Origin: Fimbriosthenelais zetlandica
Lineage: Eukaryota
Assembly (NCBI GenBank): GCA_977030845.1
Contig: OZ365109.1
Coordinates: forward strand, 44,144,001-44,208,000
Direction of reading: 5' to 3'
Length of the DNA stretch: 64,000 nt
In this document: piece by piece, positions 1-64,000 of the stretch
Position numbering within the stretch: position 1 is the stretch's first letter
How the letters are laid out: each line of letters opens with the position of its first letter
The notes under the pieces: generated by a model
Told to the model about the DNA's origin: nothing
Databases searched by the model: none
Seen by the model: the letters and a program-made list of their open reading frames with translations, nothing else
Program-made: the position numbers and the translations under genes

Positions 1-3000
1 ATTAACCATCATGCAGTTTTCTTCGTGTAATATTTCATTATGAACAAGCCATGGTCAATTGGCAGAATACGACCTCCGGGTGCAATTTAAGTCGGAGACG
101 CAATTGAATTATTTCACGACAAGATATATCTTATTCGATAACATGTGCTATATAATGTATTATTTGTATGGTATATATTCCTCTCCGTCTCTGACTCGGG
201 AAGAGGCATATTTTTCTTATAGTTGCAGCTCGGGGTGAGAATGTAAGTTAAAGGGGTGGATACTAAAATGTCCATAAAGCATGGTGGAAGTACTGTACGG
301 TCGTCACCAGCTTCCTGCCTACTTGCCTGTATGTTGAAAGATCACCTGATAGAAGACTCTTAGCGCGTGTTTGCCAGGAATATGTCTGTCAGAACCTCGT
401 TATTTCGAATCCCGAATCTGCATTATGCTTGTTATATCAGTTATATAGATTTATCTGTGATTATCACTACTACAGTCCGTTCACTCTAGGTTGATCCGAA
501 ACTACAGTACAAATGTATGGTGGTTATGGTGGTTAGAGTGAACAGACTGAATAATTATACAAAGCGCAGACTCATTTAATTGACTATTTCATAATGGTAA
601 AACAGCCCAATTATCGCCCAGGCAAATTAAGACGTACACGTATTTCTGTAAAGAACTACATATAGTATACATTTCTGCTGCGTTTTCATTGCAAAAAGCC
701 GTGTTGAACTTTAAAAAATCATAAGTTCAAAAACAAGTAGATCCTTCAATTATAATCAGGTCAAACATGACGCCTCTTATACGGACCGGAAGTAAGAGTT
801 TCCGACCTATAGATTTGATTAATGCGTCATGACCTCTATGCAATATTCATGCCTTTAGTTACGTATGACAGTGCCCAGATCCACGGTATACAATCTAAAA
901 AATTTAAAACGTGGGCATGCATGCGATATGATGTTTCTTGCAGGCTTAATATTTAATTAGTTACCATTTCTCTGAATAAAGTAATATGGGGAGAAAATAA
1001 CCTCAAGGATTGATTCATCGTATCATATGTTACTAAATATTTAGGCTATATTTCTGAATGTTGCTTCTTTCCCACAATCATTTTGAAGTCATAAGTGGAC
1101 CTATGAGGGATATTGCACATTAAATATGGATGTTTGCTTCTAATATAGAAATGTCACATCTGGCCACCATTGGTGAGGTTTCATAGACCATAATAACCCT
1201 GTATACCAACTGTAGGATTTGGCGTAGTAGAAAAGATGTCAACCTTTACCCTACAGCAATATCCATCCCTATACTATCAATAACCACTCTACCAAGACTA
1301 AATTGGAGCAGCGATTTCCTGTTCTTAGTGAGGCTACATTTAGTAAAAATACCTTTTATTGTTCTATCTATTTTTAAATACTTAACATTTAAATAGATAG
1401 CTAAATCGACTGTTCAAGCAATCGCTGTACATGTATACGCCAGTGGCTTTAAGGGGATAAGTATTACCAATACACCACTCGAAATTTGATGTATGGACTC
1501 TGATGAAATGAGATGAACAGCAACCTTCCTTGATCGAGGACTTGCTCATCCATAAATAGCTTCACCCTTGGCAATGCTTTGAAAAGATATATGTGTGCTA
1601 TTCACTGGCTTAGGAATAATATTGCACTGGCATGAATAATCCAGAAGGGGGGTTGTATTGATTGGTCCTAAAAGACATGGGATATATATATGTGGCGTCA
1701 TGATCAAAAGGCATTATCCTATACACGCGACCCTACAACTTATTCCAATGCAGGTTGTGGACTCGATGATCTGAAAATGTTCTTCTCTGAACCTCAAGGT
1801 TGCAGTAACCAAATAAAATTATTTTATTTGGTTTCAAACAATAGAGTAGAACCAATTAATGAAATAGTTCTTCACTCGTTTTTTCGACCAACATTTTCTG
1901 TAAACCGGCATTCCATTCCATCTACTTTAATATCGTATTAGTACTGAAAGAATTGAGTGCTTATCATAATATGAAGGCGGAAAACACAATGGTGTGATTT
2001 CATTTTCATTCAATTATATCGTATTATGAACTATAATTGAGCGAGATGACCGGGAGAGAATACTAAAACGTATTTATATATGAAGGACACCACCCTTCCC
2101 CCTTCCATCCTAGCTGGAACCTGTCACTCTCCAGAATAAATAGAACATCACAGGCAACTTGCAAAATGGTGATCTCCCAGGCGTCGCAAGGGGCCGGCGA
2201 AATGATCACTTTCTGATGGGTTGGTTGCCATAGTAATCCCAGCACAAGATAAGAGTCAACGGCTTCGCTGCTTTCTCTTGATGGTCTTCTGCACAAGGGT
2301 AACAGACACAATTATGGCCCACACGAGTTTAACCAGAAGACTTTCCCCTTTAAAGATGAACAACAACTCCAAAGGGATCCCGATGATTTAGCACCCTCTG
2401 TGTGAAAAGGCTATATAGCCAACATGTATGGTTATTTCCAGTGTTTTATCAATATTTTCTCCCTTGAGAAGTTAATTCCAAAGCTAGGTCAATCGGAATT
2501 AAAGATCAAAGTTTGTAATGCATATATATACTTATTATAGCCATATTTTAGTTTTAAATTACTAATGTGGCATCAGCAAATGACATTACATCATTTCCAA
2601 ATTAATCATGTTTCGATAATCTTGTCATATTTACAATACTGCTGGTAGATCTTATAATTATGGACACTTTTATTCAGAAGGGCACTCGTTTAGACTATTA
2701 AAGATATGCGCCTTTTTTCTACTGCGACCTGGCTTCGAACCCGCTTTGGCTAACCTTTGGTTGGCTTTCCGGTCCTACACTCTAGCATTCGCTACTGGTC
2801 GCCCCCTACAAAAGTATAGTATCATTAAATTTTGAAAACAATCATGTGCCCTCGCACCCTCACCATCATTCTGAAATCCTCCTCCACTGTTCTTCCCAGA
2901 TGCCCGAGCTACTCCAGAGACGGCATCACTGAGCAGCTCAACTGTATAGCTATCCCATCTGCTGGGATAACTTGCAACTACAGTATCGAAGGTTTCAGGT

Positions 3001-3961
3001 CGCAATATTCCAGATTACAGATATAATGAGGCCTTTTTCTACAGAACAATTTCTGATATTATGGCATTATATGAGCGACTTGCGTGCCTGGGAGTGGGAT
3101 CTGAGGCAACTTGCGGCGTTGGTATATAGCCTAATTCACACCCATACGTATTCCCCATCTGTTAATATACATAGGCCTAATACATGTAGACCATGTACTT
3201 ACTTGATACGAATTTATATAAAAAAACAAAAAACTTTTCACGCCTAAAGGAAATACGTAAACTGCAAACATGATTGATGATTGATTTCAACCATGGGTAA
3301 CAGATTTAGGCTAATAAATTGCGACCCTCGTTAGAATTGACGTAGCACTATATAGCACTGATATGACAACAATGGATACAACCGTAAAATGTAATATTTA
3401 TTATGAAATGCATACACCAATCAGACAAAACATTTATGTATGTACGTCAACCAGTGCCAAGAGAGCATTAGATGTCTTGAATAATTTAATTTAATGACAG
3501 GCTGTCCTTGGTGTCATTCACTTTATCAAGCCATGCGTATAAAGATCGATGCTCTTCGAGTTAAAACTTTTGATGGCTATCTCTAGTCTGTTGTTCTTAT
3601 GTCATTTTTCTTTTGCATGCTGGGCAGTGTGTTTCCCTTTGCAACAATGCAGGATTATTGACACCCTTTCAATGTGCGAATTTGGATGTTTGAGGATGAC
3701 AGAGACAAAAACATCGATCCTGATAAGATCAAACATGCAATGTCACTAAATACTTCTACGGCTGTTGGGAGACGTAAAACCTGTTGTAGAAAACACATAT
3801 TGAATTAAACCTTCAGCTGGGAGAGGAGTCAATCAATCACAAAGGCTTCCGTGAACTATAGTGTCTGGAGGAGTAGCATAATTATTGTCGGATCTAGGCC
3901 TAAATAAGTCAGTGTGGTTCTCGATACAAGGAGCTTCAGAGTTTCATTCCCTGGCTCAGCC

Positions 3962-6900
3962 ATGGCAGATCCCACCAAAGGTAAAGGGGGCCTTTTTACC
4001 ACTTTTATATGAATACACATGTATAAGTACATGTATAGTAAATATTTGATTTTGGAAATTTGGGAACATTAAAATCCGTCTAACCAAAGTTAGTCAAAGT
4101 TTGTCGACAATAAACACGCATATACACTGTATAAAAGTATAGACCGTTTTCCATAGACTTATCTATGGAAAACAGCTAACTTTTGGTAGTTGTGTGTACA
4201 TGTTATATAAAATGTTTCTTGGAAATATTCAGAAGACCGAAAATGGGGCCGACTTTTGTACGACTTTACTCAGGATACGACTTTACATGGGATTCGTTAC
4301 ATTACACAGGAGAAGGCATCCTGGCTCCGAAGGTACAGATCTAATGATACATATTTTACAACAGGTTCATAGTCCAAAATACATTAGAATATGTGAGTCA
4401 CACATATATACTTTTTTTTTGCTAATCATACCTGAAAGCATTGGCTGAATATAATTATTGACTTTCGTCTTTTTCCACAATTAGGCCTAGAGATACATAA
4501 TTATTATTTCAAAAGTGCACATGTGGATGGCCTTACTATGGATACTAGTATTACTAGTAAAATTAATCATTTATCAAATTGTGTTTCATTTCCCTCCAGG
4601 GCAATATGGATAATACTAATTTTGTGCACATTCACTGGATTCTTGGCAATGATAATTGTCAGCCTTATCAAGTATTATGCTTATCGCACAACCACAAGTG
4701 TTGCCATCACGTATGAAGATCAACTTCCCTTCCCTGCCGTTACTGTCTGCAACAACAATATGTTCAGGCAAGTAATGCTAATATTAGAATATAATAGGAT
4801 AATCGGATCCTTCTGCGTAATGACAAGTTTACCATAATCTTTTACTGTACTTCTTGGTCGTTTACTGTTACTGTATACCTCTGTGGTTTTCTCAGAATAC
4901 CTAATATGCTACGACTTACATTGAATTGATTATTCAGGTTGACGAAAGCATTTGAACATGGCCTCTACGATACTTTACACGCACATTTCGAAGAGACTGA
5001 TTCTGATGGTAATTTATAGGCTTCGGATAAATATCGATTTTCTGTTCGTATACAAGGTTATAAACTACTATATTCTGCCTTTTTTGCTCTCTTACTTTCT
5101 TATTAAAATACAATTTTCCCCTCCCCTTGACAGAAATGACAGGTTGCTCACGCAAGTATCATTTTCAAGCGGAATTCTGTCTTGACGGGACCAAGGCGGA
5201 GAGGAATATAATTGAGAAATGCAAGGACAATGTTGAAAAACATTTGACTTACGTCAATGTTACTCTGAACGGGTGTCAAATACTATGTTCTGATGTTCAT
5301 GGGGATACATGTAGTAGCATTATATATGTCTGGAAGACAAAATCATGTGTGCTACTAGCTGGAAGTTGCACTTTCAAGGATAACACAAACAATAATGAGA
5401 AAAACAATGGAAGTAAGCAAGGTCCTCGCGCCAGAAGTCAGTATGACAGCGCTGGTTATCCACTTCATCCATGTGGGAAAAAGATGCCTGATATGGAAAT
5501 CTATAAGAAAATAATTTGCCATAGAGGTAATATTTTACCATTGCATTTATATGTCAATATGTCACTGATTTTATGCACAATTGTCTCACCGCTATGATAG
5601 AAAAAAACTGTAAAGGACATCTCGAGAGAATCGTTATAATTAAATGGTGAATCAATCCTTTTGATATGTACAGGACTTACTTCAGTGAAATGTGACTGGG
5701 AAGGACCCCATTGCACTGTTAGAACGAACTACATCAATGTCAGGTGATTGCACTTGGCGCGACCACAGCTTTTTATGAGCCATTTACCGATGTCCGTTTT
5801 ACCTATGCCAATTAACATAAATGGCCGCCAATTATTTTTGAGGCAAGGCTTTGGTAATGCCAAGTACCTATGTCATGTGTTTTTAATTGGCGACACCAAT
5901 TAAATCTTAAATGGCGGTAACAATTATAGGATTAGGAAGAGCCTCTTTTCACTTGGCTATACCAATTAAATTATAAATGGCGGTACCAATTATAGGATTA
6001 GGTGGGCCTGGGCCATTTAGGTTTGAAATATTTATATTATTAATTTTTTGGTTAAATATGGTTGCAAATAATTTACCACTAATTATAAAATTAAATAAAC
6101 GCACATATGAAATATTATGTACAAATTTTATTCGATAATCCCTCGAATATATATACAAAATCTAATGCATTATCACAATGCAAAGTCATCATAATAATCC
6201 AAATAATTCATCAAAAAATAACAATGGAATCTATGTATGGAATAATTAAAGCGTTATCACATAATGCAAACGAGCCTAATCAAAATAGACATGGATGACA
6301 AATGGACACAATTGTACCAAAATGTTGATACTTTCATCGACACACAATAATAAATATCTCACAAATCTAAATGTATAAAAAAATGTAAGCATTATCACAG
6401 AATGGTTTAATAAAAATCATTAGCATGAATACTAAATGTACACAGGTGCACCCAAGATTCTGAAACATTCGTCACAAGAAAATATTAAATACCTCACAGG
6501 TATTATTTTATCTAAATATAAAATAAGTAAAGTAACACCATAAAATGGTAAATAAACATAATTAACATGGAAGGTGAATACCTCAAAATATACTATAATT
6601 GATTGCCTGATCGAGAGAGCGAAGTAATCGTACATTCAAACATGGGTGAATAGCACATACAGATGTCTCAATTTTACAAAGATTTGAAGCACTTAATACA
6701 AAAAAACAAAAGTTCCATCGTCACACTAAAATATTATTAACTGAAATATAAATATACAGTAATTTAACTTTTAGATGTGATTAGATGGCTTAAATTCAGA
6801 CATAGAGGGATATAATCGGTTCTCATTTTTAAGCCTGTGTCAGAAGGTCTCATGATGAGAAATTATTCCATTACCCTGCATCATTTTCCTTGAAATGAAT

Positions 6901-9900
6901 TAACCGCGTAAAATCAGCACTTTTTAGACAGTGCCGTTGTGTTGAATGTCATTTGTTCACATAATTTATATACAATTACATTCCAATATTCCATTGAAAT
7001 TGTGCATATCGTGTGTCTCTTTTTAAACAGATCCGTGTCTCGTGTCCTCATGTCACAATAATGTCTCCAACGATTTTAAGGTTGTGTTGTGGTGCAAATC
7101 GCGTCGAATTTTACCCATTTACATATCCATACATACGGTTAAGTATTCTCATAGCATGTGTTACATGGCGACTTCAGATGTATTCCAGTTTGGTCAGCCT
7201 CATTTCAGATGATTTATGTTGGGTGAATTGTTTCCTTTACATGAGGACTCTGTAAAGAGAATAAACGAGGTGTTATAACACAATATATTAATCTTAACAA
7301 AAAGGTTCAGAACTTTGGGAATAATAACTGATATTGTTGGTCAATGAATCATTAGTAAATATAATACTAACCTGTAACCGCTGTAATGTGTGTCAGTGCC
7401 TTCTTCATGAGTGATGCCCATTGAATTGATATCAAACTTTGGATACCATCGAAACATACACGTGTACCGTTAATCTGAATTAAAAATAATAGAAATAAGA
7501 ACAAAAGTATAAGTAAATTGTCTGAAAAGTCGCCTTACGAATTGCCGTCATATATATTCATAATATTTTTACAAAAATGGACTATGGATGTCTTATACCG
7601 GACAATAAAATTATATCTCAATATATTTTAACAGTAAGCATTTTCCCTCACACTTCACACTCACAAGGAAAGCTTCACCTCCAAAATGCATGGCAGGGAA
7701 GGGGGTAACAGGTGGTAGCGTGACCTAATTATTCACCAATACTTATTAACACCTTTTTACATACTTCAAAAGTACCTTTTATATGACCTCAAAATAATGT
7801 GAACATTATTAAATGTAAGAAATTCCACAGAATTACAAAGAGAAACTTACTCAAACTCCTGTGCCTCCATCACACACATGGCCTATGTCATAGGTTCCCT
7901 GGGTCCCTCCTGTTCATTGCCTATTAATAAAACAATACCGGATATTATACTCTGATAGTTTTAAAACATAATCACATGATAAAGATGCATGTATGACTGG
8001 GGATAAATCCATGTTGCCATCTTTTTCCACACAAAGAATTGTCAAGTTGTACTGCTTGGGTCCCCCCCCCCCCTACATGGATAGATATCCCCTTAACATT
8101 CCCCTCATAGAGGCCGGTATTCCTGGGACTGACCCCGACATGCTTCCCCCCTCCCCTTCCCCTATCACTCAAACAACGATCTCCAATGTTTTCCTGTCCC
8201 TCTCTAGCTGGTAATTCAATTCAAGGTCATGCATTATCTAAAACCATGCATAGGGATTCACATGTAATTCATGAGCATGTATATAGATATTCCGTAATGC
8301 TATAATGCTATACTTACATTAATATTGCCGCAAAAGTGTCCGTTGATAATGGCGACTCTGCTTCTGGGGTACCTCCGGCTAGACAGGTCTCAATCCCGCA
8401 TTAAATAATTAAAATCTATTCTACCATAACGTTTTTGTTTGATTGAAGCAGATAAATTAATCCAAAGACCATTCCACTTTATGTGTAAATATCTCGCTGA
8501 AATTCCCATGTAAATGTATGAACAAAGCTTTAATAGTAGGCTAAATTATCTTGACCATTCAGGGAATAATGATATTAACTGCGGGATTGCAATATTAGTC
8601 CTTCAGCAGCTTGTCCGGGGGGGGGGGGGGGCACTCGGACTCGGAATCAAATATAGTACTAGGTAGTAGGGCTTGTTTTCTATCTGTTTTTAATCATTCA
8701 TGTACCCCTTTTTACATTTACAAAGAGGAACAGAACCATTTTTTTCAAAATGTAGTGGCCTTTGGTGTTCCTTGAGACTCCGGGCTGGTACTTAAAACAA
8801 AAGACTGCCGATGAGTAACCCCCCACCCCCCACACACACCCACCATCTTCCAAACATGGAGCCTTGTTTGCCCCACGCCTATAATCTCACCTCGCGTCCC
8901 CTCTTTGTATAGTCCTATTCTGTCATTATGTTTTAACTGCGGGCTTGAAAATATACCTGGAGCAGCATGTAACTGCATGTCCGGGGGCACTCGGAATCAA
9001 AGATGGTACTAGCTAGGGCTTGTTTCCTTTCTGTTTTTAATCATACATGTACCCCTTTTCACATTTGCAAAGAGGAAAATTTGTTTGTTTTCCAAATTTT
9101 GTGAACTTTTATGTTGACATTAAAATAACCCTTTTCCTTGTGAGTCTATGGCGCTTGTAGCAAAACAAAAGACTGCCAATTAGTAATGCCGGGGGGCCAA
9201 AACCTTAATGGCTGAATTTGTGCGACAGAAGCCAGCCACGTACGATCGAGATTATCACACCCATAGATGTGAGACTGGTTTCACTTCAGCTGAATACATG
9301 CTTTTGTCACCTTTGTGTCAGGTGGCATGTATATGAGCCGAATACACACGTCTGGTGGAACAAAAATAATACCTATTTCTGTTTTAATTGGTAAATTTCC
9401 TGTACTACGTTACTTTTATTTTTTGTACTGTTATTATCATCATCGCCATCTTATAATGTTTATATTGCTGTACATATCATAATGTCGGTTTCCCATGTAT
9501 CATTAGTGTAACTATAACTTTCGAATTAATTCAAGGAATAAATGATTCTATACATGACATGTATTTCACAGGTTATACCAAATTTCATGGACAGTAAAAT
9601 AATTACTACCCAAAATTATTTCCATATTGGCTGTGATAACCTAATAACTTGTATTAAAGCTTAACCCCAAATTCGCACATTAGGGGCGACCCATATTTCG
9701 CCCCACACCTAGCTATATCCCCGATTCTATAGTCATGTTCTGTTAATATATATTTCACACATCATTCACGCACCCCAAAGTGTGAATCAATGTAATTGAC
9801 TATGCTTTTCACATCTAGAACTTGGCTTGTGGGACTCAACCCACACTAGCTGTAATCTCCTATGCGGGGTGAGGCGGGCGGGTGGGTGGCGGGAGGGGGG

Positions 9901-12900
9901 GGGGGGCTTATGCTAATGAGGTAGGGTAGCATTCATAGCCTTATGTTTGTTTGAATTAATTGAAGGCCAAGTATTCAAGGAAATACCATTGAAATGCCAT
10001 TGAATGTCAATTGACATAAGTGTAATTTTAAATGGCCGAAATTGGGCTAAGCGATGCGCCCCGAGAACAATAGAATTTCACTTGGCTAAATTAGGTATGT
10101 GAATTCTACGTGACATTGCGTGTTTTTTAATGGCGGTCACTTAGTTTTAATAGGATTTCTAACAGTGTGCGAATTTGACATTTTGGCAACAGTGAACGAA
10201 AAGGAGTCATTTCAAGTTGTTGAAGCAAGTTTAAATCCCAAATATGATCATACCCTTGAAACAAGTAAGATTCTTTGATGACTCAGTCTTCATTGAAGTA
10301 ATCTGTTGGCTCAACTGCACTTCATGGAGATGACTTTAAGAGCCTGTGATCCAAGATGGAGCTCAAATCTCGCGAGACCCCTGTTACTTATATAATCAGG
10401 TTTATGTCTTTAGGGATTATGTTAGGGTTAGGTTTATATGTTAGGGGGAAGGTTAGGGTGAGGTTTGGTTAAATACTAGTACCTATAAAATGACAAATTA
10501 TAACGTTACTCGTTAACGTTAACGTTATTCCCTTGAAATTATTCCGTTGCTAAGCGCCATGTGTCGCGAGACTTCTGGCCGCCATCTTAGATTAGGGCAG
10601 TATACTATAGGCCCTTCAAGTGCAGTTGTACCAATCTGTTTACTATATATTTAGGTTCGAGGCATAATAATTATATATGCAGGTTGAACTCCCCTTCCCG
10701 AACAATGACTGCAGTTATTCAATGCTGCAAGTGGGTAGGGGGTTAGGCCTATTTCTTTGTTAATTCCCATCAAAGCTTATCTATATATAGTCTTTCTCAG
10801 CTCAACCTGACTCCCCTTAATTGCAGACACCAGAACTATGCTTATATGGAGTCTGGCTATTAAGTTGAGCTGAGAAAGACTATACTATAATACTAGTTGC
10901 TTATCATCTAGTTACGCATACCAGGCCTATTTTAAACAACTAGCAGAGACGCCTTTTTACTCCTTTTCAGGATATGGACACTACCTCAGACTGCCCACCA
11001 CAAGGAACGCTCCAATAGATTCTCAAGCACGTCTGACACTACGATATTCCAAATTCGAAGGTCACTGCCTGGAATTTTATTTCCAGCCGACAGGTGATGT
11101 CCCCGATAGAATTTACATTCATCAGATCGATGACAGCTTTGGAGTTCACCTTGTGGCTGCATACGAATTAGGTTTTAAAAGGGACCAGTGGAATCGTGCA
11201 TTCATACAGTTGTTTGATGGCATCTACATGCTCGAGTTAAAGGTTGAAAGATCTAATGTGAAAAAATCCGAAACATCAGGGATAGCAATTGATGACATCG
11301 TTGTAGACAGATGCTTGCACTTCAGTAAGCAGAAAGCAAATTGATTAGTACACTACTGGCTTACAAACTTGAAATAAGGCATTAGTTGTTATATCTTAAA
11401 TTCAATATACATATACCTATCAAAACTATGAGCTCTCCAATTGTTTATAGCTGAACGTGAATGTAAACGCACAAGGACAGGCATAGATTACATGGGTTTA
11501 AAGATGACAACTGTCAGTGGTAAAACCTGCAAGACTCCATGTCACAATAGGAACAATGACCAGGGTGGTCCTCATTGTCAAGTGGCAACAGCAGATGCGA
11601 CATATTCAATTACAGAATATTGTCACATCCCTTTTTGTGGTGAGTAGAAATATTGATGAAATGGTGCCATATAGGACAAAAGAATTTGTAGAGAATAGGC
11701 TATAAGAAATTTTAAGTTTAGGCAATTGCATGGTATATAGGGAAAACCCCTCCTAAGAATCTCAGTTGACTTTTGTAATCTTTAGAAGTTAGTAACTGCT
11801 AACCAAGATAGTAACTTGATTACATTTCCACATCCAGAATGTCAGAAGGATCAGTTTAAATGCAGTGACGATTTTTGCATACCGGGCAATCTCACATGTG
11901 ATGGCAAACCTGACTGTGAGGATGGTTCTGACGAAACGTTACCCTGTGGTAATACTTTATTACTATCTCTCAAGTATTCAATGCATGGCTCTTAGCTTTA
12001 TTTGTTTACCCTCGAATATACTCAAACCGGTATTAAGGTGCTCACACACTAATCAGTTTCTGTCTCCATCCGATAGCTGTCCGATTCAATATTAATTTTC
12101 TTTTCACATCAAATGCTTGTAATTTGAACATTCCGTTACACCTAGGTAAGGGTAACCACTGACACAATCTCAATCATATATTCTTTAGCGGATAAAATGA
12201 GTGTTGACTGTGAGTTTTCGGATGAATATCTCTGTGGTTATCAATTTCCCGCGAGGTCTGCACCGTGGAGTAGAAAAAGACCAGTTGATTATGTGGACAA
12301 AGAACAAAGGATTTCTAATGATCATCTTGGTTCATCATTGGGTGAGTTTATGTCAATTTAGTCATTTTTATATTATGGAAAAATAGGAATTTTGATATGG
12401 ATTTCTCAACAATCCTACGACTTGAATATTTGAGCTCCTTGAGCAAATACATATAATGATTATTACTCATGATGTTTATTTCCTAGGATATTTCATGGAC
12501 CCGTATACAGGACTACTTCAAGAAGGCGAAAAATCTTTGCTGGTTTCTCCCTTCACGACAATTGACAATAATTCGACCTATCTCACATTCTTTGTATATT
12601 TCCGTAACACTACATGGGGTTTAGAATTATTCGCAGTTCCGGAGAGTTTGTCTGGCTTCTTTTTCGAGGAGATTCCATATAAAAAGACTAAAAAACGAAA
12701 TGGATGGGTGGAAGAAATGGTACTGCTACCGGAAGGATCATATAGAATCGTCTTTCAAGCATCTGCTGGACCTACATTCAGATCGGAAATTGCTTTGGAT
12801 GGGATAAAGCTAGTTCGTGTTCAACGGACAAAAGGTGGTGAACGTGTGGAAGTACCAACAATCTCATTTGAAGATGAAGGTATATTATTATTAACAACAT

Positions 12901-15900
12901 CTTTTATTCATCTTCCTCATGGGAAGTGAACTTTATGCATTTTTATGAATATTTGATGATACAGAAATTCCTTTATAAACCTTGATAAATTATTACACAA
13001 TCGAGAGTCGCAGCATATAGCAGCCAACATTACAGCCACTGTCACCACCCACCTCCCCTAGCAGCAGCTTCGACTACTAAACGTGCACTTCAGAGACAAC
13101 TGGAGGGAATCAGCATCAAAAGCATGGGATCAGCATAGCCATCAATGATAGTGCATTTAGATATTATGACAACTAGTATAGTTAAAAGCCGATAGGCTGG
13201 TGACGTGTATTAGGTCTACTGACCGGTTTTCGGCAATGACAAAGTGATTGAATCACGGCTAAACAAGTCTCGTTTGTTTCACTGCCTTCAGGCCGCATCC
13301 CCATACATTCTAGTGGGCCTGCGCTAACAGTCTTGTCAATTTTTTCCTCACCTCAAAATTATTGTTGAAATCAGTCTGCAGCTCCTTCATGCTACACTCA
13401 GCCGAGTCTGCCTCAATGCTGTACGTATATCCCTCCACCTCCTCCGAGCACAATCCTCGTATATATATCCTGGTAACCGGGGTCATAAGTATCTAAGACC
13501 TGCCACAATATGGATATGAGAAAAACACTCAAATCCACCATATGATTTCCTCTACACCAATCAAGTCATGGTCCAATGATTTTCTTGTGATTGCCTTCCA
13601 AACTGTCTAGGCCTATACATAGGGCTACCTGTACTCTTGGTTTTAATTTCATGTTGGTTTATTATGAGATCGCAAACAATGCATGGCTACAAATAGTACA
13701 ATCACTCTCTGTATAGAGAAACGGAAAGGTTGAAGAAAACAGGATTTGCTGGATACAGATGTCAGTCTGACAATGGGCAAATTAGCATGCATGCAAATGA
13801 ATTAATATTTGTAAATTATATATTAAGTTTATTATTAAAATTAGAAATTAAAAACTAAATTTCTCATGCAGGTGATTACAACGGAAGCTGTTACTTTGAT
13901 GGTGCAGACCTATGTGGATATACACAATTCTCCTGGTCCGGCAAGGCAGAGTGGCAGACCTTTCCTATCGCACTAGCGGAACTGGCATTTCAGGCCGCAA
14001 AAGACGGTTATGGAGAAAGTAGTAAGACTGTTTTAAATAAATATCAGAATAATTGTTATCTTACACGGAACATGGCATTACGCCAGTAGATTAGGGGCCT
14101 GTTTCAGCGTAGAAAATTTCCCATAGAGTTAGCATTGCTAACGGTTGTTCTGAAACAGGCCCCTGCTCAAGCCTGATCTCTTCAACTATGGGTTTCACGG
14201 GAGTTACAATGAAATGATGATTTTTTTAGCTGAACGAGAGTACTACACAGACGCTTCTGGTTGTTTCGCGTCTCCCGGTTATCCAGACACTTATGATCGG
14301 GACGAATACAGAACCTATGTGATTGGAGGTGCATTAGGGACAACCGTAGAGCTTGAGTTTATTGGCGATTACGATGTAGAAGAAACTTATGACACTATTG
14401 AAGTAAGTCTTTTTCTTTTTCGTTATAACCAGGGTGTGCTATAAATAGGGCATCCTTAGTGTTTCTGCGGTCCTGTGAAATTTCACAGTACGCATCACTA
14501 GTACGCCCCTATTATTAATATGAATTAATGAGGTTGACAAACACTGATAAAGAACATAATATTATACAGTAAATGTTTATGACAATCATGGTGAACTTGT
14601 CTGTTACTTCTGAAAATGGTCTTGTCCTTATGAAACCACTATGTTCATTCACAACAGTTATGGGAGTACATCAATTATAGCTACGTACACATAGTGACCT
14701 ATAATCAGAATGTGCGGCCGCCAAAATACAACTCGATATCATCTCTTGTGGTACTGGTATTCGCATCCGATGCAGAAAACCAGTTGCAAGGTTTTGAGGC
14801 ATGTTACAAAATAAATGGGTATAATGAAACAGGTGAGTCATAAGCTAATATAATTTATATAAAATTTGTTAAGTTTGGTTAATAGACTCAAATCAGTTAA
14901 TTAATATGAGGGCATGTTCTGTCAGTGGACTCAAATCTAGCATTAGAGAATTAAAAGTCTGAAATTACCCCATATAGCTTACAAAACTTGTTTTAGTAAC
15001 ATTTTACATGTAATAATTTTCCTTTTTGTCCAATATGATTATAGATTATGCGCTTCTACTTGTGGTGACCGGACCTATATCATATAATGCCGAAATAATA
15101 CTAACATCTCCAGAGCTCTATGTAAAGACAGAACAATGTGCCTACATTGCTGTGCAAACCTTGACTACTCATGCGTAGGTTTATCTTTATCATTTCTGTG
15201 GCTATATATATCGCCCTTGAAACTGACTTCTAAGGCAGATGCGGCGGTATATATAGCTGCTACATCTGCTGCACTAGCTGGGGACTTGCATAATTATTTT
15301 GCAAGTGGTCCAGCAAGACTGGTATCTAACGTAATTAGAAAAGTGCCACATCTGCCACTGAAAATCGGACACAAGGGCTGGCCACTACAAAATTCTCACA
15401 ATTCCTATAGGCATAGATTCCATAGGATACCCCCGAACACCCATCCTCAAATTATAGCCTTCCCATTTTTTATCAGGCCTTTCTAAATGATGTCATTATA
15501 ATAACCATGGCCTGTGAGTGAGTAATTTATTGATAATAAAAAATCATTTTGTCTTATAGGGTATGCACCATATCATCGCACGGCCAGGAAGATTGTGAGA
15601 CTATAGAATATCTGGGAGGTGGAATGACGTTACAGTACGACTTTTATTATTATGTAATACCAGTCGGGACACAGTTCTTGAAACTCGTGTTTGATACGAG
15701 TACCGTCTGGGGACAGTCAATTTATGCTGCTATCGAACATATGAATATCTACAACCAGTCTTGTACATCTTTTGGTAAATATTATATTAGTTTTGGCACA
15801 ATGACACTACATGGACTTTACCATAACATACACCTACCATACAAAAGTTTAGACTGTTGTGTTATGTAAGAGGGGGATTGTTCATTATATCTAATGGGCT

Positions 15901-18900
15901 GCAAATTCCAGTATCTCCTGCATCTGCCAACATTTTACGGGTCTTGTGAATATGTACAGAATATAACTTTAGTCATAATATGTTACTTAATCACATCATG
16001 ATGTTTCCATCTTCTAGACGTAGCCCAAAATTTGACGTCTGAAAAATGCCACTTCACCCTCGAGGATGACTGTGGCCTCATGGACATAACCACCCATGAA
16101 TTCTACAGATGGAGACTGCTACGAGAGATCTATGGTAGGCCTACTACATCAGAAAACGTTCTTAATTTTAAATCCTCAATGCAACATACGCTGACAATGA
16201 CATAAGCAATGAGGCAATGTTTCTATACATTGTATTTTATATCAATGGAAATCTAAGCTACTATACTATGTTACTCGGCTACATAATATTATGTGTAATT
16301 TTCTTCAGTATTCAGTGATAAGAAAAATGAATGTTTTTGTTTCCTTTCAAGCTGAATATGCAAGTGCAGAATACCCGGAAAATACCTGTACTTTTTATGC
16401 ACAATGGAGAATTGGTAACAACAATAGTATGGTCCCTACACCCCCGCCAATTGGGGATGTGTCTAATCACCCACCTCCTCCCCCTCCTGGTTCAGAACCT
16501 CCTGTCCCTCCTGGTTCAGAACCTCCTCCCCCTCCTGGTTCAGAACCTCCTGTCCCTCCTGGTTCAGATGATCCTCCCCCTCCTGGTTCAGAACCTCCTC
16601 TTCCCCCTTCTGGCTCAGAACCTCCTCTTCCCCCTTCTGGCTCAGAACCTCCTGCCCCTCCTGGTTCAGAACCTCCTGCTTCTCTTCCTCTTTCACCAAC
16701 CACTATGACAAGCCCTATTACAAGCACCATAGTACCAGCAACTACTACTCCATACGATTCCACTTCACCTAACTATGACGACTATGGTGACTATGACTAT
16801 TCAGCCAGCGGGACAGAACCCTTGAATAGCGAGAAAGAACCCGAAAATGGTAAGACTTTAGTTATAATTAATCTTTGTAAGACAGTGGGTGGGTTGCAGA
16901 AAACCAGTTGGCTTACAGAAATTCTGTTCGCCAAAACCGATGTTGGCAAGCTAGTTGGCGAGCAAAATTAAGCCAAATCCTATACATGTATGTGGTTGGC
17001 GAAACACATCACCAAGAAAAAATGGGCGATTTGGGGATGGCGATGGCGAATCACCAAATATTACATGCAAACCAAAATATTTTTTTAGAACCTATGCATT
17101 AGGCCTAATTAGAACACAACCTAATTAGGCCAAATCCTATTTGTTGTTGGTGAAACACATCGCAAAAATTAGTACAATGATGACAAATCATTTGGCGAAT
17201 TGCCAAATATTATGCAAACAAAAATAGTTCTGTAACCCACGCATTAATTAGAACAACACAACCCTGGCTAAATCCACTCGTTATATATGTTTCAACATAG
17301 GCCTACAATTCTAATTACTATTATTTCTTTCTTTTCTGGTTTAGCGGTCTTCATTTGCAAATTTAGTAAATATGACATCCACGAATGTTCGTTGCTTAGT
17401 CCGAAGCTCAACATTGCATCTGAATCCTGTGCAACATTCATTTTGTCCCTGTACGGTTGTTCCTTCACCACTTCAAGTCTAGTGTTCCTGAAATCTGAAG
17501 GAGAAGATTCTGAGCCAGTGTTCCTTGGACAGACCATGTTAAAACCTTCCTCATCGAAACAGACGGTGGAACTGGAACTAGCCGCAGGTTTTTACGGCAT
17601 TGTGATATCAGCCAGGGCACACTTTGCAGATTTAGTCTTACACGGAATAGAGATAACTGAAGGAGTCTGCATGCAAAATGGTTTGGTTCTGATCATGTTT
17701 TTATAAATTCTTTTACTTTTCTTTTCCATCCTATTTTATAACAGATTTTTATAACAGCATTAATATTTTATAATTATTATTACACTATACTCTATCTGGA
17801 CAATATTTTCCCCCAGAAAAGAAAGATTAAGAATTTTAGCAGCACTGACACATACAGAGACATATCTAAACGGCCATACACGTCAGTTGCTACACCGAAT
17901 ATATATGTATTATGAAAATTAATTCATTCTGTTACTATAGCTACAGTTAATGTGACCAAGCAATACACGGATTTAGATGACGACGAAACGATAGGACCAA
18001 CAGTACCTCCAACACAACCTCTACCTCAACCAACAGATCCAAACACAGGAAATGAGTCAGCAGTTCACCATATCTCAAGTAAGAGTCTGCAATAATGTTG
18101 CCAACTCCCCTGTATTTAATCATCCATAAATGGTGTCATTATTATATTAACATTTATCATATTTCTTTTGACAGTCCCTCTGTTATATTAGATATCAGCA
18201 CAAATTCCTTAAAATCTTTTTAGTGTTTACTCGCATGGACACTTTTTTGAATGCCACTGCACATCGTTATGAGGATTTCATACACCAGTAAGTAGGCTAG
18301 AGCCAAACTCCACCAATTATTGTCCTTTATTGTCCTTAAGTATTTAAGCCAATATTGTACTCTAATAATTAATTCATTAGCTAATAATACATGTACATGT
18401 ATACCACATCTCACATTTAGTCTAATGGCCATAGGAAAGTTGATCGATATAGAGTAAATAACACTCAGATATTTCATCTATTTCAGCTGCACATGGAACA
18501 ACGAAATCTGTAATGGCACTTCCTTTACCCAAGAATTTACTGATATGGGTCTCTGCTATACGTTTAATGGGCGAAATTCAAAGCAACAACTCCTATCCCA
18601 AACAGCAGGTGAATTATCACTAATCCATCTTTAATGTCTGATCTTGTGTGATTAACGGACATCCTCATCCTGATTAGGAACCATATAGATCTGTTCATCC
18701 CCCTCTCGCAAAACTTTTGCGATCCCTCATTGGACCTCCGTACCAAGTCTCGCTGATAAAAACAAATTGAAGGGAAAGTGCTGCGACTGGCTCCGACTTG
18801 CAAAAGATCTGTCACAGCACTGCAGCAAGCCAATGATTTCCTTAGGATGCTCTCGCTGAATGTATTTTTCTCTTGCTGCTGGCCCAGCGAGGGCGCAATT

Positions 18901-21900
18901 TTTCTTAGAATCACTTTGAGCGAAACTTGGCACCGAGAGGTCATGTGAGGGCTCGCAGAAGTTTTGCAAGCGGGAGGAAGTTTGTCTAAGTTTTAGATGT
19001 TGTTTAATTGTGTTGATCAGGTGCAGAACATGGTCTCAATTTGAAAATATATCTGGAGAACAATGAACGTACTGGCGGACCTTTTCCTGATGCAGGAATC
19101 AAGGTCTCGTTGTCTTTACAATCTTTACAACACAATTTTTGTCAAGAATGATTTCATAATAGTAGCCTCAATTAAACCTATATGACGTGTTTTATGTGCA
19201 AAACCCTTATATCAGACTGTTTCTACTTATGCACGTAGATCCATCTCCATGATCCTAGCAACCTGCCAATGGTTAGTGAGACTGGTTTTGCTGCACCTCC
19301 TGGTCTCCATTCCCTTTTTTCCATCAAGTACACAGAGGCAAGTTTTTACAATCATATTTGTTTAACATATTATTGTTGTTAGACTCCTTTTAGTTTAAGA
19401 TGACAAAATGTTGGTCGGGGGATTTGACTAAATTTCTATGTAGTCATCCAAAATTGATATCATCTTTATTATGTGTAATCTCATGACAGACTACAAGTTT
19501 ACCTCAGCCTCATGGTAACTGCACCCAGAAAAATGAATTAACGTACTACCCGGCGGAGGATTACAAGTATACTGTACAGTACTGTCAAACTGAGTGCAAA
19601 ACGCATGCTGCCATTGATGCCTGCAGCTGCAAGGAAGCATACATGTCTGGTGTGTACAAACATTATACAAAATATAGACATGTAATTCAGAAATGCTGCA
19701 TGTCCTATATTCATTTAGCCTCCATTTGTTTGATGCATTCGAATGTTATATAATCTATCTGCAGAATTCAAAAGCGTTAAATTATTAGATCTTCTTTTTC
19801 ACAGGAAATGCTCCATCAACTGTATGTAATATGGACGAATACATCAACTGCATTCTTCGTGCTACCTGTAAGCCTGTCGAGGATTTGTATCTACATAAAT
19901 TTAGTTCTGGACATATACATGTATATAATAGTAGTTAATATTATAACGGTTTCAAATAGCAGTAAACAATATGATTTACTTCAGTTTATGCAGGTTTCAT
20001 GTAAATTTGTACTGAATGTTATATTTATCTATGCATTGTTGAAAACTCGTGTGATTAATGCAATTTGACTTCACCTAGTTTGTCAGCATGCATTTTTGCA
20101 ACTCTTGAACATTAACTTCAACTGTTAATTGCAGCAAAAAAGGTACATTCCTCGGAATGCGAGACAGATCAATGCCAGATAGGCTGCGAGGTCAAATCAT
20201 ATAGTATACTTACTTCTGCTGCGATGCTGAGGAAGATGGATCTAATGAAAAGTCTTACCAAAATCGATGAAGAAAACATACAAACTGTGGAAATCAAACA
20301 TAGGACAAATCCCGAGTTACTATCTAACACTGCTAAACAGCTTTTGAACGCCCTCACAGCGATGGAATACTATATGCACATTGCAGAACTGGAATGTGGC
20401 CTCTCATCTGCTTCAAAATACTCCATAGCTGCTAACTCCTTGCTGTCAATACAGAAACGAATCATACAAGATCTTGACACTGCATTAGAAGACCTGAGGT
20501 TGATAGAAAAGGTCTACAAGGACGTGTTTGGCTACAGAAGGGATGTCCTTCATAGAATACTCGAAGAAATATCCAGTAATTATCTGAGGCTTCTTGAGGC
20601 AGATGGATCATCAAATGTAACATACACTGACCCAGAAACGGATGCCACAATAACTGAATTACGTTCCACAGCAGTTGAAGATATTAACTATGCTCTGGAG
20701 ATCATAAATGACATAATCAATAAGGAAGAAGTTCTTTTCGTTCAACCTATGAGAAAGTACATAAACGAAGCCCCGAGTAGCTCAATTGGAAACATAAATA
20801 GTCGATCATATGCAAATCTCATACCCAGCAGAACTAATTACCAGAGGGTGAAACCAGGAGTTGAGACTGGAGAAAGCAGAGACTATACTCCATATAAAAA
20901 CATAAGGAAAGTATTGAGGACAACTTTGAAGCGCATTTCACGCAAAGGGAGACAAAACAATAATTATGCAGATATAGGGAACTTCTTTGATCTAATTCAC
21001 ACAGCTGAAGAAGTTAAGACGCACACTTCTGAGTTCCCAAAAGTCATACAAGAGGTTAAGGACGCTGACACGATATTGCAAAAAATATCTGACCTAACTT
21101 TGATGTTAGACTTTAATTTTGAAGCCGAATCGCAAAATGTTACCATGGTTTATGATGAGCTTAAAGCAGTGTGTAATAATTTCATGAGTGGTAGCATGGT
21201 AAAGTTACAGCTTTCCCTGTCAGTACACGATGGCAAAATAAACAGTTTTATTGACCAATACATAAAACTGCAGCAGAGGATAGATACTAACCTTGCCGAG
21301 AAAATCTTGAATCATGCAGATCAGATTGAAACGTTGTCTCGAAATGCGTATCAAACCTTATTGTGGGCCATGAATGATATGCAAAAGTACTATAGCACAG
21401 ACAGCATGGATTTTGAAGGACGGGCGAGAAACCTCTTTATATGGAGGAAACCGGAATATTCTGCCGATACAAATGGGGCACTAATTACAAAGTACTCCAA
21501 CAGTCAAACTCTGTGGTCTCCGTACAGAAGCCTTGAATCATTCACTGAGGCAAGTCTACCATACATAGATTCCTCAAACAATGCTTTCCTAAAAAAAAAG
21601 TATAATATAAAAAGGCACTTTAATGAAGTTATTATTTTGCATTTTCAGAATGGCGCTGCAAATAGAGTCATACGATTCGTTCTTCAAGACCTCTTCAGTA
21701 CCATAAATGATGAATTTAAAGCCGTCGGAGAAAACTTCCAGAACCTTATTCGTAAAATAGAGACACCTTTTGAAGAACTGAAGAAAGACTTTCAAGCATT
21801 TACGTCAGAGTTGGTACTGGACAACAATTTCATTAGGTGGGTAAATCTTGTGAACTGAGCCTGGGGCTAATTTAGACAAAATAATGGCAATGACCTCCCA

Positions 21901-22414
21901 AGACAATATTAAAGTAAAGTCACTTCTTGGTCATTAATAATATTATTGGTTCCTTGAGTTGATTATTTTGCAAAGTGTCTCAATAGTGTGACTCTCTCTT
22001 CCTTTATAAGCATGCATGTTCGTGAAATCAAGATATTAATTATCTGTTGTTTGCAGCGACAATTTCCTTGAGGTGGATATTTACTTTGGAGAAATGAAGA
22101 AAGAAAAAGTAACACAGGAAGAAGCTTATCCCATCTCTTCATTCTGGGGTGAGATTCAACACACTTAAATGTATACAAGGAGATGACCATGAACGACAAT
22201 ATATTAACAGCCTTGCCAAACTTCTAATCTTTTTAAAATCTATATTTCAGCCGAAGTGGGTGGATTTCTTGGTTTGCTACTCGGAGCCAGTGTTGTGACA
22301 GTCTTTGAATTCATTGATTTGATCGTTTCCAACACTTGCCGGAGGAAACGTGTGGAAGACCCCAAGTTTGCCATGAAAGTCACCCCAATGACACAAAAGA
22401 AACTAATGTTCTGA
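3962..22414 (+). CDS. Giant multidomain DEG/ENaC (ASIC/degenerin-like) channel subunit, paralog 1; exon 6 interrupted by a DNA transposon
   Basis: Exons: 3962-3980, 4233-4332, 4600-4767, 4938-5008, 5134-5526, [5674-5713 / TE / 10168-10264, or TE-derived acceptor 10154-10264], 10971-11324, 11451-11639, 11838-11948, 12189-12341, 12487-12879, 13872-14021, 14230-14402, 14658-14832, 15045-15174, 15560-15774, 16018-16134, 16352-16849, 17345-17680, 17941-18078, 18224-18287, 18487-18608, 19021-19103, 19239-19337, 19490-19649, 19805-19867, 20135-21549, 21649-21836, 22057-22148, 22251-22414. Motifs FTQDTTLHG, LPFPAVTVCN, FTDMGLCYTFN, EVGGFLGLLLGAS. About 2,147 aa if the TE acceptor is used; otherwise a pseudogene. 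Confidence 0.85.
4233..4767 (+). CDS. Paralog 1 exons 2-3: DEG/ENaC N-terminus (HG motif), TM1 and post-M1 strand
   Basis: KWGRLLYDFTQDTTLHGIRY; hydrophobic AIWIILILCTFTGFLAMIIVSLI; LPFPAVTVCNNNMFR. Confidence 0.93.
5134..5526 (+). CDS. Paralog 1 exon 5: PAN/Apple-like domain
   Basis: VTLNGCQILCSDVHGDTCSSIIYVWKTKSCVLL fits the PAN C-x3-C-x7-C...C-x-L pattern; phase 1-1 exon. Confidence 0.7.
5714..10167. mobile_element. Non-autonomous CMC/EnSpm (CACTA-like, CACTG ends) DNA transposon inserted in exon 6 of paralog 1
   Basis: 11-bp TIR CACTGTTAGAA (5714-5724) / TTCTAACAGTG (10157-10167); 2-bp TSD TG (5712-13, 10168-69); subterminal AAATGGC(C/G)G repeats at both ends; removing it restores CAT-TGC-GAA, matching paralog 2 CAT-TGT-GAA; no transposase recognised. 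Confidence 0.88.
8613..9200. repeat. Two diverged tandem copies of a GGGGCACTCGGAATCAAA-headed repeat nested in the CACTG element
   Basis: About 8620-8800 and about 8983-9190 share gcactcggaatcaaa..tagggcttgttt..tgtttttaatcat.catgtacccctttt..caaagagga. Confidence 0.6.
10154..12879 (+). CDS. Paralog 1 exons 6b-11: MAM1, compact kringle, LDLa, MAM2
   Basis: MAM: YDHT, HCLEFYF, GIAIDDI. Kringle: GIDYMG..TTVSGKTC...GPHC...EYCHIPFC. LDLa: [32 protein letters not shown]. MAM2: CEFSDEYLCGY, YLTFFVYF, IALDGIKL. Confidence 0.88.
10349..10592. mobile_element. Short non-autonomous element with imperfect TIRs and internal (TTAGGG)-like microsatellite
   Basis: ATCCAAGATGG..TCTCGCGAGA at left versus TCGCGAGACTT..GCCATCTTAGAT at right; internal gttagggttagg. 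Confidence 0.5.
10786..10884. mobile_element. 99-bp MITE
   Basis: Perfect 21-bp TIR TATAGTCTTTCTCAGCTCAAC / GTTGAGCTGAGAAAGACTATA. Confidence 0.65.
13020..13740 (-). mobile_element. Degraded LINE (CR1/L2-like) endonuclease fragment
   Basis: Minus-strand frameshifted PGY...R..GGG and GD.-like APE motifs; intron 11 of paralog 1. Confidence 0.35.
13872..17680 (+). CDS. Paralog 1 exons 12-19: MAM3 with nested CUB, MAM4 with nested Pro-rich linker
   Basis: CYFDGADLCGY; CUB SGCFASPGYPDTY..YDVEETYDTIE..VLVFASD..QGFEACY; MAM C-half LTSP..C..AAIEHMNIYNQSC; CHFTLEDDCG; (PPGSEPP)n; LLSPKL..C..LHGIEITEGVC. Confidence 0.8.
14094..14163. repeat. Small inverted-repeat element
   Basis: GGGGCCTGTTTCAG ... 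CTGAAACAGGCCCC; related core (tttcccataga..gcattgctaa.ggttgtt) at about 28500-28580. Confidence 0.55.
16478..16680 (+). repeat. Coding 24/27-bp tandem repeat encoding (PPGSEPPx)n
   Basis: cctcctggttcagaacctcct repeated about 8 times in exon 18 of paralog 1. Confidence 0.9.
16860..17280. repeat. Interspersed repeat (TTGGCGA / TCGCCAA / GCCAAATCC modules)
   Basis: Same modules recur at about 34940-35130 in a different intron of paralog 2. Confidence 0.55.
18224..20230 (+). CDS. Paralog 1 exons 21-27 (start): DEG/ENaC palm, beta-ball and Cys-rich thumb
   Basis: DFIHHCTWNNEIC, FTDMGLCYTFNG, GLNLKIYLE, DAGIKIHLHDP, GFAAPPG, PHGNC, YCQTECK..CSCKEAYM, C.IGCEVKSY. Confidence 0.93.
18705..18970. mobile_element. 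MITE
   Basis: TIR CTCGCAAAACTTTTGCGATCCCTCA / TGAGGGCTCGCAGAAGTTTTGCAAG; related copy at about 41994-42186. Confidence 0.65.
20135..21836 (+). CDS. Paralog 1 exons 27-28: helical/coiled-coil insertion of about 500 aa at the knuckle position
   Basis: ORF 20224-21858; long amphipathic/heptad stretches between the post-thumb C-x3-C-x4-Y motif and NFLEVDIYF. Confidence 0.85.
22057..22414 (+). CDS. Paralog 1 exons 29-30: pre-M2 strand, TM2 with GAS filter, C-tail
   Basis: DNFLEVDIYFGEM..AYPISSFWAEVGGFLGLLLGASVVTVFEFID..KKLMF*. Confidence 0.93.
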
Positions 22415-22619
22415 TATGATAGCAAGGAAAAAATGCTGATAGTTATATGAAAGTGAATGCAAATGTACATATTGGCATCAGTTTTAATCTCTTCCCATCC
22501 ATACTGAAAGTTCCCCTCTATACACATCACAGCTGTGCTGACATTATAGTAAATTTTCAATTACGAAACTGTATATAGCCTGCAATAATGCTTTTCAAAT
22601 GATAATGAAACTGCCACAT

Positions 22620-22935
22620 GGTTGTAGTGCCAGTGGCCAGACAGTTGTTAGGAAGGTGGCCGGTAGATGGGTTCAGTGTCAGACTAGATGAATCTCCTTC
22701 AATCTGATCTGAGGTGGCAATCCAGGATCAGACTGTACTGGATGAGTCTGCTATTATGTAAATTTTGTGATACATAACTGATGAAACCTTTGTTCATGTT
22801 TTGATAATTGGGTATATTTGTTCTTGTCCTTTCTCTTTATTTTATTGTCATAGATGTGATCTATGGACCGCCATCTTGTACATAACATGTCTTACTTATG
22901 GATGGGTCTGAAATAAAGTATCTTGTATTGTATTC
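22620..22935 (+). mobile_element. Probable LINE 3' end fragment
   Basis: Ends ATGGA..GTCTGAAATAAAGTATCTTGTATTGTATT, like CR1/L2 3' tails. Confidence 0.35.
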
Positions 22936-23377
22936 AATATATTTATTCTATTATTTTGACCTGCTATTGCAGTGAAATAATTATTTTGGTGTAATATGCA
23001 TGATGTACCTGAAGATGTTTATTCTGTCAAGTAAATTGAATTATTGTTAAATCATGATAAATCCTTACCACTATTGAATATATTAGAATGTGATTGTGAA
23101 TGAGATCCTGTCAGAGTCCAGAAACATGATCATCATTGATCACATTATTACGTCATAATGATGTCACATGACATTAGTTTAATACGCATCTTCTTCTAGG
23201 ACTTCAGAGTCCATAATAAACGGCCATTGCTTGTGACCATTCCTGATGTCATATTGTGACTTCATTTTAGGGGAATTGAGTAATTCTTGCCATTACCTAT
23301 CTATGTACCCAATACCATTTATCTAACTCCAATACCTAGACGGAATTCGCCACAGTAGTCAGAGAAAAGTCGATACA

Positions 23378-23910
23378 ACAGTAATATTAAATGCATTTTC
23401 CAATCAGACAATACATTTACCCATCAACCTCTTGCCAGAGAGCATTAGATGTCTTGAATAATTTAACTCGACGACAGATTTCTTTGGTGACATGCACTTT
23501 AGCAAGTCATGCGTGTGAAGATCGATGCTCTATGGTTTGAAACCTTTGATGGATAACTCGATTCTCTTGTTTTCTTTCGCATACTGTCATTATTGACACC
23601 CTTTCAATGTGCAAATTTGGATGTTTGATGATGACAGAGACAAAAGCTTCGATCCTGATAAGATCAATCAATGTCCCTAGATATTTCTACTTCTGTTAGC
23701 AGATGCAAAACCTGTTAGAAGATAGATTTTGAATTAACCCTTCTGTTCAGGTGGGGAGTCAATCAATTTCAAGGGGTTTAGCGAGGTATAGTGTCTGGTG
23801 GCCGAGTCATTGTTAGATCTATAGGCTGGTTCAGTGTTGTTCTCGACACCGGGAGCTTCAGAGCGGGTCGTTCCCTGGTGCAGCCATGGATGAAACAACC
23901 AAAGCTAAAG
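23378..23910 (+). promoter_or_regulatory. Duplicated upstream/promoter region of paralog 2, homologous to about 3389-3980 upstream of paralog 1
   Basis: Shared blocks, e.g. gagagcattagatgtcttgaataatttaa, gacaccctttcaatgtgc.aatttggatgtttga, tcgatcctgataagatcaa, gagcttcagag. Confidence 0.6.
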
Positions 23911-26900
23911 GTAAAGAAATCATCTTCTAAATATTCACTTCAAATTATTATAAAGAGTAAATTGGCTTGACAGTGGCTTTGATTATTGTTCTAATCTATT
24001 TACATTGATCGGTTTTTTGAAAATATTATACACACTACATGTACATAATAAAAAGGTTTCTTGTCCCAAAGACCCAAGATGGGGCCGACTTTTGTACGAC
24101 TTCACTCAGGATACAACTTTACATGGGATTCGTTACATTACACAGAAGAAGGCTCACTGGCTCCGAAGGTATAGATCTAATGACACTTAACATTACTTAA
24201 TTAGTGAATTTGGGGTCTAACTTTTTGGCCCAAGGTCTTCAGGACTGTAGCAAGGCAGCACCCCGCCAGTCATCACCCCCCACCCCCCCCCCCCCGCCCG
24301 CCCCCCACCCCCCCCCCCCCCCAAAAAAAAAAGGCTGTCTGCATTATAATGCCTGCCAGTGTTCAGGACAGTGATCAAATAATTTGCCATTTTATGTTGC
24401 ATAGCTTGAAACCAATTTAAGGGGGTGTTGGCCACGCCAGCATTATAAGTCTCCCAAAAAGAGTGTTCTGATATGTTGTAACTGTCAAGTGCTTTCTTAT
24501 AGTCTACTAATCTAAGTATTCTAATTTGACCCATTTCATAAAATGTACTATTATAACAAAACTTCAGGGATGGGGGTGAACGACATAAAATACTGCCCGA
24601 ACTGGCGTAGCCAGTGAGGGCTTAGTATTTTCAGTGAGGGCTTAGTATTTTCATCGAGTTCACCCCCATCCCTGAAGTTTTGTTTTTATTCCATGGTCCC
24701 TACGGTCTTAAATTATATTTTTGTGTTTTAAAAAAGAAATAACCGAAATAGGACGTCATAGTAACAGTTGCAAAAGCTGGCAGACAATATGAAAAATATG
24801 CCTCATTCTGAGAGCGGGCAATATTGTGTTGAGAGCGGGCAATAAGTAGCACTTATTGCCCGCTCTCAAACTAACCATGGAATAAAATCATTATAAATTA
24901 TGCAAATGGCCCATATGGTTAGACAGGTTGCATTAGTCTGCATAATTAGTATTATAGTGCCTAGATGACCAGAGGGAATAATAGTAATTGATTGAATCAT
25001 TTTGTCAATGGAGCAAACAAAGCAAGCAATAGTATAACAAAACTTCAGGGATGGGGTCAACGAGATGAAAATACTGCCCGAAACGGCGCAGCCGTTGAGG
25101 GCATGTGTTTTCATCGAGTTGTCCCCATCCCTGAAGTTTTGTTTTTATTCCATGGTCCCTACGGTCTTAAATGATATTTTTTGTGTTTTAAAAAAGAAAT
25201 TACCGAAATAGATCTACCTTAGAGCTGCACGACATTGGGTTGACTTGCTTTAGCTTGCTTGACGACCGTGCGGCACCGCCATTTTGATTGAACTTGACAT
25301 TGATTTATTAGGTCATCCAATTTTTTCTTACTTTAATTTTTAATACTCAATTGGGGAATGGAACATATTCTTTCATTTATTTGTATTTATTTATGTCAGT
25401 TATTAAAATTAATGCATAGTTAGAGGCATACTTCGGGGCCTATCGCTAATGCCGCGCTCCTGCTCTGCCAGATGACGTCCCATTATGACGTCATAGTGAC
25501 GTCGCAAAAGGGGCCGCTCTCTGGCAACCAGTACGAGAACTACGCCTCGATCTGAGAGCGGGCAATATAGTCTTGAGAGCCTGCAATACGTGCTACTTAT
25601 TGCAGGCTCTCAAACTAACCATGGAATAAATATTAACATTTTATGGACTTGAACACGTTATAAGGTCCTGTTACTCCAGAATTTTATGAGATCAATGGCC
25701 TGGTGTAATTATACGACAATATACAAAGGTGTGGGATCAATGGAGTGGTTTCTTTGACGAGATGGACAACTCATTGTAACTTTTATTGATTCTTAAATTT
25801 GATTGGGGTTAATATGGGTATTAGCCTGGTAACATTCGTCATGACCTTTTACCACTCCAAATCTTAAAGTCCATAAATTGTGTTTTTTATTCCATCCAGG
25901 GTGATATGGATAATACTAATTTTGTGTACATTTATTGGATTCTTGACAATGATAATTGTCAGCCTTCTCAAGTATTATGCTTATCGCACAACCACAAGTG
26001 TTGCCATAACCTATGAAGATCAACTTCCCTTCCCTGCCGTTACTGTCTGCAACAACAATATGTTCAGGCAAGTAAAATGATTCTTAACATTATGAACATT
26101 TAAGGGCAATATACCAACTAAGTTCAGAATATCAGAGGATAATGTTCCTGCAGAATGTCTCATTATTTTCACAATCGTCATTTTAGTGGTCTTTGCAGTA
26201 ACTCTTTCTCTTTTATAGTAGCTCTCTAGTTCTCTCAACACAGACCATTTTACAGACATGTTGTACAAGAAAATCGTGGCGAGGGTGGGTCGACAAGGGT
26301 ACCCTCATCGAGTGATTGTATTGTACAGGTTATGTTTTTGACAACACAGTGCTTGGATAAAGCAATAATGAGCAACTGTCCAAACATTTTTTCAAGATAA
26401 CAGCGTTGGAACAATGCAATCGCTCAGTGAGGACATACCCTCACCGTACCTCGTCCTCGGCATGATAATATATTATACTTGTACAAAGCATGATATAGAA
26501 TTGCTCACACATATTAAATTGATTATTCAGGTTGACGAAAGCGTTTGAATATGGACTCTACGATACATTACAGAACAATTTCGAGGAGACTGAATTTGAT
26601 GGTAATTTATAGGGCCTATTATAGGACTATATGCCTTTGGTTAATAATTTTAAGAATATATTTTTCCACTTTAGTTCGATGATACAAGGTGTGCTGCTTT
26701 TTGCTCCCTCATGGGATACATGTACACAACTAAACCAAATGTTCCTACCCTCAATTGCAGAAATAAACGAATGCTCACGAAAATATTATTTTCAAACTGA
26801 ATTCTGTTTCGATGGGTTAAAGAAGCAGAAGAACGTGATCGAAAAATGTAAGGGCAACGTTAAGAGTCATTTGACTTACGTTAATGTTACTCTGCGAGGA

Positions 26901-29900
26901 TGTCAAATCCTGTGTTCTGATGTTCATGGTGATACATGTAGTAGCATTATATATGTCTGGAAGACAAAGTCCTGCGTGCTTTTAGCAGGAAACTGCATTT
27001 TCAAGGAGAAGGAGAACAAATCAAACAATGAGACCAATGATGGTTCTAAGGAAGGTCCACGAGTCAGTCAGTATGACAGCAAAGGCTATCCCCTTCATCC
27101 CTGTGGGGATGAAATGCCTGATATGGAAATCTATAAGAAACTTATCTGCCATAAAGGTAATATTGCTATGACTTCATTGACTTTATTGCTTTATTGTTTT
27201 CATAATTGCAATAGTGGTGGATTTATATATTTTTTTTAAATGTAAATGACACAATGTAAAATCTTAATTTTGATGTTGAGTCCGCCCTTTTGATATCTGC
27301 AGGATTTCCTTTGGTAAAATGTGATTGGGAGACACCTCATTGTGAATTTGAAATTTTGGCAACTGTGAGGGAAAAGGAATCATTTCAAGTTGTTGAAGCA
27401 ATTCAAAACCATCCTGATACTGATCATACCCTTGAAACAAGTAAGTAAAAGGGATTAATAAAAAAAAGCAAATTAACCTACAAATTTAGATTAATTTTAA
27501 GTGACTCTTGATTAAGTAGTAAAACTTAGTAGTTCTAAGTCTCTTCTCTTTTCAGGATATGGACACTACCTAAGACTGCCCACTACAAAGAATGCTCCAG
27601 AAAATTCCCAAGCACGTCTGACACTACCTTACTCCAGATTTGAATCACACTGCCTGGAATTTTATTTCCAGCCGACAGGTGATGTCCCCGATAGAATTTA
27701 CATTCATCAGATCGATGACAGCTTTGGAGTTCACCTTGTGGCTGCCTACGAAGTAGGTTTTAAAAAGGACCAGTGGAACCGTGCATATATCCATTTGCTT
27801 GATGGCATCTACATGCTCGAGTTGAAGGTTGAAAGATCGAATGTGAAAATGTCAGAAACATCAGGGATAGCAATTGATGACATCATTGTCGACAGATGCT
27901 TGCAATTCAGTAAGTAGAATGCAAATTAAAGCATAATTTGTCATGAAGTGAATATAAAATGTATTTATATGGAACACAACGAGACGTACGTTGATCTGTG
28001 ATTGCAGATGGGTCACATGAGTGGTGAAGACCATCATGAGTGATGCTTGCAGTCCCTTAATCTTCGCTCGCTTCTCACAAACATTGCACTGTTAATGCAA
28101 TTTCCACGTGTGATTTTGGTCAGCAAAACGCAGATCACCGTGTTGGAAGTTGTGATATAAACAATGTATACCGATTGTTTTAGGTGGACGTGAGTGTAAA
28201 CGCACAAGGACAGGCATAGATTACATGGGCTCAAAGATGACAACTGTCAGTGGTAAAACCTGCAAGACTCCATGTCACAATAGGAACAATGACCAGGGTG
28301 GTCCTCATTGTCAAGTGGCAACAGCAGATGCAACATATACATATACAGATTATTGTCACATCCCATTCTGTGGTGAGTAGGCCTAATCAGATTCCCAAGT
28401 AGCAAAGGATCCAAGTTTTTCTGTTGGCATTTTCAATTGGTAAAGTTCCATTTAATACACTACATTGGTGTCCTGATAAAACCTCGTAAGTGACATAATA
28501 CAAGGGACTTACGAGCTTTCATCCGTGTAATAATTTCCCATAGACAGCATTGCTAATGGTTGTTGATACAGGCTCCTGACCACCAACGATATCAGTGTAT
28601 ATCAGCTACATTTTTATATCCAGCATGTCAGAAGGATCAGTTCAAATGCAGTGACGATTTTTGCATTCCGGGCAACCTCACATGTGATGGCAAACCTGAC
28701 TGCGTGGATGGTTCCGATGAAACGTTACCCTGTGGTAATACTTTATTACTATCTCAATAATTATTATTATGAGATTGTCCTCAAAATTAATAATATAGAA
28801 ATTATCCGTATATGCCTTTGAATCTGATGCCTCTATCTCTTAATATACTAATATATAGGCTATATATTTAGGACCCATGCAGGGTATGTACACCTCGAGA
28901 GGTATACCAGGGAACTTGCAGGTTTTGGTTGCCTAAAAAGTAAAAGTATATAGATTCTAGATTCTGAAAAATCGTAAAATAACTATCGCCTTTACAGTAT
29001 TAAAAGCTTCTAGTATGATTACACTACTGTATCTTATATTCTTTAGCGGATAAAATGAGTGTTGACTGTGAGTTCTCGGATGAATATCTCTGTGGTTATC
29101 AATTTCCCGCGGGGTCTTCACCGTGGAGTAGAAAAAGACCAGTTGATTATTTAGACACGGAACAGAGAATTTCTAAGGATCATCTTGGTTCATCATTGGG
29201 TGAGACTATTATTTCTTTATTATTATTTTCTTAAAGTGACACTGTCTGTTTGCAATTGCAGTTTGCATATTTTCAACATTCCATTTAGATCCACCCCTAC
29301 TTGAGGGGTACTTTTCAGTGGAAAGGGCCATGATCTGAAAATACACTGCAAATATGAAGTACGGGGTGGTGGTGGGGGGGGGGGGGGTCATGTAAAATCT
29401 GCAGGACCGCATGGGTTCATTTATTTAGTTCTGTAAATAAGGATTTGGACATGAAATACAGGACTTAATGTTCTGGTATTGATATCCTTCGGAGAATGTA
29501 CTGCATGATATTGTATTTTTCTTATTGTCTTCTAATATCTTTAGATATATTCATTTTCTAGGATATTTCATGGATCCGTATAGCGGACTGCTTCAAGAGG
29601 GCGAAAGATCTATGTTGATTTCTCCCTTGACGACAATTGACAATAATTCGACCTATCTCAAATTCTTTGTATATTTCCGTAACACCACATGGGGTTTAGC
29701 ATTATACGCAGCTCCTGAGAGTAGGCCTATGTCTAGTTACTCATTCGAGCTTGTTCCATATACAATGACTAAAGTAAGAAATGGATGGGTAGAAGAAACT
29801 GTACGGTTACCAAAAGGATCATACAGAATCATCTTTGAAGCAACTGCCGGACCTGCATTCAAAACTGACCTTGCTTTGGATGGGATAAAACTAGTGCATC

Positions 29901-32900
29901 TTCAAGGGTCTGAAGAAGATAGTGATAGGGAAGCATCAAGTGTTACATTTGACACAGGTAAAACCATTTATTATTAATAATAGGCCTAAAGGCTTTCATT
30001 TCTCTGCCCCATGGGTAGTCAGCTTTGTCAAGTGTTTATGGATAATTGATGTTACAGAGAGGCCCGTATACATATTTCATTAATGTTTACATTAATGTTC
30101 CCTGATTACTCTACACTTGGTAATCCGTCCTATATTCCTCCTATATCTATAATTATCCTAGAATGACTAGCGATGGAGGGAGGACATTTATTTTTCCGAT
30201 GTCAGTTTGGGAGGATTCTATTTTTTCTAGATCGGATTTACGAGTCTTGGGGACTCTATAGTATAGGAGTAGAGTGAATTGAGACTAAAATGCAAAGGTT
30301 TGAGGGGCATTCAGATCCATAAAATGTGAGAATGGGAGTTGATAGAGTCCGACAATCTAACCATTCCTCCATGCACTGGGACTGATGAAGGAGGAGGAAC
30401 TTACAATCACCAAATGTAGGAATGGAAGTTAGAAAGGAATTGAAAATTGTGATAAATTAATTAACTTAATTACCAAGAGTCTAGGGTGAGCATGAGAGTC
30501 GTCCTACATGCTCATGACATGAGAGGAGTTTTAGGGTACAATTTGCACCATTTTAGCAACTTACTTATGTGGACCATGGGAAAAGATTTATATTATTCAT
30601 AAAAAATAGAGGATAACAATATCATTTTTTATACAGGAAATTATAATGGAAGCTGTGACTTTAGCAGTAGACATAAATGTGGCTATAAACAATATTCCTG
30701 GTCCACAAAAGCGGAATGGCAGATCTTCCCGCTCGCACTACTCTGGATTTCATTACATGCCGCAGATGACAGTTATGGCGTCAGTGGTAAGACTGCTTTC
30801 TTTTTATCATATCAAATTATAAGTATACTGTATACAGCTAGTGTGACACGTGTATAATATGCACACGTCGGATTCAAGTGATAAGAAGTCTGATGTAAAA
30901 GGAGTTAAATGTTAATTGCTAACACATATTAATGATTGCAAAATATTATGTTTTATGGATTTTGCAGCCGATCGAGAGTACCACACAGAAGCTTCTGGCT
31001 GTTTCACCTCTCCCGGTTATCCAGACAATTATGATCGAGACGAATATAAAACCTATCTGATTGGAGGTGAACCCGGTACAACCATAGAGCTGGAGTTTAC
31101 TGGTATTTACGATGTAGAGGAAACATATGATGCAATCGAAGTAAGTTTTTTTTATAAATATGAATAAATAAAATACTCAGATGTAAGTAAATTATATGAG
31201 CTCGCGAATGTATCACTGAAAATAAGACCCTGATAATTAAGATCTCATGCAGTCCGTTGGATCAGACCAACTCGATCTTCTTTTGCTCTTAGACTACACT
31301 AATTCGTGAAACAAGACTCTATGGAGCTGTTATTTTAAATTCTGAACCAGTTAAACGCAACTTAGTGAAAAGAAGTATTTACTACAAAGCATCAACTGCC
31401 TGGAACAACCTCCCTGCATCAATTAGGAACCTTGAGACAATAGAGCGTTTTAAATACCATCAAAAAACTACCCTCAAACACATAAGGTCCTCTTATGCCC
31501 TTGCCTAATAATAAATTTTCTTGAATAATCAAGTTATAATTTTTTTTTTTCTATCATTGTTTAAAAACTGAGAACCGCATCCCAAGCCATTTCATTGACC
31601 ATTATCACATGTAACCAACTTCATTCATCCAAATGTTTAATCTCTGTTTTTTTTCTCTTTTCGCCATCAATTAATATTAATAATCTCTGTAATTAACGAA
31701 AATCTGTGTATCATCAATTACTATCTCTGTAACTAATGAAGATTGTAAGTTTAATTTTGTTTTTCTTATTTTGAATGTTTTGAATGTTTGTTTACTTAAT
31801 TGTTTACTACCTTGTTTACTTAAATGTTTTCTAACCGCAGTATTTTTTTCAATTTGCAATCTGGACTACACTGAAAAGCGGCTCGATAGGGCCGAGTTGT
31901 ATTCAGAATAAAGAACGTTGAAACTCAATTCTGATCAGCTACTTATTATTCTATTCAAATGTACTTCCTGGCAGTGCATTTTAATTGTTACTTTTGAAAT
32001 CAGTTCATGATCCTGTAATCTTACAAGACCACCTCTGTTCAAACAGATATGGGAGTACATCAATAATACCTTCACGTTCATAGAGAGGTATGATGAGAAT
32101 ATCAAGCCACCGAAATATACCTCAATATCACCTCTTGTATTAGTGGTGTTCGAGACAGATGAGGAGACGCAGTTGCAAGGTTTTCAGGCATGTTACAAGA
32201 TAAATGGACATAATGAATCTGGTGAGTGAGAAGATTATAATATTACCGTATTAGAGAAAATTAGAGAGGGCAATATCTGGCCAAAGAAGTAAACCGATAC
32301 CCAAGGTAGTGAGTGTTTTTGTTAGCTGTTTCATAGTCCCCATGACACTATGTTCCTTCACCAAATTGTATTTAACATCCTAAATAAAAAGAATGTTTTG
32401 TGGGTCTCTGTGCACTTCTAGCCAAAAGATTGTGTGCCTAGCTCAACTTAATGTATAGTATAGCCTCTGCGACTGCGTTTTTTCTGAACTCAGACAATAA
32501 GAAAATGCAAGCAATCGGAGTTGTTCGCAGTCTGTTCCAGGCATTCGACTCATAATTGTTTTTATTGTTTGGTTTACAGATCATCTACTGGTGCTGGTAG
32601 TTGCAGGACCTATACAGTACAATGCCCAAATAATTCTTACATCCCCACGACTTGATGTGAAGACAGAACAATGTGCCATCATTGTTGTGTCCACCTTCAC
32701 TAATTTTTGGTAAGTTGTAATCATTATCAGATTTTAAATGAGATCACATTATCCTATATACACCAACAACGTCCTAAAATAATGTTGTATATAATTACAT
32801 TACTATATTATCGTTCTCAAGCACGATTATAATATTCTCAAGATAAAATAAACTTATCACAATATAAAGAGACTTTAGGTGGGTTCTATGTTGTCAATAA

Positions 32901-35900
32901 TAAATAAACTGTCATACATTATAGGGCATGCACCATATCCTCGGATGACACGTACGATTGTGAAGAAAAAGAATATAAATTGAGAAATGAACCAGATCAT
33001 GTCAGATTGCCTTATGAGTTAAGAAGGGGTGCACAGTTCTTGACACTCACGTTTGATACCAGTACCATATGGGGACAGTCAATTTATGCGGTTATAAATA
33101 AGATTATGATTTACAACCAGTCTTGTGAAGCTCTTGGTAAGTATTTAGTTTGTTTTGACACATCCTTATAGAGGGCAGAATTCATTGCAATTCATTGCAA
33201 CTGCATCCCAAATGTAGTGCAGGGCGCGGGCATCAGTAGTAGAGTGTATAGGGATCCTATTTATTAGATAATGACCAATAAACAATAATTGAGTAGATGT
33301 CTACAAAATATATAGCAATACAAAGCAACATATTGCCTTTCACTCGCATCATGCTATATTTATATTCACCCAATGGGAATTTTTTTCATCTCCTAGATTC
33401 AAAACAAAATTTGACATCTCAAAATTGCTACTTCACCCTGGGGAATGACTGTGGCTTCACGGACATAACCGTCAACGAATACTACAAATGGAGGCTGCAG
33501 CCAAAGATCTATGGAACCCGTAAGTCAGAAAAAGTCCTATTTCGAAATTAATTTTGAATGTTAGATCCCTGAAAATTAGATCCCAACTCTGTAATATATT
33601 CTCTGTACAATCGTTAGAACTCACGGCTAGGAAAATAAAAATTATTTGTTTTCCCTTTGAAGCTAAATATTCGTTGAGAGACTACAGTGACTTCCTCTGC
33701 AACTTTTATGCACAATGGGGAATTGGTAGCAACCACAGCCTGGTTCTTACAACCAATTCACCTTATTCGCCCAGTACTACAAATGGACCGAGCTCATCTT
33801 CTGCTTCTCCTCTTCTTCCCCCTTCCTCTACTCCGTCTTATTCATCAACAACTGGTACCACGTCCACTACAAGCCGCATATTATCAACGACTACACCTTA
33901 CTCTGGCTTTGACAGCGGGGTTGGACCCCCGAAAGGTAATAGTTATTGTGTGATGAATTTCTAGCCTATATGAAAATTGAGTATATTGATATTAATTAGA
34001 ACAATGTTCACTGACATGAGAAAACTAAAATCTAATTATGGTATGTACCAACACTTGTCAGTCTTACAAAATAAACGATTCAGAAACTTCGCAAATTCAT
34101 TTATAATTATGTTTTAACAAGGAATCATAACACTCACTGTTTTACTCTTATTCTTTTCTTATTTAGACGCAGTCTTCATTGCGAAATTTAGTCAATACGA
34201 CATTCAAGAATGTTCCTTGTTTAGTCCGAAGCTCGACATTGAATCTGAATCCTGTGCAACATTCATTTTGTCCCTGTACGGTTGTTCCTTCACCACTACT
34301 AGTCTAGTGTTCCTGAAATCTGAAGGAGAAGATTCCGAGGCAGTGTTCCTTGGACAGACCATATTAAAACCTTCCTTATCAAAACAAACGGTGGAACTGG
34401 AACTAACGGAAGGAGAATACCACATGACCATCACAGCCAAGTCTCACTTTGCAGATTTAGTGTTACATGGAATAGAGATAACAGAAGGAGCCTGCATTCA
34501 AAATGGTGGGTAATCATGTTTCTTATCCTTCTTCAGCATTATTTGTCTAGTTCTGTTTCACCTTTGAAATCCATTTAGTATATTGTGGGTATACATTTTC
34601 GCTGGATGTTATCCATAAACCTCCAGTTAAATTTCATCTTTTACCAAGGTATCTCAATTAAAGTGTACATGTATAACTTTACTGCATCTATAGGTACAGT
34701 TAATGTCACCAAGCAATACACGGAAGTAGATGAAAACGAAGGCACCGGACAACTAGGACGTGAAGTAACCTTACCTCCTCCTCGACCAATAAATCCAAAA
34801 AGAGAAACTGAGACACCACTTCACCATGTCTCAAGTAAGAGTCATAAATAGAGCTATATAAATATAGGCCATGCTAAAAACTTATCTACGCTTAGTCTAA
34901 TAAATATTGTTAATATTCATTTTGAAATGGGCACGATGGACGCGTTGCATAAACCCAGTTGGCTTGCAGACACAAATTCTGCTCGCCAAAAAACGATGTT
35001 GGCGAGAGAAAATGTATGCATTGCAGAAACTCATCCCTCAAGAATTTCTGCTCGCCAAAATTAGGCCAAATCCTATTTGTTGTTAGAAGCCAAAATATTT
35101 ATGCAAGCCTAATCTTTTTGCAACCCGCGCAATAAGATGAAGGTTGTCATTCCTGGGCCGGACTAACCTGGTGTTGTACAATAAAATGGCCGATGGTGAG
35201 GGATCGGCGAGGGTGCCCTGGCGGTGCGATTAAATTGTTGAAATGCTCTTTTTTTCTAAAAAGTGCTTGGATAACTGCTTGTTAATGCATTGTCCAAGCA
35301 CTGTTTTCTTAATAAATAATGCTTCGACAATGCAATTGCTCCGCGATCGAGGGTACCCTCGCCTATTCCTCGCCATCGACGATCTTATTGTACAACAGGG
35401 GGTAAATGTGTCACGGACCATGCAAGGAATCAATGATCTGATCGAATGGATGACAAACTGGATGAATTATTGAATACAAAATTAATAATAAATTTCTTCA
35501 AATCTTTCCAGAATTTACCCCCATGGACAAGTTTTTGAATGCAACAGCCCATCGTTATGAGGATTTTATTCACCAGTAAGTGAAGCTTGGATAACAGCTA
35601 TAAAGCCTCAGTCATATAATAGATATAGTGACAAACTTGCTCTTATTTCATCTATTTCAGCTGCACCTGGAACAAAGACATCTGTAATCATAATGACTTT
35701 ACCGCCGAATTTACTGATATGGGTCTGTGCTATACGTTTAATGGGAGAAATTCAAAGCAACAAATCCTATCCCAAACAACAGGTGAATTATTTCTATCGT
35801 CTATCTTTTGTGGATGTATCCTATCAGGGACAGTATGCATTATTATATTTATGCACAGTATTATATTCATCTAGGTCTTTTTCTCAGGGTTTTATTATTC

Positions 35901-38900
35901 TGATTTCCAGGTGCAGAGCATGGCCTCAATCTAAAAATATATTTGGAGAATAATGAACGAACTGGCGGACCATTTCCTGATGCAGGAATCAAGGTCTCCG
36001 TGTTTTTTGTAACCATCTTTACAACCTCAATTAGAATATTCTTAGAAATCTATAAGATTTCTTTTATTGCAAACTCTTGAACTATTTCTAATTATTCTTG
36101 TAGATCCATCTCCATGATCCTGAAAACATGCCACTGGTTAGTGACACTGGTTTTGCTGCACCTCCGGGTCTCCATACCCTTTTTGCCATCACATACACGG
36201 AGGCAAGATTTTATTTAACTTTTTAACATAATTTTTAAAACATTTTTAGACTCCTAACATGATACCAAAATGTTGGTTGCAGGATTATTATTTGATTAAA
36301 TTCCCATGTAGTCATCCAAAATTTATATGCATAATCTTTATGACAGACTACAAGTTTACCTCATCCTTATGGTAACTGCACCGAGAACAATGAACTGACG
36401 TACTACCCGGCAGAGGATTACAAGTATACTGTACAGTACTGTCAAACTGAGTGCAAAACGCATGCTGCCATTAATGACTGCAGCTGCAAGGAAGCATACA
36501 TGTCTGGTGTGTACAAACATTATACATGTTATTAAAAAAATATAATTTTAAGTCGTATTCAACCCAATTTTCTAACAGAATGTGTTCCAAACAATACAGA
36601 CAATAATACATGTACATGTAGCCAGTGTGTAGCTCGTTGCAACACAAAGACTGTTATCTCCTGAATATAAGTCTTAAAATGTATTGACTCTTATTCACAG
36701 GAAAAGCACCATCAACTGTATGTAACATGGATAAATACATCAACTGCATCCTTCGTGGTTCATGTAAGCCCTTATATTCATGCAAGTTCACTATTAAAAG
36801 TACTGACTGTCAACTTTATGTATTTCAATATGATCTTGCTTAGTTTTTGTGTATGTTTTGTTGCCTATTGTTTATTTTTTCTTCTCTGTCAATTGCAGCA
36901 AATAAATCACATTCCTCAGAATGCGAGACAAATCAATGCCAGATAGGCTGCGAGGTCAAATCATATAGTATACTTACTTCTGCTGCGATGCTGAGGAAGA
37001 TGAATCTAATGAAAAGTCTTACCAAAATCGATGAGGAAAACACACAAACTGTGGAAATCAAACATAGGGCAAATCCTGAGTTACTATCTAACACTGCAAA
37101 ACAGCTTTTATACGCCCTCACGGCGATGGAATACTATATGCACATCGCAGAACTGGAATGTGGCCTTTCATCTGCTTCAAAATACTCCATAGCTGCTAAC
37201 TCCTTGCTGTTAATACAGAAAAAAATCATGCAAGATCTTGACACTGCATTACAGGACCTGAGGTTGATAGAAATTGTCTACAAAGACGTGTTTGGCTACA
37301 GAAGGGATGTCCTTCATAGAATACTGGAAGAAATATCCAGTAATTATCTGAGGCTCCTTGAGGTAGATGGATCATCACATGCAACCTACACTGACCCAGA
37401 AACGAATTCCACAATAACCGAATTACGTTCTGACTCAATTGAAGATATTAAGTATGCTCTGGAGATAATAAATGACATAATCAATAAAGAAGAGCTTCTT
37501 TTCGTTCAACCAATAAGACAGTACATAAACGAAGCCCCGAGTAGCTCAATTGGAGACATCGATGGTCGATCATATGCAGATCTCATACCCAGCAGAACCA
37601 ATTACCAGAGGGTTAGAGCTGGGGTTAAGGCTGGAGAGAGTAGAGATTACACTGCATATACAAACATGAGGAGTGTATTGTGGAAAACTTTAAGACGGAT
37701 TTCACAGCAAGGGGGAGATGACAACAATTATGCAGATATAGAGAACTTCTTTGATCTAGTTCGCACAGCTGAACAAGTTAAGAATAACACTTCTGAGTTC
37801 CCAAATGTTATACAGCAGGCTAAATATGCTGACACGTTATTGAAAGAAATATCTTACATTACTTTGATGTTAGACTTCAACTTTGAATCTCAATCACAGA
37901 ATGTTTCCATGGTTTATGATGAGCTTAAAGCAGTGACTAATAATTTCATGAGTGGTAGCATGGGAAAGGAAGCCCTTTCCATCTCATTACAGAATGGCAG
38001 AATCCAAAATTTTATTGACGAATTTAGAAAACTACAGGACAGGATAGACACCGAGCTTGCCGCAAAAATCCTGAGTCATGCAGATCAGATAGAGACGCTG
38101 TCTCGGGAAGCCTATATAACTCTCTTGTGGGCCATAAGGGATATGCAACACTACTATAATAAAGACAGTATGGACTTCGAAGAACATGCAAGAAATTTCA
38201 TCATATGGAAGAAACCGGAATATTTCCCAGATGCAGAGGGGGCCCTAATTTCGAAGTATTCGGATAGTCACTCTCTGTGGTCTCCTCACAGGCGCCTTGA
38301 ATCTTTCACCAAGGCAAGTCTTCACCTAATACTATGCTTTTTAAAAATTTATAAATAGGCCTAGGCAGTCAACTTAGGCCTATATCAAATGGTCCCACAG
38401 ACCGTTCTAAATTGTTCGACCATTTAGAAAGACCTGGAGGGAAATTTGATCCATTCTCCTTTATTTCTTCATAATCTATAGAAAACCATTCCAATCCCCC
38501 CACCCCCATCCCGTTGCACAACAATGTGGTTGTACAGTAGCTGTTCCCTATAAATAAACTTGTTTGCATTTTCAGAGTGGCGCTGCAGATAGAGTCATAA
38601 GATTTGTTCTTCAAGACCTCTTTGCTACCCTAAAGAATGAATTTAGAGACGTTGGAGAAAACTTCCAGAACCTTATTCGTAAAATAGAGAAACCTTTTGC
38701 AGAATTGAAAAAAGACTTCCAAATCTTCCAATCAGAGTTGGAACTGGGAAACAATTTCGTACAGTGGGTAACCTTTGCGATTGTCAATAAATGCAAGCAG
38801 ATATCTAAAAATAATATTTTCCTCTTATGGTACTGGAGGCCAGGATTACTGAAATGAACTCCAAACTCCAAAGTTCTTAAATTAATGTCAATTTATAATG

Positions 38901-39472
38901 ATACATGTTTTACGGTTCCAGGGACAACTTCCTTGAGGTTGATATTTATTTTGGAGAAATGAAGAAAGCATCAGTGACACAGGAACAAGCTTATCCCCTC
39001 TCTTCATTTTGGGGTGAGTCTGCACTTTGAGATATAGTATAGTTCTATCATTAAATTTAGGTGATGCTCGACGATACCGTGGGCGATAATAGAGGCTAAT
39101 CCCATACCTGTTATTATCCGTTTCAATTTCCAACATTCAGCCTGTATTTTTAAAAAGTTATAAAAAGTTACTCAGTGAGTTCCTCGGTATGGTATAGCAC
39201 CAAGTATAGCTCATTGCTAATTTGGCGGACTCTGCACCATGATCATGGATGATAGCCCTATACAGTTAGCAACTTTGTCAGCTAATGTTCTGATAATCTA
39301 TATTTCAGCTGAAGTGGGTGGATTTCTCGGTTTGCTACTCGGAGCCAGTATTGTGACAGTCTTTGAATTCATTGATTTGATCGTATCCAACACTTGCAGC
39401 CGGAAACGTGTGGAAAACCAGAAGTTCACATCGAAAGTCACCCCAATAAAACAAAAGAAACTACTGTTCTGA
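23886..39472 (+). CDS. Giant multidomain DEG/ENaC channel subunit, paralog 2 (apparently intact, about 2,087 aa)
   Basis: Exons: 23886-23910, 24072-24168, 25900-26067, 26531-26601, 26761-27156, 27303-27440, 27556-27909, 28184-28372, 28624-28734, 29047-29199, 29562-29957, 30637-30786, 30968-31140, 32047-32221, 32580-32709, 32925-33136, 33397-33519, 33663-33935, 34167-34505, 34694-34834, 35512-35575, 35661-35782, 35911-35993, 36104-36202, 36347-36506, 36701-36763, 36899-38313, 38576-38763, 38922-39013, 39309-39472. Sum 6,264 nt with all junction phases compatible; same core motifs as paralog 1. Confidence 0.93.
24550..25632. repeat. Duplicated palindromic repeat modules in intron 2 of paralog 2
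   Basis: AACAAAACTTCAGGGATGGGG..CCCCATCCCTGAAGTTTTGTT at 24555-24684 and 25036-25143; TGAGAGCGGGCAATA..TATTGC..GCTCTCAAACTAACCATGGAATAAA at about 24825-24897 and 25553-25632. Confidence 0.7.
26262..26460. mobile_element. Diverged copy of the palindromic MITE family of about 235 bp
   Basis: ttgtacaa..aaaatcg..gcgaggg..agggtaccctc..cagtgcttggata..tgtccaa; matches the copies at 35167, 42226 and 56858. Confidence 0.5.
26761..34834 (+). CDS. Paralog 2 exons 5-20: PAN-MAM-kringle-LDLa-MAM-MAM(CUB)-MAM(S/T linker) insert in the finger domain
   Basis: Exon-for-exon homologous to paralog 1, with an uninterrupted exon 6 (GFPLVKCDWETPHCEFEIL..DHTLET). Confidence 0.88.
31190..31915 (+). mobile_element. 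CR1/L2-type LINE 3' fragment
   Basis: Translates VKRSIYYKASTAWNNLPASIRNLETIERFK (WN-x-LP motif of the ORF2 C-terminus); 3' stem-loop gaaaagcggctcgatagggccgagttgtattcagaataaa. Confidence 0.7.
35167..35399. mobile_element. Palindromic MITE (family with copies at 42226-42445 and 56858-57074)
   Basis: TGTTGTACAATAAAAT..GGCGAGGGTGCCCT ... AGGGTACCCTCGCC..ATCTTATTGTACAACAG; internal GTGCTTGGA / TGTCCAAGCAC hairpins. Confidence 0.75.
36899..38763 (+). CDS. Paralog 2 exons 27-28: helical knuckle insertion
   Basis: ORFs 36847-38358 and 38564-38857; closely similar to paralog 1. Confidence 0.85.
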
Positions 39473-40446
39473 TATGATAGCTTGGATGAAATAATGTTAT
39501 GTTGAATACAAATGTGCATTATCATTATTTGCAAATATCATTTTTACTTCACTCGTAAATGACGTGTGTTTTAGGGTGGGATCAATTGCATTCATACTAA
39601 TGATGATATCAACAGTTGTAAACTGTTTTTCCCATGCCCAATCTTGCGCCACATTTAAGCCGAACAATCTGCCACCCAATAACATATACCTAGGTATATT
39701 GTATTGTACTTAGTATAATTTAGTGCTTTTTTGAATTCCTGTAATAATGGGTTATGTATTTTGGCTGTGAAAAAGTTTTAATGTGCTTATAGTGGTGGGT
39801 CTCTGATAAGACCATGTAAACGTAGCATGATGTACTCCACATCCACATTAGTTGAATGTTCCAAGTTGAATGAAGCTAATCCCTCAGATAACAGTTGTGT
39901 ATAATCATAAAGATCGAAATCGATGTAACTTATAAATAAAGTGATCATTGCAAGACCACGTTCTCCTTTATTATTTGCAATATTCTGAGCAAGATGTAAT
40001 GTCGGGAAATACAAGTAACGGTCATCGTTCTGATCATATTGTATACACTATAGTGCAGCAGGCATAACCAGCTAGATGCTTTGAATTTGATCGTTAAACG
40101 TAATTTTGCAAAGGACTTTTTATGACAGATAGATGTCAATAATGTACGTGTGAAAATGTAAACAAATGGAGAAAAAAGTTTGTGTCAAAAACAGACAAAA
40201 AATGAAAATCGATCCCAAACCACTATCATAATGAAGAATATACTTGGATCGGAATGAGATATTGGCTTTTGAAGATGTTAAATGGACATGATACCCTCAG
40301 GAACTTAGGTGAAAATCAATGTAAATATCCTGCACTATGCCGATAGCCAAAGAGGAGAAGCAAATGAATCATGTTCAATTATCTAAATAGACCAATGTAA
40401 CAGGCTTGTAAGCGTCCTCGACAACCACCTTGTGACAATATTGAAA

Positions 40447-40559
40447 ACTTTTTGTACATTTTAAAACTATATTATAGTTTTAAAATGTACAATATGTAGT
40501 TAAAATGTAGTTTTCAATATTGTTAAAACTATAATATAGTTTTAAAATGTACAAAAAGT
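40447..40559. repeat. AT-rich nested palindrome
   Basis: 37-bp perfect outer IR; left part also forms a perfect 20-bp-arm hairpin with a 1-nt centre (40452-40492). Confidence 0.8.
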
Positions 40560-40701
40560 GAAATAGAGGCAATTTACAGATAGCAATAATTATTATAGTT
40601 TCCCCTTTAACATCATTCATTGTCAATGGTGCCACTGTCAGCTATGTGTCGTCAGCTATATTTCGGCTTCCTGTTTCTCACCAGTAAAAGTGTGTGAGGC
40701 C

Positions 40702-40892
40702 TGGGGGCACTCTGAATTAAAGTGAGTGAATCTTTTAGAATTTTCCTGTTCTCTTAATTGGAATTAAAGTGTAACGCCTGTTTCTCGAATTTCGAGGTCC
40801 TTGATGTTAGCAGTAAAAGTACCCGCTTCTCCTCGAAATTGGGAACGAGCAAAGGTACCCACTTTAATTCCGAGTGACCCCCCCCCCCCCCG
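40702..40892. mobile_element. MITE with G/C-run termini
   Basis: GGGGCACTCTGAATTAAAGTG ... CACTTTAATTCCGAGTGACCCCCC. Confidence 0.65.
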
Positions 40893-41548
40893 GATTATGA
40901 GGCTTCAAAGGAAGGGTATCCAGAGACAATGATGTAAATAACGTAAGTAGAATGTATAGGTAGATTAGAGCTACTGGAAGGGCTTAGGCTTTATTATATA
41001 TAAGGTTACCGGTACATGTATAGGTGATGTGAAAAATGTGTAGTTAAACAGAAAGACCGCCGACATTAACATTCATGGATATCAACATGATTGTATTGTG
41101 TGTGCATTGAATTTTTTTTCTTTTATGAAATATGTGTTTTTTGTTATTGAACCCCAAAAGCGAATACTAATCCCTGAAAATGCTTGCATAAACAAATGTT
41201 TCCGAGAACAAATACACTATTTCCCCACTCCATGTTGACAATGAACAACATGCTTCATATGTTCTCATGGAGACCATCATAACAAAGGTCTTTGATGTAT
41301 CACCTGGGGTTTGTGACTTGTGATCAAATATGTTCAACTGTACAAACTAAGAGGTGGATGTCATACGAAGTGCTAAACTGTACCACATCTTCTTGTTGGG
41401 AAAAATCTGCCTGCTTAAAGGAGCAAAGCTGTGAGTCCACATAACCTTGAAAATATCCAGATGGATGGACAAGTCAAATATGATGTCCTGCTGCATCATC
41501 TGCACTTGTGAAGAACTTTTTTAACTATTTGTACGGCCGGTGACCAAA

Positions 41549-44500
41549 ATGACAGATTCAAAAGAAGGTAAATTTCATTTTTCCAAGTGATGAATTTACA
41601 GTGGAAATTCATGTTGTAAGTCAACGATTTGTTGGTAAGGATCGGAGGCTTTTTACCAAAGATTTTATGTTTTTTATATATCACGATAATTATATTGGAT
41701 TATACTCTATTATTGGATTGTTTCCAGAGAATAGCAAATGGCGTGAATTGCTTTATGAATTCACGCAGGATACCACACTTCATGGAATACGTTACACCAC
41801 AAGCAGCCAATCATATTGGCTGCGAAGGTAACTTTTTTATTTTTAAATGTCTAAGATACCTAGGCCACTGTATGTATTTTATTATTTAATGTCTAAGATA
41901 CCTAGGCCACTGTATATGTATGATATGCATAATCCTATAGTAGCAAGACTGGGAGGAGTACCACAGCCTGCAGGGGCCCATTCCCCCTTTTAAATAACTT
42001 CTGCGAGCCCTCGCTGGAACATACTAGCTGCCAAGTCTCGCGAGTGGTTCCCATAGTTCACATAGTACTGCTCTCGAGTTTTTCTTTTGCTGCGTTTTCT
42101 GTCGCTGCTGACCCAGCGAAGGCTTGCTGGAACTTGTTTTAAGAGAATTGGCAGTGAGAGGTCCAGGGAGGGCTCACAGAAGTTATGCTCGTAGGATTTG
42201 GACCCCAGACGCAGTTACATATGTTAGGATGGTAAAATCGTCGATGGTGAGGGATCGGCGAGGGTGCCCTCGCGGTGCGATTAAATTGTTGAAGGGCTGT
42301 TTTTTTCTAAAAAGTGCTTGGATGACTGCTTGTTAATGCATTGTCCAAGCACTGTTTTCTCAAAAACAATGCTTGGACAATGCAATTGCTCCGCGAGGGT
42401 ACCCTCGCCGATTCCTCGCCATCGACGATTTTATTGTACAACAGGGGGTATATCTCTTCCAGGCTCAAGTATATATTTACGCCGTAGAAGGGTCTCACGC
42501 TCAACCAAGCAAGGGTCTAATCCTATAGTATAGTCTCTGTAGGATGAGCGAAAAACTCCCACCGATGACCATGGTACAGAGCTCTACTTGGCATCCTGCC
42601 TTTACAGAGTCTTTTTATATTTCCCTCCATTTCAGGATCATCTGGGTGCTAATCCTTATGGGAGCATTTGCTGTTTTCCTCACAATGGTTATAGGAAATC
42701 TGGTCAAGTTCTATGGTTACCCCAAAACAGTCAGTGTAGATGTCGTCTATGAAAAATCTTTATCATTTCCGGGTGTAACCATCTGTAATATCAATATGTT
42801 CAGGTATATGCATGTCCTTGATATATGATAAGCCTACATGTATGGATTGTATACTTTTGTGAAATAACAAGATTTGTAATATATTTCAAGTTTCCTATAT
42901 TTTTACATGGGTGTTTATCATTCTAGACTTACAAAGGCCTATGAGCAAGGTCTGTACGATAGACTCTCAGAGAGCTACCCCAAGTTCGAAGCTGAGGGTA
43001 AGAAGAAAACAAGGAGAATTTAAAGAATAATATTAGAAAAAAGTGGTTGTGATTTCTCCCAACTGCCATTTGTTGGATCAATATGTAAAATTACATAATG
43101 TGTAACATTACATGTTACATGACTGTTATATAATGTAAATTTTTGTTAAGTTAGACAAATAAGATAGCAGTTAATAGGCTTATAGCTTCATATGCGATAG
43201 AGAATTGTATGCGATCGCAATACATACAATTAGGCAAGAATTCATATTGTTCTCTTTTTGTATTAACAATTGTATCAGATATGCAAACAATGGACCACAA
43301 GGACGGTTATATATACCTACAAGGCTACTGCTTGAATAGCTCGACATTGGCATTCAATTCCCCTTCTCCAAATTTCACATCCTTGGCATCATTATGTAAG
43401 GGTGCCCCGATTCTCAAGATTTATGAAGAGTTGACATTAAAAGGATGCATGACGTTATGTTCTATGATCCATACTGAGGATTGCAGCAAAGTGGTATATG
43501 GATGGAAAGAGAAACAATGCATTTTATTTACTGGGGTGTGTGAACAATTATTTGATGGCACTACATTAGCGAATCACTCATGCTATGGTACTGCGCCTGA
43601 TATCGAAATATATGACCGAGTTCTTTATTCAGATGGCAAGTATAATATTATTTTCTCCAAGACCATGAGATTTTACTGTGCATAATTAGGCAGCAAGATT
43701 TCAATAAGTTTTCTCTTCAGATATAGGAAACATGACTTGTGACTGGGAGGATGCAAAAGAATGTAAATTCTCTCAAAGGGATAACGGACTTTTTTCTGAG
43801 GGCTGGGAATCGTTCGAAATGGTATCAGCAAAACAAAATGTACCAGCTACGGACCATACATTTAATTCAGGTATGAATCCATTATTTCGTCTAACAATTT
43901 GTCTCTATACATAAAAAATGATAGAACTTTGTTGTTTCTTATCTTTTTTTCATTAGACACTGGTCACTTCTTCCGACTTCAGAAATTTGAGAGTATGGAA
44001 TATCCAACATTTGCAAAAATAGAATTGGGATATTACCGATTTCATCAGTCATGCCTCGAGTTTTACTATCAACAAACAGGAACAGACACTATTAGCATAA
44101 CAATCTATCTGAAAGACAAGGACTATAATTTGAAAACCATAGATCCATTGCCATCATATTTTCGGAAAAACCACTGGAATCGAGCCTTCGCCCGCATTGA
44201 GGACGGAATCCGTAAAGTGATTATATTTGCAGTGCGTCCATCTACACCCGGACCAGGAAGGACGTCAGGTTTTGCATTAGATGACTTAATCATTAGAGAT
44301 TGTTCCTTTTTCGGTGAGTATCGTTTCATATTCTTTTTTGTGGAAGAATATTGTTTCTTTGTGACAAAAAGAGTTCTAAGATTATAAGTAGATTAATAAT
44401 TCTTGACAAGGTTTATAAAGGCTTTACTCATTTTCCATCTTGGTCATACCCTATGGATTTCATTTCCAGAACGAGATTGTAAAAGAACCAGATTGGGCAT

Positions 44501-47500
44501 TGATTACCAAGGGAACACAACAGTATCCAGTTCAGGCAAGACATGCACGTCAGCTTGTCGCAACTATGACTATGATCGTCAGGGCCCGTCCTGCCGGGTT
44601 ATTCCCAAGGAGGGAGAGACATATTCACCAAAAGAAACCTGCAATATCAACTTCTGTGGTGGGTATAATTTTCCCCAGCTAGTTTCATCTAGATAATCCC
44701 CTATAGTGTGTGTCCTTCTTGTGGCAATGGAGTACAATTAATTATATTCACTGATAACCAACCATCCAAACAGTCAATTTTATCCATAGAGGTATAGTCA
44801 TAATAACTATTTCGGTGGTCAAAGTGATTACACTGTTAGTCAGATTGACTAACAGTTAGTCAGATTGTTTACCAAAGTAATCATCTTAAACATCATACAG
44901 TTTCTGCACATCGGCATTGGATCAGTACATTGGATCACGACATCTTTTCCCTTTTCTTTATTATATCCTTTTTACTTGGTGAGCCAGAGTGTCAGTCTTC
45001 TGAGTTTCGTTGTTCGGATGGATTTTGCATACCAGAGGTATTAAAATGTAATGGAAACGCTGACTGTATTGAAGGGGAAGATGAGACTGAACCTTGTAGT
45101 AAGATTTTAATTATTATATTAATTATGTTTAATAACTATTTTTGTAAATTATTGCAATAAGTACTATTACTTCCATTTTTATAATTAACGTGCATTAGGA
45201 TGAAGTCCATCTTACATTTTTCTTCTATTTTACACTAGGCATACTTGAGGACAAATTATTTTTCTATTGTATTATGTTAATATAATTATGTAGAGACAAT
45301 TCTGATCTATATCTTTACAGCATTAACTGTCAAATGTGAATTCGAAGACTCGTTTATCTGTGGCTATAAATTTTGGGATCACGACAGTGCATGGAGAAGG
45401 ATAAACGCCCTGGACTTTTTTGAGAAAGAAGAAGCAATCAGTAAAGATTATCAGGGGACTTCTCTCGGTAAGGACATCATTGGCAACAAAAGAGAATTAT
45501 CTCAGTTGGTTATAGCAAAGTAACTGTCCCCATATCATTTTCATTGTCTCACAACTCTGAAATATTTTAGGCCATTTCATGGACTCCTACTCAAGTCAAC
45601 GCCAAGAAGGTGACAGAGCACTGCTGATTTCTCCAAGGATAGAGATCCGTGATGAGAATTCGCTTTTGAAGTTTCATATATTTGCACGAAGTACGACTGG
45701 TGGACTACGTCTACTTGCTTCGACCTCGAATATTGATGCAGCTGTCTTTGTAGACTTGAAGTATAATATGACTAGTAACTGGAATGTATGGACTGAGGAT
45801 GAAATTAGGCTACCAGTGGGAAACTATAGTATTATTTTCGAAGCAACCAAGGGTTCTTCATTCATTTCGGACCTCGCCATTGATAACATTCAGATACGTT
45901 ACAAAACAAATGATGAAAATGTTGTCAATGTGACTCAAGATGAAGTCACACTGAAAAGTAATGGTAATTATTATATATCCTCATAGAAATATCGTTAGAA
46001 ATAATGTTTGTTCTCAGGGATTGTATACTACAAAGTAGTGCTTCAAAACCATGTCTTTTGCAGGTAGTTTTGATGGGAATTGTAACTTCTCCGCAGAAAA
46101 TTGGTGTGGTTATAAAAACTACTCATTCTCTTCCAAGGTTGGATTCCATTTCTTACCTACGAGAATGCTGGAATACGTAATTTTGGGAAGAGGTAACTTT
46201 CAAACCACTGGCAGAGATTAATGGATTTATTTAAATTAACATTTTATACGTGAATTTGTAGTATATTAGCTCAATGAAATTTTAAAAATTCCAATATATT
46301 TGGTAAATGTCGACTAGTATCATACTTCCATATGCTCTTGACATATGTTAAATATGCCTTATGTACAAGAAATAACCAGTCTTTGTTAATGTATATATTT
46401 TCCAACAGATGAAGAGATTCATACAGAAAATTATGGCAACATAAAGTCCCCAAACTATCCGGATCTTTATGAGAACAACATGGAGAAAATTTACCTGATA
46501 GTTGGTCCAAAAGGATCTTACATAACTTTGAATTTCAGAGGGAATTTCTCAATTGATTATTACGACAGTCTAAAAGTAAGTATGCTTTTATACACTATAT
46601 TTGGGCCTTCTATAATCTATATTGTGTTTATAGGCTAGGGTTATCCACTTGAATGCTATTTTGACGGGTCACTTCTGCTTTGACTAAAATCCTTCAGACT
46701 AGCTGAAAGAAGTATAATATATTTTGTCTATAAACTTGACAGATTCAGGAGGAAGTCGATGGAACCACGGTTACAACGTATGTGAAGGGTGTGAACAGAC
46801 CTTCAATACAAAGTTACCAATCCAATACATCTATAATTATGGTTAACTTCACCACCAACTATTACTACAACGCAGTGGGCTTCTCAGCAGAATTTTATAT
46901 TCATCAAGTCGAAGGCACAGGTAAGCCTAAAGAACAACTTTTACCATTATTTGGAGGGAAGCTAGTGCTTTTTTGATAGAAAGATACCCTGTTGCTATCA
47001 AAAGATGATTTGTTGATGGCTACTCTATCAAATACATTTTGAAGATCTAGATAGATTACAATGTAGTTCTGGAGAGTGAAAGACAAATATCGGTGGCATA
47101 TCCAGGGGGGTTTCCAAGTGCCTGGAAACCCCCCCCCCCCTATTTTTTTTTTTACTTCATTGTCTGGTCGCCATTCGGCGTATTTTACTTGGGACATGAT
47201 CATAGGATAGGCCCAGAATAAAAGGGGTCTGGGTTTAATGTTTTATTATGGATGAAATAGGCCAGTTAGGCTGGTTAGGCGATTTTGTCGCCAGTAATCG
47301 CTCCCCCTTGCGACCTAGTTACAATTTTCCATCTATAAGAACGATTTTCAGTGGTAACATTTACCACTGAAAATCAGTTGTTAAATGCGAAAATATGCCC
47401 TAGACCTCACCAAAATAAACCATAAATTTCAAATTTTCCAGGGGGCATGCCTCCCCACCTCCCCCCCCCCCCCCCCCCCCTGGAAACGCTTCGCGCTATC

Positions 47501-50500
47501 ACCACTCGAATATTCGTGCCTCCAACAAGAGGGAGACAAGATGGTAGAGACCATCCTGGACTTGTTATATAAGATATACAACACCATTAATCAACAAGGG
47601 CATCAGCGATGAGAAAAGATGCGAGTAGGTCGTGGCCTCAGACTGAAATCTTAAAACTAAATAATACAGAAGACCTGTAAAAAACATCTTAATTCTACAG
47701 GTTGAAATACAATACAATAGAACAAAAGGCAGGCCCTCAGAATAATCTTATAATAATAAATAGGTAGCATACATTAGATGCTTACCTCCACTTACTGTCG
47801 TATCCTCTGCTCTTCATCCAGCGATGAGCCATCCATACCATGAGTCATTCATGGGCTAATGAGGAGTAGTATTATTCATCACCAAGTCATGAATATTAGT
47901 CCATTCATGACCAAGTCACGGTTATTAGTCCATTCACATAGTGGGAATTTAGGAGGGTGAGAGGAGTCGCTGGTGTTAATGTGGACATGTATAATGTAAT
48001 TCTTTTCTTGAAATTTCTATGTTTATTATAAGGGTTCGCCCAGGAGTGCGAAAGCAAAGGAGGAAGGAATGTTAATGTGGGGATTCAGAAGTTTTACTTT
48101 TAATGCTTGATTACAATGTGATATAGGGGTTGGCATCTTGTTTGTGTAATTGGCATGTCTGAGCTTGCAACTTGACAATGGCCAGCATCAATGCCAGCAT
48201 TATAGCTTTGTCAGCTTGTAACAAACAAAGGGACAATAACATAAAAAGGGGAAATCTGGGTAATATTGAAATGGGCCAATGAGGGTTAAGGGTATAGATG
48301 GGAACAGTTTAAAAAGGCATGCTGTAGGAACAATCAGGGTCACTTGTGATCCACCCGTGGCAGGGGTTTAAGGTCACTTGTTGACTCTCAACTCCTTGAG
48401 AACCAACTCTACCCTCGATTACTCTACTGTCTTCAGCTACCATATATTCTAGGGGGATATAGCTGGGAAAGGAATACAACTAGGAGTATATCTTTGGACA
48501 TTGTGTATCAACTGTATCTTTGGACATTGTATATCATATATGTTGGATTTTATATAAGGCATAAATAAATAAGTGGCAAGCCATTAAGCATACGATCATT
48601 GGTCGTCTTTAATATACAGAGGTCAGCCCGGTATATTTACACTGGTGTGAGAACCCGGTTTGGCTTGCCCTTAATTTTGCCTTGAGGATATTTGACAGAC
48701 AGGCCCACACGTATGACAAAGGTCAGCCAGGAGGACACTAAATCTGTTATTTCAGAGGACTAAACTTCCGAAACATTGACTATGTATACCTGTTGAACCA
48801 TCACAAACCTACATAAGGATCGGGGTCTCAAAATGTGTGCTATGTGGGGTTCGAGGCAACCCATGGAGCCTGGGGTGTTCACAGGTAATGGTGATTACGA
48901 TGTAAAACAATTTGTTAATGATTGTGATGCTTGGGCAGAGTACCATGGGGACAAGACAGGGATGCAGATAAAGTTTAACCTTGGAGATTGGCTAGGAGAC
49001 GATGCCTATGATTGGTATTTGTATGTCTTAAGGAGACAGCATTTACCCTGGAAGGATATAAAGGAGAATTTGATTCTAAAATATTCTTCAAATATGCTAA
49101 AGGAGAGAGATGATTTGTTATATTTTAAGGAGGTGCTGGCATTGATGTATAGCCTCGCACCAACAGAGGATAGTGCAGCTAAGATACAAAACGCCCGGGC
49201 TGGTATCTCATTTGCATTACACAAGATCAATCGACAGATAGAAATCAGCAGCTTCGTTGATCCTGATCCTGAGGCGAGCGATTATGCAAGAAGATGTGCT
49301 TTTGCCAGAGAGGAAAAGCCAAATGTCCCTCGTGAAATAAAAATCCTCCCTGAGATGTGGAGACCTTTTGTGGACGAAGTTAAGGGTCCAGAGGAGGAGA
49401 AAGTCATACAGTCTGTGAGCCCACTAGCAGAGAACTCACCTGAAGTCGCATCACAGGATAAAATCAGAGATGAACCGGTTAACGAACATGTAATATCCGA
49501 GGTACAGGATAAAGAACATTTTATACCTGATTACCATGTTGAAAATCCGGTTATATCTGATGAACAGGATGAGGGATTAGATGGGACACAGGACAATAAC
49601 AGAGGTACAGAACAGAAAGAGGGATTGAATGATACACAGAAGGATGAAGTAGATAAAGAAGAAGTGGATACAAAGGAAGATGAACTGAATGACCAACAAG
49701 AATATGAAAGGCATAATGAATTAGAAGGACAGGATAACGAACAACTGGATGAAATTAATAACAGACAGGTAGATAGACCGGAAGACAAACAGGACGATAT
49801 ACCCGGTAATACACAAAATGATGAATTCCACAATGTTACACTGAATGATGAACTGATTGATGAACCAAATGATACACTGAATGATGAACTGATTGATGAA
49901 CCAAATGATACACTGAATGATGAACTGATTGATGAACCAAATGATACACTGAATGATGAACTGATTGATGAACCAAATGATACACTGAATGATGAACTGA
50001 TTGATGAACCAAATGATACACTGAATGATGAACTGATTGGTGAACCAAATGATACACTGAATGATGAACTGATTGATGAACCAAATGATACACTGAATGA
50101 TGAACTGATTGATGAACCAAATGATACACTGAATGATGAACTGATTGATGAACCAAATGATACACTGATTGATGAACTGATTGATGAACCAAATGATACA
50201 CTGAATGATGAACTGATTGATGAACCAAATGATACACTGAATGATGAACTGATTGATGAACCAAATGATACACTGATTGATGAACTGATTGATGAACCAA
50301 ATGATACACTGAATGATGAACCAAATGTTACACTGAATGAGGAATTGAAGAATGAACTTGATGAAAAACGGGACCATCAAATGTGTGACAAACAGGTTGA
50401 TAAACATTTCGACAAAAAGGTTGATGATTCAGATATTATGATCATGGTGTCAGGGGAAAATGATGGGTCTCAAGATCAGCAACCATGTATCATGGGCAGT

Positions 50501-53500
50501 GTGGATGTTTTAGTTCCAAAGGTAGTCCAAGGATGGACTGGAATAAGAAGGAGGGGGAGCTATGTAACAAATTGCCGGGATGCCAAGACATTCAAAGAAA
50601 CAATTTTCAGGGGTCTAGTATCTTGTGCTGGATAGATATGCATTTCCATATTATATTATTATTACAAATCTTGTGATTAATGATATTTTGACACGGACTG
50701 TCCAAAGGAAATGTTTAACCATTTTGCGGGGGAAATATAATTATCTTATTTTATGTGTTACATTTTAAACAAAATTAATTTTTGTGAACAAACTCACGTT
50801 TGCAAAGTTATGGATAGTTATTTTGATATTATTCAAATTTCTTAATTTATTATAAGGGTTCGCCCAGGAGTGCGAAAACAAAGGAGGAAGGAATGTTAAT
50901 GTGGACATGTATAATGTAATTCTTTTCTTGAAATTTCTATGTTTATTATAAGGGTTCGCCCAGGAGTGCGAAAGCAAAGGAGGAAGGAATGTTAATGTGG
51001 GGATTCAGAAGTTTTACTTTTAATGCTTGATTACAATGTGATATAGGGGTTGGCATCTTGTTTGTGTAATTGGCATGTCTGAGCTTGCAACTTGACAATG
51101 GCCAGCATCAATGCCAGCATTATAGCTTTGTCAGCTTGTAACAAACAAAGGGACAATAACATAAAAAGGGGAAATCTGGGTAATATTGAAATGGGCCAAT
51201 GAGGGTTAAGGGTATAGATGGGAACAGTTTAAAAAGGCATGCTGTAGGAACAATCAGGGTCACTTGTGATCCACCCGTGGCAGGGGTTTAAGGTCACTTG
51301 TTGACTCTCAACTCCTTGAGAACCAACTCTACCCTCGATTACTCTACTGTCTTCAGCTACCATATATTCTAGGGGGATATAGCTGGGAAAGGAATACAAC
51401 TAGGAGTATATCTTTGGACATTGTGTATCAACTGTATCTTTGGACATTGTATATCATATATGTTGGATTTTATATAAGGCATAAATAAATAAGTGGCAAG
51501 CCATTAAGCATACGATCATTGGTCGTCTTTAATATACAGAGGTCAGCCCGGTATATTTACACTGGTATCTCAGGTGGGACAGGTGGGCTGGAGGTGTACG
51601 TCAATACAAGGCAAGGCAACGACCAAGCTCAGGTGTGAAGGTGGAGGCAGGTGTGAACAGGTGTGAAGGTGGGGCCTGGTGTAGTGTTATTTTTCTCTGG
51701 TACGGCGATATAACGTCCGCACAACACACCAACACCCTGAGGAGGGGCACACTGAAAATGCCATGGACAGCTTGGGGATTGAACCGCCGACCCTCTGATC
51801 AGATTACGCCTGGTTATTTATTTTGTGTAACATGAATATCTAAGTAATGTTAAGTTTGAGTAAGAACTGACAAGTATTACATACTTGTCCAATCTTCTGT
51901 CATCTTTCACTAATAAGTAGGGGGTAATTGGCCTGGGGGTAATTATCCTACAGGGGTAGTAATCCTAGGTGGTAATTGGCCTGGGGGTAATTATCCGGGT
52001 GGTAAATATCCTAGGGTGGTAGTCATCCTAGGTGGTAGTTATCCGGGTGGTAGTCGTCCGGTAGTGATTGTCCTAGGTGGTAGTAGTCCGGGTGGTAATC
52101 GCCCTGGGGGGTAGTGCGCCTGTCACCCGCCTGGTTCACTCAATCTGAAAAAAATATATTAAGAAATAATGAAATAATCATCTTTATGCATATATGTTGC
52201 GTAATATCTGGGCGGTTAATTAAAATTTATACTTACTGAATAGGCCTACTATACGCCTAAATGGGTCAGAGGAAATCTAGGCTAATATTTCTAAATTTAA
52301 AATCACTGAATTGGTCTAAGTGAAGGCCAAAACATAAGAGCTGAATGAATTTCTGGGTAGACCTAAGGTGCAAATGTTACCAATACAGGGAATCGAACCC
52401 TGGTCTCTCACATGCTAGGCAAGCGTTCCAACCACTGGGGCCATACATTGTCACCTCTTGGAACATCCAGGTGGCTGGTCACGTTTCTAAAAACATCAGC
52501 TAGGCCTACCTGCTGTCATAATGAAGTAGGCTTACGTGCTCATGTTGTGACAGAGAAGCTTCTCTCTACACAAACCCACAAAGTGCGGCCTACTGTCAAC
52601 TCGTGGATGATGGAGCATATATTTTGATTCTGGTACAAAACCTGTGAACTTGCACCTTGCTTAATTACTACGTGCACTATGAATACAGACTGTCTAAGGC
52701 AATTATTAGAGCTTTACATTTATATTTAGATGTGTTTTTTGCACATTTTCGCGTCACCAGTGTCAGAGGTGACTCGATCGCGTGCAGATCTCCGCTATTT
52801 TGGTTCTGCATGTGTCTCTAACTTGTTCTAGTACGTATTTTTACCACGTCATCCGCATCCGAGTTCACCAAAGACATCCTAACAATGTTAACTAACATAT
52901 TATAATGTTACAATTCAACAGTAGGCCTACTGACCTTTTATGATGGATGTTTTGATTTTTGAGTGAGGCAGCGGTCGGGCGTGCGCGTGTTCCTCCGCAG
53001 TCAGCTCGGGCGCATGTGGACGTCAGTCTGTGGGCGTCGATCCATTTTGAACTCATCATACTATGGAAACGCAAATGTAACCATAACTCCCGAGATGCGA
53101 AACCGGGAAATTAGTCCCGGTTCCGGACTTCGGGAAGCCGAAACCCGATATCGGACTTCGGGAACCCGACTTCGGCTTCCCGAAGTCCGATATCGGGTTT
53201 CGGCAACTAGCAGGGTAGACCCGAGACGCGAAACCGGGCCCGAAATCCGAAGTCGCCATTGAAATTGCACTGTAAACACAAAAGCCGAAACCCGGCAACT
53301 AGCAGTAAAGACCCGAGATGCGAAACCCGATATCGGGTTTCGGCAACCTGACTTCGGCTTCCCGAAGTCCGGAACCGGGACTTATTTCCCATTTCGCATC
53401 TCGGATTTCGTCCACTTTTAGGCCTCGCCTGAATCCGCGTATTTTCAAAAAATTGTATCGCGGTTCCGGGCTTCGGGATGCCGAAACCGGACTTCGGCAA

Positions 53501-56500
53501 GACCCGAGATGCGAAACCGGGTTTCGGCATTTTTTTCCAGTGCTATTTCAATGGCGACTTCGGGTTTCGGGCCCGGTTTCGCATCTCGGGTCTTGCCGAA
53601 ATCCGATATCGGGTTTCGGAAACCCGATTTCGCCTTGCCGAAGTCCGGATTCGGGAGTAAATTGCCGGTTTGACATCTTCCGAGTTATGGTTACATTTGC
53701 GTTTCCATATTTTTCCCCTCCTTATCATACCTATGAAGAGTTCTAGGCCTATAGAGCATATTGATCAGCAAAGATTCTACTATATACTATATAGTAGAAT
53801 CTTTGATATCAGGCCTTCCAGTGTTGACCCACACTCGGTCACACCAGAACGGCACACGAGGGACCAGATTGGACAGTTCTGCAGTAAATATCCGATCAGG
53901 CAGGTGCTGCAGTAAATAACCGATCAGCGATTTTTTTTTTTTTTAAAGAAAAAAAAACAAGTTTATGGGTCTTTTTTTGTCATAGAGGGGAAAATCACTA
54001 TCTATGGTGTACGTCTTCATTCTGACTCGGTTGACTCTTGAAAATTTTCAATATTAGAAAATATTTAATCACTGGTGATTAATTCTAAATTTAGATTATT
54101 CCATTGGGGTGACTGTGGATTCAACTATATCTGAGTCAAAAGAGGCCAGCCTTACCTCTCCGCTACTGGAAATAACTAAGGAAAGTTGCCTGGTCGCCAT
54201 GATCCGTTCAGTAGTGAATTTCGAGTAAGCCTTTCTCTCCGCCATTCTCAATTATTAGGCCTAACATTTTATATATTTCCTAAAATATGGCATAAATATT
54301 TTTCTCACATCAGTAGGACCTTTAGGCCTACCGTACCTTCAAAATAATAATTAGGCCTAATTAAATCTTATTTTAAGGATATGCATTATCAATGCTATTG
54401 GAACTTCAAAGGAAGAATGCACAGATTATCCCCCAACTGAAAATGTGAAAAAACCCGTTGATCTTTACTATCGACTTAAAGTGGGAAGTTACTACATCAA
54501 GTTTGGTTTTACAATAAGTTATGAAGAAAAAATTCAAGTTTATGCTGCACTGGATGAAATAAAGATCATTCAAACAGAATGCTCACTCCTCAGTAAGTTT
54601 TCTGAAAATATTGTTAATCTATAGTCCATCACTTGAATTAATAATTAGGCTAGGCCTATATTAAAGCATTCATGGTAGCCTATTGAAGCATTTAAAGATT
54701 TTTTTAGATTTTACCGAAACCAAGTTTTTTGTTCACTGTTCTTTCTAGATGAAGTGCAAGATGCAACTGGCTCATGCGATTTCACGGAACAAAATGCATG
54801 CGGATACAGGGAGACCCAAGGCATATGGACTGTCTACACAGCTTCAAGAGGTATCTTCCACAAACTTGTCAATTCCTTAATATACCTTTTAGTATATAGT
54901 ACCTTACAGTAATGCCTTGAACACACCAGAGCTTCTACTACGTTTTTAGAGAAACCTGCTTTGGCGTAGGCCTATTTCTTTGTACACTGCTAACCAAGAG
55001 AGTACGTGGCTAAATCATATAAATTTTAGGCTATGTGACTCAAATACAAAATCTAAGCAGCGCTCGATTGCGGGTTTCTCGGAAGTCACATGACAAGAAA
55101 TGTCATTAAATTTAATCTTCACCTATTTTTCAGCAAGTACCCTCATGGCGAATGATTATAATTATATGAGGTGTATGTCTGCTAATGAATGGACCTCTTA
55201 CAGTTCGCAATCACCTCCACCATTGAACTCTTGGCTCTCCAGCTCATCATGGTACTCTGGCTCATCATCCAGTTACTACACCTCATATCCCAGTTATTAT
55301 AGTAGTGGATATAGTAGTAGCTATTATTCTAGCACCAGCAATTCAGGATCGGATTACTATTCATATAGCACCAGTTCTTCACCAGATTATTCCTCGTCAT
55401 CAGACTATGGTGATTCTTCAGAAGCACACTATGGTGAATCAGATTATGTTGAACCAGACTACTCTACCAGTTATGCTTCTTCAACCATCCCTTCAGAATC
55501 ACAATATTATGGATCTTCATACTCCACTGATTATGGTGCCATCTATTCCTCATCGGATTATTCTTCCTCAACTGCGGATTACAGTTATGATTATCCATCA
55601 TATTCTACTAGTTATGACACCTCGTCGACGTCGTCACTTTCGCAAATTCAAGAACCATCCACATCAGATTCTGATGTTATCCCAACAACAACAATGTCTA
55701 CAGATATGTTTCAAAATAGCTGGATAATAGGCAGTACAAAAGGCCCTAGTCAGGGTTCAGAAGGTCAGTTTCTTATCCCCGCGACCCTTAAAAAAGTTTA
55801 CATGCTGTCAAGTATCAGTCTTCAAGTATATGTCCCGATGGACAATGTCAAATGCTTTCTCGAATCTACAAATCTGTGTTATCTTTCTTATTTATAGAGG
55901 GGTAAAATTAAAAGCAGCAGTGGATAATGTGCAATGAAACCTCCCCAACTCCGGCCCACCCCGACCACATTTAAAATTAAAATTTGTAATTAAAATTGAG
56001 GATCTATGAGTGAATATGTCTTGGTGAAAGCTCAAGATTAAGAACATCGGTTTTGAGCCATGTCATACTCTGATGTATTTCTCATTGCAGAAAATGTTTA
56101 TTATTGTCAATGCAAAAATGGAGGGCCATGTCAAATGGAAAGTCCGAAATTTTCCATCGCTTCAGACTCGTGTCTACAAATCATGTTTGTGATGAATTCT
56201 TGTAATTACACAAACATCACCTTGTATTTCTTCGATAGTCTCAGTGGAAACTTTTTAGGGAACATTGATGTGTCAGGGTCACTGGCACAAAGAATTATGC
56301 AATTGGACTTGAAGAAAAATGTTGCACAATACAGCATGTTGGCACAAGCATACGGGGCAACCATTGCGCTTTATAAAATTCAAATCGTTGATGGAAACTG
56401 TATAGTAAATGGTAAGCAGCAGTATTTTAGTTTTATAAATGGCCAAGTCAACAGAAATCCCATTGTGCATCAAGTTATAATGCAGGTTGATATATACATT

Positions 56501-59500
56501 AGGCCTACGCTGTGAGGCAAAGAAGCTTCGTACTGGATATGATTTGATTCTTGATAGGTACATGTATGAAGATAATGTCAAGTTCTGAACGTTATTCCAG
56601 ACACTATTCTGGACGTGAGCACTGAGTTCAAAGTCCCGGATGATGATCATAAAACGGGCGATGCTCGTACCACTTCCTCGCCCAACCAAGATAATGCAAA
56701 TACTGGTACAGAAGGCAGCACACCAGTCTTTGTTGATAAAACGACAAAGCGCTCAGTTTCAGGTATATTTCAAATTCTAATATACCATTGATATATTCAA
56801 AATAGATTTTCATAGCAACAGATTCTCCAATCCGATGCCATCCGATCCCCTATCCTAGCTGGTGTTGTACAATAAAATCGCCAATGGCGAGGGATCGGCG
56901 AGGGTGCCCTCGCGGTGCGATTAAATTGTTGAAGTGCTGTTTTTTTCTAAAAAGTGCTTGGATAACTGATTGTTAGTGCATTGTCCAAGCACTGTTTTCT
57001 TAAAAACAATGCTTGGACAATGCAATTGCTCCACGAAGGTATCCTCGCCATCGTCGATTTTATTGTACAACAGGGGGCATGTTTCAATTTTGTCCACGAC
57101 CTTTGGTTAGTGTTTAATTCAATTATTTCGAATCTTTGCAGATGATGTGAACATCAAACAGTTCTTGGAAGCCTCCAAACATGAATATGTAGATTTTATC
57201 CATATGTAAGTTTTCCTTTCATTCAAGCCGTTTCATAAAACAGATCTAATGTAATAAAATTATATTATGTAGAATATTAAAGTAATAGTAAAGCTATGAA
57301 CTATGGATCCTGGTACCGATATACATGTACTCGATATTCTATGTAGAGTCATTGCCTTTCAGATGTTCATGGAAGGGAGGGCCTTGTGATAAAAATCACT
57401 TCGTTGAGCAGTTCACTGACATGGGCCTTTGTTATACATTCAACGGTAACACCTCACTAGAGTTAAAATCATCAACATCAGGTAAACTAATATTCTAATT
57501 ATGTATACTATATACACGGTGCATTATCCCACGAATGGGTTTTTATTATTTGCACACTGTTTTGGTGGTTTCCGTTGACTATTGCGTCAAGAAATAGTGC
57601 ATTATTTTGACCACATTCTACTGCGATGAAGTCGTACCAATCACAGCGTGTACTCGTTCGAGGTCTAACCACTGTATAACACCCTACTATATGCTTTTGG
57701 AAAATACTAGGTTCAGATCAAGGCCTTCAACTTACACTCAATTTGGCCAATTATGACCGAGCTGGTTCAGAACTTACTGACTCAGGAGTGATGGTATGTT
57801 TGTACTTTGGATTAAATTGTGAATTGTTGGAAAATCCTGAACTCGCGTTTTCTATAAAAACAGACTTAAATTATAGATGCAAATGGTTTTTGTAGGTGTA
57901 TCTTCATGAACCAGAGAACATACCAATGGTTAGTGAGATGGGATTTGCTGCACCAGCTGGACTTCATACTCTTGTTTCAGCCAGCTACTCGGAGGTAATT
58001 TGTTTGTTTGTATTTTAATGGAGTCTTCCATTAAAGTTGGACATGTATTGTTATTATTGTGTTCGAATCCAGGTACGAATTTCTCAAAGGTTCGTATATA
58101 GTATCGCACCAGAAAGAAAAAGTCACTATAGACGAAGAATTAATGATCGATTTTTGTTTCGATTTTACAGACTAATAACCTTAAACGGCCATATGGAAAC
58201 TGCACTGCGGAAAATAATCTGGAGTATTACCAAGGAATGAATTACACAATGGAATATTGTAGGACAGAATGTAAGACAAAGGCAACTGGTCTGATCTGCG
58301 GGTGCAAGCATGCCTTTATGTCTGGTAAGTGAATAATTACATGACAGGGATCACTTGCACTCAAGCAATCAATGTTCTCATAGGTGATGAAGTAACAAAG
58401 CTTGATGATTTAGTAAATCACCGATGCCATGATCTCATAGCATTCCTAATTGCTTAGAAGTGTAGAAATTCTGACTTCTTTTTCAGATGTAGCACCTTTC
58501 CCTCTTTGTAGCATGAGTGACTACATCAGATGTGGTCTAAATTTCAAAGGTCAGTGCAGATTAATTAAATTATACTTTCTCTTTATCTCCCCCCCCCCCT
58601 TCTCTCTCTCACTCTTTGACCATCTGTCTGTTTGTCTCTATCCAATAACTATCTAATCTTTATCCCTCAAAGAAACGTTCCTCGAATTCATGTACTTGTC
58701 TCTGATATGCAGGAGGTCTCAATGGTTCCTTATCAACATGTGAAAAAGAAAAATGCCAAGTTGCATGCAAAATGATCAACTACCAAATTATGTCATCATC
58801 TTCAAAGTTGACAACAGTGGATCTGAATAATCGAGTTTCAGAGAAGTTCTACTCTGCACTTGAAATAAAAAATAGGGCTGATCCAACGCGCATCGTGTCA
58901 ACAGTGAGAAATTTAGATAAACTGATTCTGTCCATCAACTACTATAAGGATATGGCTGAAAGGCAAACTGGTACAAGTCCAATGTCCAGGTATACCAAAG
59001 TAGTTAAAGCCATGAATGAAATCCAAACACAGATAGTGATTGACTGTCGAAAAGTTTTGGATGACCTTAAACACATTAGATCTGTTTACATGGACATTTT
59101 TGGGTACAGAATCAATGCCTTACATTATAAGCTTGTTGAGGTACTCAATTATGCAAGGTCCATGGTACAACGAAACAGCCAGGGTGATTGCTATGGTGGT
59201 ATGAATGACAACTTGACCATTCGACTTTTGAGAGATGTACAAAAGTCTTTGTATGATGTAAAGGATGGAACAGAAAAAGAGTTTCTCAATAGACTTAGGA
59301 ACTACATGAAGTCATATAACACAAGCAATGTCGAAGGACTCTCAGGAGAAGAGATTGCTAACCTGATACCTGATAACATCGGCCTAAATAATTCATACGG
59401 TTACTGCGTCGCCCAAGATGTTTATTCTGAATTTCTAGACATCTTCAACAATGTCTTTAAAGGGGTATGTATGGATGAAGGTCAGTACCTGAATTTTGTG

Positions 59501-61001
59501 AAGGCTTTTGATGAGCTGAAACATTGTAATGAAGAGTTTGGGCTGGTTTTGGATAAAATTGATCGTGCCATTGGAGAGATGAGAAAATTAGAAGGACCTG
59601 AAATGAGTGACTCTTACGAACTGGACTTCAACTTTGAATTTGAATCACAAAACCTGACTAAACAATTTGATAAGTATGCAGCTCTTTCCCAAAGATTCCG
59701 TGCTGGAAAGATAACAAAGTCTCATCTCTCCGAGGACCTGGATTTGAAAAATATTTTTTTGACTATAAACCAATTTCGGCAATTCCAGAATAGTATTGGA
59801 TCAAAAATCACTGAGAAACTGATGGAAAGTACCAAAACCCTTGAACATGTGTCCTTGGATTTATACAACGCCGCAGTAGAAGCGCTGGTAGATCTTCAAA
59901 CGTATTATAAAAAGGAACATTTGGATTTGGAAAAAAGAGCACGGGCTTTGTTAATATGGCGAAAACCAGAATTCTCAACTGACACTGAAAAACTCATTGA
60001 ATTACAATACGAGGACAGCACGAGGCTGTGGTCTCCAAATAGGAATTTTTATACTTTTGTGAAGGTAAGGTGAACCATTTAATAATTTCTTTGGTCAGCA
60101 GCCTCTCTCAAACACGTATGAACTGTAGACTTAGCATTGGCAATATTCCTTTTGAAACGGGCTCCATCACTCCAATCTACATTGAGGAAAAATAATCTGA
60201 ATTGTGAGTAGGACAACGATTAAGTCGGGAAGGAGCTGTTATTTTCAATAATTATCTGAAATAGTATAGCAGTGCATCACTAGTCTATAGCATATTTAAG
60301 CCCTGCAATAATTATTGAACAATCTCATCATTTTCCTAGTCTCAGGCAGCTTCCGGAATCATAAGATTTGTAGTGAAGGAGGTATTTCAACCTCTGAGGA
60401 AAGAACTCAATGACATCACATTTGAGCTAAACCAGGAGCTTGGTGATGTGCAGATGGCACTCGATGATATCAAGAAAGAAATGGAAGCATTTCAACAAAG
60501 TCAAACAATGGACAAAGACTTTGTCAGGTAGACAAACCTTAATCCTAAGATTCTGATTACGATAACTATATTAAGCTTGTGCCAATTATTCCTCTGGTTT
60601 TTCTTCCTTTCAGAAATAACTTCCTAAAGTTAGATGTTTACTACGGGGAATTGAAAAAGGAGATTGTTACATTGAGTGTGGGTTATACGATGGCCTCATT
60701 TTGGAGTAAGTACACTTGATACGGTACCTAAAGAAATAATAGCTAGCGGGTAATAGCACATGTATTATTTGCTATGTTGAATATTTGCGATAATTAAACC
60801 AATTTAATTGAATAATTATACTCTTCAGGTGACCTTGGTGGGTACCTTGGCTTACTCCTAGGTGCCAGCGTTGTTACTGTGTGTGAATTTCTCGACCTAG
60901 TTTTCTCAAATGCCATTCACATCCGAAAGCGGCGGACACAAGTTGAAGAAATGAACTTGACACAGAACAAGAAAAATGACACTAATCTGGACTGGTTTTA
61001 G
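41549..61001 (+). CDS. Giant multidomain DEG/ENaC channel subunit, paralog 3 (more divergent, apparently intact, about 2,160 aa)
   Basis: Exons: 41549-41567, 41728-41827, 42636-42803, 42927-42997, 43279-43635, 43721-43870, 43957-44313, 44470-44658, 44988-45098, 45321-45467, 45571-45963, 46064-46192, 46409-46575, 46743-46920, 54095-54224, 54378-54592, 54749-54850, 55134-55763, 56091-56411, 56601-56762, 57142-57205, 57363-57481, 57711-57793, 57896-57994, 58171-58324, 58487-58549, 58713-60064, 60340-60527, 60614-60705, 60829-61001. Sum 6,483 nt. Motifs TTLHG, FPGVTICN, FTDMGLCYTFN, RPYGNC, SDLGGYLGLLLGAS. Confidence 0.92.
42226..42445. mobile_element. Palindromic MITE copy
   Basis: Near-identical core to 35167-35399. 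Confidence 0.7.
43279..56762 (+). CDS. Paralog 3 exons 5-20: PAN-MAM-kringle-LDLa-MAM-MAM(CUB)-MAM(Ser/Tyr linker) insert
   Basis: LTLKGCMTLCSMIHTEDCSKVVYGWKEKQC; SCLEFYY, GFALDDL; GIDYQG..SGKTC..GPSC; CQSSEFRCSDGFC..CNGNADCIEGEDE; DLAIDNIQI; GNIKSPNYPDLY..VNFTTN..VGFSAEF; AALDEIKI; CDFTEQNACGY. Confidence 0.85.
48833..50635 (+). CDS. Gag-like protein with long acidic tail and 13 copies of a 12-aa repeat
   Basis: PGVFTG..VKQFVNDCDAW..LGDDAYDWY resembles the Ty3/gypsy capsid N-terminal pattern (P-x2-F-x-G; L-x-G/D-x-A-x2-W); no protease/RT/integrase. Confidence 0.7.
   Translation: MCAMWGSRQPMEPGVFTGNGDYDVKQFVNDCDAWAEYHGDKTGMQIKFNLGDWLGDDAYDWYLYVLRRQHLPWKDIKENLILKYSSNMLKERDDLLYFKEVLALMYSLAPTEDSAAKIQNARAGISFALHKINRQIEISSFVDPDPEASDYARRCAFAREEKPNVPREIKILPEMWRPFVDEVKGPEEEKVIQSVSPLAENSPEVASQDKIRDEPVNEHVISEVQDKEHFIPDYHVENPVISDEQDEGLDGTQDNNRGTEQKEGLNDTQKDEVDKEEVDTKEDELNDQQEYERHNELEGQDNEQLDEINNRQVDRPEDKQDDIPGNTQNDEFHNVTLNDELIDEPNDTLNDELIDEPNDTLNDELIDEPNDTLNDELIDEPNDTLNDELIDEPNDTLNDELIGEPNDTLNDELIDEPNDTLNDELIDEPNDTLNDELIDEPNDTLIDELIDEPNDTLNDELIDEPNDTLNDELIDEPNDTLIDELIDEPNDTLNDEPNVTLNEELKNELDEKRDHQMCDKQVDKHFDKKVDDSDIMIMVSGENDGSQDQQPCIMGSVDVLVPKVVQGWTGIRRRGSYVTNCRDAKTFKETIFRGLVSCAG
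49832..50299 (+). repeat. 36-bp coding minisatellite, 13 full units (NDTLNDELIDEP)
   Basis: aatgatacactgaatgatgaactgattgatgaacca in direct tandem, with no spacers. Confidence 0.95.
51919..52128. repeat. G-rich degenerate minisatellite
   Basis: Repeated GG(T/G)GGTA(A/G)T...CC(T/G)(A/G) units of about 15-16 bp. Confidence 0.75.
52381..52446 (-). pseudogene. tRNA-Ala(AGC)-like pseudogene or SINE head
   Basis: Reverse complement GTATGGCCCCAGTGGTTGGAACGCTTGCCTAGCATGTGAGAGACCAGGGTTCGATTCCCTG: D-arm-like region, anticodon loop CTAGCAT, T-loop GGTTCGA; acceptor stem degenerate. Confidence 0.5.
53062..53709. mobile_element. CpG-rich foldback element with modular subrepeats
   Basis: TIR TATGGAAACGCAAATGTAACCATAACTC / GAGTTATGGTTACATTTGCGTTTCCATA (terminal TA may be a TSD); interior built of CGAAACCCGATATCGG, GACTTCGG and CCCGAGATGCGAAACC modules in both orientations. 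Confidence 0.8.
56858..57074. mobile_element. Palindromic MITE copy
   Basis: Near-identical to 35167-35399. Confidence 0.75.
58713..60527 (+). CDS. Paralog 3 exons 27-28: helical knuckle insertion
   Basis: ORF 58772-60073; alignable to paralogs 1/2 (EIKNRADP, DIFGYR, LDFNFEFESQN, IWRKPE, LWSP). Confidence 0.85.
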
Positions 61002-62175
61002 TGTTTGTTATTTAGTTCAGATGGAGATGAAAAGCTCAAAATTTAATGATAGATTTAAAAGGAATAGATCTATATGTTTGTAGCAGCTCATGCTAGTTGG
61101 TAGAAATTGGTTACCGATATAATATTTATCTTTTATTTAGTCCAGAAATATATCTTCCTTTATGTTGGACACAGTGGAGTGTATAGACAGGTAATACACA
61201 CACAAAATATCAGGACAATCAACAGACCCAATCTGCCTCTGTTTCCTGACCACTTCGTACACTGTATAAAATGTAGCCTATAAGTGCAGCGTCAAAGGAA
61301 GCACTAAGGAGTGTTGTAAAAATTAACTATGCATTACTGGGGAGAGAGAAAGTGAGCGAGAGGAAGGTGGCTGTTTCATAAAAAAAGCCTTAAATTACAA
61401 GACAAGTTACTACAGTCACGAGTGTATTATATTTTGTAAAAGGGAGATTTGAACATTCTTGTATAACCACTTCCTCCTTGCATATATGCAGTAGGCCTTA
61501 TATATATGGCAGCCACTAGAAGAAGAGAGCTCTGCTTTGTGGACAGCTTACTGGGAAATAAGGAAAATAGAAATCAAACAGATACCATTTTGTATAGATC
61601 TCATTTTATAACATACAACATTGTATACCTTTCTTATACACCCTTTATTGTGAAAAATATATACGTTTCCTTTCTTCACTCTGAAGTCCTCGTTAATTTA
61701 TTAATACAGTAATATAGCAAATAAATTTGAGGTGCATTGGTCCTGCAGTGCGTTTGTAGTTTCTTCGATATTATATATGTTCCTGGCAAAGATTTTCCAC
61801 AAAATCATAACAATTTATATACAGTAGGCATATTGAAATCTTCTGAAGTACAGGTATGGAAAGCTATAATATATAGCTGTGTAGGCTATTGATGCCATCT
61901 CAAAGTGGTATAGTTGAAAAGACACCATCAAACAGCCCAAGTATATTATAGTTGTTCAGGAACCGCTTGGTGTCCTTTTACACAGGAAATGCACTATATC
62001 ATTTCCACATCTTGACCCAAAAAAAATGCTAGTCAGGTAAATTAGGTAACTGCACCCAAGCTTTGCTGTTTTTCTACGGCACCCATACAAAACTCGGGGG
62101 CAGGTTAGGTGATGGCCAAATCCGCATAGCCCGCCAGATTGTCAATTATGATGTAAAAACAAGATGAGAAAGATG

Positions 62176-63963
62176 CTATAGCAAAATACAATCTTGATCA
62201 AAATCTGAATCTTCCCCATCTAGAAAAATCTGTGGTGGAGGTTCAGGGTAAACAGTGTCTAAATAAACCCGCACAACATAAAGCAAAGTGTCGTGGTCAT
62301 ACTCGTTGTTCGCATCAATCCATTCGGAGCGATATAAGGAGAAATCCGCATCGTTCTTCTCTTGATACACCTGTTCAAGCATGGGCAATGTTTCTGCACA
62401 AACCACAGTGGCTCCGGTGGCTCGAAGCCACGTTTCCACCCTGTGCATCAGTGCTGCTAAGGTCTCATGGCGCTTTTTCTTCAAAGGGGCGGGAATAAAA
62501 GTCTTATGACTTAGCAACGGAGCACCATATTCCATCTCCGAGTCATGAGCATCCTTGCTATAGAAAAGGCGAAGGAAACGTACCCTGGGAATTCCCTCAT
62601 AGTCAGAGAAGTAGGTTAGGTTGGAATCCATTTTTCCGAGCTCCTTGGGTACATATTTCATCTCCAATGTCTGTGCATTTATGAGTCGGTACTGGCTGCT
62701 CAAATGTACCAGCCATAACCTGCAGTCATCCATAACAGTTGAAAAGTCTCTAAATTTGGGATGACTTCTGCTCCTGCGAGATCTGTCTGGAATGAATTCC
62801 TTAAAAAATAGTTCTTCCTGAGCTGGCTGTTCGGGAATATAGTACACCCGAAGCATTAGAAGAGCATTCTTGGAATAATAATCTCTCCAAGTTGTGTCAT
62901 CAGGTTCAAAGGTTGTCTTCCCATGGATTGGAGGATCTTCAAAATCAGGCTCCTTAAGATAGACACTTTCAACGTTTAGAATTCTACCATTTATCTTCCC
63001 ACTTTGTAGGTCATCGTTGCATTTCAAGACCAAGGATGGAAATTTTTCATATTCCAAATGGTCATCAACATTTATTAAAGTAGCCTTATAATTTGTGTAT
63101 GCGATAGTAAAGGGTGTAACAGCAAAAGCAAATGGCAGCTTATTAATGATTTTTGAAGTGTACCATAGTCTAAGCCCCTTGATGCACAGCAATGGACGAG
63201 AACTACTTTTGAATGTACTAGTTTTAGCAGCAGTCAACACAATGTATTCATCGCGAGAAGAAGCTTTCATTTCCACCGTCTCACAGTTGCGAATTACTAC
63301 ATTCTCCTGTTGCAAAAGCCAGCTATTAGCAGCATCAATGAGACGATCGAAGGTCTCGAACTTGGAGAAAAGAAAATTGTCATCGTTGAGGCTAATGCAC
63401 TGTGGCCAGAAATCAATGAATGAAAGAGGAATGGCATCTTTCATTATTTCGGCATACGTGGGAGGTGGTGTTGTGGGTATTGAGGGTATGTTTCCTACAG
63501 AAGGTGGGGGAGTTAAATCCACGAATGCCGGGATCGGCTCTGTTGGTCCATCCACACTCGTGTTTGTCATTTGACTTCTGTCAAGGAAGTGGTATTCTAT
63601 CAATTCAAGACTATCACTGCTAGACCGACGTTCATCAATATCATTTGTATTTCCATTTGCACCCTGGTCGTTATCCACTAAATCTGTTGTTAAGACCTGG
63701 AGATCTCCTTCTTGGGAGGTTCTGGCATCCTGTGACAATGGGATATTTTCCTGAGGGACCAACGCATTGGTCTCAATAACTGCATTATTGCCCAGTGTAT
63801 TTCCAGTATTGTCCTGTGAAATCATATCATTTTCCAAATGTCCACCTTCCCCAGTATTATCGGTCATAGGTTCAACATTTTGAGGCAGGGCTTCTTCATT
63901 TGTTCCATCCTCAGATGCTTGGACAAAATCCAAACGTTCTAATGCTTCCCGTAAATCATCCAT
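62176..63963 (-). CDS. Uncharacterised 595-aa protein: disordered N-terminus with PPxY, four tandem repeats of about 95 aa, C-terminal CaaX (CILL)
   Basis: Long open ORF. Repeats begin F.DF.P / F.EFIP / KTFIP, contain F..L...(A)N.WL and N.ET, and end LR(L/V)xY. PPPTY motif. An acceptor-like TTTTTACCAG lies just upstream of the ATG, so a 5' exon probably lies outside the window. Confidence 0.85.
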   Translation of the reverse strand: MDDLREALERLDFVQASEDGTNEEALPQNVEPMTDNTGEGGHLENDMISQDNTGNTLGNNAVIETNALVPQENIPLSQDARTSQEGDLQVLTTDLVDNDQGANGNTNDIDERRSSSDSLELIEYHFLDRSQMTNTSVDGPTEPIPAFVDLTPPPSVGNIPSIPTTPPPTYAEIMKDAIPLSFIDFWPQCISLNDDNFLFSKFETFDRLIDAANSWLLQQENVVIRNCETVEMKASSRDEYIVLTAAKTSTFKSSSRPLLCIKGLRLWYTSKIINKLPFAFAVTPFTIAYTNYKATLINVDDHLEYEKFPSLVLKCNDDLQSGKINGRILNVESVYLKEPDFEDPPIHGKTTFEPDDTTWRDYYSKNALLMLRVYYIPEQPAQEELFFKEFIPDRSRRSRSHPKFRDFSTVMDDCRLWLVHLSSQYRLINAQTLEMKYVPKELGKMDSNLTYFSDYEGIPRVRFLRLFYSKDAHDSEMEYGAPLLSHKTFIPAPLKKKRHETLAALMHRVETWLRATGATVVCAETLPMLEQVYQEKNDADFSLYRSEWIDANNEYDHDTLLYVVRVYLDTVYPEPPPQIFLDGEDSDFDQDCILL

Positions 63964-64000
63964 AGCTGGTAAAAAGTTGTGCTGGTAACTGATCAGTCCT

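Follow-up and report, generated by a model that had tools for sequence, protein, structure and literature searches.

The locus analysed here, a window of 64,000 nucleotides from Fimbriosthenelais zetlandica (contig OZ365109.1), raises the question of whether the DEG/ENaC channel exons and the extracellular module exons that it carries belong to the same giant proteins. A six-frame comparison of open reading frames revealed three collinear regions on the plus strand, at approximately 4.1-22.6 kb, 24-39.5 kb and 41.5-61 kb. Models of the corresponding genes g1, g2 and g3 were curated from the splice sites and phases common to the paralogs and are comparative predictions only (Table 1). All three coding sequences (5.7-6.5 kb) lack internal stops and have a length divisible by three. 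The proteins of g1 and g3 share 76% and 37% amino acid identity with g2, respectively, and exon boundaries and phases are homologous even between paralogs of only 37% identity. The original prediction of three 30-exon, phase-consistent paralogs holds for the phases, the stop-free reading frames and the outer coordinates, as g1 again begins at 3962 and g3 again ends at 61001; g3, however, has 28 exons. Each protein contains only two hydrophobic segments, TM1 and TM2, no internal signal peptide was found in any of the three products, and the predicted subunits would be about four times as large as is normal for the ASIC/ENaC family.

Table 1. Coordinates of the three genes and their main features within the window.
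Feature	Position	Strand	Remarks
g1, ATG to stop	3962..22414	+	2156 aa (conceptual translation); 30 homologous exons
g1 insertion	5713..10165		4453 bp, inverted ends; inside exon 6, N-terminal part of MAM1
g1 exons 27-28, helical block	20135..21836	+	99-nt intron between them (21550-21648)
g2, ATG to stop	23886..39472	+	2087 aa; 30 exons; cleanest copy
g2 exons 1-4	23886..26601	+	Cytosolic N-terminus (HG), TM1, beta1 strand (FPAVTVCN), finger helix alpha1; Pfam ASC
g2 exon 5	26761..27156	+	PAN/apple-like; phase 1-1; Pfam PAN_1, E 8e-4
g2 exons 6-7	27303..27909	+	MAM1; Pfam MAM, E 3.4e-10
g2 exon 8	28184..28372	+	Truncated kringle; phase 1-1; 63 aa, 6 Cys
g2 exon 9	28624..28734	+	LDL-receptor class A (LDLa); phase 1-1; Pfam Ldl_recept_a, E 4e-12
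g2 exons 10-11	29047..29957	+	MAM2; Pfam MAM, E 4.3e-7
g2 exons 12-16	30637..33136	+	MAM3 (12, 15, 16) with nested CUB (13-14, 30968-32221); Pfam, hhalign
g2 exons 17-20	33397..34834	+	Putative MAM4 (17, 19) split by linker exon 18, then linker exon 20; Pfam/hhalign
g2 exons 21-26	35512..36763	+	Finger alpha3, beta-ball, palm, Cys-rich thumb; Pfam ASC, PDB
g2 exons 27-28	36899..38763	+	Palm strand of ~30 aa (CxxxxCxxxCxxxSY), then helical block of ~500 aa; open exon
g2 exons 29-30	38922..39472	+	Palm beta11-12, TM2 with GAS filter motif, short C-terminus; Pfam ASC
g3, ATG to stop	41549..61001	+	1906 aa; 28 exons
g3 exons 5-18, module cassette	43279..56411	+	Paralog HSPs; includes diverged CUB exon
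g3 exons 25-26, helical block	58716..60527	+	Similarity to g1 and P0001

In g2, every acceptor is AG and all donors are GT except for GCAAG at 26068, 36203 and 38314. Across the three models, four introns require a GC donor, which is unusual; all four read GCAAG, and GT is found at the same position in another paralog. The short intron in the helical block of g1 is in frame and stop-free, with the donor GCAAGT at 21550 and the acceptor TTTCAG ending at 21648. In a deviation from the original prediction, exon 6 of g1 is interrupted: the alignment of this exon between g1 and g2 breaks at 5713 and picks up again at 10168, and the insertion that splits the exon, whose termini were read directly as CACTGTTAGAA ... 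TTCTAACAGTG, is a transposon. Its final CAG constitutes an in-frame acceptor at 10166. Since exon 6 is interrupted, the frame of g1 is preserved only if splicing uses a GC donor outside the consensus or a cryptic site that stays in frame, and g1 may be inactive.

As had been proposed, the three genes belong to the DEG/ENaC family and retain the hallmarks of the pore. In g2, exons 1-4 match positions 21-80 of the Pfam ASC profile (E 2.6e-15), and the best PDB match of the TM1 exon is ASIC5 (E 2.4e-9), with an alignment to residues 43-100 of chicken ASIC1. Exons 21-26 cover profile positions 149-193, 232-262 and 265-335; the PDB matches include ASIC2 for the beta-ball exon and FaNaC, the best match for the thumb exon, and on chicken ASIC1 exon 22 starts at residue 173 and exon 25 corresponds to residues 284-329. 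Exons 29-30 match profile positions 400-431 and 431-454, align with chicken ASIC1 residues 433-456, and all of their 21 PDB matches are DEG/ENaC channels. ENaC chains are also found among the matches to the core exons of g2, and each of the three genes has matches to ASC in Pfam and to ASIC, FaNaC and ENaC in the PDB. The motifs HG, FPxVTxCN and GAS are kept in all three; the glutamate of TM2 is likewise retained, and the degenerin position is still occupied by a small residue.

In g1-g3, the finger helices alpha1 and alpha3 are separated by the first of two insertions, a cassette of around 1000-1150 aa with the order PAN-like, MAM, truncated kringle, LDLa, MAM, MAM with a nested CUB, MAM. The order and the nested CUB agree with the original prediction, but two of its module names need qualification. 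The PAN identity suggested for exon 5 is weak, with a PAN_1 score of 19.6 bits against the Pfam cut-off of 21.4, although the cysteine pattern is conserved; the AF2 model of this exon of g2 was unusable. The kringle of exon 8 lacks around 23 central residues: Pfam Kringle matches partially, and all 27 PDB matches are kringles, with the alignment broken into kringle residues 7-25 and 49-81. The LDLa exon measures 111 nt in all three paralogs. The CUB domain of g2 is spread over two exons (Pfam CUB, E 8e-7 and 0.011) and sits within MAM3 at a MAM-internal phase-1 intron; when the CUB exons are left out, exons 12, 15 and 16 together match MAM2 by hhalign with a probability of 92% over 144 columns, which supports the predicted nesting of CUB in MAM. 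The putative MAM4 is a weak call (Pfam MAM, E 0.049; hhalign against MAM3, probability 94%). A MAM domain with linker exons had been expected in every paralog and is present in g2, where linker exon 18 (33663-33935) is rich in Ser, Thr and Pro; g3 has the same domain order, but lacks exons 18 and 20 as separate exons. The second CUB exon of g3 (46743-46920) has diverged and still contains a CUB-like motif.

The second insertion is a helical block of around 500 aa. Both insertions occupy identical positions in g1-g3, and mapping on chicken ASIC1 residues supports the predicted placement in the finger and at the knuckle. No Pfam family matched the 504-aa helical exon of g2. The AF2 model of the block from g2 has a pLDDT of 75, a pTM of 0.62 and longest helices of 63 residues. 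The block of g3 is 29% identical to that of g1 over 471 aa and 38% identical to P0001 from another organism. Among 2.3 million fold clusters of the AlphaFold DB, the best match is K1PHY3 (Foldseek probability 1.0), a protein of 678 aa annotated as 'Amiloride-sensitive cation channel 4-B', whose model is probably partial. The match pairs its residues 122-553 with residues 32-433 of the block, with a TM-score of only 0.25 and 12% identity; it was not recovered by a HMMER search with the block, and the fold searches gave no informative relative.

Comparison of g1 and g2 yielded dN/dS ratios of 0.26 for the core, 0.40 for the cassette and 0.37 for the helical block. Ratios within the cassette range from 0.06 to 0.3 in LDLa, PAN and MAM1, with LDLa at 0.06, and the linkers are near neutral (0.6-1.4); every domain block has a ratio below 1. 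Only five relatives of the helical block, P0001-P0005, were found among 1.84 billion representatives searched; they stem from three other samples, where ASC exons flank them. The L003/L005 contigs of other organisms carry MAM, MAM, the ASC core and the helical exon in order on one strand, and on the L006 contig a MAM exon (phase 1-1) is followed by the finger alpha3 exon and the beta-ball exon (phase 2-1). On contigs of other organisms, MAM, ASC and helical exons occur in the same order and phases as in g1-g3. Judged from these comparisons, both insertions are under purifying selection and are older than the split of g3 and than the split from the other organisms, in keeping with the prediction that they predate the g3 split and were kept in frame by selection.

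It could be argued that most or all transcripts lack the cassette (exons 5-20), so that the main product is a channel of around 950 aa with the helical knuckle insert alone, and the giant form is minor or tissue-specific. The phase is 1 both at the end of exon 4 and at the beginning of exon 21, and each cassette exon or exon group within this phase-1-symmetric block is itself phase-symmetric, so that skipping would keep the frame; the helical block is not removable in this way, as the phase-1 end of exon 26 does not fit exon 29, which requires phase 2. We nevertheless consider predominant skipping unlikely, as the cassette is under purifying selection, is in frame in the distant g3 and lies beside ASC exons in other organisms. 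Furthermore, it has neither a start codon nor a signal peptide of its own, and selection thus acts on it as part of the channel transcript. A slightly less probable view is that the full-length proteins function chiefly as adhesion, scavenger or matrix receptors, in which the channel part anchors the protein in the membrane or provides a scaffold for trimerisation rather than a gated pore. The bulk of their mass is indeed non-channel, and arrays of MAM, LDLa and CUB are typical of endocytic and adhesion receptors. In addition, the EGAS proteins of C. elegans produced no currents in oocytes (PMC10424705). However, HG, GAS, the small degenerin residue and the TM2 glutamate are all retained, and among the large blocks dN/dS is lowest in the core, a sign that the channel itself is under selection. 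That the models fuse separate, nested or decayed genes, with long reading frames arising from the choice of splice sites, is very improbable despite their purely comparative basis, the transposon in g1 and the four GC donors, since three independent copies have stop-free coding sequences with identical phases and ratios below 1 in every block, the introns between channel exon 4 and module exon 5 (125-281 nt) leave no space for a separate promoter or a signal-peptide exon, introns of 125-160 nt between channel and module exons leave none for the start of another gene, and order and phases recur in the L003/L005 and L006 contigs. In g2, moreover, the helical block and a conserved palm strand of the core lie within one uninterrupted exon of 1415 nt.

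How do these proteins relate to known channels? ASIC1/2 and ASIC5 (BASIC; 6ave, 9mkz) share with g1-g3 the two TM segments, HG, FPxVTxCN and GAS, the CYTFN of the beta-ball and the cysteine pattern of the thumb; ASICs, however, measure only around 500 aa, whereas in g1-g3 the cassette occupies the finger around chicken ASIC1 residues 120-150 and the helical block the knuckle around residues 385-410. FaNaC (7yvb, 8on7), the best PDB match of the thumb exon, binds its peptide at the top of the ectodomain, at finger and knuckle, both of which are remodelled in g1-g3; it has modest finger insertions, but no MAM, LDLa, CUB, kringle or helical block. A lineage-specific finger insertion is also found in ENaC (6wth, 9blr), where the GRIP domain of the alpha and gamma subunits controls gating via inhibitory tracts that are removed by proteases. 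In contrast to g1-g3, this insertion is a beta-sheet of around 100 aa without a chain of autonomous modules, and the knuckle carries no insertion. The MEC-4/MEC-10 touch channel is thought to be coupled to the matrix proteins MEC-1, MEC-5 and MEC-9, which contain EGF/Kunitz or collagen modules; there, the matrix-binding parts act in trans on separate proteins, whereas the candidate modules of g1-g3 are part of the channel chain, and no homology between the two sets of modules is implied. Arrays of MAM, LDLa and CUB encoded by phase-1 exons are known from extracellular receptors such as MAMDC4/endotubin, MALRD1, the enteropeptidase heavy chain and neuropilin, all of which are single-pass or secreted proteins without a channel, while the array of g1-g3, with the same module types and exon phase, sits inside a channel domain. 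The nearest precedent for the added modules is the EGAS channels of C. elegans, DEG/ENaC subunits with extra extracellular protein-interaction modules described as 'EGF plus ASC', to which no function has been assigned (PMC10424705). By their description, they are much smaller, carry EGF-type modules at another position of the chain and lack MAM, LDLa, CUB, kringle and the helical block. The claim that the architecture has no known precedent therefore stands only in part: within the literature that could be searched, no paper connects MAM or kringle modules with degenerin/ENaC channels, but EGAS and the fold match of K1PHY3 provide some precedent for the design.

Taken together, the predicted architecture of g1-g3, a channel core with a finger cassette and a knuckle block, is likely correct. 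We favour, with somewhat less confidence, the reading that the three genes are tandem duplicates of a lineage-restricted DEG/ENaC subfamily and encode two-pass, receptor-like subunits with two large inserts. Each subunit would expose an ectodomain of around 1800-2050 aa and keep the canonical scaffold of HG motif, TM1, palm, beta-ball, Cys-rich thumb and TM2 with the GAS filter, while the alpha1-alpha3 segment of the finger would be swapped for the phase-1 exon cassette, including MAM4 with its mucin-like linker, and the knuckle for the helical bundle. Three subunits would presumably assemble into a Na+-permeable pore. Finger and knuckle have a role in the gating of FaNaC and ENaC, and it is tempting to speculate, although we regard this step as tentative, that the inserts gate the channel as a built-in receptor for a ligand or tether, placed on the very elements that bind peptide in FaNaC and carry the inhibitory tracts in ENaC. 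The helical bundle might form a rigid stalk or crown on which the modules are held over the channel; if an extracellular macromolecule bound, or a matrix or cell-surface anchor pulled, finger and knuckle would then move, thereby biasing the palm strands and the gate.

The three tandem genes g1, g2 and g3 probably encode giant DEG/ENaC channel subunits, in which the conserved scaffold of the family carries two inserts that are themselves conserved and selected: a cassette of extracellular modules in the finger (exons 5-20) and a helical block of ~500 aa in the knuckle (exons 27-28). In an all-versus-all comparison of stop-to-stop open reading frame pieces, the AT-rich window (~38% G+C, without N runs) contained three collinear coding sets on the + strand, located at ~4.1-22.6, 24-39.5 and 41.5-61 kb. 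Identity is 75-95% between sets 1 and 2, whereas set 3 is 25-55% identical to both, with one frame only per piece; this pattern is that of three predicted multi-exon paralogous genes, two of which are recent and one of which is old. Automatic exon chaining was too permissive, as it over-predicted tiny exons and read through dispersed intron repeats, and the boundaries were therefore set by hand, using an AG acceptor, a GT (or GCAAG) donor and equal phase and equal protein-alignment position in all three copies as criteria. The curated coding sequences are free of internal stops. The ends placed by the original prediction were recovered exactly as the g1 start and the g3 stop, and the predicted figure of 30 exons per paralog holds for g2, after which exons are numbered here; g3 has 28 exons and lacks the separate linker exons 18 and 20. 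No further gene copies were found at the edges of the window.

Coordinates of the gene models and of other elements in the window
Feature	Position	Strand	Description
g1	3962-22414	+	CDS 6471 nt, 2156 aa
g2	23886-39472	+	CDS 6264 nt, 2087 aa, 30 exons
g3	41549-61001	+	CDS 5721 nt, 1906 aa, 28 exons
Insertion in coding exon 6 of g1	5713-10165		4453 bp; 11-nt inverted ends CACTGTTAGAA / TTCTAACAGTG
LTR-type element, intron 14 of g3	47974-51561		
Repeat nest, intron 14 of g3	52950-53770		direct and inverted repeats that can be read in several frames on either strand
Dispersed short repeat family, introns of g2 and g3	26230-26423, 35086-35470, 42112-42530, 56800-57153	both	
Intronless ORF downstream of the cluster	62176-63963	-	595 aa, no Pfam family

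GC donors are present at 26068, 36203 and 38314 in g2 (the g1 equivalents being 4768, 19338 and 21550) and at 43636 in g3. All of them read GCAAG and occupy conserved intron and codon positions, at which another paralog has GT; for these reasons they were accepted, yet they remain flagged. With about 29 introns per gene, four of the GC-AG type are an unusually high number. The duplication of g1 and g2 also included 5' flanking sequence, since ~140 nt upstream of their start codons are 82% identical (3455-3595 and 23433-23571); no counterpart of this stretch was found upstream of g3.

The channel scaffold looks intact at the level of the predicted proteins. Exon pieces of g2, which were queried in place of the whole spliced protein, matched the ASC profile (PF00858) at 21-80 (2.6e-15), 149-193 (1.8e-7), 232-262 (0.0055), 265-335 (1e-6), 400-431 (0.12) and 431-454 (7e-5), and these matches follow the profile order along the gene. 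Each of the three proteins contains exactly two strongly hydrophobic 19-mers (residues 43-61 and 2041-2059 in g2), and g3 has one additional weak hydrophobic peak within a MAM domain. These predicted segments fit the DEG/ENaC topology of two transmembrane segments, intracellular termini and a single large extracellular loop. All three paralogs possess HGIR at residue 25/26, FPAVTVCN or FPGVTICN at residue 84/85 and the GAS filter motif within LGLLLGAS(V/I)VTV of TM2, and the beta-ball and thumb signatures CYTFN, P(Y/H)GNC and CxxxCK were found as well. The degenerin position before TM2 is presumably occupied by Ala, according to an alignment to ASIC1. In comparisons with PDB sequences, the TM1 exon matched ASIC5 (E 2.4e-9), ASIC1/2 and ENaC and aligned to residues 43-100 of chicken ASIC1. 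The beta-ball exon aligned to residues 173-207 of ASIC2 and begins at chicken ASIC1 residue 173; the thumb exon corresponds to chicken ASIC1 residues 284-329, with FaNaC (323-368) as its best match. The TM2 exon matched DEG/ENaC chains only (chicken ASIC1 residues 433-456). Searched singly, exons 24 and 29 and the first part of exon 27 had no PDB matches.

The knuckle insertion is mostly encoded by exon 27, a single open exon of 1415 nt (1349 nt in g3). It opens with the palm strand motif C....C...C...SY.I, which is followed by ~440 unbroken residues that belong to no Pfam family, and exon 28 contributes ~60 further residues leading to NFLEVDIYF, the beta11 strand encoded by exon 29. As exon 27 is continuous from the palm strand onwards, the helical block lies physically within a core-coding exon. 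An AF2 model built from an alignment of eight sequences (pLDDT 75, pTM 0.62) consists of a short beta-hairpin followed by helices of up to 63 residues. When this block was compared with the PDB and the ESM Atlas, only generic long helices were retrieved, with TM-scores of 0.1-0.2 for the PDB. The best AlphaFold DB cluster was that of K1PHY3, which is annotated as 'Amiloride-sensitive cation channel 4-B' and matched over residues 122-553 (probability 1.0, TM-score 0.25); this modelled similarity is a lead, and not proof, that annotated relatives of the helical block exist. In g1, the helical exons are separated by an intron of 99 nt (21550-21648), which is longer in g2 (262 nt) and g3 (275 nt); the g1 intron is stop-free and in frame, and its retention would add 33 residues.

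The cassette is located between exon 4, which encodes helix alpha1 (LTKAFE.GLYD.L), and exon 21, which encodes helix alpha3 (F...A.H.Y.DFIH). The module order that had been proposed, PAN-like/MAM/kringle-like/LDLa/MAM/MAM(CUB)/MAM(linker), is supported by Pfam calls and by hhalign comparisons among MAM2, MAM3 and MAM4, with PAN and MAM4 as its weak members. The PAN/apple-like exon (PF00024) reached E 8e-4 and 19.6 bits, which is below the Pfam cut-off of 21.4; it had no match among PDB sequences, and its AF2 model has a pLDDT of 35. MAM1 (3.4e-10) and MAM2 (4.3e-7) match the profile of the MAM domain (PF00629), which is characterised by an N-terminal CxFE...CGW/Y motif. A module of 63 aa with six cysteines matches only kringles in the PDB, in two pieces that skip residues 26-48, and its match to Pfam Kringle (PF00051) spans just 20 residues; we call it a putative truncated kringle-like module. 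LDLa (PF00057) is matched across profile positions 2-37 (4.1e-12); its exon is of phase 1-1 and 111 nt long in each paralog, and the DCxDGSDE calcium cage reads DCEDGSDE, DCVDGSDE or DCIEGEDE. CUB (PF00431) is split over two exons, which cover profile positions 5-61 (8.4e-7) and 70-110 (0.011); the second CUB exon of g3 (46743-46920) is diverged and was located by motif only, with GFxAxFY being kept. The sole support for MAM3 is the alignment of exons 12, 15 and 16, minus the CUB exons, to MAM2 over 144 columns (hhalign probability 92%). MAM4 scored 0.049 with Pfam and a probability of 94% with hhalign against MAM3. The cassette exons are all of phase 1-1 except for an inner 1-0-1-2-1 run across CUB and MAM3. 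The linker encoded by exon 18 is Pro-rich in g1 (16467-16700), where it consists of ~9 copies of a 24-nt tandem repeat (PPxPPGSE), versus Ser/Thr-rich in g2, and g3 has no such exon.

The suggestions that both inserts are older than the split of g3 and that they are under selection were borne out. Both are in frame in g3, and they therefore predate the g3 split; g2 and g3 share 37% amino-acid identity, and their synonymous sites are saturated. For the pair g1 and g2, dN/dS was determined by the Nei-Gojobori method on the curated codon alignment and amounted to 0.38 overall, 0.26 for the core, 0.40 for the cassette and 0.37 for the helical block. Single modules gave values of 0.06 (LDLa) and 0.17 (PAN), and the two linkers of 0.6-1.4.

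With the helical exon as query, an exhaustive HMMER scan of 1.84 billion representatives retrieved five relatives only. They stem from three other samples, and all are ORF calls confined to one exon (327-495 aa). On their contigs, the helical exon is followed downstream by ASC exons, and the longer contigs add upstream exons. On L003 and L005, two contigs of other organisms, MAM2-like and MAM3-like exons, the ASC core and the helical exon follow each other in this order on one strand, and here MAM is supported by one exon with a precomputed Pfam match and another at 6e-4. A further contig, L006, has in sequence a 336-nt MAM exon of phase 1-1, a finger alpha3 exon, a beta-ball exon of phase 2-1, and then the helical exon and TM2. 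Based on the exon order and phases of these contigs, the predicted exon structure of the cassette-channel junction is conserved at 25-45% identity. Homologue searches with alignment A1 and with the helical-exon relative P0002 returned P0004, a second such relative, and P0002 only; relatives of 2000 aa are beyond the length window of these searches, the longest open piece being 580 aa.

Several observations argue for a single transcription unit comprising the channel and module exons. They share strand and phases, the introns between exons 4 and 5 are only 125-281 nt long, and neither a start codon nor a signal peptide nor an extra transmembrane segment was found within the cassette. The selection on the cassette and the collinearity across species point in the same direction. 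Within such a unit, alternative splicing may omit the cassette, as exon 4 joined to exon 21 would stay in frame. If transcripts do skip the cassette, a 500-aa knuckle insertion in a DEG/ENaC protein, conserved across organisms, would still be new.

The copy g1 carries an insertion in its coding exon 6. This element is non-autonomous-looking and has no long ORF, and its 3' end, CAG, provides an in-frame acceptor at 10166. The g1 frame is kept only if splicing uses position 5713 as a non-consensus GC donor or makes cryptic in-frame choices, for instance by joining exon 5 directly to the acceptor at 10166; g1 may thus be a recently damaged copy. Other elements reside in introns. In the LTR-type element of g3, direct repeats of at least 300 nt, which are 100% identical and start at 47974 and 50894 (2920 nt apart), flank a 600-aa ORF (48833-50635) without a Pfam family and 36-nt tandem repeats (NDTLNDELIDEP). 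The same intron contains the dense repeat nest listed in the table.

In the DEG/ENaC family, gating is mediated by finger, thumb and knuckle, the stimulus being protons, peptides, proteases or force. In FaNaC, the ligand site is built by finger and knuckle, and ENaC carries protease-sensitive inhibitory tracts on the finger. By analogy, gating of g1-g3 via receptor inserts in finger and knuckle can be put forward as a tentative and rather doubtful proposal. The subunits would assemble into trimeric Na+ channels, whose finger and knuckle would have been turned into a receptor able to bind a macromolecule, a cell surface or the matrix through the modules; the helical bundle would serve as a stalk, and movement would then be relayed to the palm strands and the gate. 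The route from force or a large ligand to the gate of DEG/ENaC channels is debated, and the tethers proposed so far are separate proteins. In the MEC-4 model, for example, the extracellular tether is assigned to separate matrix proteins and hence acts in trans, whereas it would be part of the same chain, in cis, if g1-g3 were receptor-channels. That the proteins are self-contained receptor-channels, with a DEG/ENaC pore that opens in response to force or to protein or glycan ligands via in-chain adhesion modules and a helical stalk, and thus with an extracellular tether fused in cis, is unlikely on present evidence. No relevant paper was retrieved when the literature was searched for ENaC or degenerin in combination with MAM or kringle.

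In this cluster, phase-1 modules would have been shuffled as exons within a channel domain, with one CUB nested in a MAM. The 500-aa knuckle insertion has hardly any counterpart in protein databases. A subfamily whose finger has taken up ~1100 aa of modules that bind proteins and glycans, and whose knuckle has taken up a 500-aa helical bundle, would amount to a natural experiment: as one polypeptide would combine the pore with the candidate parts for ligand binding or tethering, deletion or swapping of modules could directly test how movement at the top of the ectodomain opens the pore.

What the first reader, a model, noticed from the sequence alone, without database searches (positions are those of the whole stretch)
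5674..10264. Transposon inserted in a coding exon but supplying in-frame splice acceptors that could rescue the gene
Seen: a 4,454-bp CACTG...CAGTG element with a TG duplication splits exon 6 inside the CAT-TGC codons. Read-through from the left half stops (GTC AGG TGA). The element's right end has two AGs (TTTTAATAG at 10153, CTAACAG at 10165), both compatible with the phase-1 donor of exon 5, giving G-F-L-T-V-C-E-F-D or V-C-E-F-D and losing the first MAM1 Cys. I found no stops or frameshifts in the other 29 exons. Inference: either a very recent knockout or a functional allele rescued by TE-end splicing.
Basis: partly seen in the sequence, partly recalled or inferred. Interest (0 to 1): 0.7.

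Follow-up and report, generated by a model that had tools for sequence, protein, structure and literature searches.

The report
Young transposon breaking a channel-gene exon
A very young, non-coding 4.45-kb jumping gene sits inside a protein-coding exon of one of three neighbouring sodium-channel genes in an invertebrate-type animal genome, and the sequence suggests it simply breaks that gene copy rather than being neatly spliced out.

Summary
A 4,454-bp element (window 5714-10167) has 11-bp terminal inverted repeats and a TG duplication. It splits a 135-nt phase-1/phase-1 exon at the second cysteine codon of a MAM domain. Removing the element and one TG gives an exon that aligns end to end with the intact exon of the neighbouring paralog.

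The element has no ORF over 81 aa, no Pfam domain and no Rfam match. Its family has about 300 copies and makes 2-bp duplications (TA in 26 of 30 copies). This copy differs from the family majority at 3 of about 3,395 compared bases, so the insertion is very recent.

The rest of the gene looks intact: 1,928 codons align with paralog 2 without an in-exon stop, Ka/Ks 0.37.

Both in-frame AGs exist, but against a matrix built from this gene cluster's own introns they are weak (4.0 bits) and very poor (-2.3 bits). A strong cryptic donor (9.1 bits) lies 30 nt inside the left end. With the intact native acceptor it would make a 70-nt exon that shifts the frame with every downstream acceptor.

No RNA or DNA reads could be found, so splicing and polymorphism remain untested. 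Most likely this is a recent, probably polymorphic, disruptive allele of a redundant tandem paralog.

The parts
5134..5526 (+). Exon 5 of paralog 1 (393 nt, phase 1 to phase 1, PAN-like). Its donor after 5526 (ATAGAG|GTAATA) is the one that any rescue splice would use.
   Evidence: The acceptor is conserved with paralog 2 (26761) and the donor sequence context is conserved too. PAN_1 match is weak and below Pfam's cut-off: E 3.8e-4, 20.7 bits against 21.4.
5674..5713 (+). Left 40 nt of exon 6, behind an intact native acceptor (AG at 5672-5673). It encodes G-L-T-S-V-K-C-D-W-E-G-P-H and the first two bases of the second Cys codon.
   Evidence: Acceptor score 5.6 bits.
5712..5713 (.). Left copy of the 2-bp target-site duplication (TG).
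   Evidence: Empty-site reconstruction against paralog 2. Four other family copies have matching non-TA duplications on both sides.
5714..10167 (+). Non-autonomous cut-and-paste DNA transposon, 4,454 bp, 36% G+C. No ORF over 81 aa, no Pfam match on the two ORFs of 80 aa or more (80 and 81 aa), no Rfam match.
   Evidence: At least 35 copies are identical over the terminal 200 bp at each end. There are 632 TA-flanked termini genome-wide.
5714..5724 (+). Left terminal inverted repeat, CACTGTTAGAA.
5741..5749 (+). Cryptic splice donor CAG|GTGATT (exon would end at 5743). It overlaps the read-through stop TGA at 5745-5747.
   Evidence: 9.1 bits, above 26 of 34 real donors of this gene cluster. All resulting isoforms are frameshifted.
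5880..6005 (+). Subterminal direct repeats, 57-nt units 66 nt apart, carrying AATGGCGG...ATAGGATT. The same motif recurs next to the right terminus (about 10127-10157) in the same orientation. I infer these are transposase-binding sites.
   Evidence: (families D3-D5). Function is inferred.
10152..10153 (+). First in-frame AG inside the right end (exon would start at 10154). It adds G-F-L-T-V before the Cys.
   Evidence: In frame. 4.0 bits, above 7 of 50 real acceptors. A branch-point-like TTAAT lies 23 nt upstream.
10164..10165 (+). Second in-frame AG, inside the right TIR (exon would start at 10166). It adds V before the Cys.
   Evidence: In frame. -2.3 bits, below all 50 real acceptors. Another AG lies 12 nt upstream, and the CTAAC motif is only 3 nt away.
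10157..10167 (+). Right terminal inverted repeat, TTCTAACAGTG.
10168..10169 (.). Right copy of the TG duplication. With C at 10170 it rebuilds the second Cys codon.
10170..10264 (+). Right 95 nt of exon 6, with its native phase-1 donor (AAACAA|GTAAGA).
10971..11324 (+). Exon 7, the rest of the first MAM domain.
   Evidence: Pfam MAM profile positions 43-155 of 158, E 7.9e-8, 32.7 bits against a cut-off of 26.4.
27303..27440 (+). Uninterrupted homologous exon of paralog 2, used as the empty-site reference.
   Evidence: 82% nt identity over all 135 nt of the reconstructed exon.

Best explanation
A member of a currently or very recently active family of non-autonomous cut-and-paste DNA transposons has inserted into exon 6 of the first of three tandem DEG/ENaC-type channel genes. 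The family has CACTG termini, an 11-bp TIR, subterminal repeats and a 2-bp duplication, usually TA and here TG. The insertion lies at the second cysteine codon of the first MAM module.

Shown: the element, its duplication, the ancestral empty site, the youth of the copy, and the otherwise open host gene.

Inferred: on the pre-mRNA, the intact native acceptor at 5673 and the strong cryptic donor at 5743/5744 define a 70-nt exon. Failing that, transcription reads into the element to the TGA at 5745, or ends at one of 8 AATAAA signals. Most transcripts would then carry a premature stop, so the allele would be null or strongly hypomorphic.

Minor in-frame products are possible: exon 5 joined to 10154, to 10166 or to exon 7. 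All of them lack the first MAM cysteine or the whole MAM N-terminus. The allele is probably tolerated because two paralogs lie next door, and it is probably polymorphic.
For: Anatomy and empty site.

Family behaviour:
- At least 35 copies are 100% identical over 200 bp at either end.
- 632 termini against 24 controls.
- Duplications are TA in 26 of 30 copies, with matched TG, TG, CG and CA pairs in four others.

Youth: 3 substitutions in about 3,395 nt against the family majority. Ks between paralogs 1 and 2 is 0.365.

Host gene otherwise intact: 1,928 codons without an in-exon stop, Ka/Ks 0.37.

Splice-site scores: native acceptor 5.6 bits, cryptic donor 9.1, TE-end AGs 4.0 and -2.3, with 29 stronger AGs between 5714 and 10970.

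Frames of all isoforms, and 8 AATAAA plus 11 ATTAAA in the sense strand of the element.

MAM assignment.
Against: - There is no expression data. Both run searches listed nothing, so no isoform was observed.
- The matrix rests on only 50 and 34 sites from two related genes whose exon borders I inferred myself. It ignores enhancers, silencers and RNA structure.
- The AG at 10153 is within the range of real acceptors and has the native exon-6 donor 111 nt downstream, so some in-frame product is plausible.
- Exonic DNA transposons are removed from 90-100% of host mRNAs in C. elegans by SOS splicing (PMC12779559). If the same happens here, part of the transcripts would be in frame.
- No second haplotype is in the assembly, so polymorphism is only assumed.
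Confidence: 0.68

Rival explanations
1. Spliceosomal rescue. Exon 5 is spliced to the AG at 10153 or 10165 in the right end of the element. This skips the left exon half and the element and gives a full-length channel subunit that lacks 13 residues, including the first MAM cysteine, and still works.
For: - Both AGs are in frame and open through exons 7 and 8.
- The AG at 10153 scores 4.0 bits, above 7 of 50 real acceptors.
- It has a branch-point-like TTAAT 23 nt upstream and the native donor 111 nt downstream.
- From my own knowledge, not checked here: maize bz-m13, where a dSpm element in an exon is removed using an acceptor in its terminus.
Against: - The native acceptor is intact (5.6 bits). 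It is followed 70 nt later by a 9.1-bit donor that shifts the frame with every downstream acceptor.
- The AG at 10165 is below every real acceptor.
- 29 AGs between 5714 and 10970 outscore the one at 10153.
- The product has an unpaired second cysteine in an extracellular domain.
- No RNA data.
Confidence: 0.1
2. Partial rescue by another route. One route is skipping of the whole symmetric 135-nt exon 6, which is in frame and deletes 45 residues. The other is non-spliceosomal SOS splicing, triggered by pairing of the element's ends, which cuts the element out imprecisely and leaves some in-frame mRNAs.
For: - Exon 6 is phase 1 to phase 1, and the exon 5 to exon 7 junction stays open.
- SOS splicing removes Tc1, Tc3, Tc4 and a human mariner from exons in worms and human cells and needs paired inverted repeats (PMC12779559).
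- The first and last 60 nt of this element can form a duplex of -35.1 kcal/mol, against -21.5 +/- 3.4 for shuffles.
- The genome has a CAAP1-domain hit above Pfam's cut-off.
Against: - The perfect repeat is only 11 bp (-13.8 kcal/mol), against 54 nt for Tc1. Pairing must span 4.4 kb.
- In the paper, rescue worked only for insertions in poorly conserved regions and only for the in-frame fraction. Here the break is at a conserved cysteine of a folded domain.
- Exon skipping removes the whole MAM N-terminus.
- SOS splicing has not been shown in this animal.
Confidence: 0.17
3. Artefact: the element was placed in the exon by a misassembly, or it is a somatic or rare-read event that does not represent the germ line.
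For: The family has hundreds of near-identical 4.45-kb copies, the kind of repeat that can confuse assemblers. No reads could be laid to check.
Against: - The junctions are exact: complete termini, a clean 2-bp duplication, and perfect restoration of the paralog-like exon when the element is removed. A chimeric join would not create that.
- Non-TA duplications of the same kind occur at four other copies.
Confidence: 0.03

Closest known systems
Exonic DNA-transposon alleles that keep partial function because the element is removed from the pre-mRNA: maize dSpm/Ds alleles such as bz-m13 (my own knowledge) and C. elegans Tc1 alleles (cited in PMC12779559)
   Same: A non-autonomous cut-and-paste element sits in a coding exon. 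Its right terminus reads pyrimidine-rich...CAG|TG, like the Spm terminus, and offers an AG in frame with an upstream host donor.
   Different: No RNA evidence exists here. The terminal AGs score poorly against this gene's own acceptors, and a strong donor inside the left end favours out-of-frame products.
SOS splicing (AKAP17A-CAAP1-RTCB) of exonic DNA transposons, PMC12779559
   Same: The substrate is the same kind: a DNA transposon with inverted ends inside a coding exon of an animal gene. A CAAP1-domain gene is present.
   Different: The perfect inverted repeat is 11 bp rather than 54 nt or more. The insertion hits a conserved cysteine, where that study saw no functional rescue. The pathway is untested in this organism.
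Introners: transposons that become introns on insertion (PMC9860276; review PMC11282704)
   Same: A multi-copy non-autonomous TIR element with a short duplication, inserted in coding sequence, carrying GT and AG near its ends.
   Different: The best donor/acceptor pairs leave 34 or 46 extra nucleotides, so the element is not removed in frame. It is 4.45 kb, not a short MITE-like introner. Whether other copies sit in genes as introns was not examined.
Tc1/mariner superfamily
   Same: A 2-bp duplication, TA in 26 of 30 copies. Termini start with CA.
   Different: Four of 30 copies, and this one, have TG, CA or CG duplications. The TIR is only 11 bp with subterminal repeats. No DDE_3 or DDE_1 gene was found inside a pair of these termini.
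CACTA / CMC superfamily
   Same: CACTG termini, a short TIR and arrays of subterminal repeats.
   Different: The duplication is 2 bp, not 3. Only one sub-threshold Transposase_21 hit exists in the whole genome, and it lacks these termini.

Membership tests
Class II cut-and-paste (TIR) transposon, non-autonomous | Terminal inverted repeats | tested here: met
   Perfect 11-bp CACTGTTAGAA / TTCTAACAGTG.
Class II cut-and-paste (TIR) transposon, non-autonomous | Target-site duplication of fixed length, shown by an empty site | tested here: met
   A 2-bp duplication in all 30 copies checked. The empty site is reconstructed against paralog 2.
Class II cut-and-paste (TIR) transposon, non-autonomous | Dispersed multi-copy family with no transposase gene of its own | tested here: met
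   632 termini against 24 controls. No ORF over 81 aa and no Pfam or Rfam match.
Tc1/mariner superfamily | Strict TA duplication | tested here: inconclusive
   TA in 26 of 30. TG twice, CG once, CA once, plus TG here, all matched on both sides.
Tc1/mariner superfamily | Autonomous partner with a DDE_3 or DDE_1 transposase between the same termini | tested here: inconclusive
   No DDE_3 or DDE_1 hit lies inside a terminus pair. Only part of the termini is listed, and no more genome sequence could be fetched.
CACTA / CMC superfamily | CACTA/CACTG termini with subterminal repeats | tested here: met
CACTA / CMC superfamily | 3-bp duplication | tested here: not met
   2 bp in every copy.
PIF/Harbinger-ISL2EU (PHIS) superfamily | TWA (3-bp) or AT (2-bp) duplication, as given in PMC4482050 | tested here: not met
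   TA, not AT, and 2 bp, not 3 (paper read).
PIF/Harbinger-ISL2EU (PHIS) superfamily | DDE_Tnp_4 transposase within the same termini | tested here: inconclusive
   Two of 72 variant termini have a DDE_Tnp_4 hit 3-6 kb inward. One of the two regions also holds an unrelated DDE_1 gene just outside the terminus, so it is TE-dense. The sequence could not be fetched.
Introner (transposon spliced as an intron) | Splice sites carried or created at the ends so that removal restores the reading frame | tested here: not met
   Donor at 5743/5744 with the AG at 10153 or 10165 leaves 46 or 34 nt. All such isoforms stop early.
Exonic transposon rescued by a terminal splice acceptor (bz-m13 type) | In-frame acceptor in the element's terminus | tested here: met
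   The AGs at 10153 and 10165 are in frame with the exon-5 donor.
Exonic transposon rescued by a terminal splice acceptor (bz-m13 type) | That acceptor is actually used, and the product works | not testable with these tools
   No sequencing run was listed. Scores of 4.0 and -2.3 bits argue against efficient use.
SOS-splicing substrate | Exonic DNA transposon whose inverted ends can pair | tested here: inconclusive
   The position is exonic. The perfect stem is 11 bp (-13.8 kcal/mol). The 60-nt ends give -35.1 against -21.5 +/- 3.4 for shuffles. The repeats tested in the paper are 54 nt.

The most novel reading that the evidence does not exclude
The insertion allele is not null. Removal of the element at the RNA level keeps a working channel subunit, and this young high-copy family is tolerated in exons for that reason. 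Removal could use its weak terminal acceptor, skipping of the symmetric exon, or SOS-type excision driven by pairing of its short ends. That would be a natural, non-model-animal case of transposon buffering at the mRNA level.
Probability: 0.12. Interest if true: 0.55.

Novelty: new member of a known kind. Interest (0 to 1): 0.3.

Why it matters
This is a clean, datable example of a very recent transposon hit in a coding exon. It marks a DNA-transposon family of about 300 copies, many almost identical, as active now or very recently in this genome.

The family combines CACTG ends with a 2-bp duplication that is mostly but not strictly TA, and its superfamily is unresolved.

The hit gene belongs to an unusual cluster of giant DEG/ENaC channels that other follow-ups of this scan describe. 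Anyone modelling or expressing 'paralog 1' should know that the reference allele is interrupted.

If transcripts turned out to be repaired, the locus would be a natural test case for RNA-level buffering of transposon damage outside C. elegans and human cells. The sequence evidence gathered here makes that the less likely outcome.

Tried and rejected
Reads. Both sequencing-run searches listed no run (kind any, 10168-12400, kind rna, 20122-21557; one search was a busy error). Read laying could therefore not be used. None was listed, which does not mean none exists.

Second haplotype or empty allele in the assembly. Only the locus itself and paralog 2 match.

Annotated or orthologous proteins. 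The representative search with the 484-aa exon gave 5 exon-sized hits, best 32% identity. The species is apparently not in the protein collections, and I did not spend further protein searches.

Autonomous partner.
- The 14.6-kb and 22.5-kb 'long copies' are ordinary copies with nested insertions. One holds a P-element-like transposon with a 7-8-bp duplication, the other an 18.5-kb element with a 1,746-aa ORF.
- Transposase_21 gave one sub-threshold hit without these termini.
- DDE_3 and DDE_1 showed no co-location.
- DDE_Tnp_4 showed two weak co-locations.
I did not try to read letters by any other route.

dN/dS as a test of the rescue idea. It was computed but rejected as a discriminator. 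The insertion is far too young (about 0.1% divergence) for relaxed selection to show.

Introner reading: rejected on frame arithmetic.

Earlier scan notes by words: nothing on this family.

Literature: I found no open paper to cite for maize bz-m13. That precedent rests on my own knowledge.


Full report
**What is there**

The element and its insertion site:
- Window 5714-10167 is a 4,454-bp element that begins CACTGTTAGAA and ends TTCTAACAGTG. This is a perfect 11-bp inverted repeat, and similarity between the two ends stops there.
- It is flanked by TG on both sides.
- Removing the element and one TG and joining 5674-5713 to 10170-10264 gives a 135-nt open exon. That exon aligns over its whole length with 27303-27440 of the next gene copy at 82% nt identity (VKCDWEGPHCEFD against VKCDWETPHCEFE).
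- This is a paralogous empty site. The TG is a true 2-bp target-site duplication, and the break falls between the second and third base of a Cys codon.

What the element contains:
- It has no ORF over 81 aa, no Pfam domain in its two longest ORFs and no Rfam match.
- It carries subterminal direct repeats with the motif AATGGCGG...ATAGGATT. Two copies lie 66 nt apart near the left end and one lies next to the right terminus.

**The family**

- Each terminal 200 bp has at least 35 copies at 100% identity elsewhere in the 447-Mb genome, with about 400 candidates per end.
- TA plus the 11-mer occurs 632 times against 24 for the control pattern. Paired termini on contig 1 are mostly 4.2-4.5 kb apart, with a 3.6-kb class.
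- Thirty copies were checked. Twenty-six have TA on both sides. Four have TG, TG, CG and CA, each matched left and right. The enzyme therefore makes a 2-bp duplication with a TA preference, and the TG here is a minority but normal outcome.
- Over about 3,395 compared bases this copy has 3 substitutions against the family majority. Other young copies have 0-5 per 1,700.
- The two 'long copies' I fetched are ordinary copies with nested insertions. One holds a P-element-like transposon with a THAP9-type transposase ORF and a 7-8-bp duplication. The other holds an 18.5-kb element with a 1,746-aa ORF.
- I could not find the autonomous partner.
  - Transposase_21 is virtually absent from the genome.
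  - DDE_3 and DDE_1 genes do not lie within these termini.
  - DDE_Tnp_4 genes lie 3-6 kb inward of two of 72 variant termini. At least one of these regions is TE-dense, and the TA 2-bp duplication does not fit PIF (TWA) or ISL2EU (AT) as described in PMC4482050.
- The superfamily is unresolved: Tc1/mariner-like by its duplication, CACTA-like by its termini and subterminal repeats.

**The host gene**

- The window holds three tandem genes. Other follow-ups of this scan describe them as DEG/ENaC channels with a very long modular extracellular arm (I did not re-test that).
- Paralog 1 (about 3400-22470) and paralog 2 (about 23380-39520) are collinear block by block.
- Exon 7 of paralog 1 matches Pfam MAM positions 43-155 of 158. 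Exon 6 therefore encodes the MAM N-terminus.
- Its C-x7-C pair has the same spacing as the C-x7-C at the start of a later exon of the same gene (at 13872), which I read as another MAM module by its motif only, without a Pfam test. The insertion sits at the second of these cysteines.
- Across 27 conserved blocks, every stop in paralog 1 lies outside the inferred exon borders.
- Over 1,928 aligned codons, Ka is 0.136, Ks 0.365 and Ka/Ks 0.37. Paralog 1 was a working gene until very recently.
- dN/dS cannot say anything about the time since an insertion that is only about 0.1% diverged.

**What the transcript would do (inferred)**

I built log-odds matrices from 50 acceptors and 34 donors conserved between paralogs 1 and 2 and scored them leave-one-pair-out. 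Median scores are 7.6 bits for acceptors and 7.9 bits for donors.

| Site | Score (bits) | Against real sites |
|---|---|---|
| Native exon-6 acceptor (AG 5672-5673) | 5.6 | intact |
| AG at 10153 | 4.0 | above 7 of 50 acceptors |
| AG at 10165 | -2.3 | below all 50 acceptors |
| Cryptic donor CAG\|GTGATT at 5743/5744 | 9.1 | above 26 of 34 donors |

- Between 5714 and 10970, 29 other AGs outscore the AG at 10153.
- The cryptic donor lies 30 nt inside the left end and is the second best of 239 GTs in 5676-10263.
- The native acceptor plus this donor define a 70-nt exon.

Isoform frames, all:

| Isoform | Outcome |
|---|---|
| Exon 5 to 10154 | In frame; lacks the first MAM cysteine |
| Exon 5 to 10166 | In frame; lacks the first MAM cysteine |
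| Exon 5 to exon 7 (exon 6 skipped) | In frame; lacks the whole 45-residue MAM N-terminus |
| Any isoform containing the 70-nt exon | Premature stop |
| Read-through into the element | Stops at 5745-5747 |

The sense strand of the element also has 8 AATAAA and 11 ATTAAA signals.

- PMC12779559 reports that C. elegans and human cells excise exonic DNA transposons from mRNA without the spliceosome. The trigger is pairing of the inverted ends.
- Excision is imprecise, only a fraction of products is in frame, and function is rescued only for insertions in poorly conserved regions.
- Here the perfect stem is 11 bp (-13.8 kcal/mol). The first and last 60 nt can form a -35.1 kcal/mol duplex, against -21.5 +/- 3.4 for shuffles.
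- A CAAP1-domain gene is present.
- This cannot be excluded. The repeat is much shorter than those tested in the paper, and the insertion hits a conserved cysteine.

**What could not be done**

- No public run was listed for this DNA. No junction, transcript end or empty allele could be observed.
- The assembly has no second haplotype of the locus.
- The species appears absent from the protein collections.

**Verdict**

This is a new insertion by a new family, but a known kind of event. It is worth flagging for anyone using paralog 1, and it is a candidate locus for testing RNA-level transposon buffering if RNA becomes available.

Noticed in passing
L061:6230-7342 and L062:440-1165 (G000:C1:11476200-11490830): A roughly 10-kb P-element-like transposon is nested in another copy of the family. 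It has a 371-aa ORF with TNP-like RNaseH, GTP-binding-insertion and P-element HTH domains. Its TIR starts CAAAGATTCTACTATA and it has a 7-8-bp duplication.
   Followed up: partly
L065-L067 (G000:C1:28396140-28418730): Another copy is split at element position about 1540 by an 18.5-kb insertion. The insertion carries minus-strand ORFs of 1,746, 465 and 397 aa. Its kind was not determined.
   Followed up: no
window 4600-22407 against 25900-39465: Synonymous divergence between paralogs 1 and 2 varies from about 0.10 to about 1.08 from exon to exon. This suggests a mosaic made by gene conversion between the tandem copies.
   Followed up: no
G000, 72 places listed: Termini reading TACACTGTTAGAAG share the 13-mer with this family but never pair with one another. 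They probably belong to a second, related element whose other end differs, and it could be the autonomous partner.
   Followed up: partly
G000 genome-wide: PIF/Harbinger-type DDE_Tnp_4 genes are very abundant: 477 candidates, many with identical scores and open frames of 360-470 aa. This points to several recently active Harbinger-like families.
   Followed up: no
L017 and L018 (G000:C11:40669556 and 40672761): Two left ends of the element lie 3.2 kb apart with identical 15-nt outer flanks. This suggests a local duplication or rearrangement involving the element.
   Followed up: no
window 10390-10470: A degenerate TTAGGG-like run (GTTAGGGTTAGG and similar) lies in the intron just downstream of exon 6.
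   Followed up: no
window 8612-8632 and 9887-9907; 8639-8749 and 8989-9096: Inside the element there are long G runs, which account for most length differences between copies. There is also a pair of roughly 110-nt direct repeats about 350 nt apart.
   Followed up: no

Follow-up and report, generated by a model that had tools for sequence, protein, structure and literature searches.

How a channel gene of the DEG/ENaC superfamily may come to carry a long run of extracellular modules between its two transmembrane helices, and whether those modules belong to the channel polypeptide, is the question raised by this locus. The window, by which we mean the whole 64-kb stretch of DNA analyzed, contains three tandem gene copies (A, B and C). 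A first-pass annotation had described, in copy B, a finger domain replaced by about 1,150 residues of shuffled modules. That observation is borne out as a whole, in that a module cassette lies within what is predicted to be a complete DEG/ENaC gene and shares one open frame with it. The explanation that we consider probable is that each of the tandem genes encodes one complete DEG/ENaC subunit with a 1,151-residue arm at the tip of the finger, which would have been shuffled in and would likely serve in binding or tethering.

The channel gene and the place of the cassette

When copy B is spliced at canonical predicted sites, an uninterrupted frame of 1,325 codons extends over 21 exons (Table 1). 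The hallmarks of the DEG/ENaC family are all found in this gene: the N-terminal HG motif (TLHGIRY, in the frame 23954-24187), the FPxxTxCN strand (FPAVTVCN) and the G-x-S filter (GAS). The segments of the Pfam ASC profile (PF00858) matched along the gene are collinear (21-80, 149-193, 232-262, 265-335 and 431-454), and because the TM2 exon carries the GAS filter, the gene is predicted to encode a complete channel. Further along the gene there is a helical insert of roughly 500 residues.

The TM1 exon is in phase 2 at both ends and uses a GC donor (AG/GCAAGT) that is common to copies B and A; copy C has GT there. In the ESM Atlas this exon matched only short ASC fragments. It aligns to ASIC5 and to residues 43-100 of ASIC1, and the beta3 exon aligns to ASIC1 173-209; therefore the cassette stands for the alpha2 part only. 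In the predicted protein it takes the place of this middle part of the finger and fills its tip. The word "replaced" was thus too strong for the finger, since an alpha1-like segment of 24 residues and an alpha3-like segment of 21 residues still flank the insert. The alpha1-like exon, a single open frame, is the final channel exon preceding the cassette and is kept in copies A and C and in a second assembly (ENA ERZ25767047). The earlier figures of 16 exons and about 1,150 residues hold for 26761-34834; between the ASC landmarks the count becomes 17 with this 71-nt exon added.

Table 1. Predicted features of copy B and the cassettes of copies A and C (positions within the window)
Feature	Position	Strand	Exons and phases	Profile match or remark
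TM1 and post-TM1 strand exon (FPAVTVCN), copy B	25900-26067	+		Pfam ASC 2.6e-15, profile 21-80
alpha1-like finger exon, copy B	26531-26601	+	71 nt, 24 aa; phase 2 in, 1 out	
PAN-like Cys-rich module	26761-27156	+	single exon, phase 1-1	Pfam PAN_1 E 8e-4, below cut-off
MAM1	27303-27909	+	27303-27440, 27556-27909; boundaries all phase 1	Pfam MAM 3.4e-10, profile 39-156
Truncated kringle-like module	28184-28372	+	single exon, 63 codons (62 residues), phase 1-1	
LDL-receptor class A (LDLa) module	28624-28734	+	single exon, 37 codons, phase 1-1	Pfam 4.1e-12
MAM2	29047-29957	+	29047-29199, 29562-29957; phase 1 throughout	Pfam MAM 4.3e-7
MAM3	30637-33136	+	30637-30786, 32580-32709, 32925-33136	CUB nested at internal phase-1 intron
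CUB nested in MAM3	30968-31140, 32047-32221	+	two exons	Pfam CUB 8.4e-7 (first exon), 0.011 (second)
MAM4	33397-34505	+	33397-33519, 34167-34505; boundaries all phase 1	Pfam MAM E 0.049 (second exon)
Ser/Thr/Pro-rich linker exon within MAM4	33663-33935	+	phase-1 boundaries	acceptor is the least certain boundary
Pro-rich tail exon, last of cassette	34694-34834	+	phase 1-1	weakly conserved
alpha3-like and beta3 exons, where the channel resumes	35512-35782	+	35512-35575, 35661-35782	Pfam ASC 1.8e-7, profile 149-193
TM2 exon with G-A-S filter motif, copy B	39221-39469	+		Pfam ASC, profile 431-454
Copy A cassette	5134-18078	+	exons and splice phases as in B	MAM1a exon split
Copy C cassette	43279-56762	+	order and phases as in B	about 30-58% identity to B

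Phase symmetry of the cassette

The 16 cassette exons of copy B sum to 3,453 nt, or 1,151 amino acids, and encode in order a PAN-like module, a MAM domain, a truncated kringle, LDLa, a second MAM, a putative MAM with nested CUB, a putative MAM with nested mucin-like linker, and the Pro-rich tail. By predicted topology this arm is extracellular; it contains 43 Cys and 14 N-glycosylation sequons. Of the 17 introns within the cassette or adjoining it, 15 are in phase 1 (binomial probability about 1e-6, assuming a phase-1 background of 30%), the exceptions being the CUB-internal intron (phase 0) and one of the introns inside MAM3 (phase 2). As first reported, the PAN-like, kringle-like and LDLa modules each occupy one exon flanked by phase-1 introns in the spliced model of copy B, and MAM1-MAM4 and the CUB are likewise bounded by introns of this phase. 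Without the symmetric 1-1 units the channel gene would have a phase-1 intron at this place, and both the CUB inside MAM3 and the Ser/Thr-rich linker inside MAM4 sit exactly at the phase-1 intron within each MAM.

Class 1-1 symmetric exons and nesting at phase-1 introns are, as far as predicted splice sites reveal, the expected signature of exon shuffling. This part of the earlier interpretation, with its appeal to the 1-1 hallmark, stands; replacement of the finger, as worded, does not. The arrangement suggests that the channel gene took up symmetric phase 1-1 exons in one of its phase-1 introns, and that two of the MAM domains would later have received further units at their own internal phase-1 intron.

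The same symmetry makes the cassette skippable, in part or as a whole, in the mature mRNA. If 26601 is joined straight to 35512 the frame is preserved and the finger looks ordinary. The cassette might then be optional: splicing would skip some or all of the 1-1 exons, the main channel would have a short finger of 45 residues, and the long form would be minor or tissue-specific. We regard this as somewhat unlikely, the cassette exons being under purifying selection in the three copies and in the second assembly and therefore translated in some form; it is compatible with a shuffled-in arm and not exclusive of it.

An alternative explanation is that the cassette represents an independent gene lying within a channel intron, or a transcript that ends after the cassette, in which case modules and pore would not form one polypeptide. 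Upstream of the first cassette exon its frame does stay open as far as an in-frame ATG, after which comes a short run of hydrophobic residues, and on read-through a stop is reached 4 codons past the donor at 34834. However, this upstream ATG is not conserved, because similarity between A and B does not begin until 7 nt before that exon, and we see no conserved separate start. The introns flanking the cassette in copy B are only 159 and 677 bp long (the one preceding it about 125 bp in A), both junctions match in phase, and the arrangement and its junction phases are kept in the distant assembly. The final cassette exon ends in a phase-1 donor and has no stop. Given the short flanking introns, the unconserved ATG and the matching junction phases, we reject the nested gene as very unlikely. 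The cassette and channel exons would instead be transcribed jointly.

Identity of the individual modules

Pfam searches, proposed earlier as a check on the domain calls, recovered MAM, LDLa and CUB, whereas the PAN and kringle assignments fell below their cut-offs and MAM4 was weak. The LDLa exon scores 46.5 bits (PF00057, cut-off 24.1), with all six Cys and DGKPDCVDGSDE present, and carries the acidic calcium-binding cluster DxxDCxDGSDE. MAM1 and MAM2 score 40.4 and 30.4 bits against a gathering cut-off of 26.4 (PF00629). The first CUB exon reaches 29.7 bits over profile positions 5-61 and the second 16.5 bits over 70-110 (PF00431, cut-off 21.4). For MAM3 with the CUB removed, an in-house MAM profile gives 14.5-19 bits in copies B and C and 7.2 in copy A, compared to a maximum of 7.3 bits in 1,800 shuffles; MAM4 scores no higher than the shuffles on this profile.

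The kringle-like exon retains all six Cys and lacks the middle third of the domain, which in full has about 80 residues and three disulfides. It stays below the Pfam cut-off (PF00051, 17.4 vs 34.3 bits). Its PDB profile matches are kringles in 34 of 34 cases, and they fall in two blocks, kringle residues 6-26 and 49-81, that skip residues 27-48. A Foldseek search with its AF2 model (pLDDT 70) returned nothing significant, kringle entries having TM scores of 0.46-0.48 and E values above 3. From its sequence the module is best called kringle-derived. The PAN identity of the first module is unconfirmed: the exon scores 19.6 bits against a cut-off of 21.4 (PF00024), a PDB profile search gave no relevant match, and the AF2 model is unusable (pLDDT 35). 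A homologous PAN-like exon exists in the second assembly.

Tandem copies and the second assembly

Copies A and C have the exon order and phases of copy B, and the ends of both ranges claimed for the same structure are splice sites of the right phase. In copy A the MAM1a exon is interrupted by about 4.4 kb of inserted sequence (about 5715-10165); in copy C the linker is Ser/Tyr-rich and much longer, and one intron contains a retroelement. Between A and B, the cassette has a dN/dS of 0.40 and LDLa alone one of 0.03, and some exons are near-neutral (MAM3c 0.95, MAM2b 0.70, the tail 1.4). Between B and C silent sites are saturated (pS about 0.80), with pN of 0.42 at replacement sites.

The split exon in copy A and the few exons with dN/dS near 1 could be taken to mean that these genes are degenerating and that their cassette has lost its importance. 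This seems extremely improbable, as the frames of B and C are open over more than 1,100 codons, LDLa is strongly constrained, silent sites between B and C are saturated and replacement sites are not, and the splice sites are kept in all copies and in the second assembly. We reject a pseudogene on the open frames and the purifying selection.

The same architecture is found on one strand of one contig of ERZ25767047, an assembly that is probably from another species, at about 25-45% identity. The order there is TM1, alpha1, PAN-like, MAM, kringle-like, LDLa, three further MAMs, and the alpha3/beta3 ASC exons. Pfam calls along this contig are ASC (2.8e-14), MAM (1.2e-10), LDLa (2e-13), MAM (1e-18) and ASC (3.9e-8), the two MAMs at 41.9 and 68.1 bits. 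Neither the CUB, MAM3b, the linker nor the tail exon was detected on this contig. For the units located there, intron positions and phases equal those of copy B; the phases thus agree across A, C and the second assembly. Another contig of this assembly, ctg37558, showed only MAM4b, alpha3 and beta3 over the 10 kb of upstream sequence examined.

Because the same phases recur in A and C, silent sites between B and C are saturated, and the second assembly shares the layout, the predicted architecture is old and under selection, and is neither mis-joined nor a nested gene. The insertion would predate the divergence of the three copies and their split from the lineage of the second assembly. The cassette may have been captured from a donor gene, perhaps a MAM/LDLa receptor-like one; at this age (saturated paralogs, and about 25-45% identity to the second assembly) a recognizable recent donor is not expected. 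A phmmer search of the MAM exons against PDB gave nothing and identified no sequence-level donor. When the 504-aa exon was searched exhaustively against proteins, the only matches were six of ORF size; word-index searches matched nothing, and neither kind of search found an annotated or transcript-derived homolog. In the full-text literature searched, we found no description of a DEG/ENaC channel joined to MAM, LDLa, CUB, kringle or exon shuffling.

Comparison with known systems

Modules of the same types occur in MALRD1/MAMDC4, enteropeptidase, meprin and neuropilin. DEG/ENaC channels combined with mobile extracellular modules are known from the EGAS proteins of C. elegans, which join EGF repeats to the ASC domain; their modules differ in type and are not known to be inserted in the finger. 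The local order MAM-LDLa-MAM resembles that of ALK and LTK (ALK: PMC2708929). Whereas such MAM/LDLa receptors and proteases are single-pass proteins, here the modules lie in the loop between two channel transmembrane helices.

Within the channel superfamily, the GRIP of ENaC has roughly 80 residues and a family-specific fold, and its inhibitory tract is removed by proteases. By contrast, the 1,151-residue insert described here consists of mobile modules (MAM, LDLa, CUB, kringle-like), each encoded by exons of its own. Yet the ENaC alpha and gamma subunits likewise carry extra finger sequence between alpha1 and the later helices, at a peripheral gating corner (PMC11026163). In FaNaC the alpha1-alpha3 corner of the finger binds the agonist and starts gating, and in ENaC it holds protease and ion sites (PMC11026163). 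The cassette emerges from the alpha1-alpha3 segment, which in annelid and mollusc FaNaC forms the ligand site and moves at the start of channel opening (PMC11026163). Whereas FaNaC binds a tetrapeptide in a pocket of its own finger helices, the alpha2 region is missing here and a multi-domain arm stands in its place; any ligand would therefore bind away from the channel body.

Mechanosensing by DEG/ENaC channels is believed to depend on poorly characterized tethers outside the cell (PMC7958617, PMC9108448). MEC-4/MEC-10 of C. elegans and tethered ENaC, members of the same superfamily, are thought to be gated via links to the matrix (PMC9108448, PMC7958617). Their tethers are separate proteins or N-glycans, whereas here adhesion-type modules are part of the predicted channel polypeptide.

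Possible function of the arm

In a trimeric channel three arms would be displayed. Each arm would use its adhesion and ligand-binding modules to grip a partner outside the cell, whether matrix, the surface of another cell or a large ligand in solution. Binding or pulling would then pass to the finger, and in other family members it is the finger that acts through the thumb and wrist to open the pore or modulate it. Calling the finger a gating loop in these genes draws on those other members. More specifically, the arm may itself gate the pore directly by pulling on the finger, either as the extracellular link that has long been sought or as a receptor for some large ligand; we offer such a self-tethered channel tentatively and consider it fairly unlikely.

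An arm controlled by proteases, similar to the GRIP of ENaC, whose cleavage or shedding rather than ligand or force sets activity, is quite unlikely. It would occupy the same finger corner as the ENaC protease sites (PMC11026163), with long exposed linkers (33663-33935 and 34694-34834) and basic motifs in the kringle-like and MAM2a exons; however, we found no conserved furin-type site, the basic motif of the kringle-like exon is absent from the second assembly, and MAM, LDLa and CUB are binding modules and not known inhibitory peptides.

In DEG/ENaC channels the finger corner is the site of peptides, protons, proteases and possibly mechanical tethers. A natural arm at this corner would offer a direct test of how distant events reach the gate, and of whether an extracellular tether can gate a DEG/ENaC channel. 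The genes also give an unusually clear example of shuffling of exons into a polytopic membrane protein, with one domain even nested within another at a phase-1 intron. Automatic annotation is likely to split or mislabel such genes, and the family may be under-counted. Were the self-tethered channel to prove true, tether or receptor and channel would be united in one polypeptide, and the arm and the helical insert of roughly 500 residues would jointly make up a very large ectodomain machine.

Channel genes and the spliced model

The window has the base composition of AT-rich animal DNA and carries three tandem DEG/ENaC genes, A, B and C, of which B serves as the reference copy. When stop-free pieces of copy B were scanned with Pfam, two ASC exons were found to enclose a series of extracellular modules (see the table). 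Later exons of B carry the ASC profile on (232-262, 265-335 and 431-454), the last of these being the TM2 exon with its GAS filter, and an exon upstream in the gene holds the HG motif. The DEG/ENaC gene of copy B is therefore complete, and its ectodomain carries foreign modules. A single exon of 504 codons (B 36844-38355), with counterparts in A and C and without a Pfam family, lies between the thumb/palm exons and TM2.

Picking AG/GT sites so as to hold every open piece in frame gave a model of B with 21 exons (25900-36008) that encodes 1,325 residues with no stop; all acceptors have pyrimidine tracts, and nearly all donors are GTAAGT-like. The TM1 exon of B must stop at 26067, at a GC donor (AG|GCAAGT). 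GC-AG introns with a GCAAG donor are found at 26068 (B), 4768 (A), 36203 (B), the A counterpart of the latter near 19300, and 43636 (C). Two of the sites have GC in A and B but GT at the corresponding position in C; at the TM1 site GT is also found in a second assembly (ENA ERZ25767047). The GC donor at 43636 is C's own and follows its PAN-like exon.

Genes, Pfam matches in copy B, and units found on contig ctg37433 of the second assembly
Feature	Location	Strand	Evidence
Gene A	about 4,560-22,400	+	tandem array
Gene B	about 24,000-39,470	+	tandem array
Gene C	about 41,550-60,100	+	tandem array
ASC (PF00858), FPAVTVCN-bearing exon of B	profile 21-80		Pfam E 2.6e-15
ASC (PF00858), C.W...CYTFN-motif exon of B	profile 149-193		Pfam E 1.8e-7
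MAM (MAM1), B	between the two ASC exons		Pfam 3.4e-10
LDLa, B	between the two ASC exons		Pfam 4.1e-12
MAM (MAM2), B	between the two ASC exons		Pfam 4.3e-7
CUB, B	between the two ASC exons		Pfam 8.4e-7 and 0.011
Weak MAM (MAM4), B	between the two ASC exons		Pfam 0.049
Weak PAN_1, B	between the two ASC exons		Pfam 8e-4
Weak kringle, B	between the two ASC exons		Pfam 5.5e-3
TM1 exon, alpha1-like exon, PAN-like exon, MAM1b, truncated kringle, LDLa	ctg37433, units 1-6		TM1 exon E 5.5e-15
MAM2a + MAM2b, MAM3a, MAM3c, MAM4a, MAM4b	ctg37433, units 7-11		
alpha3, beta3, helical exon	ctg37433, units 12-14		

Modules and intron phases of the cassette

The first-pass annotation had proposed an insert of 16 exons and about 1,150 residues at 26761-34834, built of modules bounded by phase-1 introns, and the spliced model bears this out. 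The cassette totals 3,453 nt, or 1,151 residues, with 43 cysteines, 14 N-x-S/T sequons and introns of 115-906 bp. Phase 1 accounts for 15 of the 17 introns (P about 1e-6 given an expectation of 30%). The PAN-like, kringle-like and LDLa modules are single 1-1 exons, and every MAM has phase-1 introns at both borders and one split at a phase-1 intron just past a DHT-like motif. The CUB domain, two exons with an internal phase-0 intron and phase-1 borders, separates the first exon of MAM3 from the second, and MAM3 has a further intron in phase 2; a Ser/Thr/Pro-rich exon in phase 1-1 (the linker) sits between the two MAM4 exons.

As to the identity of the modules, Pfam recovers the MAM, LDLa and CUB domains that had been called by eye, whereas the PAN and kringle calls correspond only to weak matches. 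On an in-house profile built from MAM1 and MAM2, MAM3 (its three exons, CUB omitted) scores 14.5 bits in B and 19 in C, against a maximum of 7.3 in 1,800 shuffles; the MAM4 score is not above these shuffles. At E values of 1 or lower, the profile of the kringle-like exon from all three copies matched 34 PDB sequences, every one of them a kringle (prothrombin, plasminogen, apolipoprotein(a), ROR1/2 and HGF). The matches always cover residues 6-26 and, as a separate block, 49-81 of the kringle, with all six cysteines retained; judged by these alignments, the module is a kringle without its middle third. Its AF2 model has a pLDDT of 70, and a Foldseek search with it gave no significant match. The first module scores below the Pfam cut-off for PAN, its AF2 model has a pLDDT of 35 and its profile found no match in the PDB; it is a putative PAN domain.

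Position of the cassette in the finger

The finger had been described as replaced, with 16 exons between the FPAVTVCN strand and the palm entry. The 16 cassette exons are there; however, a further exon of 71 nt (26531-26601; entered in phase 2, left in phase 1), encoding an LTKAFEYGLYD-type segment, separates the TM1 exon from the cassette. Aligned with solved structures of chicken ASIC1, the TM1 exon covers residues 43-100, and residues 173-209 match the beta3 exon. The finger of ASIC1 has about 72 residues; here 24 residues precede the cassette and 21 follow it, so that the cassette breaks the finger at its tip rather than replacing it. From their position, the flanks would be alpha1 and alpha3, with the cassette taking the place of alpha2 and its loops. 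A direct splice from 26601 to 35512 preserves the frame and leaves an ordinary short finger, which matches the prediction of an ancestral phase-1 intron at the cassette site. Inclusion of the cassette may be optional through splicing.

The modules and the channel could also be regarded as two genes, and the first cassette exon can be read upstream in frame as far as an ATG. However, similarity between A and B starts just 7 nt ahead of the first cassette acceptor, indicating that this extension is intronic. The introns beside the cassette in B are short (159 bp before, 677 bp after), phases match at both cassette-channel junctions, both junctions are retained in the distant second assembly, and the modules are all of extracellular types located in an extracellular loop. 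It is therefore very likely that modules and channel form a single polypeptide.

Possible function

In FaNaC the agonist pocket is formed by the alpha1-alpha3 finger segments; as these segments close, the ectodomain turns and the wrist is pulled open (PMC11026163). For mechanosensing by DEG/ENaC channels, extracellular tethers have been proposed as needed, although their nature is poorly known (PMC7958617, PMC9108448). Anchored at the finger corner, an arm made of MAM, LDLa, CUB and kringle-derived modules would most simply be a binding or tethering device acting on gating. Protease and ion sites of ENaC lie at the same finger corner (PMC11026163), and the arm may instead be under protease control, or may serve assembly or localisation alone. 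In the full-text literature searched we found no description of ENaC, degenerin or ASC channels joined with MAM, LDLa, CUB, kringle or exon shuffling.

Divergence among the tandem copies

Searches with tblastx and tblastn recover every cassette exon in A and C, in the order seen in B; the introns gave no alignment. Where matched, A and B are 49-97% identical per exon (the linker aligning over its first 27 residues only), and the cassette exons of C are about 30-58% identical to those of B. Same-phase splice sites occur at homologous positions in A and C, and the ranges 5134-18078 (A) and 43279-56762 (C), earlier listed as having the same structure, end exactly on such sites. In Nei-Gojobori counts over aligned codons, A-B dN/dS is 0.40 for the cassette (1,059 codons), 0.03 for LDLa and 0.19 for the compared channel exons; for B against C, pN is 0.42 and pS saturated at about 0.80. 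Taken together, these counts indicate that the cassette has been both translated and under constraint since before B and C split. The cassette is less constrained than the channel core, with a few exons (MAM3c and the tail, the last of the cassette) close to neutrality. An insertion of about 4.4 kb (5715-10165) interrupts the MAM1a exon of copy A, between ...CCCCATTG and TGCGAATTTGAC..., and the remainder of this copy retains its splice sites.

Exons of A and B differ in their silent divergence by more than a factor of six, from 0.14-0.19 (TM1, kringle-like, MAM2a) to 0.85-0.96 (PAN-like, MAM3a, linker), a pattern suggestive of patchy gene conversion within the tandem array. In B the linker is about 90 residues long and Ser/Thr/Pro-rich; in C (55134 to about 55800) it has expanded to 200 or more residues in a Ser/Tyr-rich, low-complexity sequence. 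A repeat of about 250 bp, which looks like a small non-autonomous transposon, occurs in both orientations in introns and intergenic DNA; its translated identity is about 75-93% among 35143-35412, 42214-42450 and 56836-57078, and about 50% for 26287-26396.

The cassette in a second assembly

An exhaustive search of 1.84 billion proteins found six ORF-sized relatives of the 504-residue helical exon of B, the best at 32% identity; two are on long contigs of ERZ25767047, which given this divergence probably derives from a different species. On ctg37433, read upstream of the helical exon and searched with profiles of the A, B and C exons, channel and cassette units lie on one strand in the order of B, spread over about 39 kb. 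Pfam reports ASC (2.8e-14), MAM (1.2e-10), LDLa (2e-13), MAM (1e-18) and ASC (3.9e-8) in this assembly. Same-phase splice sites are at homologous positions, and LDLa (111 nt) and MAM4b (339 nt) equal those of B in length. On a second contig MAM4b lies directly upstream of alpha3 and beta3. Contigs ctg38253 and ctg37433 have near-identical stretches from the PAN-like exon to MAM3a, and in ctg37433 LDLa and MAM2a are separated by roughly 8 kb of additional DNA with long unrelated ORFs; the pair may be haplotypes, one of them with an insertion, or have arisen by recent duplication.

What the first reader, a model, noticed from the sequence alone, without database searches (positions are those of the whole stretch)
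36899..38763. About 500-aa helical/coiled-coil insertion replacing the knuckle
Seen: after the post-thumb C-x3-C-x4-Y-x4-S motif there are about 500 residues of Cys-poor amphipathic helix before NFLEVDIYF, mostly in a single 1.4-kb exon. Heptad-like runs at both ends flank a more polar middle. Conserved anchors across all paralogs: EIK.R..P, D(V/I)FGYR, LDFNFE.ESQN, IW(R/K)KPE, LWSP. Established: the knuckle is a short two-helix unit at the top of the trimer. Inference: an out-and-back helical stalk projecting from the channel apex, usable as a tether or trimer assembly element. Also at 20135-21836 and 58713-60527.
Basis: partly seen in the sequence, partly recalled or inferred. Interest (0 to 1): 0.8.

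Follow-up and report, generated by a model that had tools for sequence, protein, structure and literature searches.

The report
Helical-bundle domain replacing channel knuckle
Three neighbouring sodium-channel genes of the DEG/ENaC family in this invertebrate-type animal genome each carry a 500-residue, confidently predicted all-helical rod where ordinary channels have two short "knuckle" helices; this undescribed domain, kept in many related channels, could be a built-in arm for tethering or partner binding.

Summary
In all three tandem paralogs, about 502 residues (1 Cys, 4 N-glycosylation sequons) lie between the thumb-end C-x3-C-x4-Y-x4-S motif and the palm strand NFLEVDIYF. They are encoded by a 1,415-nt exon plus a 188-nt exon. 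All five anchor motifs are present.

The insert has no Pfam, ESM Atlas or PDB match. It is a real family: a profile search found 33 further diverged copies (one more hit looks spurious). Every copy whose surroundings I read (four loci elsewhere) sits in a DEG/ENaC gene.

AlphaFold2 gives confident all-alpha models for a window paralog and for a 16%-identical homolog (pLDDT 84 and 86, pTM 0.77 for both). Both show four helices of 48-63 residues. The N- and C-terminal helices share one four-helix bundle and a second bundle forms from the middle. This supports an out-and-back rod, not an intermolecular coiled coil.

The best-conserved block (E..AR...IWRKP...W) links the last two long helices, probably at the distal tip. 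dN/dS between paralogs 1 and 2 is 0.36, like the core exons.

The tether and trimer-assembly functions are untested, and no RNA run was listed. The scan had already noted the same insert on other pieces of this genome. Verdict: new variant of a known kind.

The parts
36344..36499 (+). Paralog 2 thumb exon (Cys-rich), upstream of the insert
   Evidence: Pfam ASC PF00858, E 1.7e-6, profile 265-316
36899..38313 (+). Paralog 2 exon A, 1,415 nt. The first ~30 codons are the thumb-end Cys motif and strand beta10. The rest is the bulk of the helical insert, including EIK.R..P, DVFGYR, LDFNFE, IWKKPE and LWSP.
   Evidence: ORF and splice sites; paralog alignment; 33 further family copies found
38314..38575 (+). 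GC-AG intron between exon A and exon B (donor AAG|GCAAGT, acceptor ttttcag)
   Evidence: Sequence. The same position is a GT donor in paralog 3 and P0001. No homolog has residues across this point.
38576..38763 (+). Paralog 2 exon B: the last long helix of the insert (strong heptad periodicity), ending NNFV(Q)
   Evidence: corresponds to H508-560 of the AF2 model
38922..39013 (+). Palm strands beta11-beta12 exon (DNFLEVDIYFGEMKKASVTQEQAY) directly after the insert; the 3' end is approximate
   Evidence: conserved in L001 and L003
39302..39472 (+). TM2 exon with GGFLGLLLGASIVTVFEF (GAS selectivity motif) and the stop codon; coordinates are the open frame, and the 5' splice site was not mapped
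   Evidence: Pfam ASC, E 2e-4, profile 432-455
20135..21549 (+). Paralog 1 exon A (78% aa identity to paralog 2)
21550..21648 (+). Paralog 1 intron: 99 nt, GC-AG, in frame and without a stop, so the ORF lister reads through it
   Evidence: The intron-coded residues 472-504 have pLDDT 51-66 and 0.07 occupancy in the family alignment.
21649..21836 (+). Paralog 1 exon B
58713..60064 (+). Paralog 3 exon A (about 30% aa identity to paralog 2; keeps the family's Cys pair); GT donor at 60065
60340..60527 (+). Paralog 3 exon B (SQAASGIIRF...DKDFV), followed by NNFLKLDVYY and the TM2 exon

Best explanation
The stretch encodes an integral extracellular domain of a DEG/ENaC channel subunit. About 500 residues replace the two short knuckle helices between palm strands beta10 and beta11.

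The domain is predicted to fold on its own into an elongated all-alpha rod. Four long helices (about 48, 63, 52 and 53 residues) run up, down, up and down. The N- and C-terminal helices lie in the same four-helix bundle, so both ends return to the channel. The middle 200 residues, together with the lower half of the 63-residue helix, form a second four-helix bundle.

The connection between the third and fourth long helices carries the family's most conserved motif (E..AR...IWRKP...W..P). From the helix lengths, it probably caps the end of the rod farthest from the channel.

Most likely mechanism (inferred, not shown): a rigid arm projecting roughly 75-95 A from the static upper scaffold of each subunit. 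Its conserved cap binds a partner, which could be matrix, another protein, or the neighbouring subunits' arms. Together with the adhesion-type modules in the finger of the same subunits (the PAN, MAM, LDLa and CUB labels are by eye and from scan notes, not confirmed by a Pfam search), it would anchor or position the channel and pass force or binding on to the palm strands.

Shown: the position in the gene, conservation, purifying selection, and a confident helical fold in two distant members. Inferred: the geometry of tip and base, and any binding or tether role.
For: Gene structure and DEG/ENaC context.

Family: the HMMER profile search gave 34 hits, one of them a probably spurious plant protein. 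The ORFs that reach far enough upstream begin with the thumb-end Cys motif.

Context elsewhere: four loci from other assemblies (L001, L002, L003, L005) have ASC-type exons around the insert. These include GLCYTFN or a thumb exon upstream and beta11-12 or a TM2-type exon (GAS or GGS motif) downstream.

Fold: AF2 gives pLDDT 84.1 and pTM 0.77 for window:20134-21837, and pLDDT 85.9 and pTM 0.77 for P0022 at 16% identity, with the same helix pattern.

Best structural match in AlphaFold DB clusters for both models: K1PHY3, 'Amiloride-sensitive cation channel 4-B', E 8e-7 and 7e-6, probability 1.0.

Constraint: dN/dS is 0.36 (exon A) and 0.355 (exon B) between paralogs 1 and 2, within the 0.19-0.64 range of the core exons.

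Conservation: the cap (residues 418-471) holds 10 of the 36 best-conserved positions listed, including the invariant P440 and W437 at 0.90.

Extracellular signs: 4 NxS/T sequons, and a family-wide Cys pair lost at both positions together in paralogs 1 and 2.

Precedent: N-glycans in the palm and knuckle of alpha-ENaC are needed for shear-force sensing through the matrix (PMC6955349).
Confidence: 0.5

Rival explanations
1. Ligand-sensor domain. One of the two four-helix bundles binds a small molecule or peptide, as bacterial chemoreceptor 4HB/HBM sensor domains do. It would modulate gating through its direct link to palm strands beta10 and beta11.
Confidence: 0.2
2. Assembly or subunit-selection element. 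The three rods of a trimer pack around the three-fold axis, and the conserved cap and heptad-rich last helix make inter-subunit contacts that decide which paralogs co-assemble.
For: Heptad periodicity in the exon B helix is strong (0.9 against a shuffle 95% maximum of 0.72). The three tandem paralogs have diverged inserts (78% and 30% identity), which could encode pairing specificity.
Against: AF2 satisfies all long helices within one chain at pTM 0.77 in two distant members. Knuckles sit at the periphery of the trimer top in ASIC structures (established knowledge, not tested here). No multimer prediction was possible.
Confidence: 0.15
3. Not part of the mature protein: an exon that is skipped, or a decaying or foreign ORF sitting inside the gene.
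For: No RNA evidence could be obtained. Two of the three copies use a non-canonical GC donor.
Against: The same exon carries the thumb-end Cys motif and beta10, which the channel fold needs. Splice phases fit on both sides. dN/dS is 0.36. The open frame is conserved in 34 cluster representatives (one of them probably spurious) and in four other DEG/ENaC loci. AAG|GCAAGT is the usual consensus of GC-AG introns (established knowledge).
Confidence: 0.05
4. A known domain or plain disorder that sequence reading missed.
For: None beyond weak Pfam noise (E 0.002-0.26, all below the cut-offs).
Against: No Pfam family reached its cut-off. The ESM Atlas feature search peaked at 0.57. PDB Foldseek gave no hit at E<=0.001 and TM below 0.2. 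Atlas shape search gave TM by the model of at most 0.24. In the model, 463 of 568 residues have pLDDT of at least 70.
Confidence: 0.03

Closest known systems
Knuckle domain (helices alpha6-alpha7) of ASIC/ENaC/FaNaC channels
   Same: Same place in the chain: after the last thumb cysteines and strand beta10, and before strands beta11-beta12 and TM2. It lies on the upper, comparatively static part of the ectodomain. In alpha-ENaC the knuckle carries N-glycans implicated as matrix tethers (PMC6955349).
   Different: About 500 residues instead of about 20-25. It is a double four-helix bundle instead of two short helices, with its own conserved motifs (IWRKP, FNFE, a Cys pair) that ordinary knuckles lack.
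UniProt K1PHY3 'Amiloride-sensitive cation channel 4-B' and R7T5W4 (AlphaFold DB cluster representatives)
   Same: K1PHY3 is the best structural match of both models over nearly the whole insert (K1PHY3 residues 127/141-602; E 8e-7 and 7e-6, probability 1.0). R7T5W4 matches with probability 1.0. They are probably true family members. By my recollection of the accession series they come from a bivalve mollusc and an annelid, but the tool showed no organism.
   Different: Only 10-12% identity in the structural alignment and TM 0.3-0.4. Both are partial gene models, and the inserted region is not annotated as a domain.
Bacterial chemoreceptor 4HB and helical bimodular (HBM, McpS-type) sensor domains
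   Different: No sequence similarity (Pfam negative). The scores are no better than for designed bundles. The host protein, kingdom and connectivity all differ.
Extracellular helical bundles of TTYH (Tweety) and prominin membrane proteins
   Different: High rmsd (6.6-6.9 A), low TM and no sequence relation. In those proteins the helices continue from transmembrane helices, whereas here the bundle is inserted in a beta-sheet loop.
Other lineage-specific ectodomain additions in DEG/ENaC (ENaC GRIP domain, degenerin extra Cys-rich domains)
   Same: The same principle: the conserved palm, beta-ball and thumb core tolerates large peripheral additions that tune regulation (established knowledge).
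   Different: Those additions sit in the finger and are beta-rich or Cys-rich. This one sits at the knuckle, is Cys-poor and all-alpha, and is several times larger.

Membership tests
DEG/ENaC (Pfam ASC, PF00858) - host protein | TM1 followed by the post-TM1 strand | tested here: met
   window:25880-26077 hits ASC at E 2.5e-15, 56.9 bits (cut-off 23.6), profile 21-80
DEG/ENaC (Pfam ASC, PF00858) - host protein | Cys-rich thumb | tested here: met
   window:36344-36499 hits ASC at E 1.7e-6, 27.8 bits, profile 265-316. The thumb-end motif C-x4-C-x3-C-x4-Y-x4-S is at the start of exon A.
DEG/ENaC (Pfam ASC, PF00858) - host protein | TM2 with the G/S-x-S selectivity motif | tested here: met
   The sequence reads GGFLGLLLGASIVTVFEF. 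ASC profile 432-455, E 2e-4, 20.9 bits for this 56-aa piece alone, which is just under the whole-protein cut-off.
DEG/ENaC (Pfam ASC, PF00858) - host protein | One continuous, expressed open reading frame from the N-terminal HG motif to TM2 | not tested
   A full gene model was not built. No RNA run was listed.
Canonical knuckle (alpha6-alpha7) | A short two-helix unit of about 20-25 residues between beta10 and beta11 | tested here: not met
   502 residues lie between SILTSAAML and NFLEVDIYF. The position is equivalent but the structure is not.
Coiled coil (intermolecular, heptad-based) | Sustained heptad periodicity, and helices that need a partner chain | tested here: inconclusive
   The heptad score exceeds shuffles only in exon B and partly at 320-365. 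AF2 packs all long helices within one chain. No dedicated coiled-coil predictor or multimer model was available.
4HB_MCP / HBM chemoreceptor sensor domains | Match to the family profile | tested here: not met
New 'knuckle-insert' family (this window, P0001-P0034 without P0011, probably K1PHY3) | The E..R start motif, a conserved Pro, a Cys pair, FNFE, and E..AR...IWRKP...W, lying between a thumb-end Cys motif and beta11 of a DEG/ENaC gene | tested here: met
   (P440 invariant, W437 0.90, P231 0.93); context. Paralogs 1 and 2 lack the Cys pair; paralog 3 has it.

The most novel reading that the evidence does not exclude
The insert is an undescribed extracellular domain family, specific to one branch of invertebrate DEG/ENaC channels. 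It would form a rigid arm of about 80-95 A whose conserved IWRKP cap is a docking site for matrix or a partner protein. Together with the adhesion modules in the finger, it would make these subunits self-tethered mechanosensory or contact-sensing channels. That would be a built-in version of the extracellular tether long postulated for DEG/ENaC mechanotransduction.
Probability: 0.25. Interest if true: 0.85.

Novelty: new variant of a known kind. Interest (0 to 1): 0.6.

Why it matters
How DEG/ENaC channels are coupled to the outside world is a long-standing open question. Extracellular tethers are postulated, but their nature is largely unknown. The knuckle glycans of alpha-ENaC are among the few candidates (PMC6955349).

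A channel subfamily that has replaced the knuckle by a conserved 500-residue rigid helical rod gives a concrete, testable candidate for a protein tether or docking arm. This holds all the more because the same subunits carry adhesion-type modules in the finger.

It also defines a domain family that current domain libraries do not hold, so such genes are at present annotated only as 'amiloride-sensitive channel' or as fragments.

Tried and rejected
- Pfam on the three inserts and on exon B gave only sub-threshold noise.
- ESM Atlas feature search: best score 0.57, no structure search possible.
- The search for homologous proteins with a paralog and with the 32-sequence profile found nothing new, because its word index is limiting.
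- The look-up of sequencing runs was tried twice (RNA, then any kind). None was listed, so read laying could not be used.
- PDB Foldseek and Atlas shape search gave no meaningful match.
- I tried to place the insert borders on a solved ASIC chain or the ASC profile, using 24-38-residue pieces and a 5-sequence profile of the beta11-12 exon. Nothing came back; the pieces are too short.
- I tried to name the organism through the neighbouring 595-aa ORF. Relatives at 42-68% identity exist, but none carries a name.
- Six literature searches and one paper look-up found no description of a knuckle insertion or of giant DEG/ENaC subunits.
- A suspected 1-nt frameshift in paralog 1's TM1 exon turned out to lie in the intron upstream of the acceptor.
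- Reading the paralog 1 ORF as one continuous exon was rejected. The 99 nt between exons A and B have GC-AG signals, low pLDDT and no counterpart in any homolog.

Full report
**What is there.**
The window is AT-rich (32-46% GC in 2-kb windows, mostly 36-40%), intron-bearing animal-type DNA. It holds three tandem plus-strand paralogs of a very large DEG/ENaC-type gene.

For paralog 2, three flanking exons hit Pfam ASC (PF00858):
- the TM1 exon, E 2.5e-15;
- the thumb exon 36344-36499, E 1.7e-6, profile 265-316;
- the TM2 exon with LGAS, E 2e-4, profile 432-455.

Between thumb and TM2 lies the reported stretch.
- Exon A runs 36899-38313. Its acceptor AG is at 36897-98, it starts in phase 1, it is 1,415 nt long, and its donor is AAG|GCAAGT.
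- A 262-nt GC-AG intron follows.
- Exon B runs 38576-38763 (188 nt, donor CA|GTGGGT).
- The next exon starts at 38922 and reads DNFLEVDIYFGEMKKASVTQEQAY.
- The small exon upstream ends in phase 1, which fits exon A.

Exon A opens with ECETNQCQIGCEVKSYSILTSAAML. This is the last thumb cysteines plus beta10, judged by motif order against my recollection of chicken ASIC1 (...[23 protein letters not shown]...).

So about 502 residues stand where ASICs have the two knuckle helices. They contain 1 Cys and 4 NxS/T sequons.

Paralog 1 (20135-21549, a 99-nt in-frame GC-AG intron, then 21649-21836) and paralog 3 (58713-60064, then 60340-60527) have the same layout.

**Is it more than an open frame?**
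- dN/dS between paralogs 1 and 2 is 0.36 for exon A and 0.355 for exon B, within the 0.19-0.64 range of the channel-core exons.
- A profile of the three copies, searched with HMMER against 1.84 billion representative proteins, gave 34 hits.
- One hit is a plant Far1-related protein with seven short stretches, which I take as spurious.
- The other 33 are ORFs, mostly of 380-525 aa, that look like the same large exon called as a 'gene' on eukaryotic contigs. Those that reach far enough upstream begin with the thumb-end motif (for example CSCISQCNMITYSSTVS). Many end at ...F[VI]x, where the window has its splice site.
- All four other loci I examined are DEG/ENaC genes:
  - L001 has GLCYTFN and a weak thumb-like match (E 0.08) upstream, and beta11-12 downstream.
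  - L002 has TM2 downstream, and the next gene's TM1 after that.
  - L003 has the same exon A / exon B split, then beta11-12 and TM2.
  - L005 has a thumb exon upstream, NNFLLLEIFF and a TM2-type exon (GGS motif) downstream, and an intron at a different place, just after IWRKP..FQ.
- I found no free-standing occurrence.

**Fold.**
Pfam, the ESM Atlas and PDB sequence-level tools give nothing.

AlphaFold2 was run with the 33-row family alignment on paralog 1, read through its in-frame intron (window:20134-21837). It gave mean pLDDT 84.1 and pTM 0.77, and 383 of 568 residues are helical.
- The long helices are 41-88 (kinked at 59), 95-157, 366-417 and 508-560.
- Shorter helices fill 173-363.
- A small beta hairpin sits at IWRKPE (440-452).
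- The 33 intron-coded residues (472-504) have low confidence (10-residue block means 51-66). No homolog has residues there (occupancy 0.07). This supports calling the 99 nt an intron.

A second model, of P0022 (16% identical, from another assembly, with the whole insert in one ORF), gave pLDDT 85.9 and pTM 0.77 with the same pattern.

**Structure searches.**
- Foldseek against PDB found nothing (best E 0.02, TM at most 0.16). The Atlas shape search also found nothing.
- In AlphaFold DB clusters, the top hit of both models is K1PHY3, 'Amiloride-sensitive cation channel 4-B' (E 8e-7 and 7e-6). R7T5W4 also scores probability 1.0. These are probably annotated fragments of the same family in other invertebrates.
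  - chains aligning to about 59..559 (55..525 in the homolog), which means the first two and last two long helices form one bundle;
  - chains aligning to about 125..310 (127..288), which is a second bundle.

**Inferred architecture.**
I could not read coordinates. What follows rests on helix lengths and on the co-alignment ranges.
- The four long helices run up, down, up, down as a rod about 75-95 A long.
- Both chain ends are at one end of the rod.
- The second bundle is built beside the lower half of the 63-residue helix.
- The segment 418-507, which links helices three and four, lies at the far end.
- That segment is the best-conserved part of the family. It holds 10 of the 36 best-conserved positions listed, among them E428, A431, R432, I436, W437, R438, P440 (invariant) and W461.
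- Most members keep two cysteines, at positions 247 and 297 of the model. Paralog 3 has both, while paralogs 1 and 2 have lost both together. This is the pattern expected of a disulfide, and so of an extracellular location.

**Reading.**

Its structural inference of an out-and-back helical stalk is supported in substance. However, the stalk is an intramolecular double bundle rather than a plain coiled coil. Heptad periodicity is strong only in the last helix.

The functional proposals are untested.
- I favour a rigid projecting arm with a conserved docking cap. The conserved surface seems to lie far from the channel, and the knuckle belongs to the static scaffold. There is also a precedent: in alpha-ENaC, palm and knuckle N-glycans couple the channel to the matrix for shear sensing (PMC6955349).
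- A chemoreceptor-like ligand sensor and an inter-subunit assembly element remain open.
- Skipping of the exon is unlikely, because the same exon encodes the thumb end and beta10.

**Novelty.**
Six literature searches and one paper look-up found no description, and the domain is absent from Pfam.

The scan's own earlier notes report the same kind of insert in other DEG/ENaC genes on other pieces of this genome. So it is a family trait of this genome, not a one-off. Those notes are AI leads, which I list but did not use as evidence.

I rate it a new variant of a known kind: a known channel family carrying an undescribed ectodomain module.

Noticed in passing
window 38314, 21550 and about 26070 / 4770: Non-canonical GC-AG introns with the donor (A)AG|GCAAGT occur at least twice in the same gene. 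One follows exon A in paralogs 1 and 2 (paralog 3 has GT there). The other follows the TM1 exon in both paralogs 1 and 2.
   Followed up: partly
window 21550-21648: The paralog 1 intron between exons A and B is 99 nt, in frame and without a stop. Retaining it would add 33 residues without breaking the protein, and ORF-based gene callers will read through it.
   Followed up: partly
window about 37636-37638 and 37786-37788 (paralog 2); equivalents in paralog 1; kept in paralog 3: A Cys pair conserved in 80-89% of family members is replaced at both positions in paralogs 1 and 2 but kept in paralog 3. This looks like the coupled loss of a probable disulfide.
   Followed up: partly
L005:1583-3600: A divergent branch of the family has its intron just after IWRKPxVxFQ instead of after ...SF[TV]K. 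The LWSP-type motif and the last helix then lie together in the second exon.
   Followed up: partly
window 62176-63963 (-): A 595-aa single-exon ORF without any Pfam match. It has unnamed relatives at 42-68% identity in several other assemblies, so it is a conserved gene of unknown function next to the channel cluster.
   Followed up: partly
window 48833-50635 (+): A 600-aa ORF with about 17 tandem copies of an acidic 12-residue unit (NDELIDEPNDTL), lying between paralogs 2 and 3 or inside the start of paralog 3.
   Followed up: no
window 16291-16971 and 55100-55897 (+): Long Pro-rich (GSEPPxPP repeats) and Ser/Tyr-rich low-complexity ORFs sit inside paralogs 1 and 3, upstream of the channel core. 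They are probably mucin-like linkers in the finger region.
   Followed up: no
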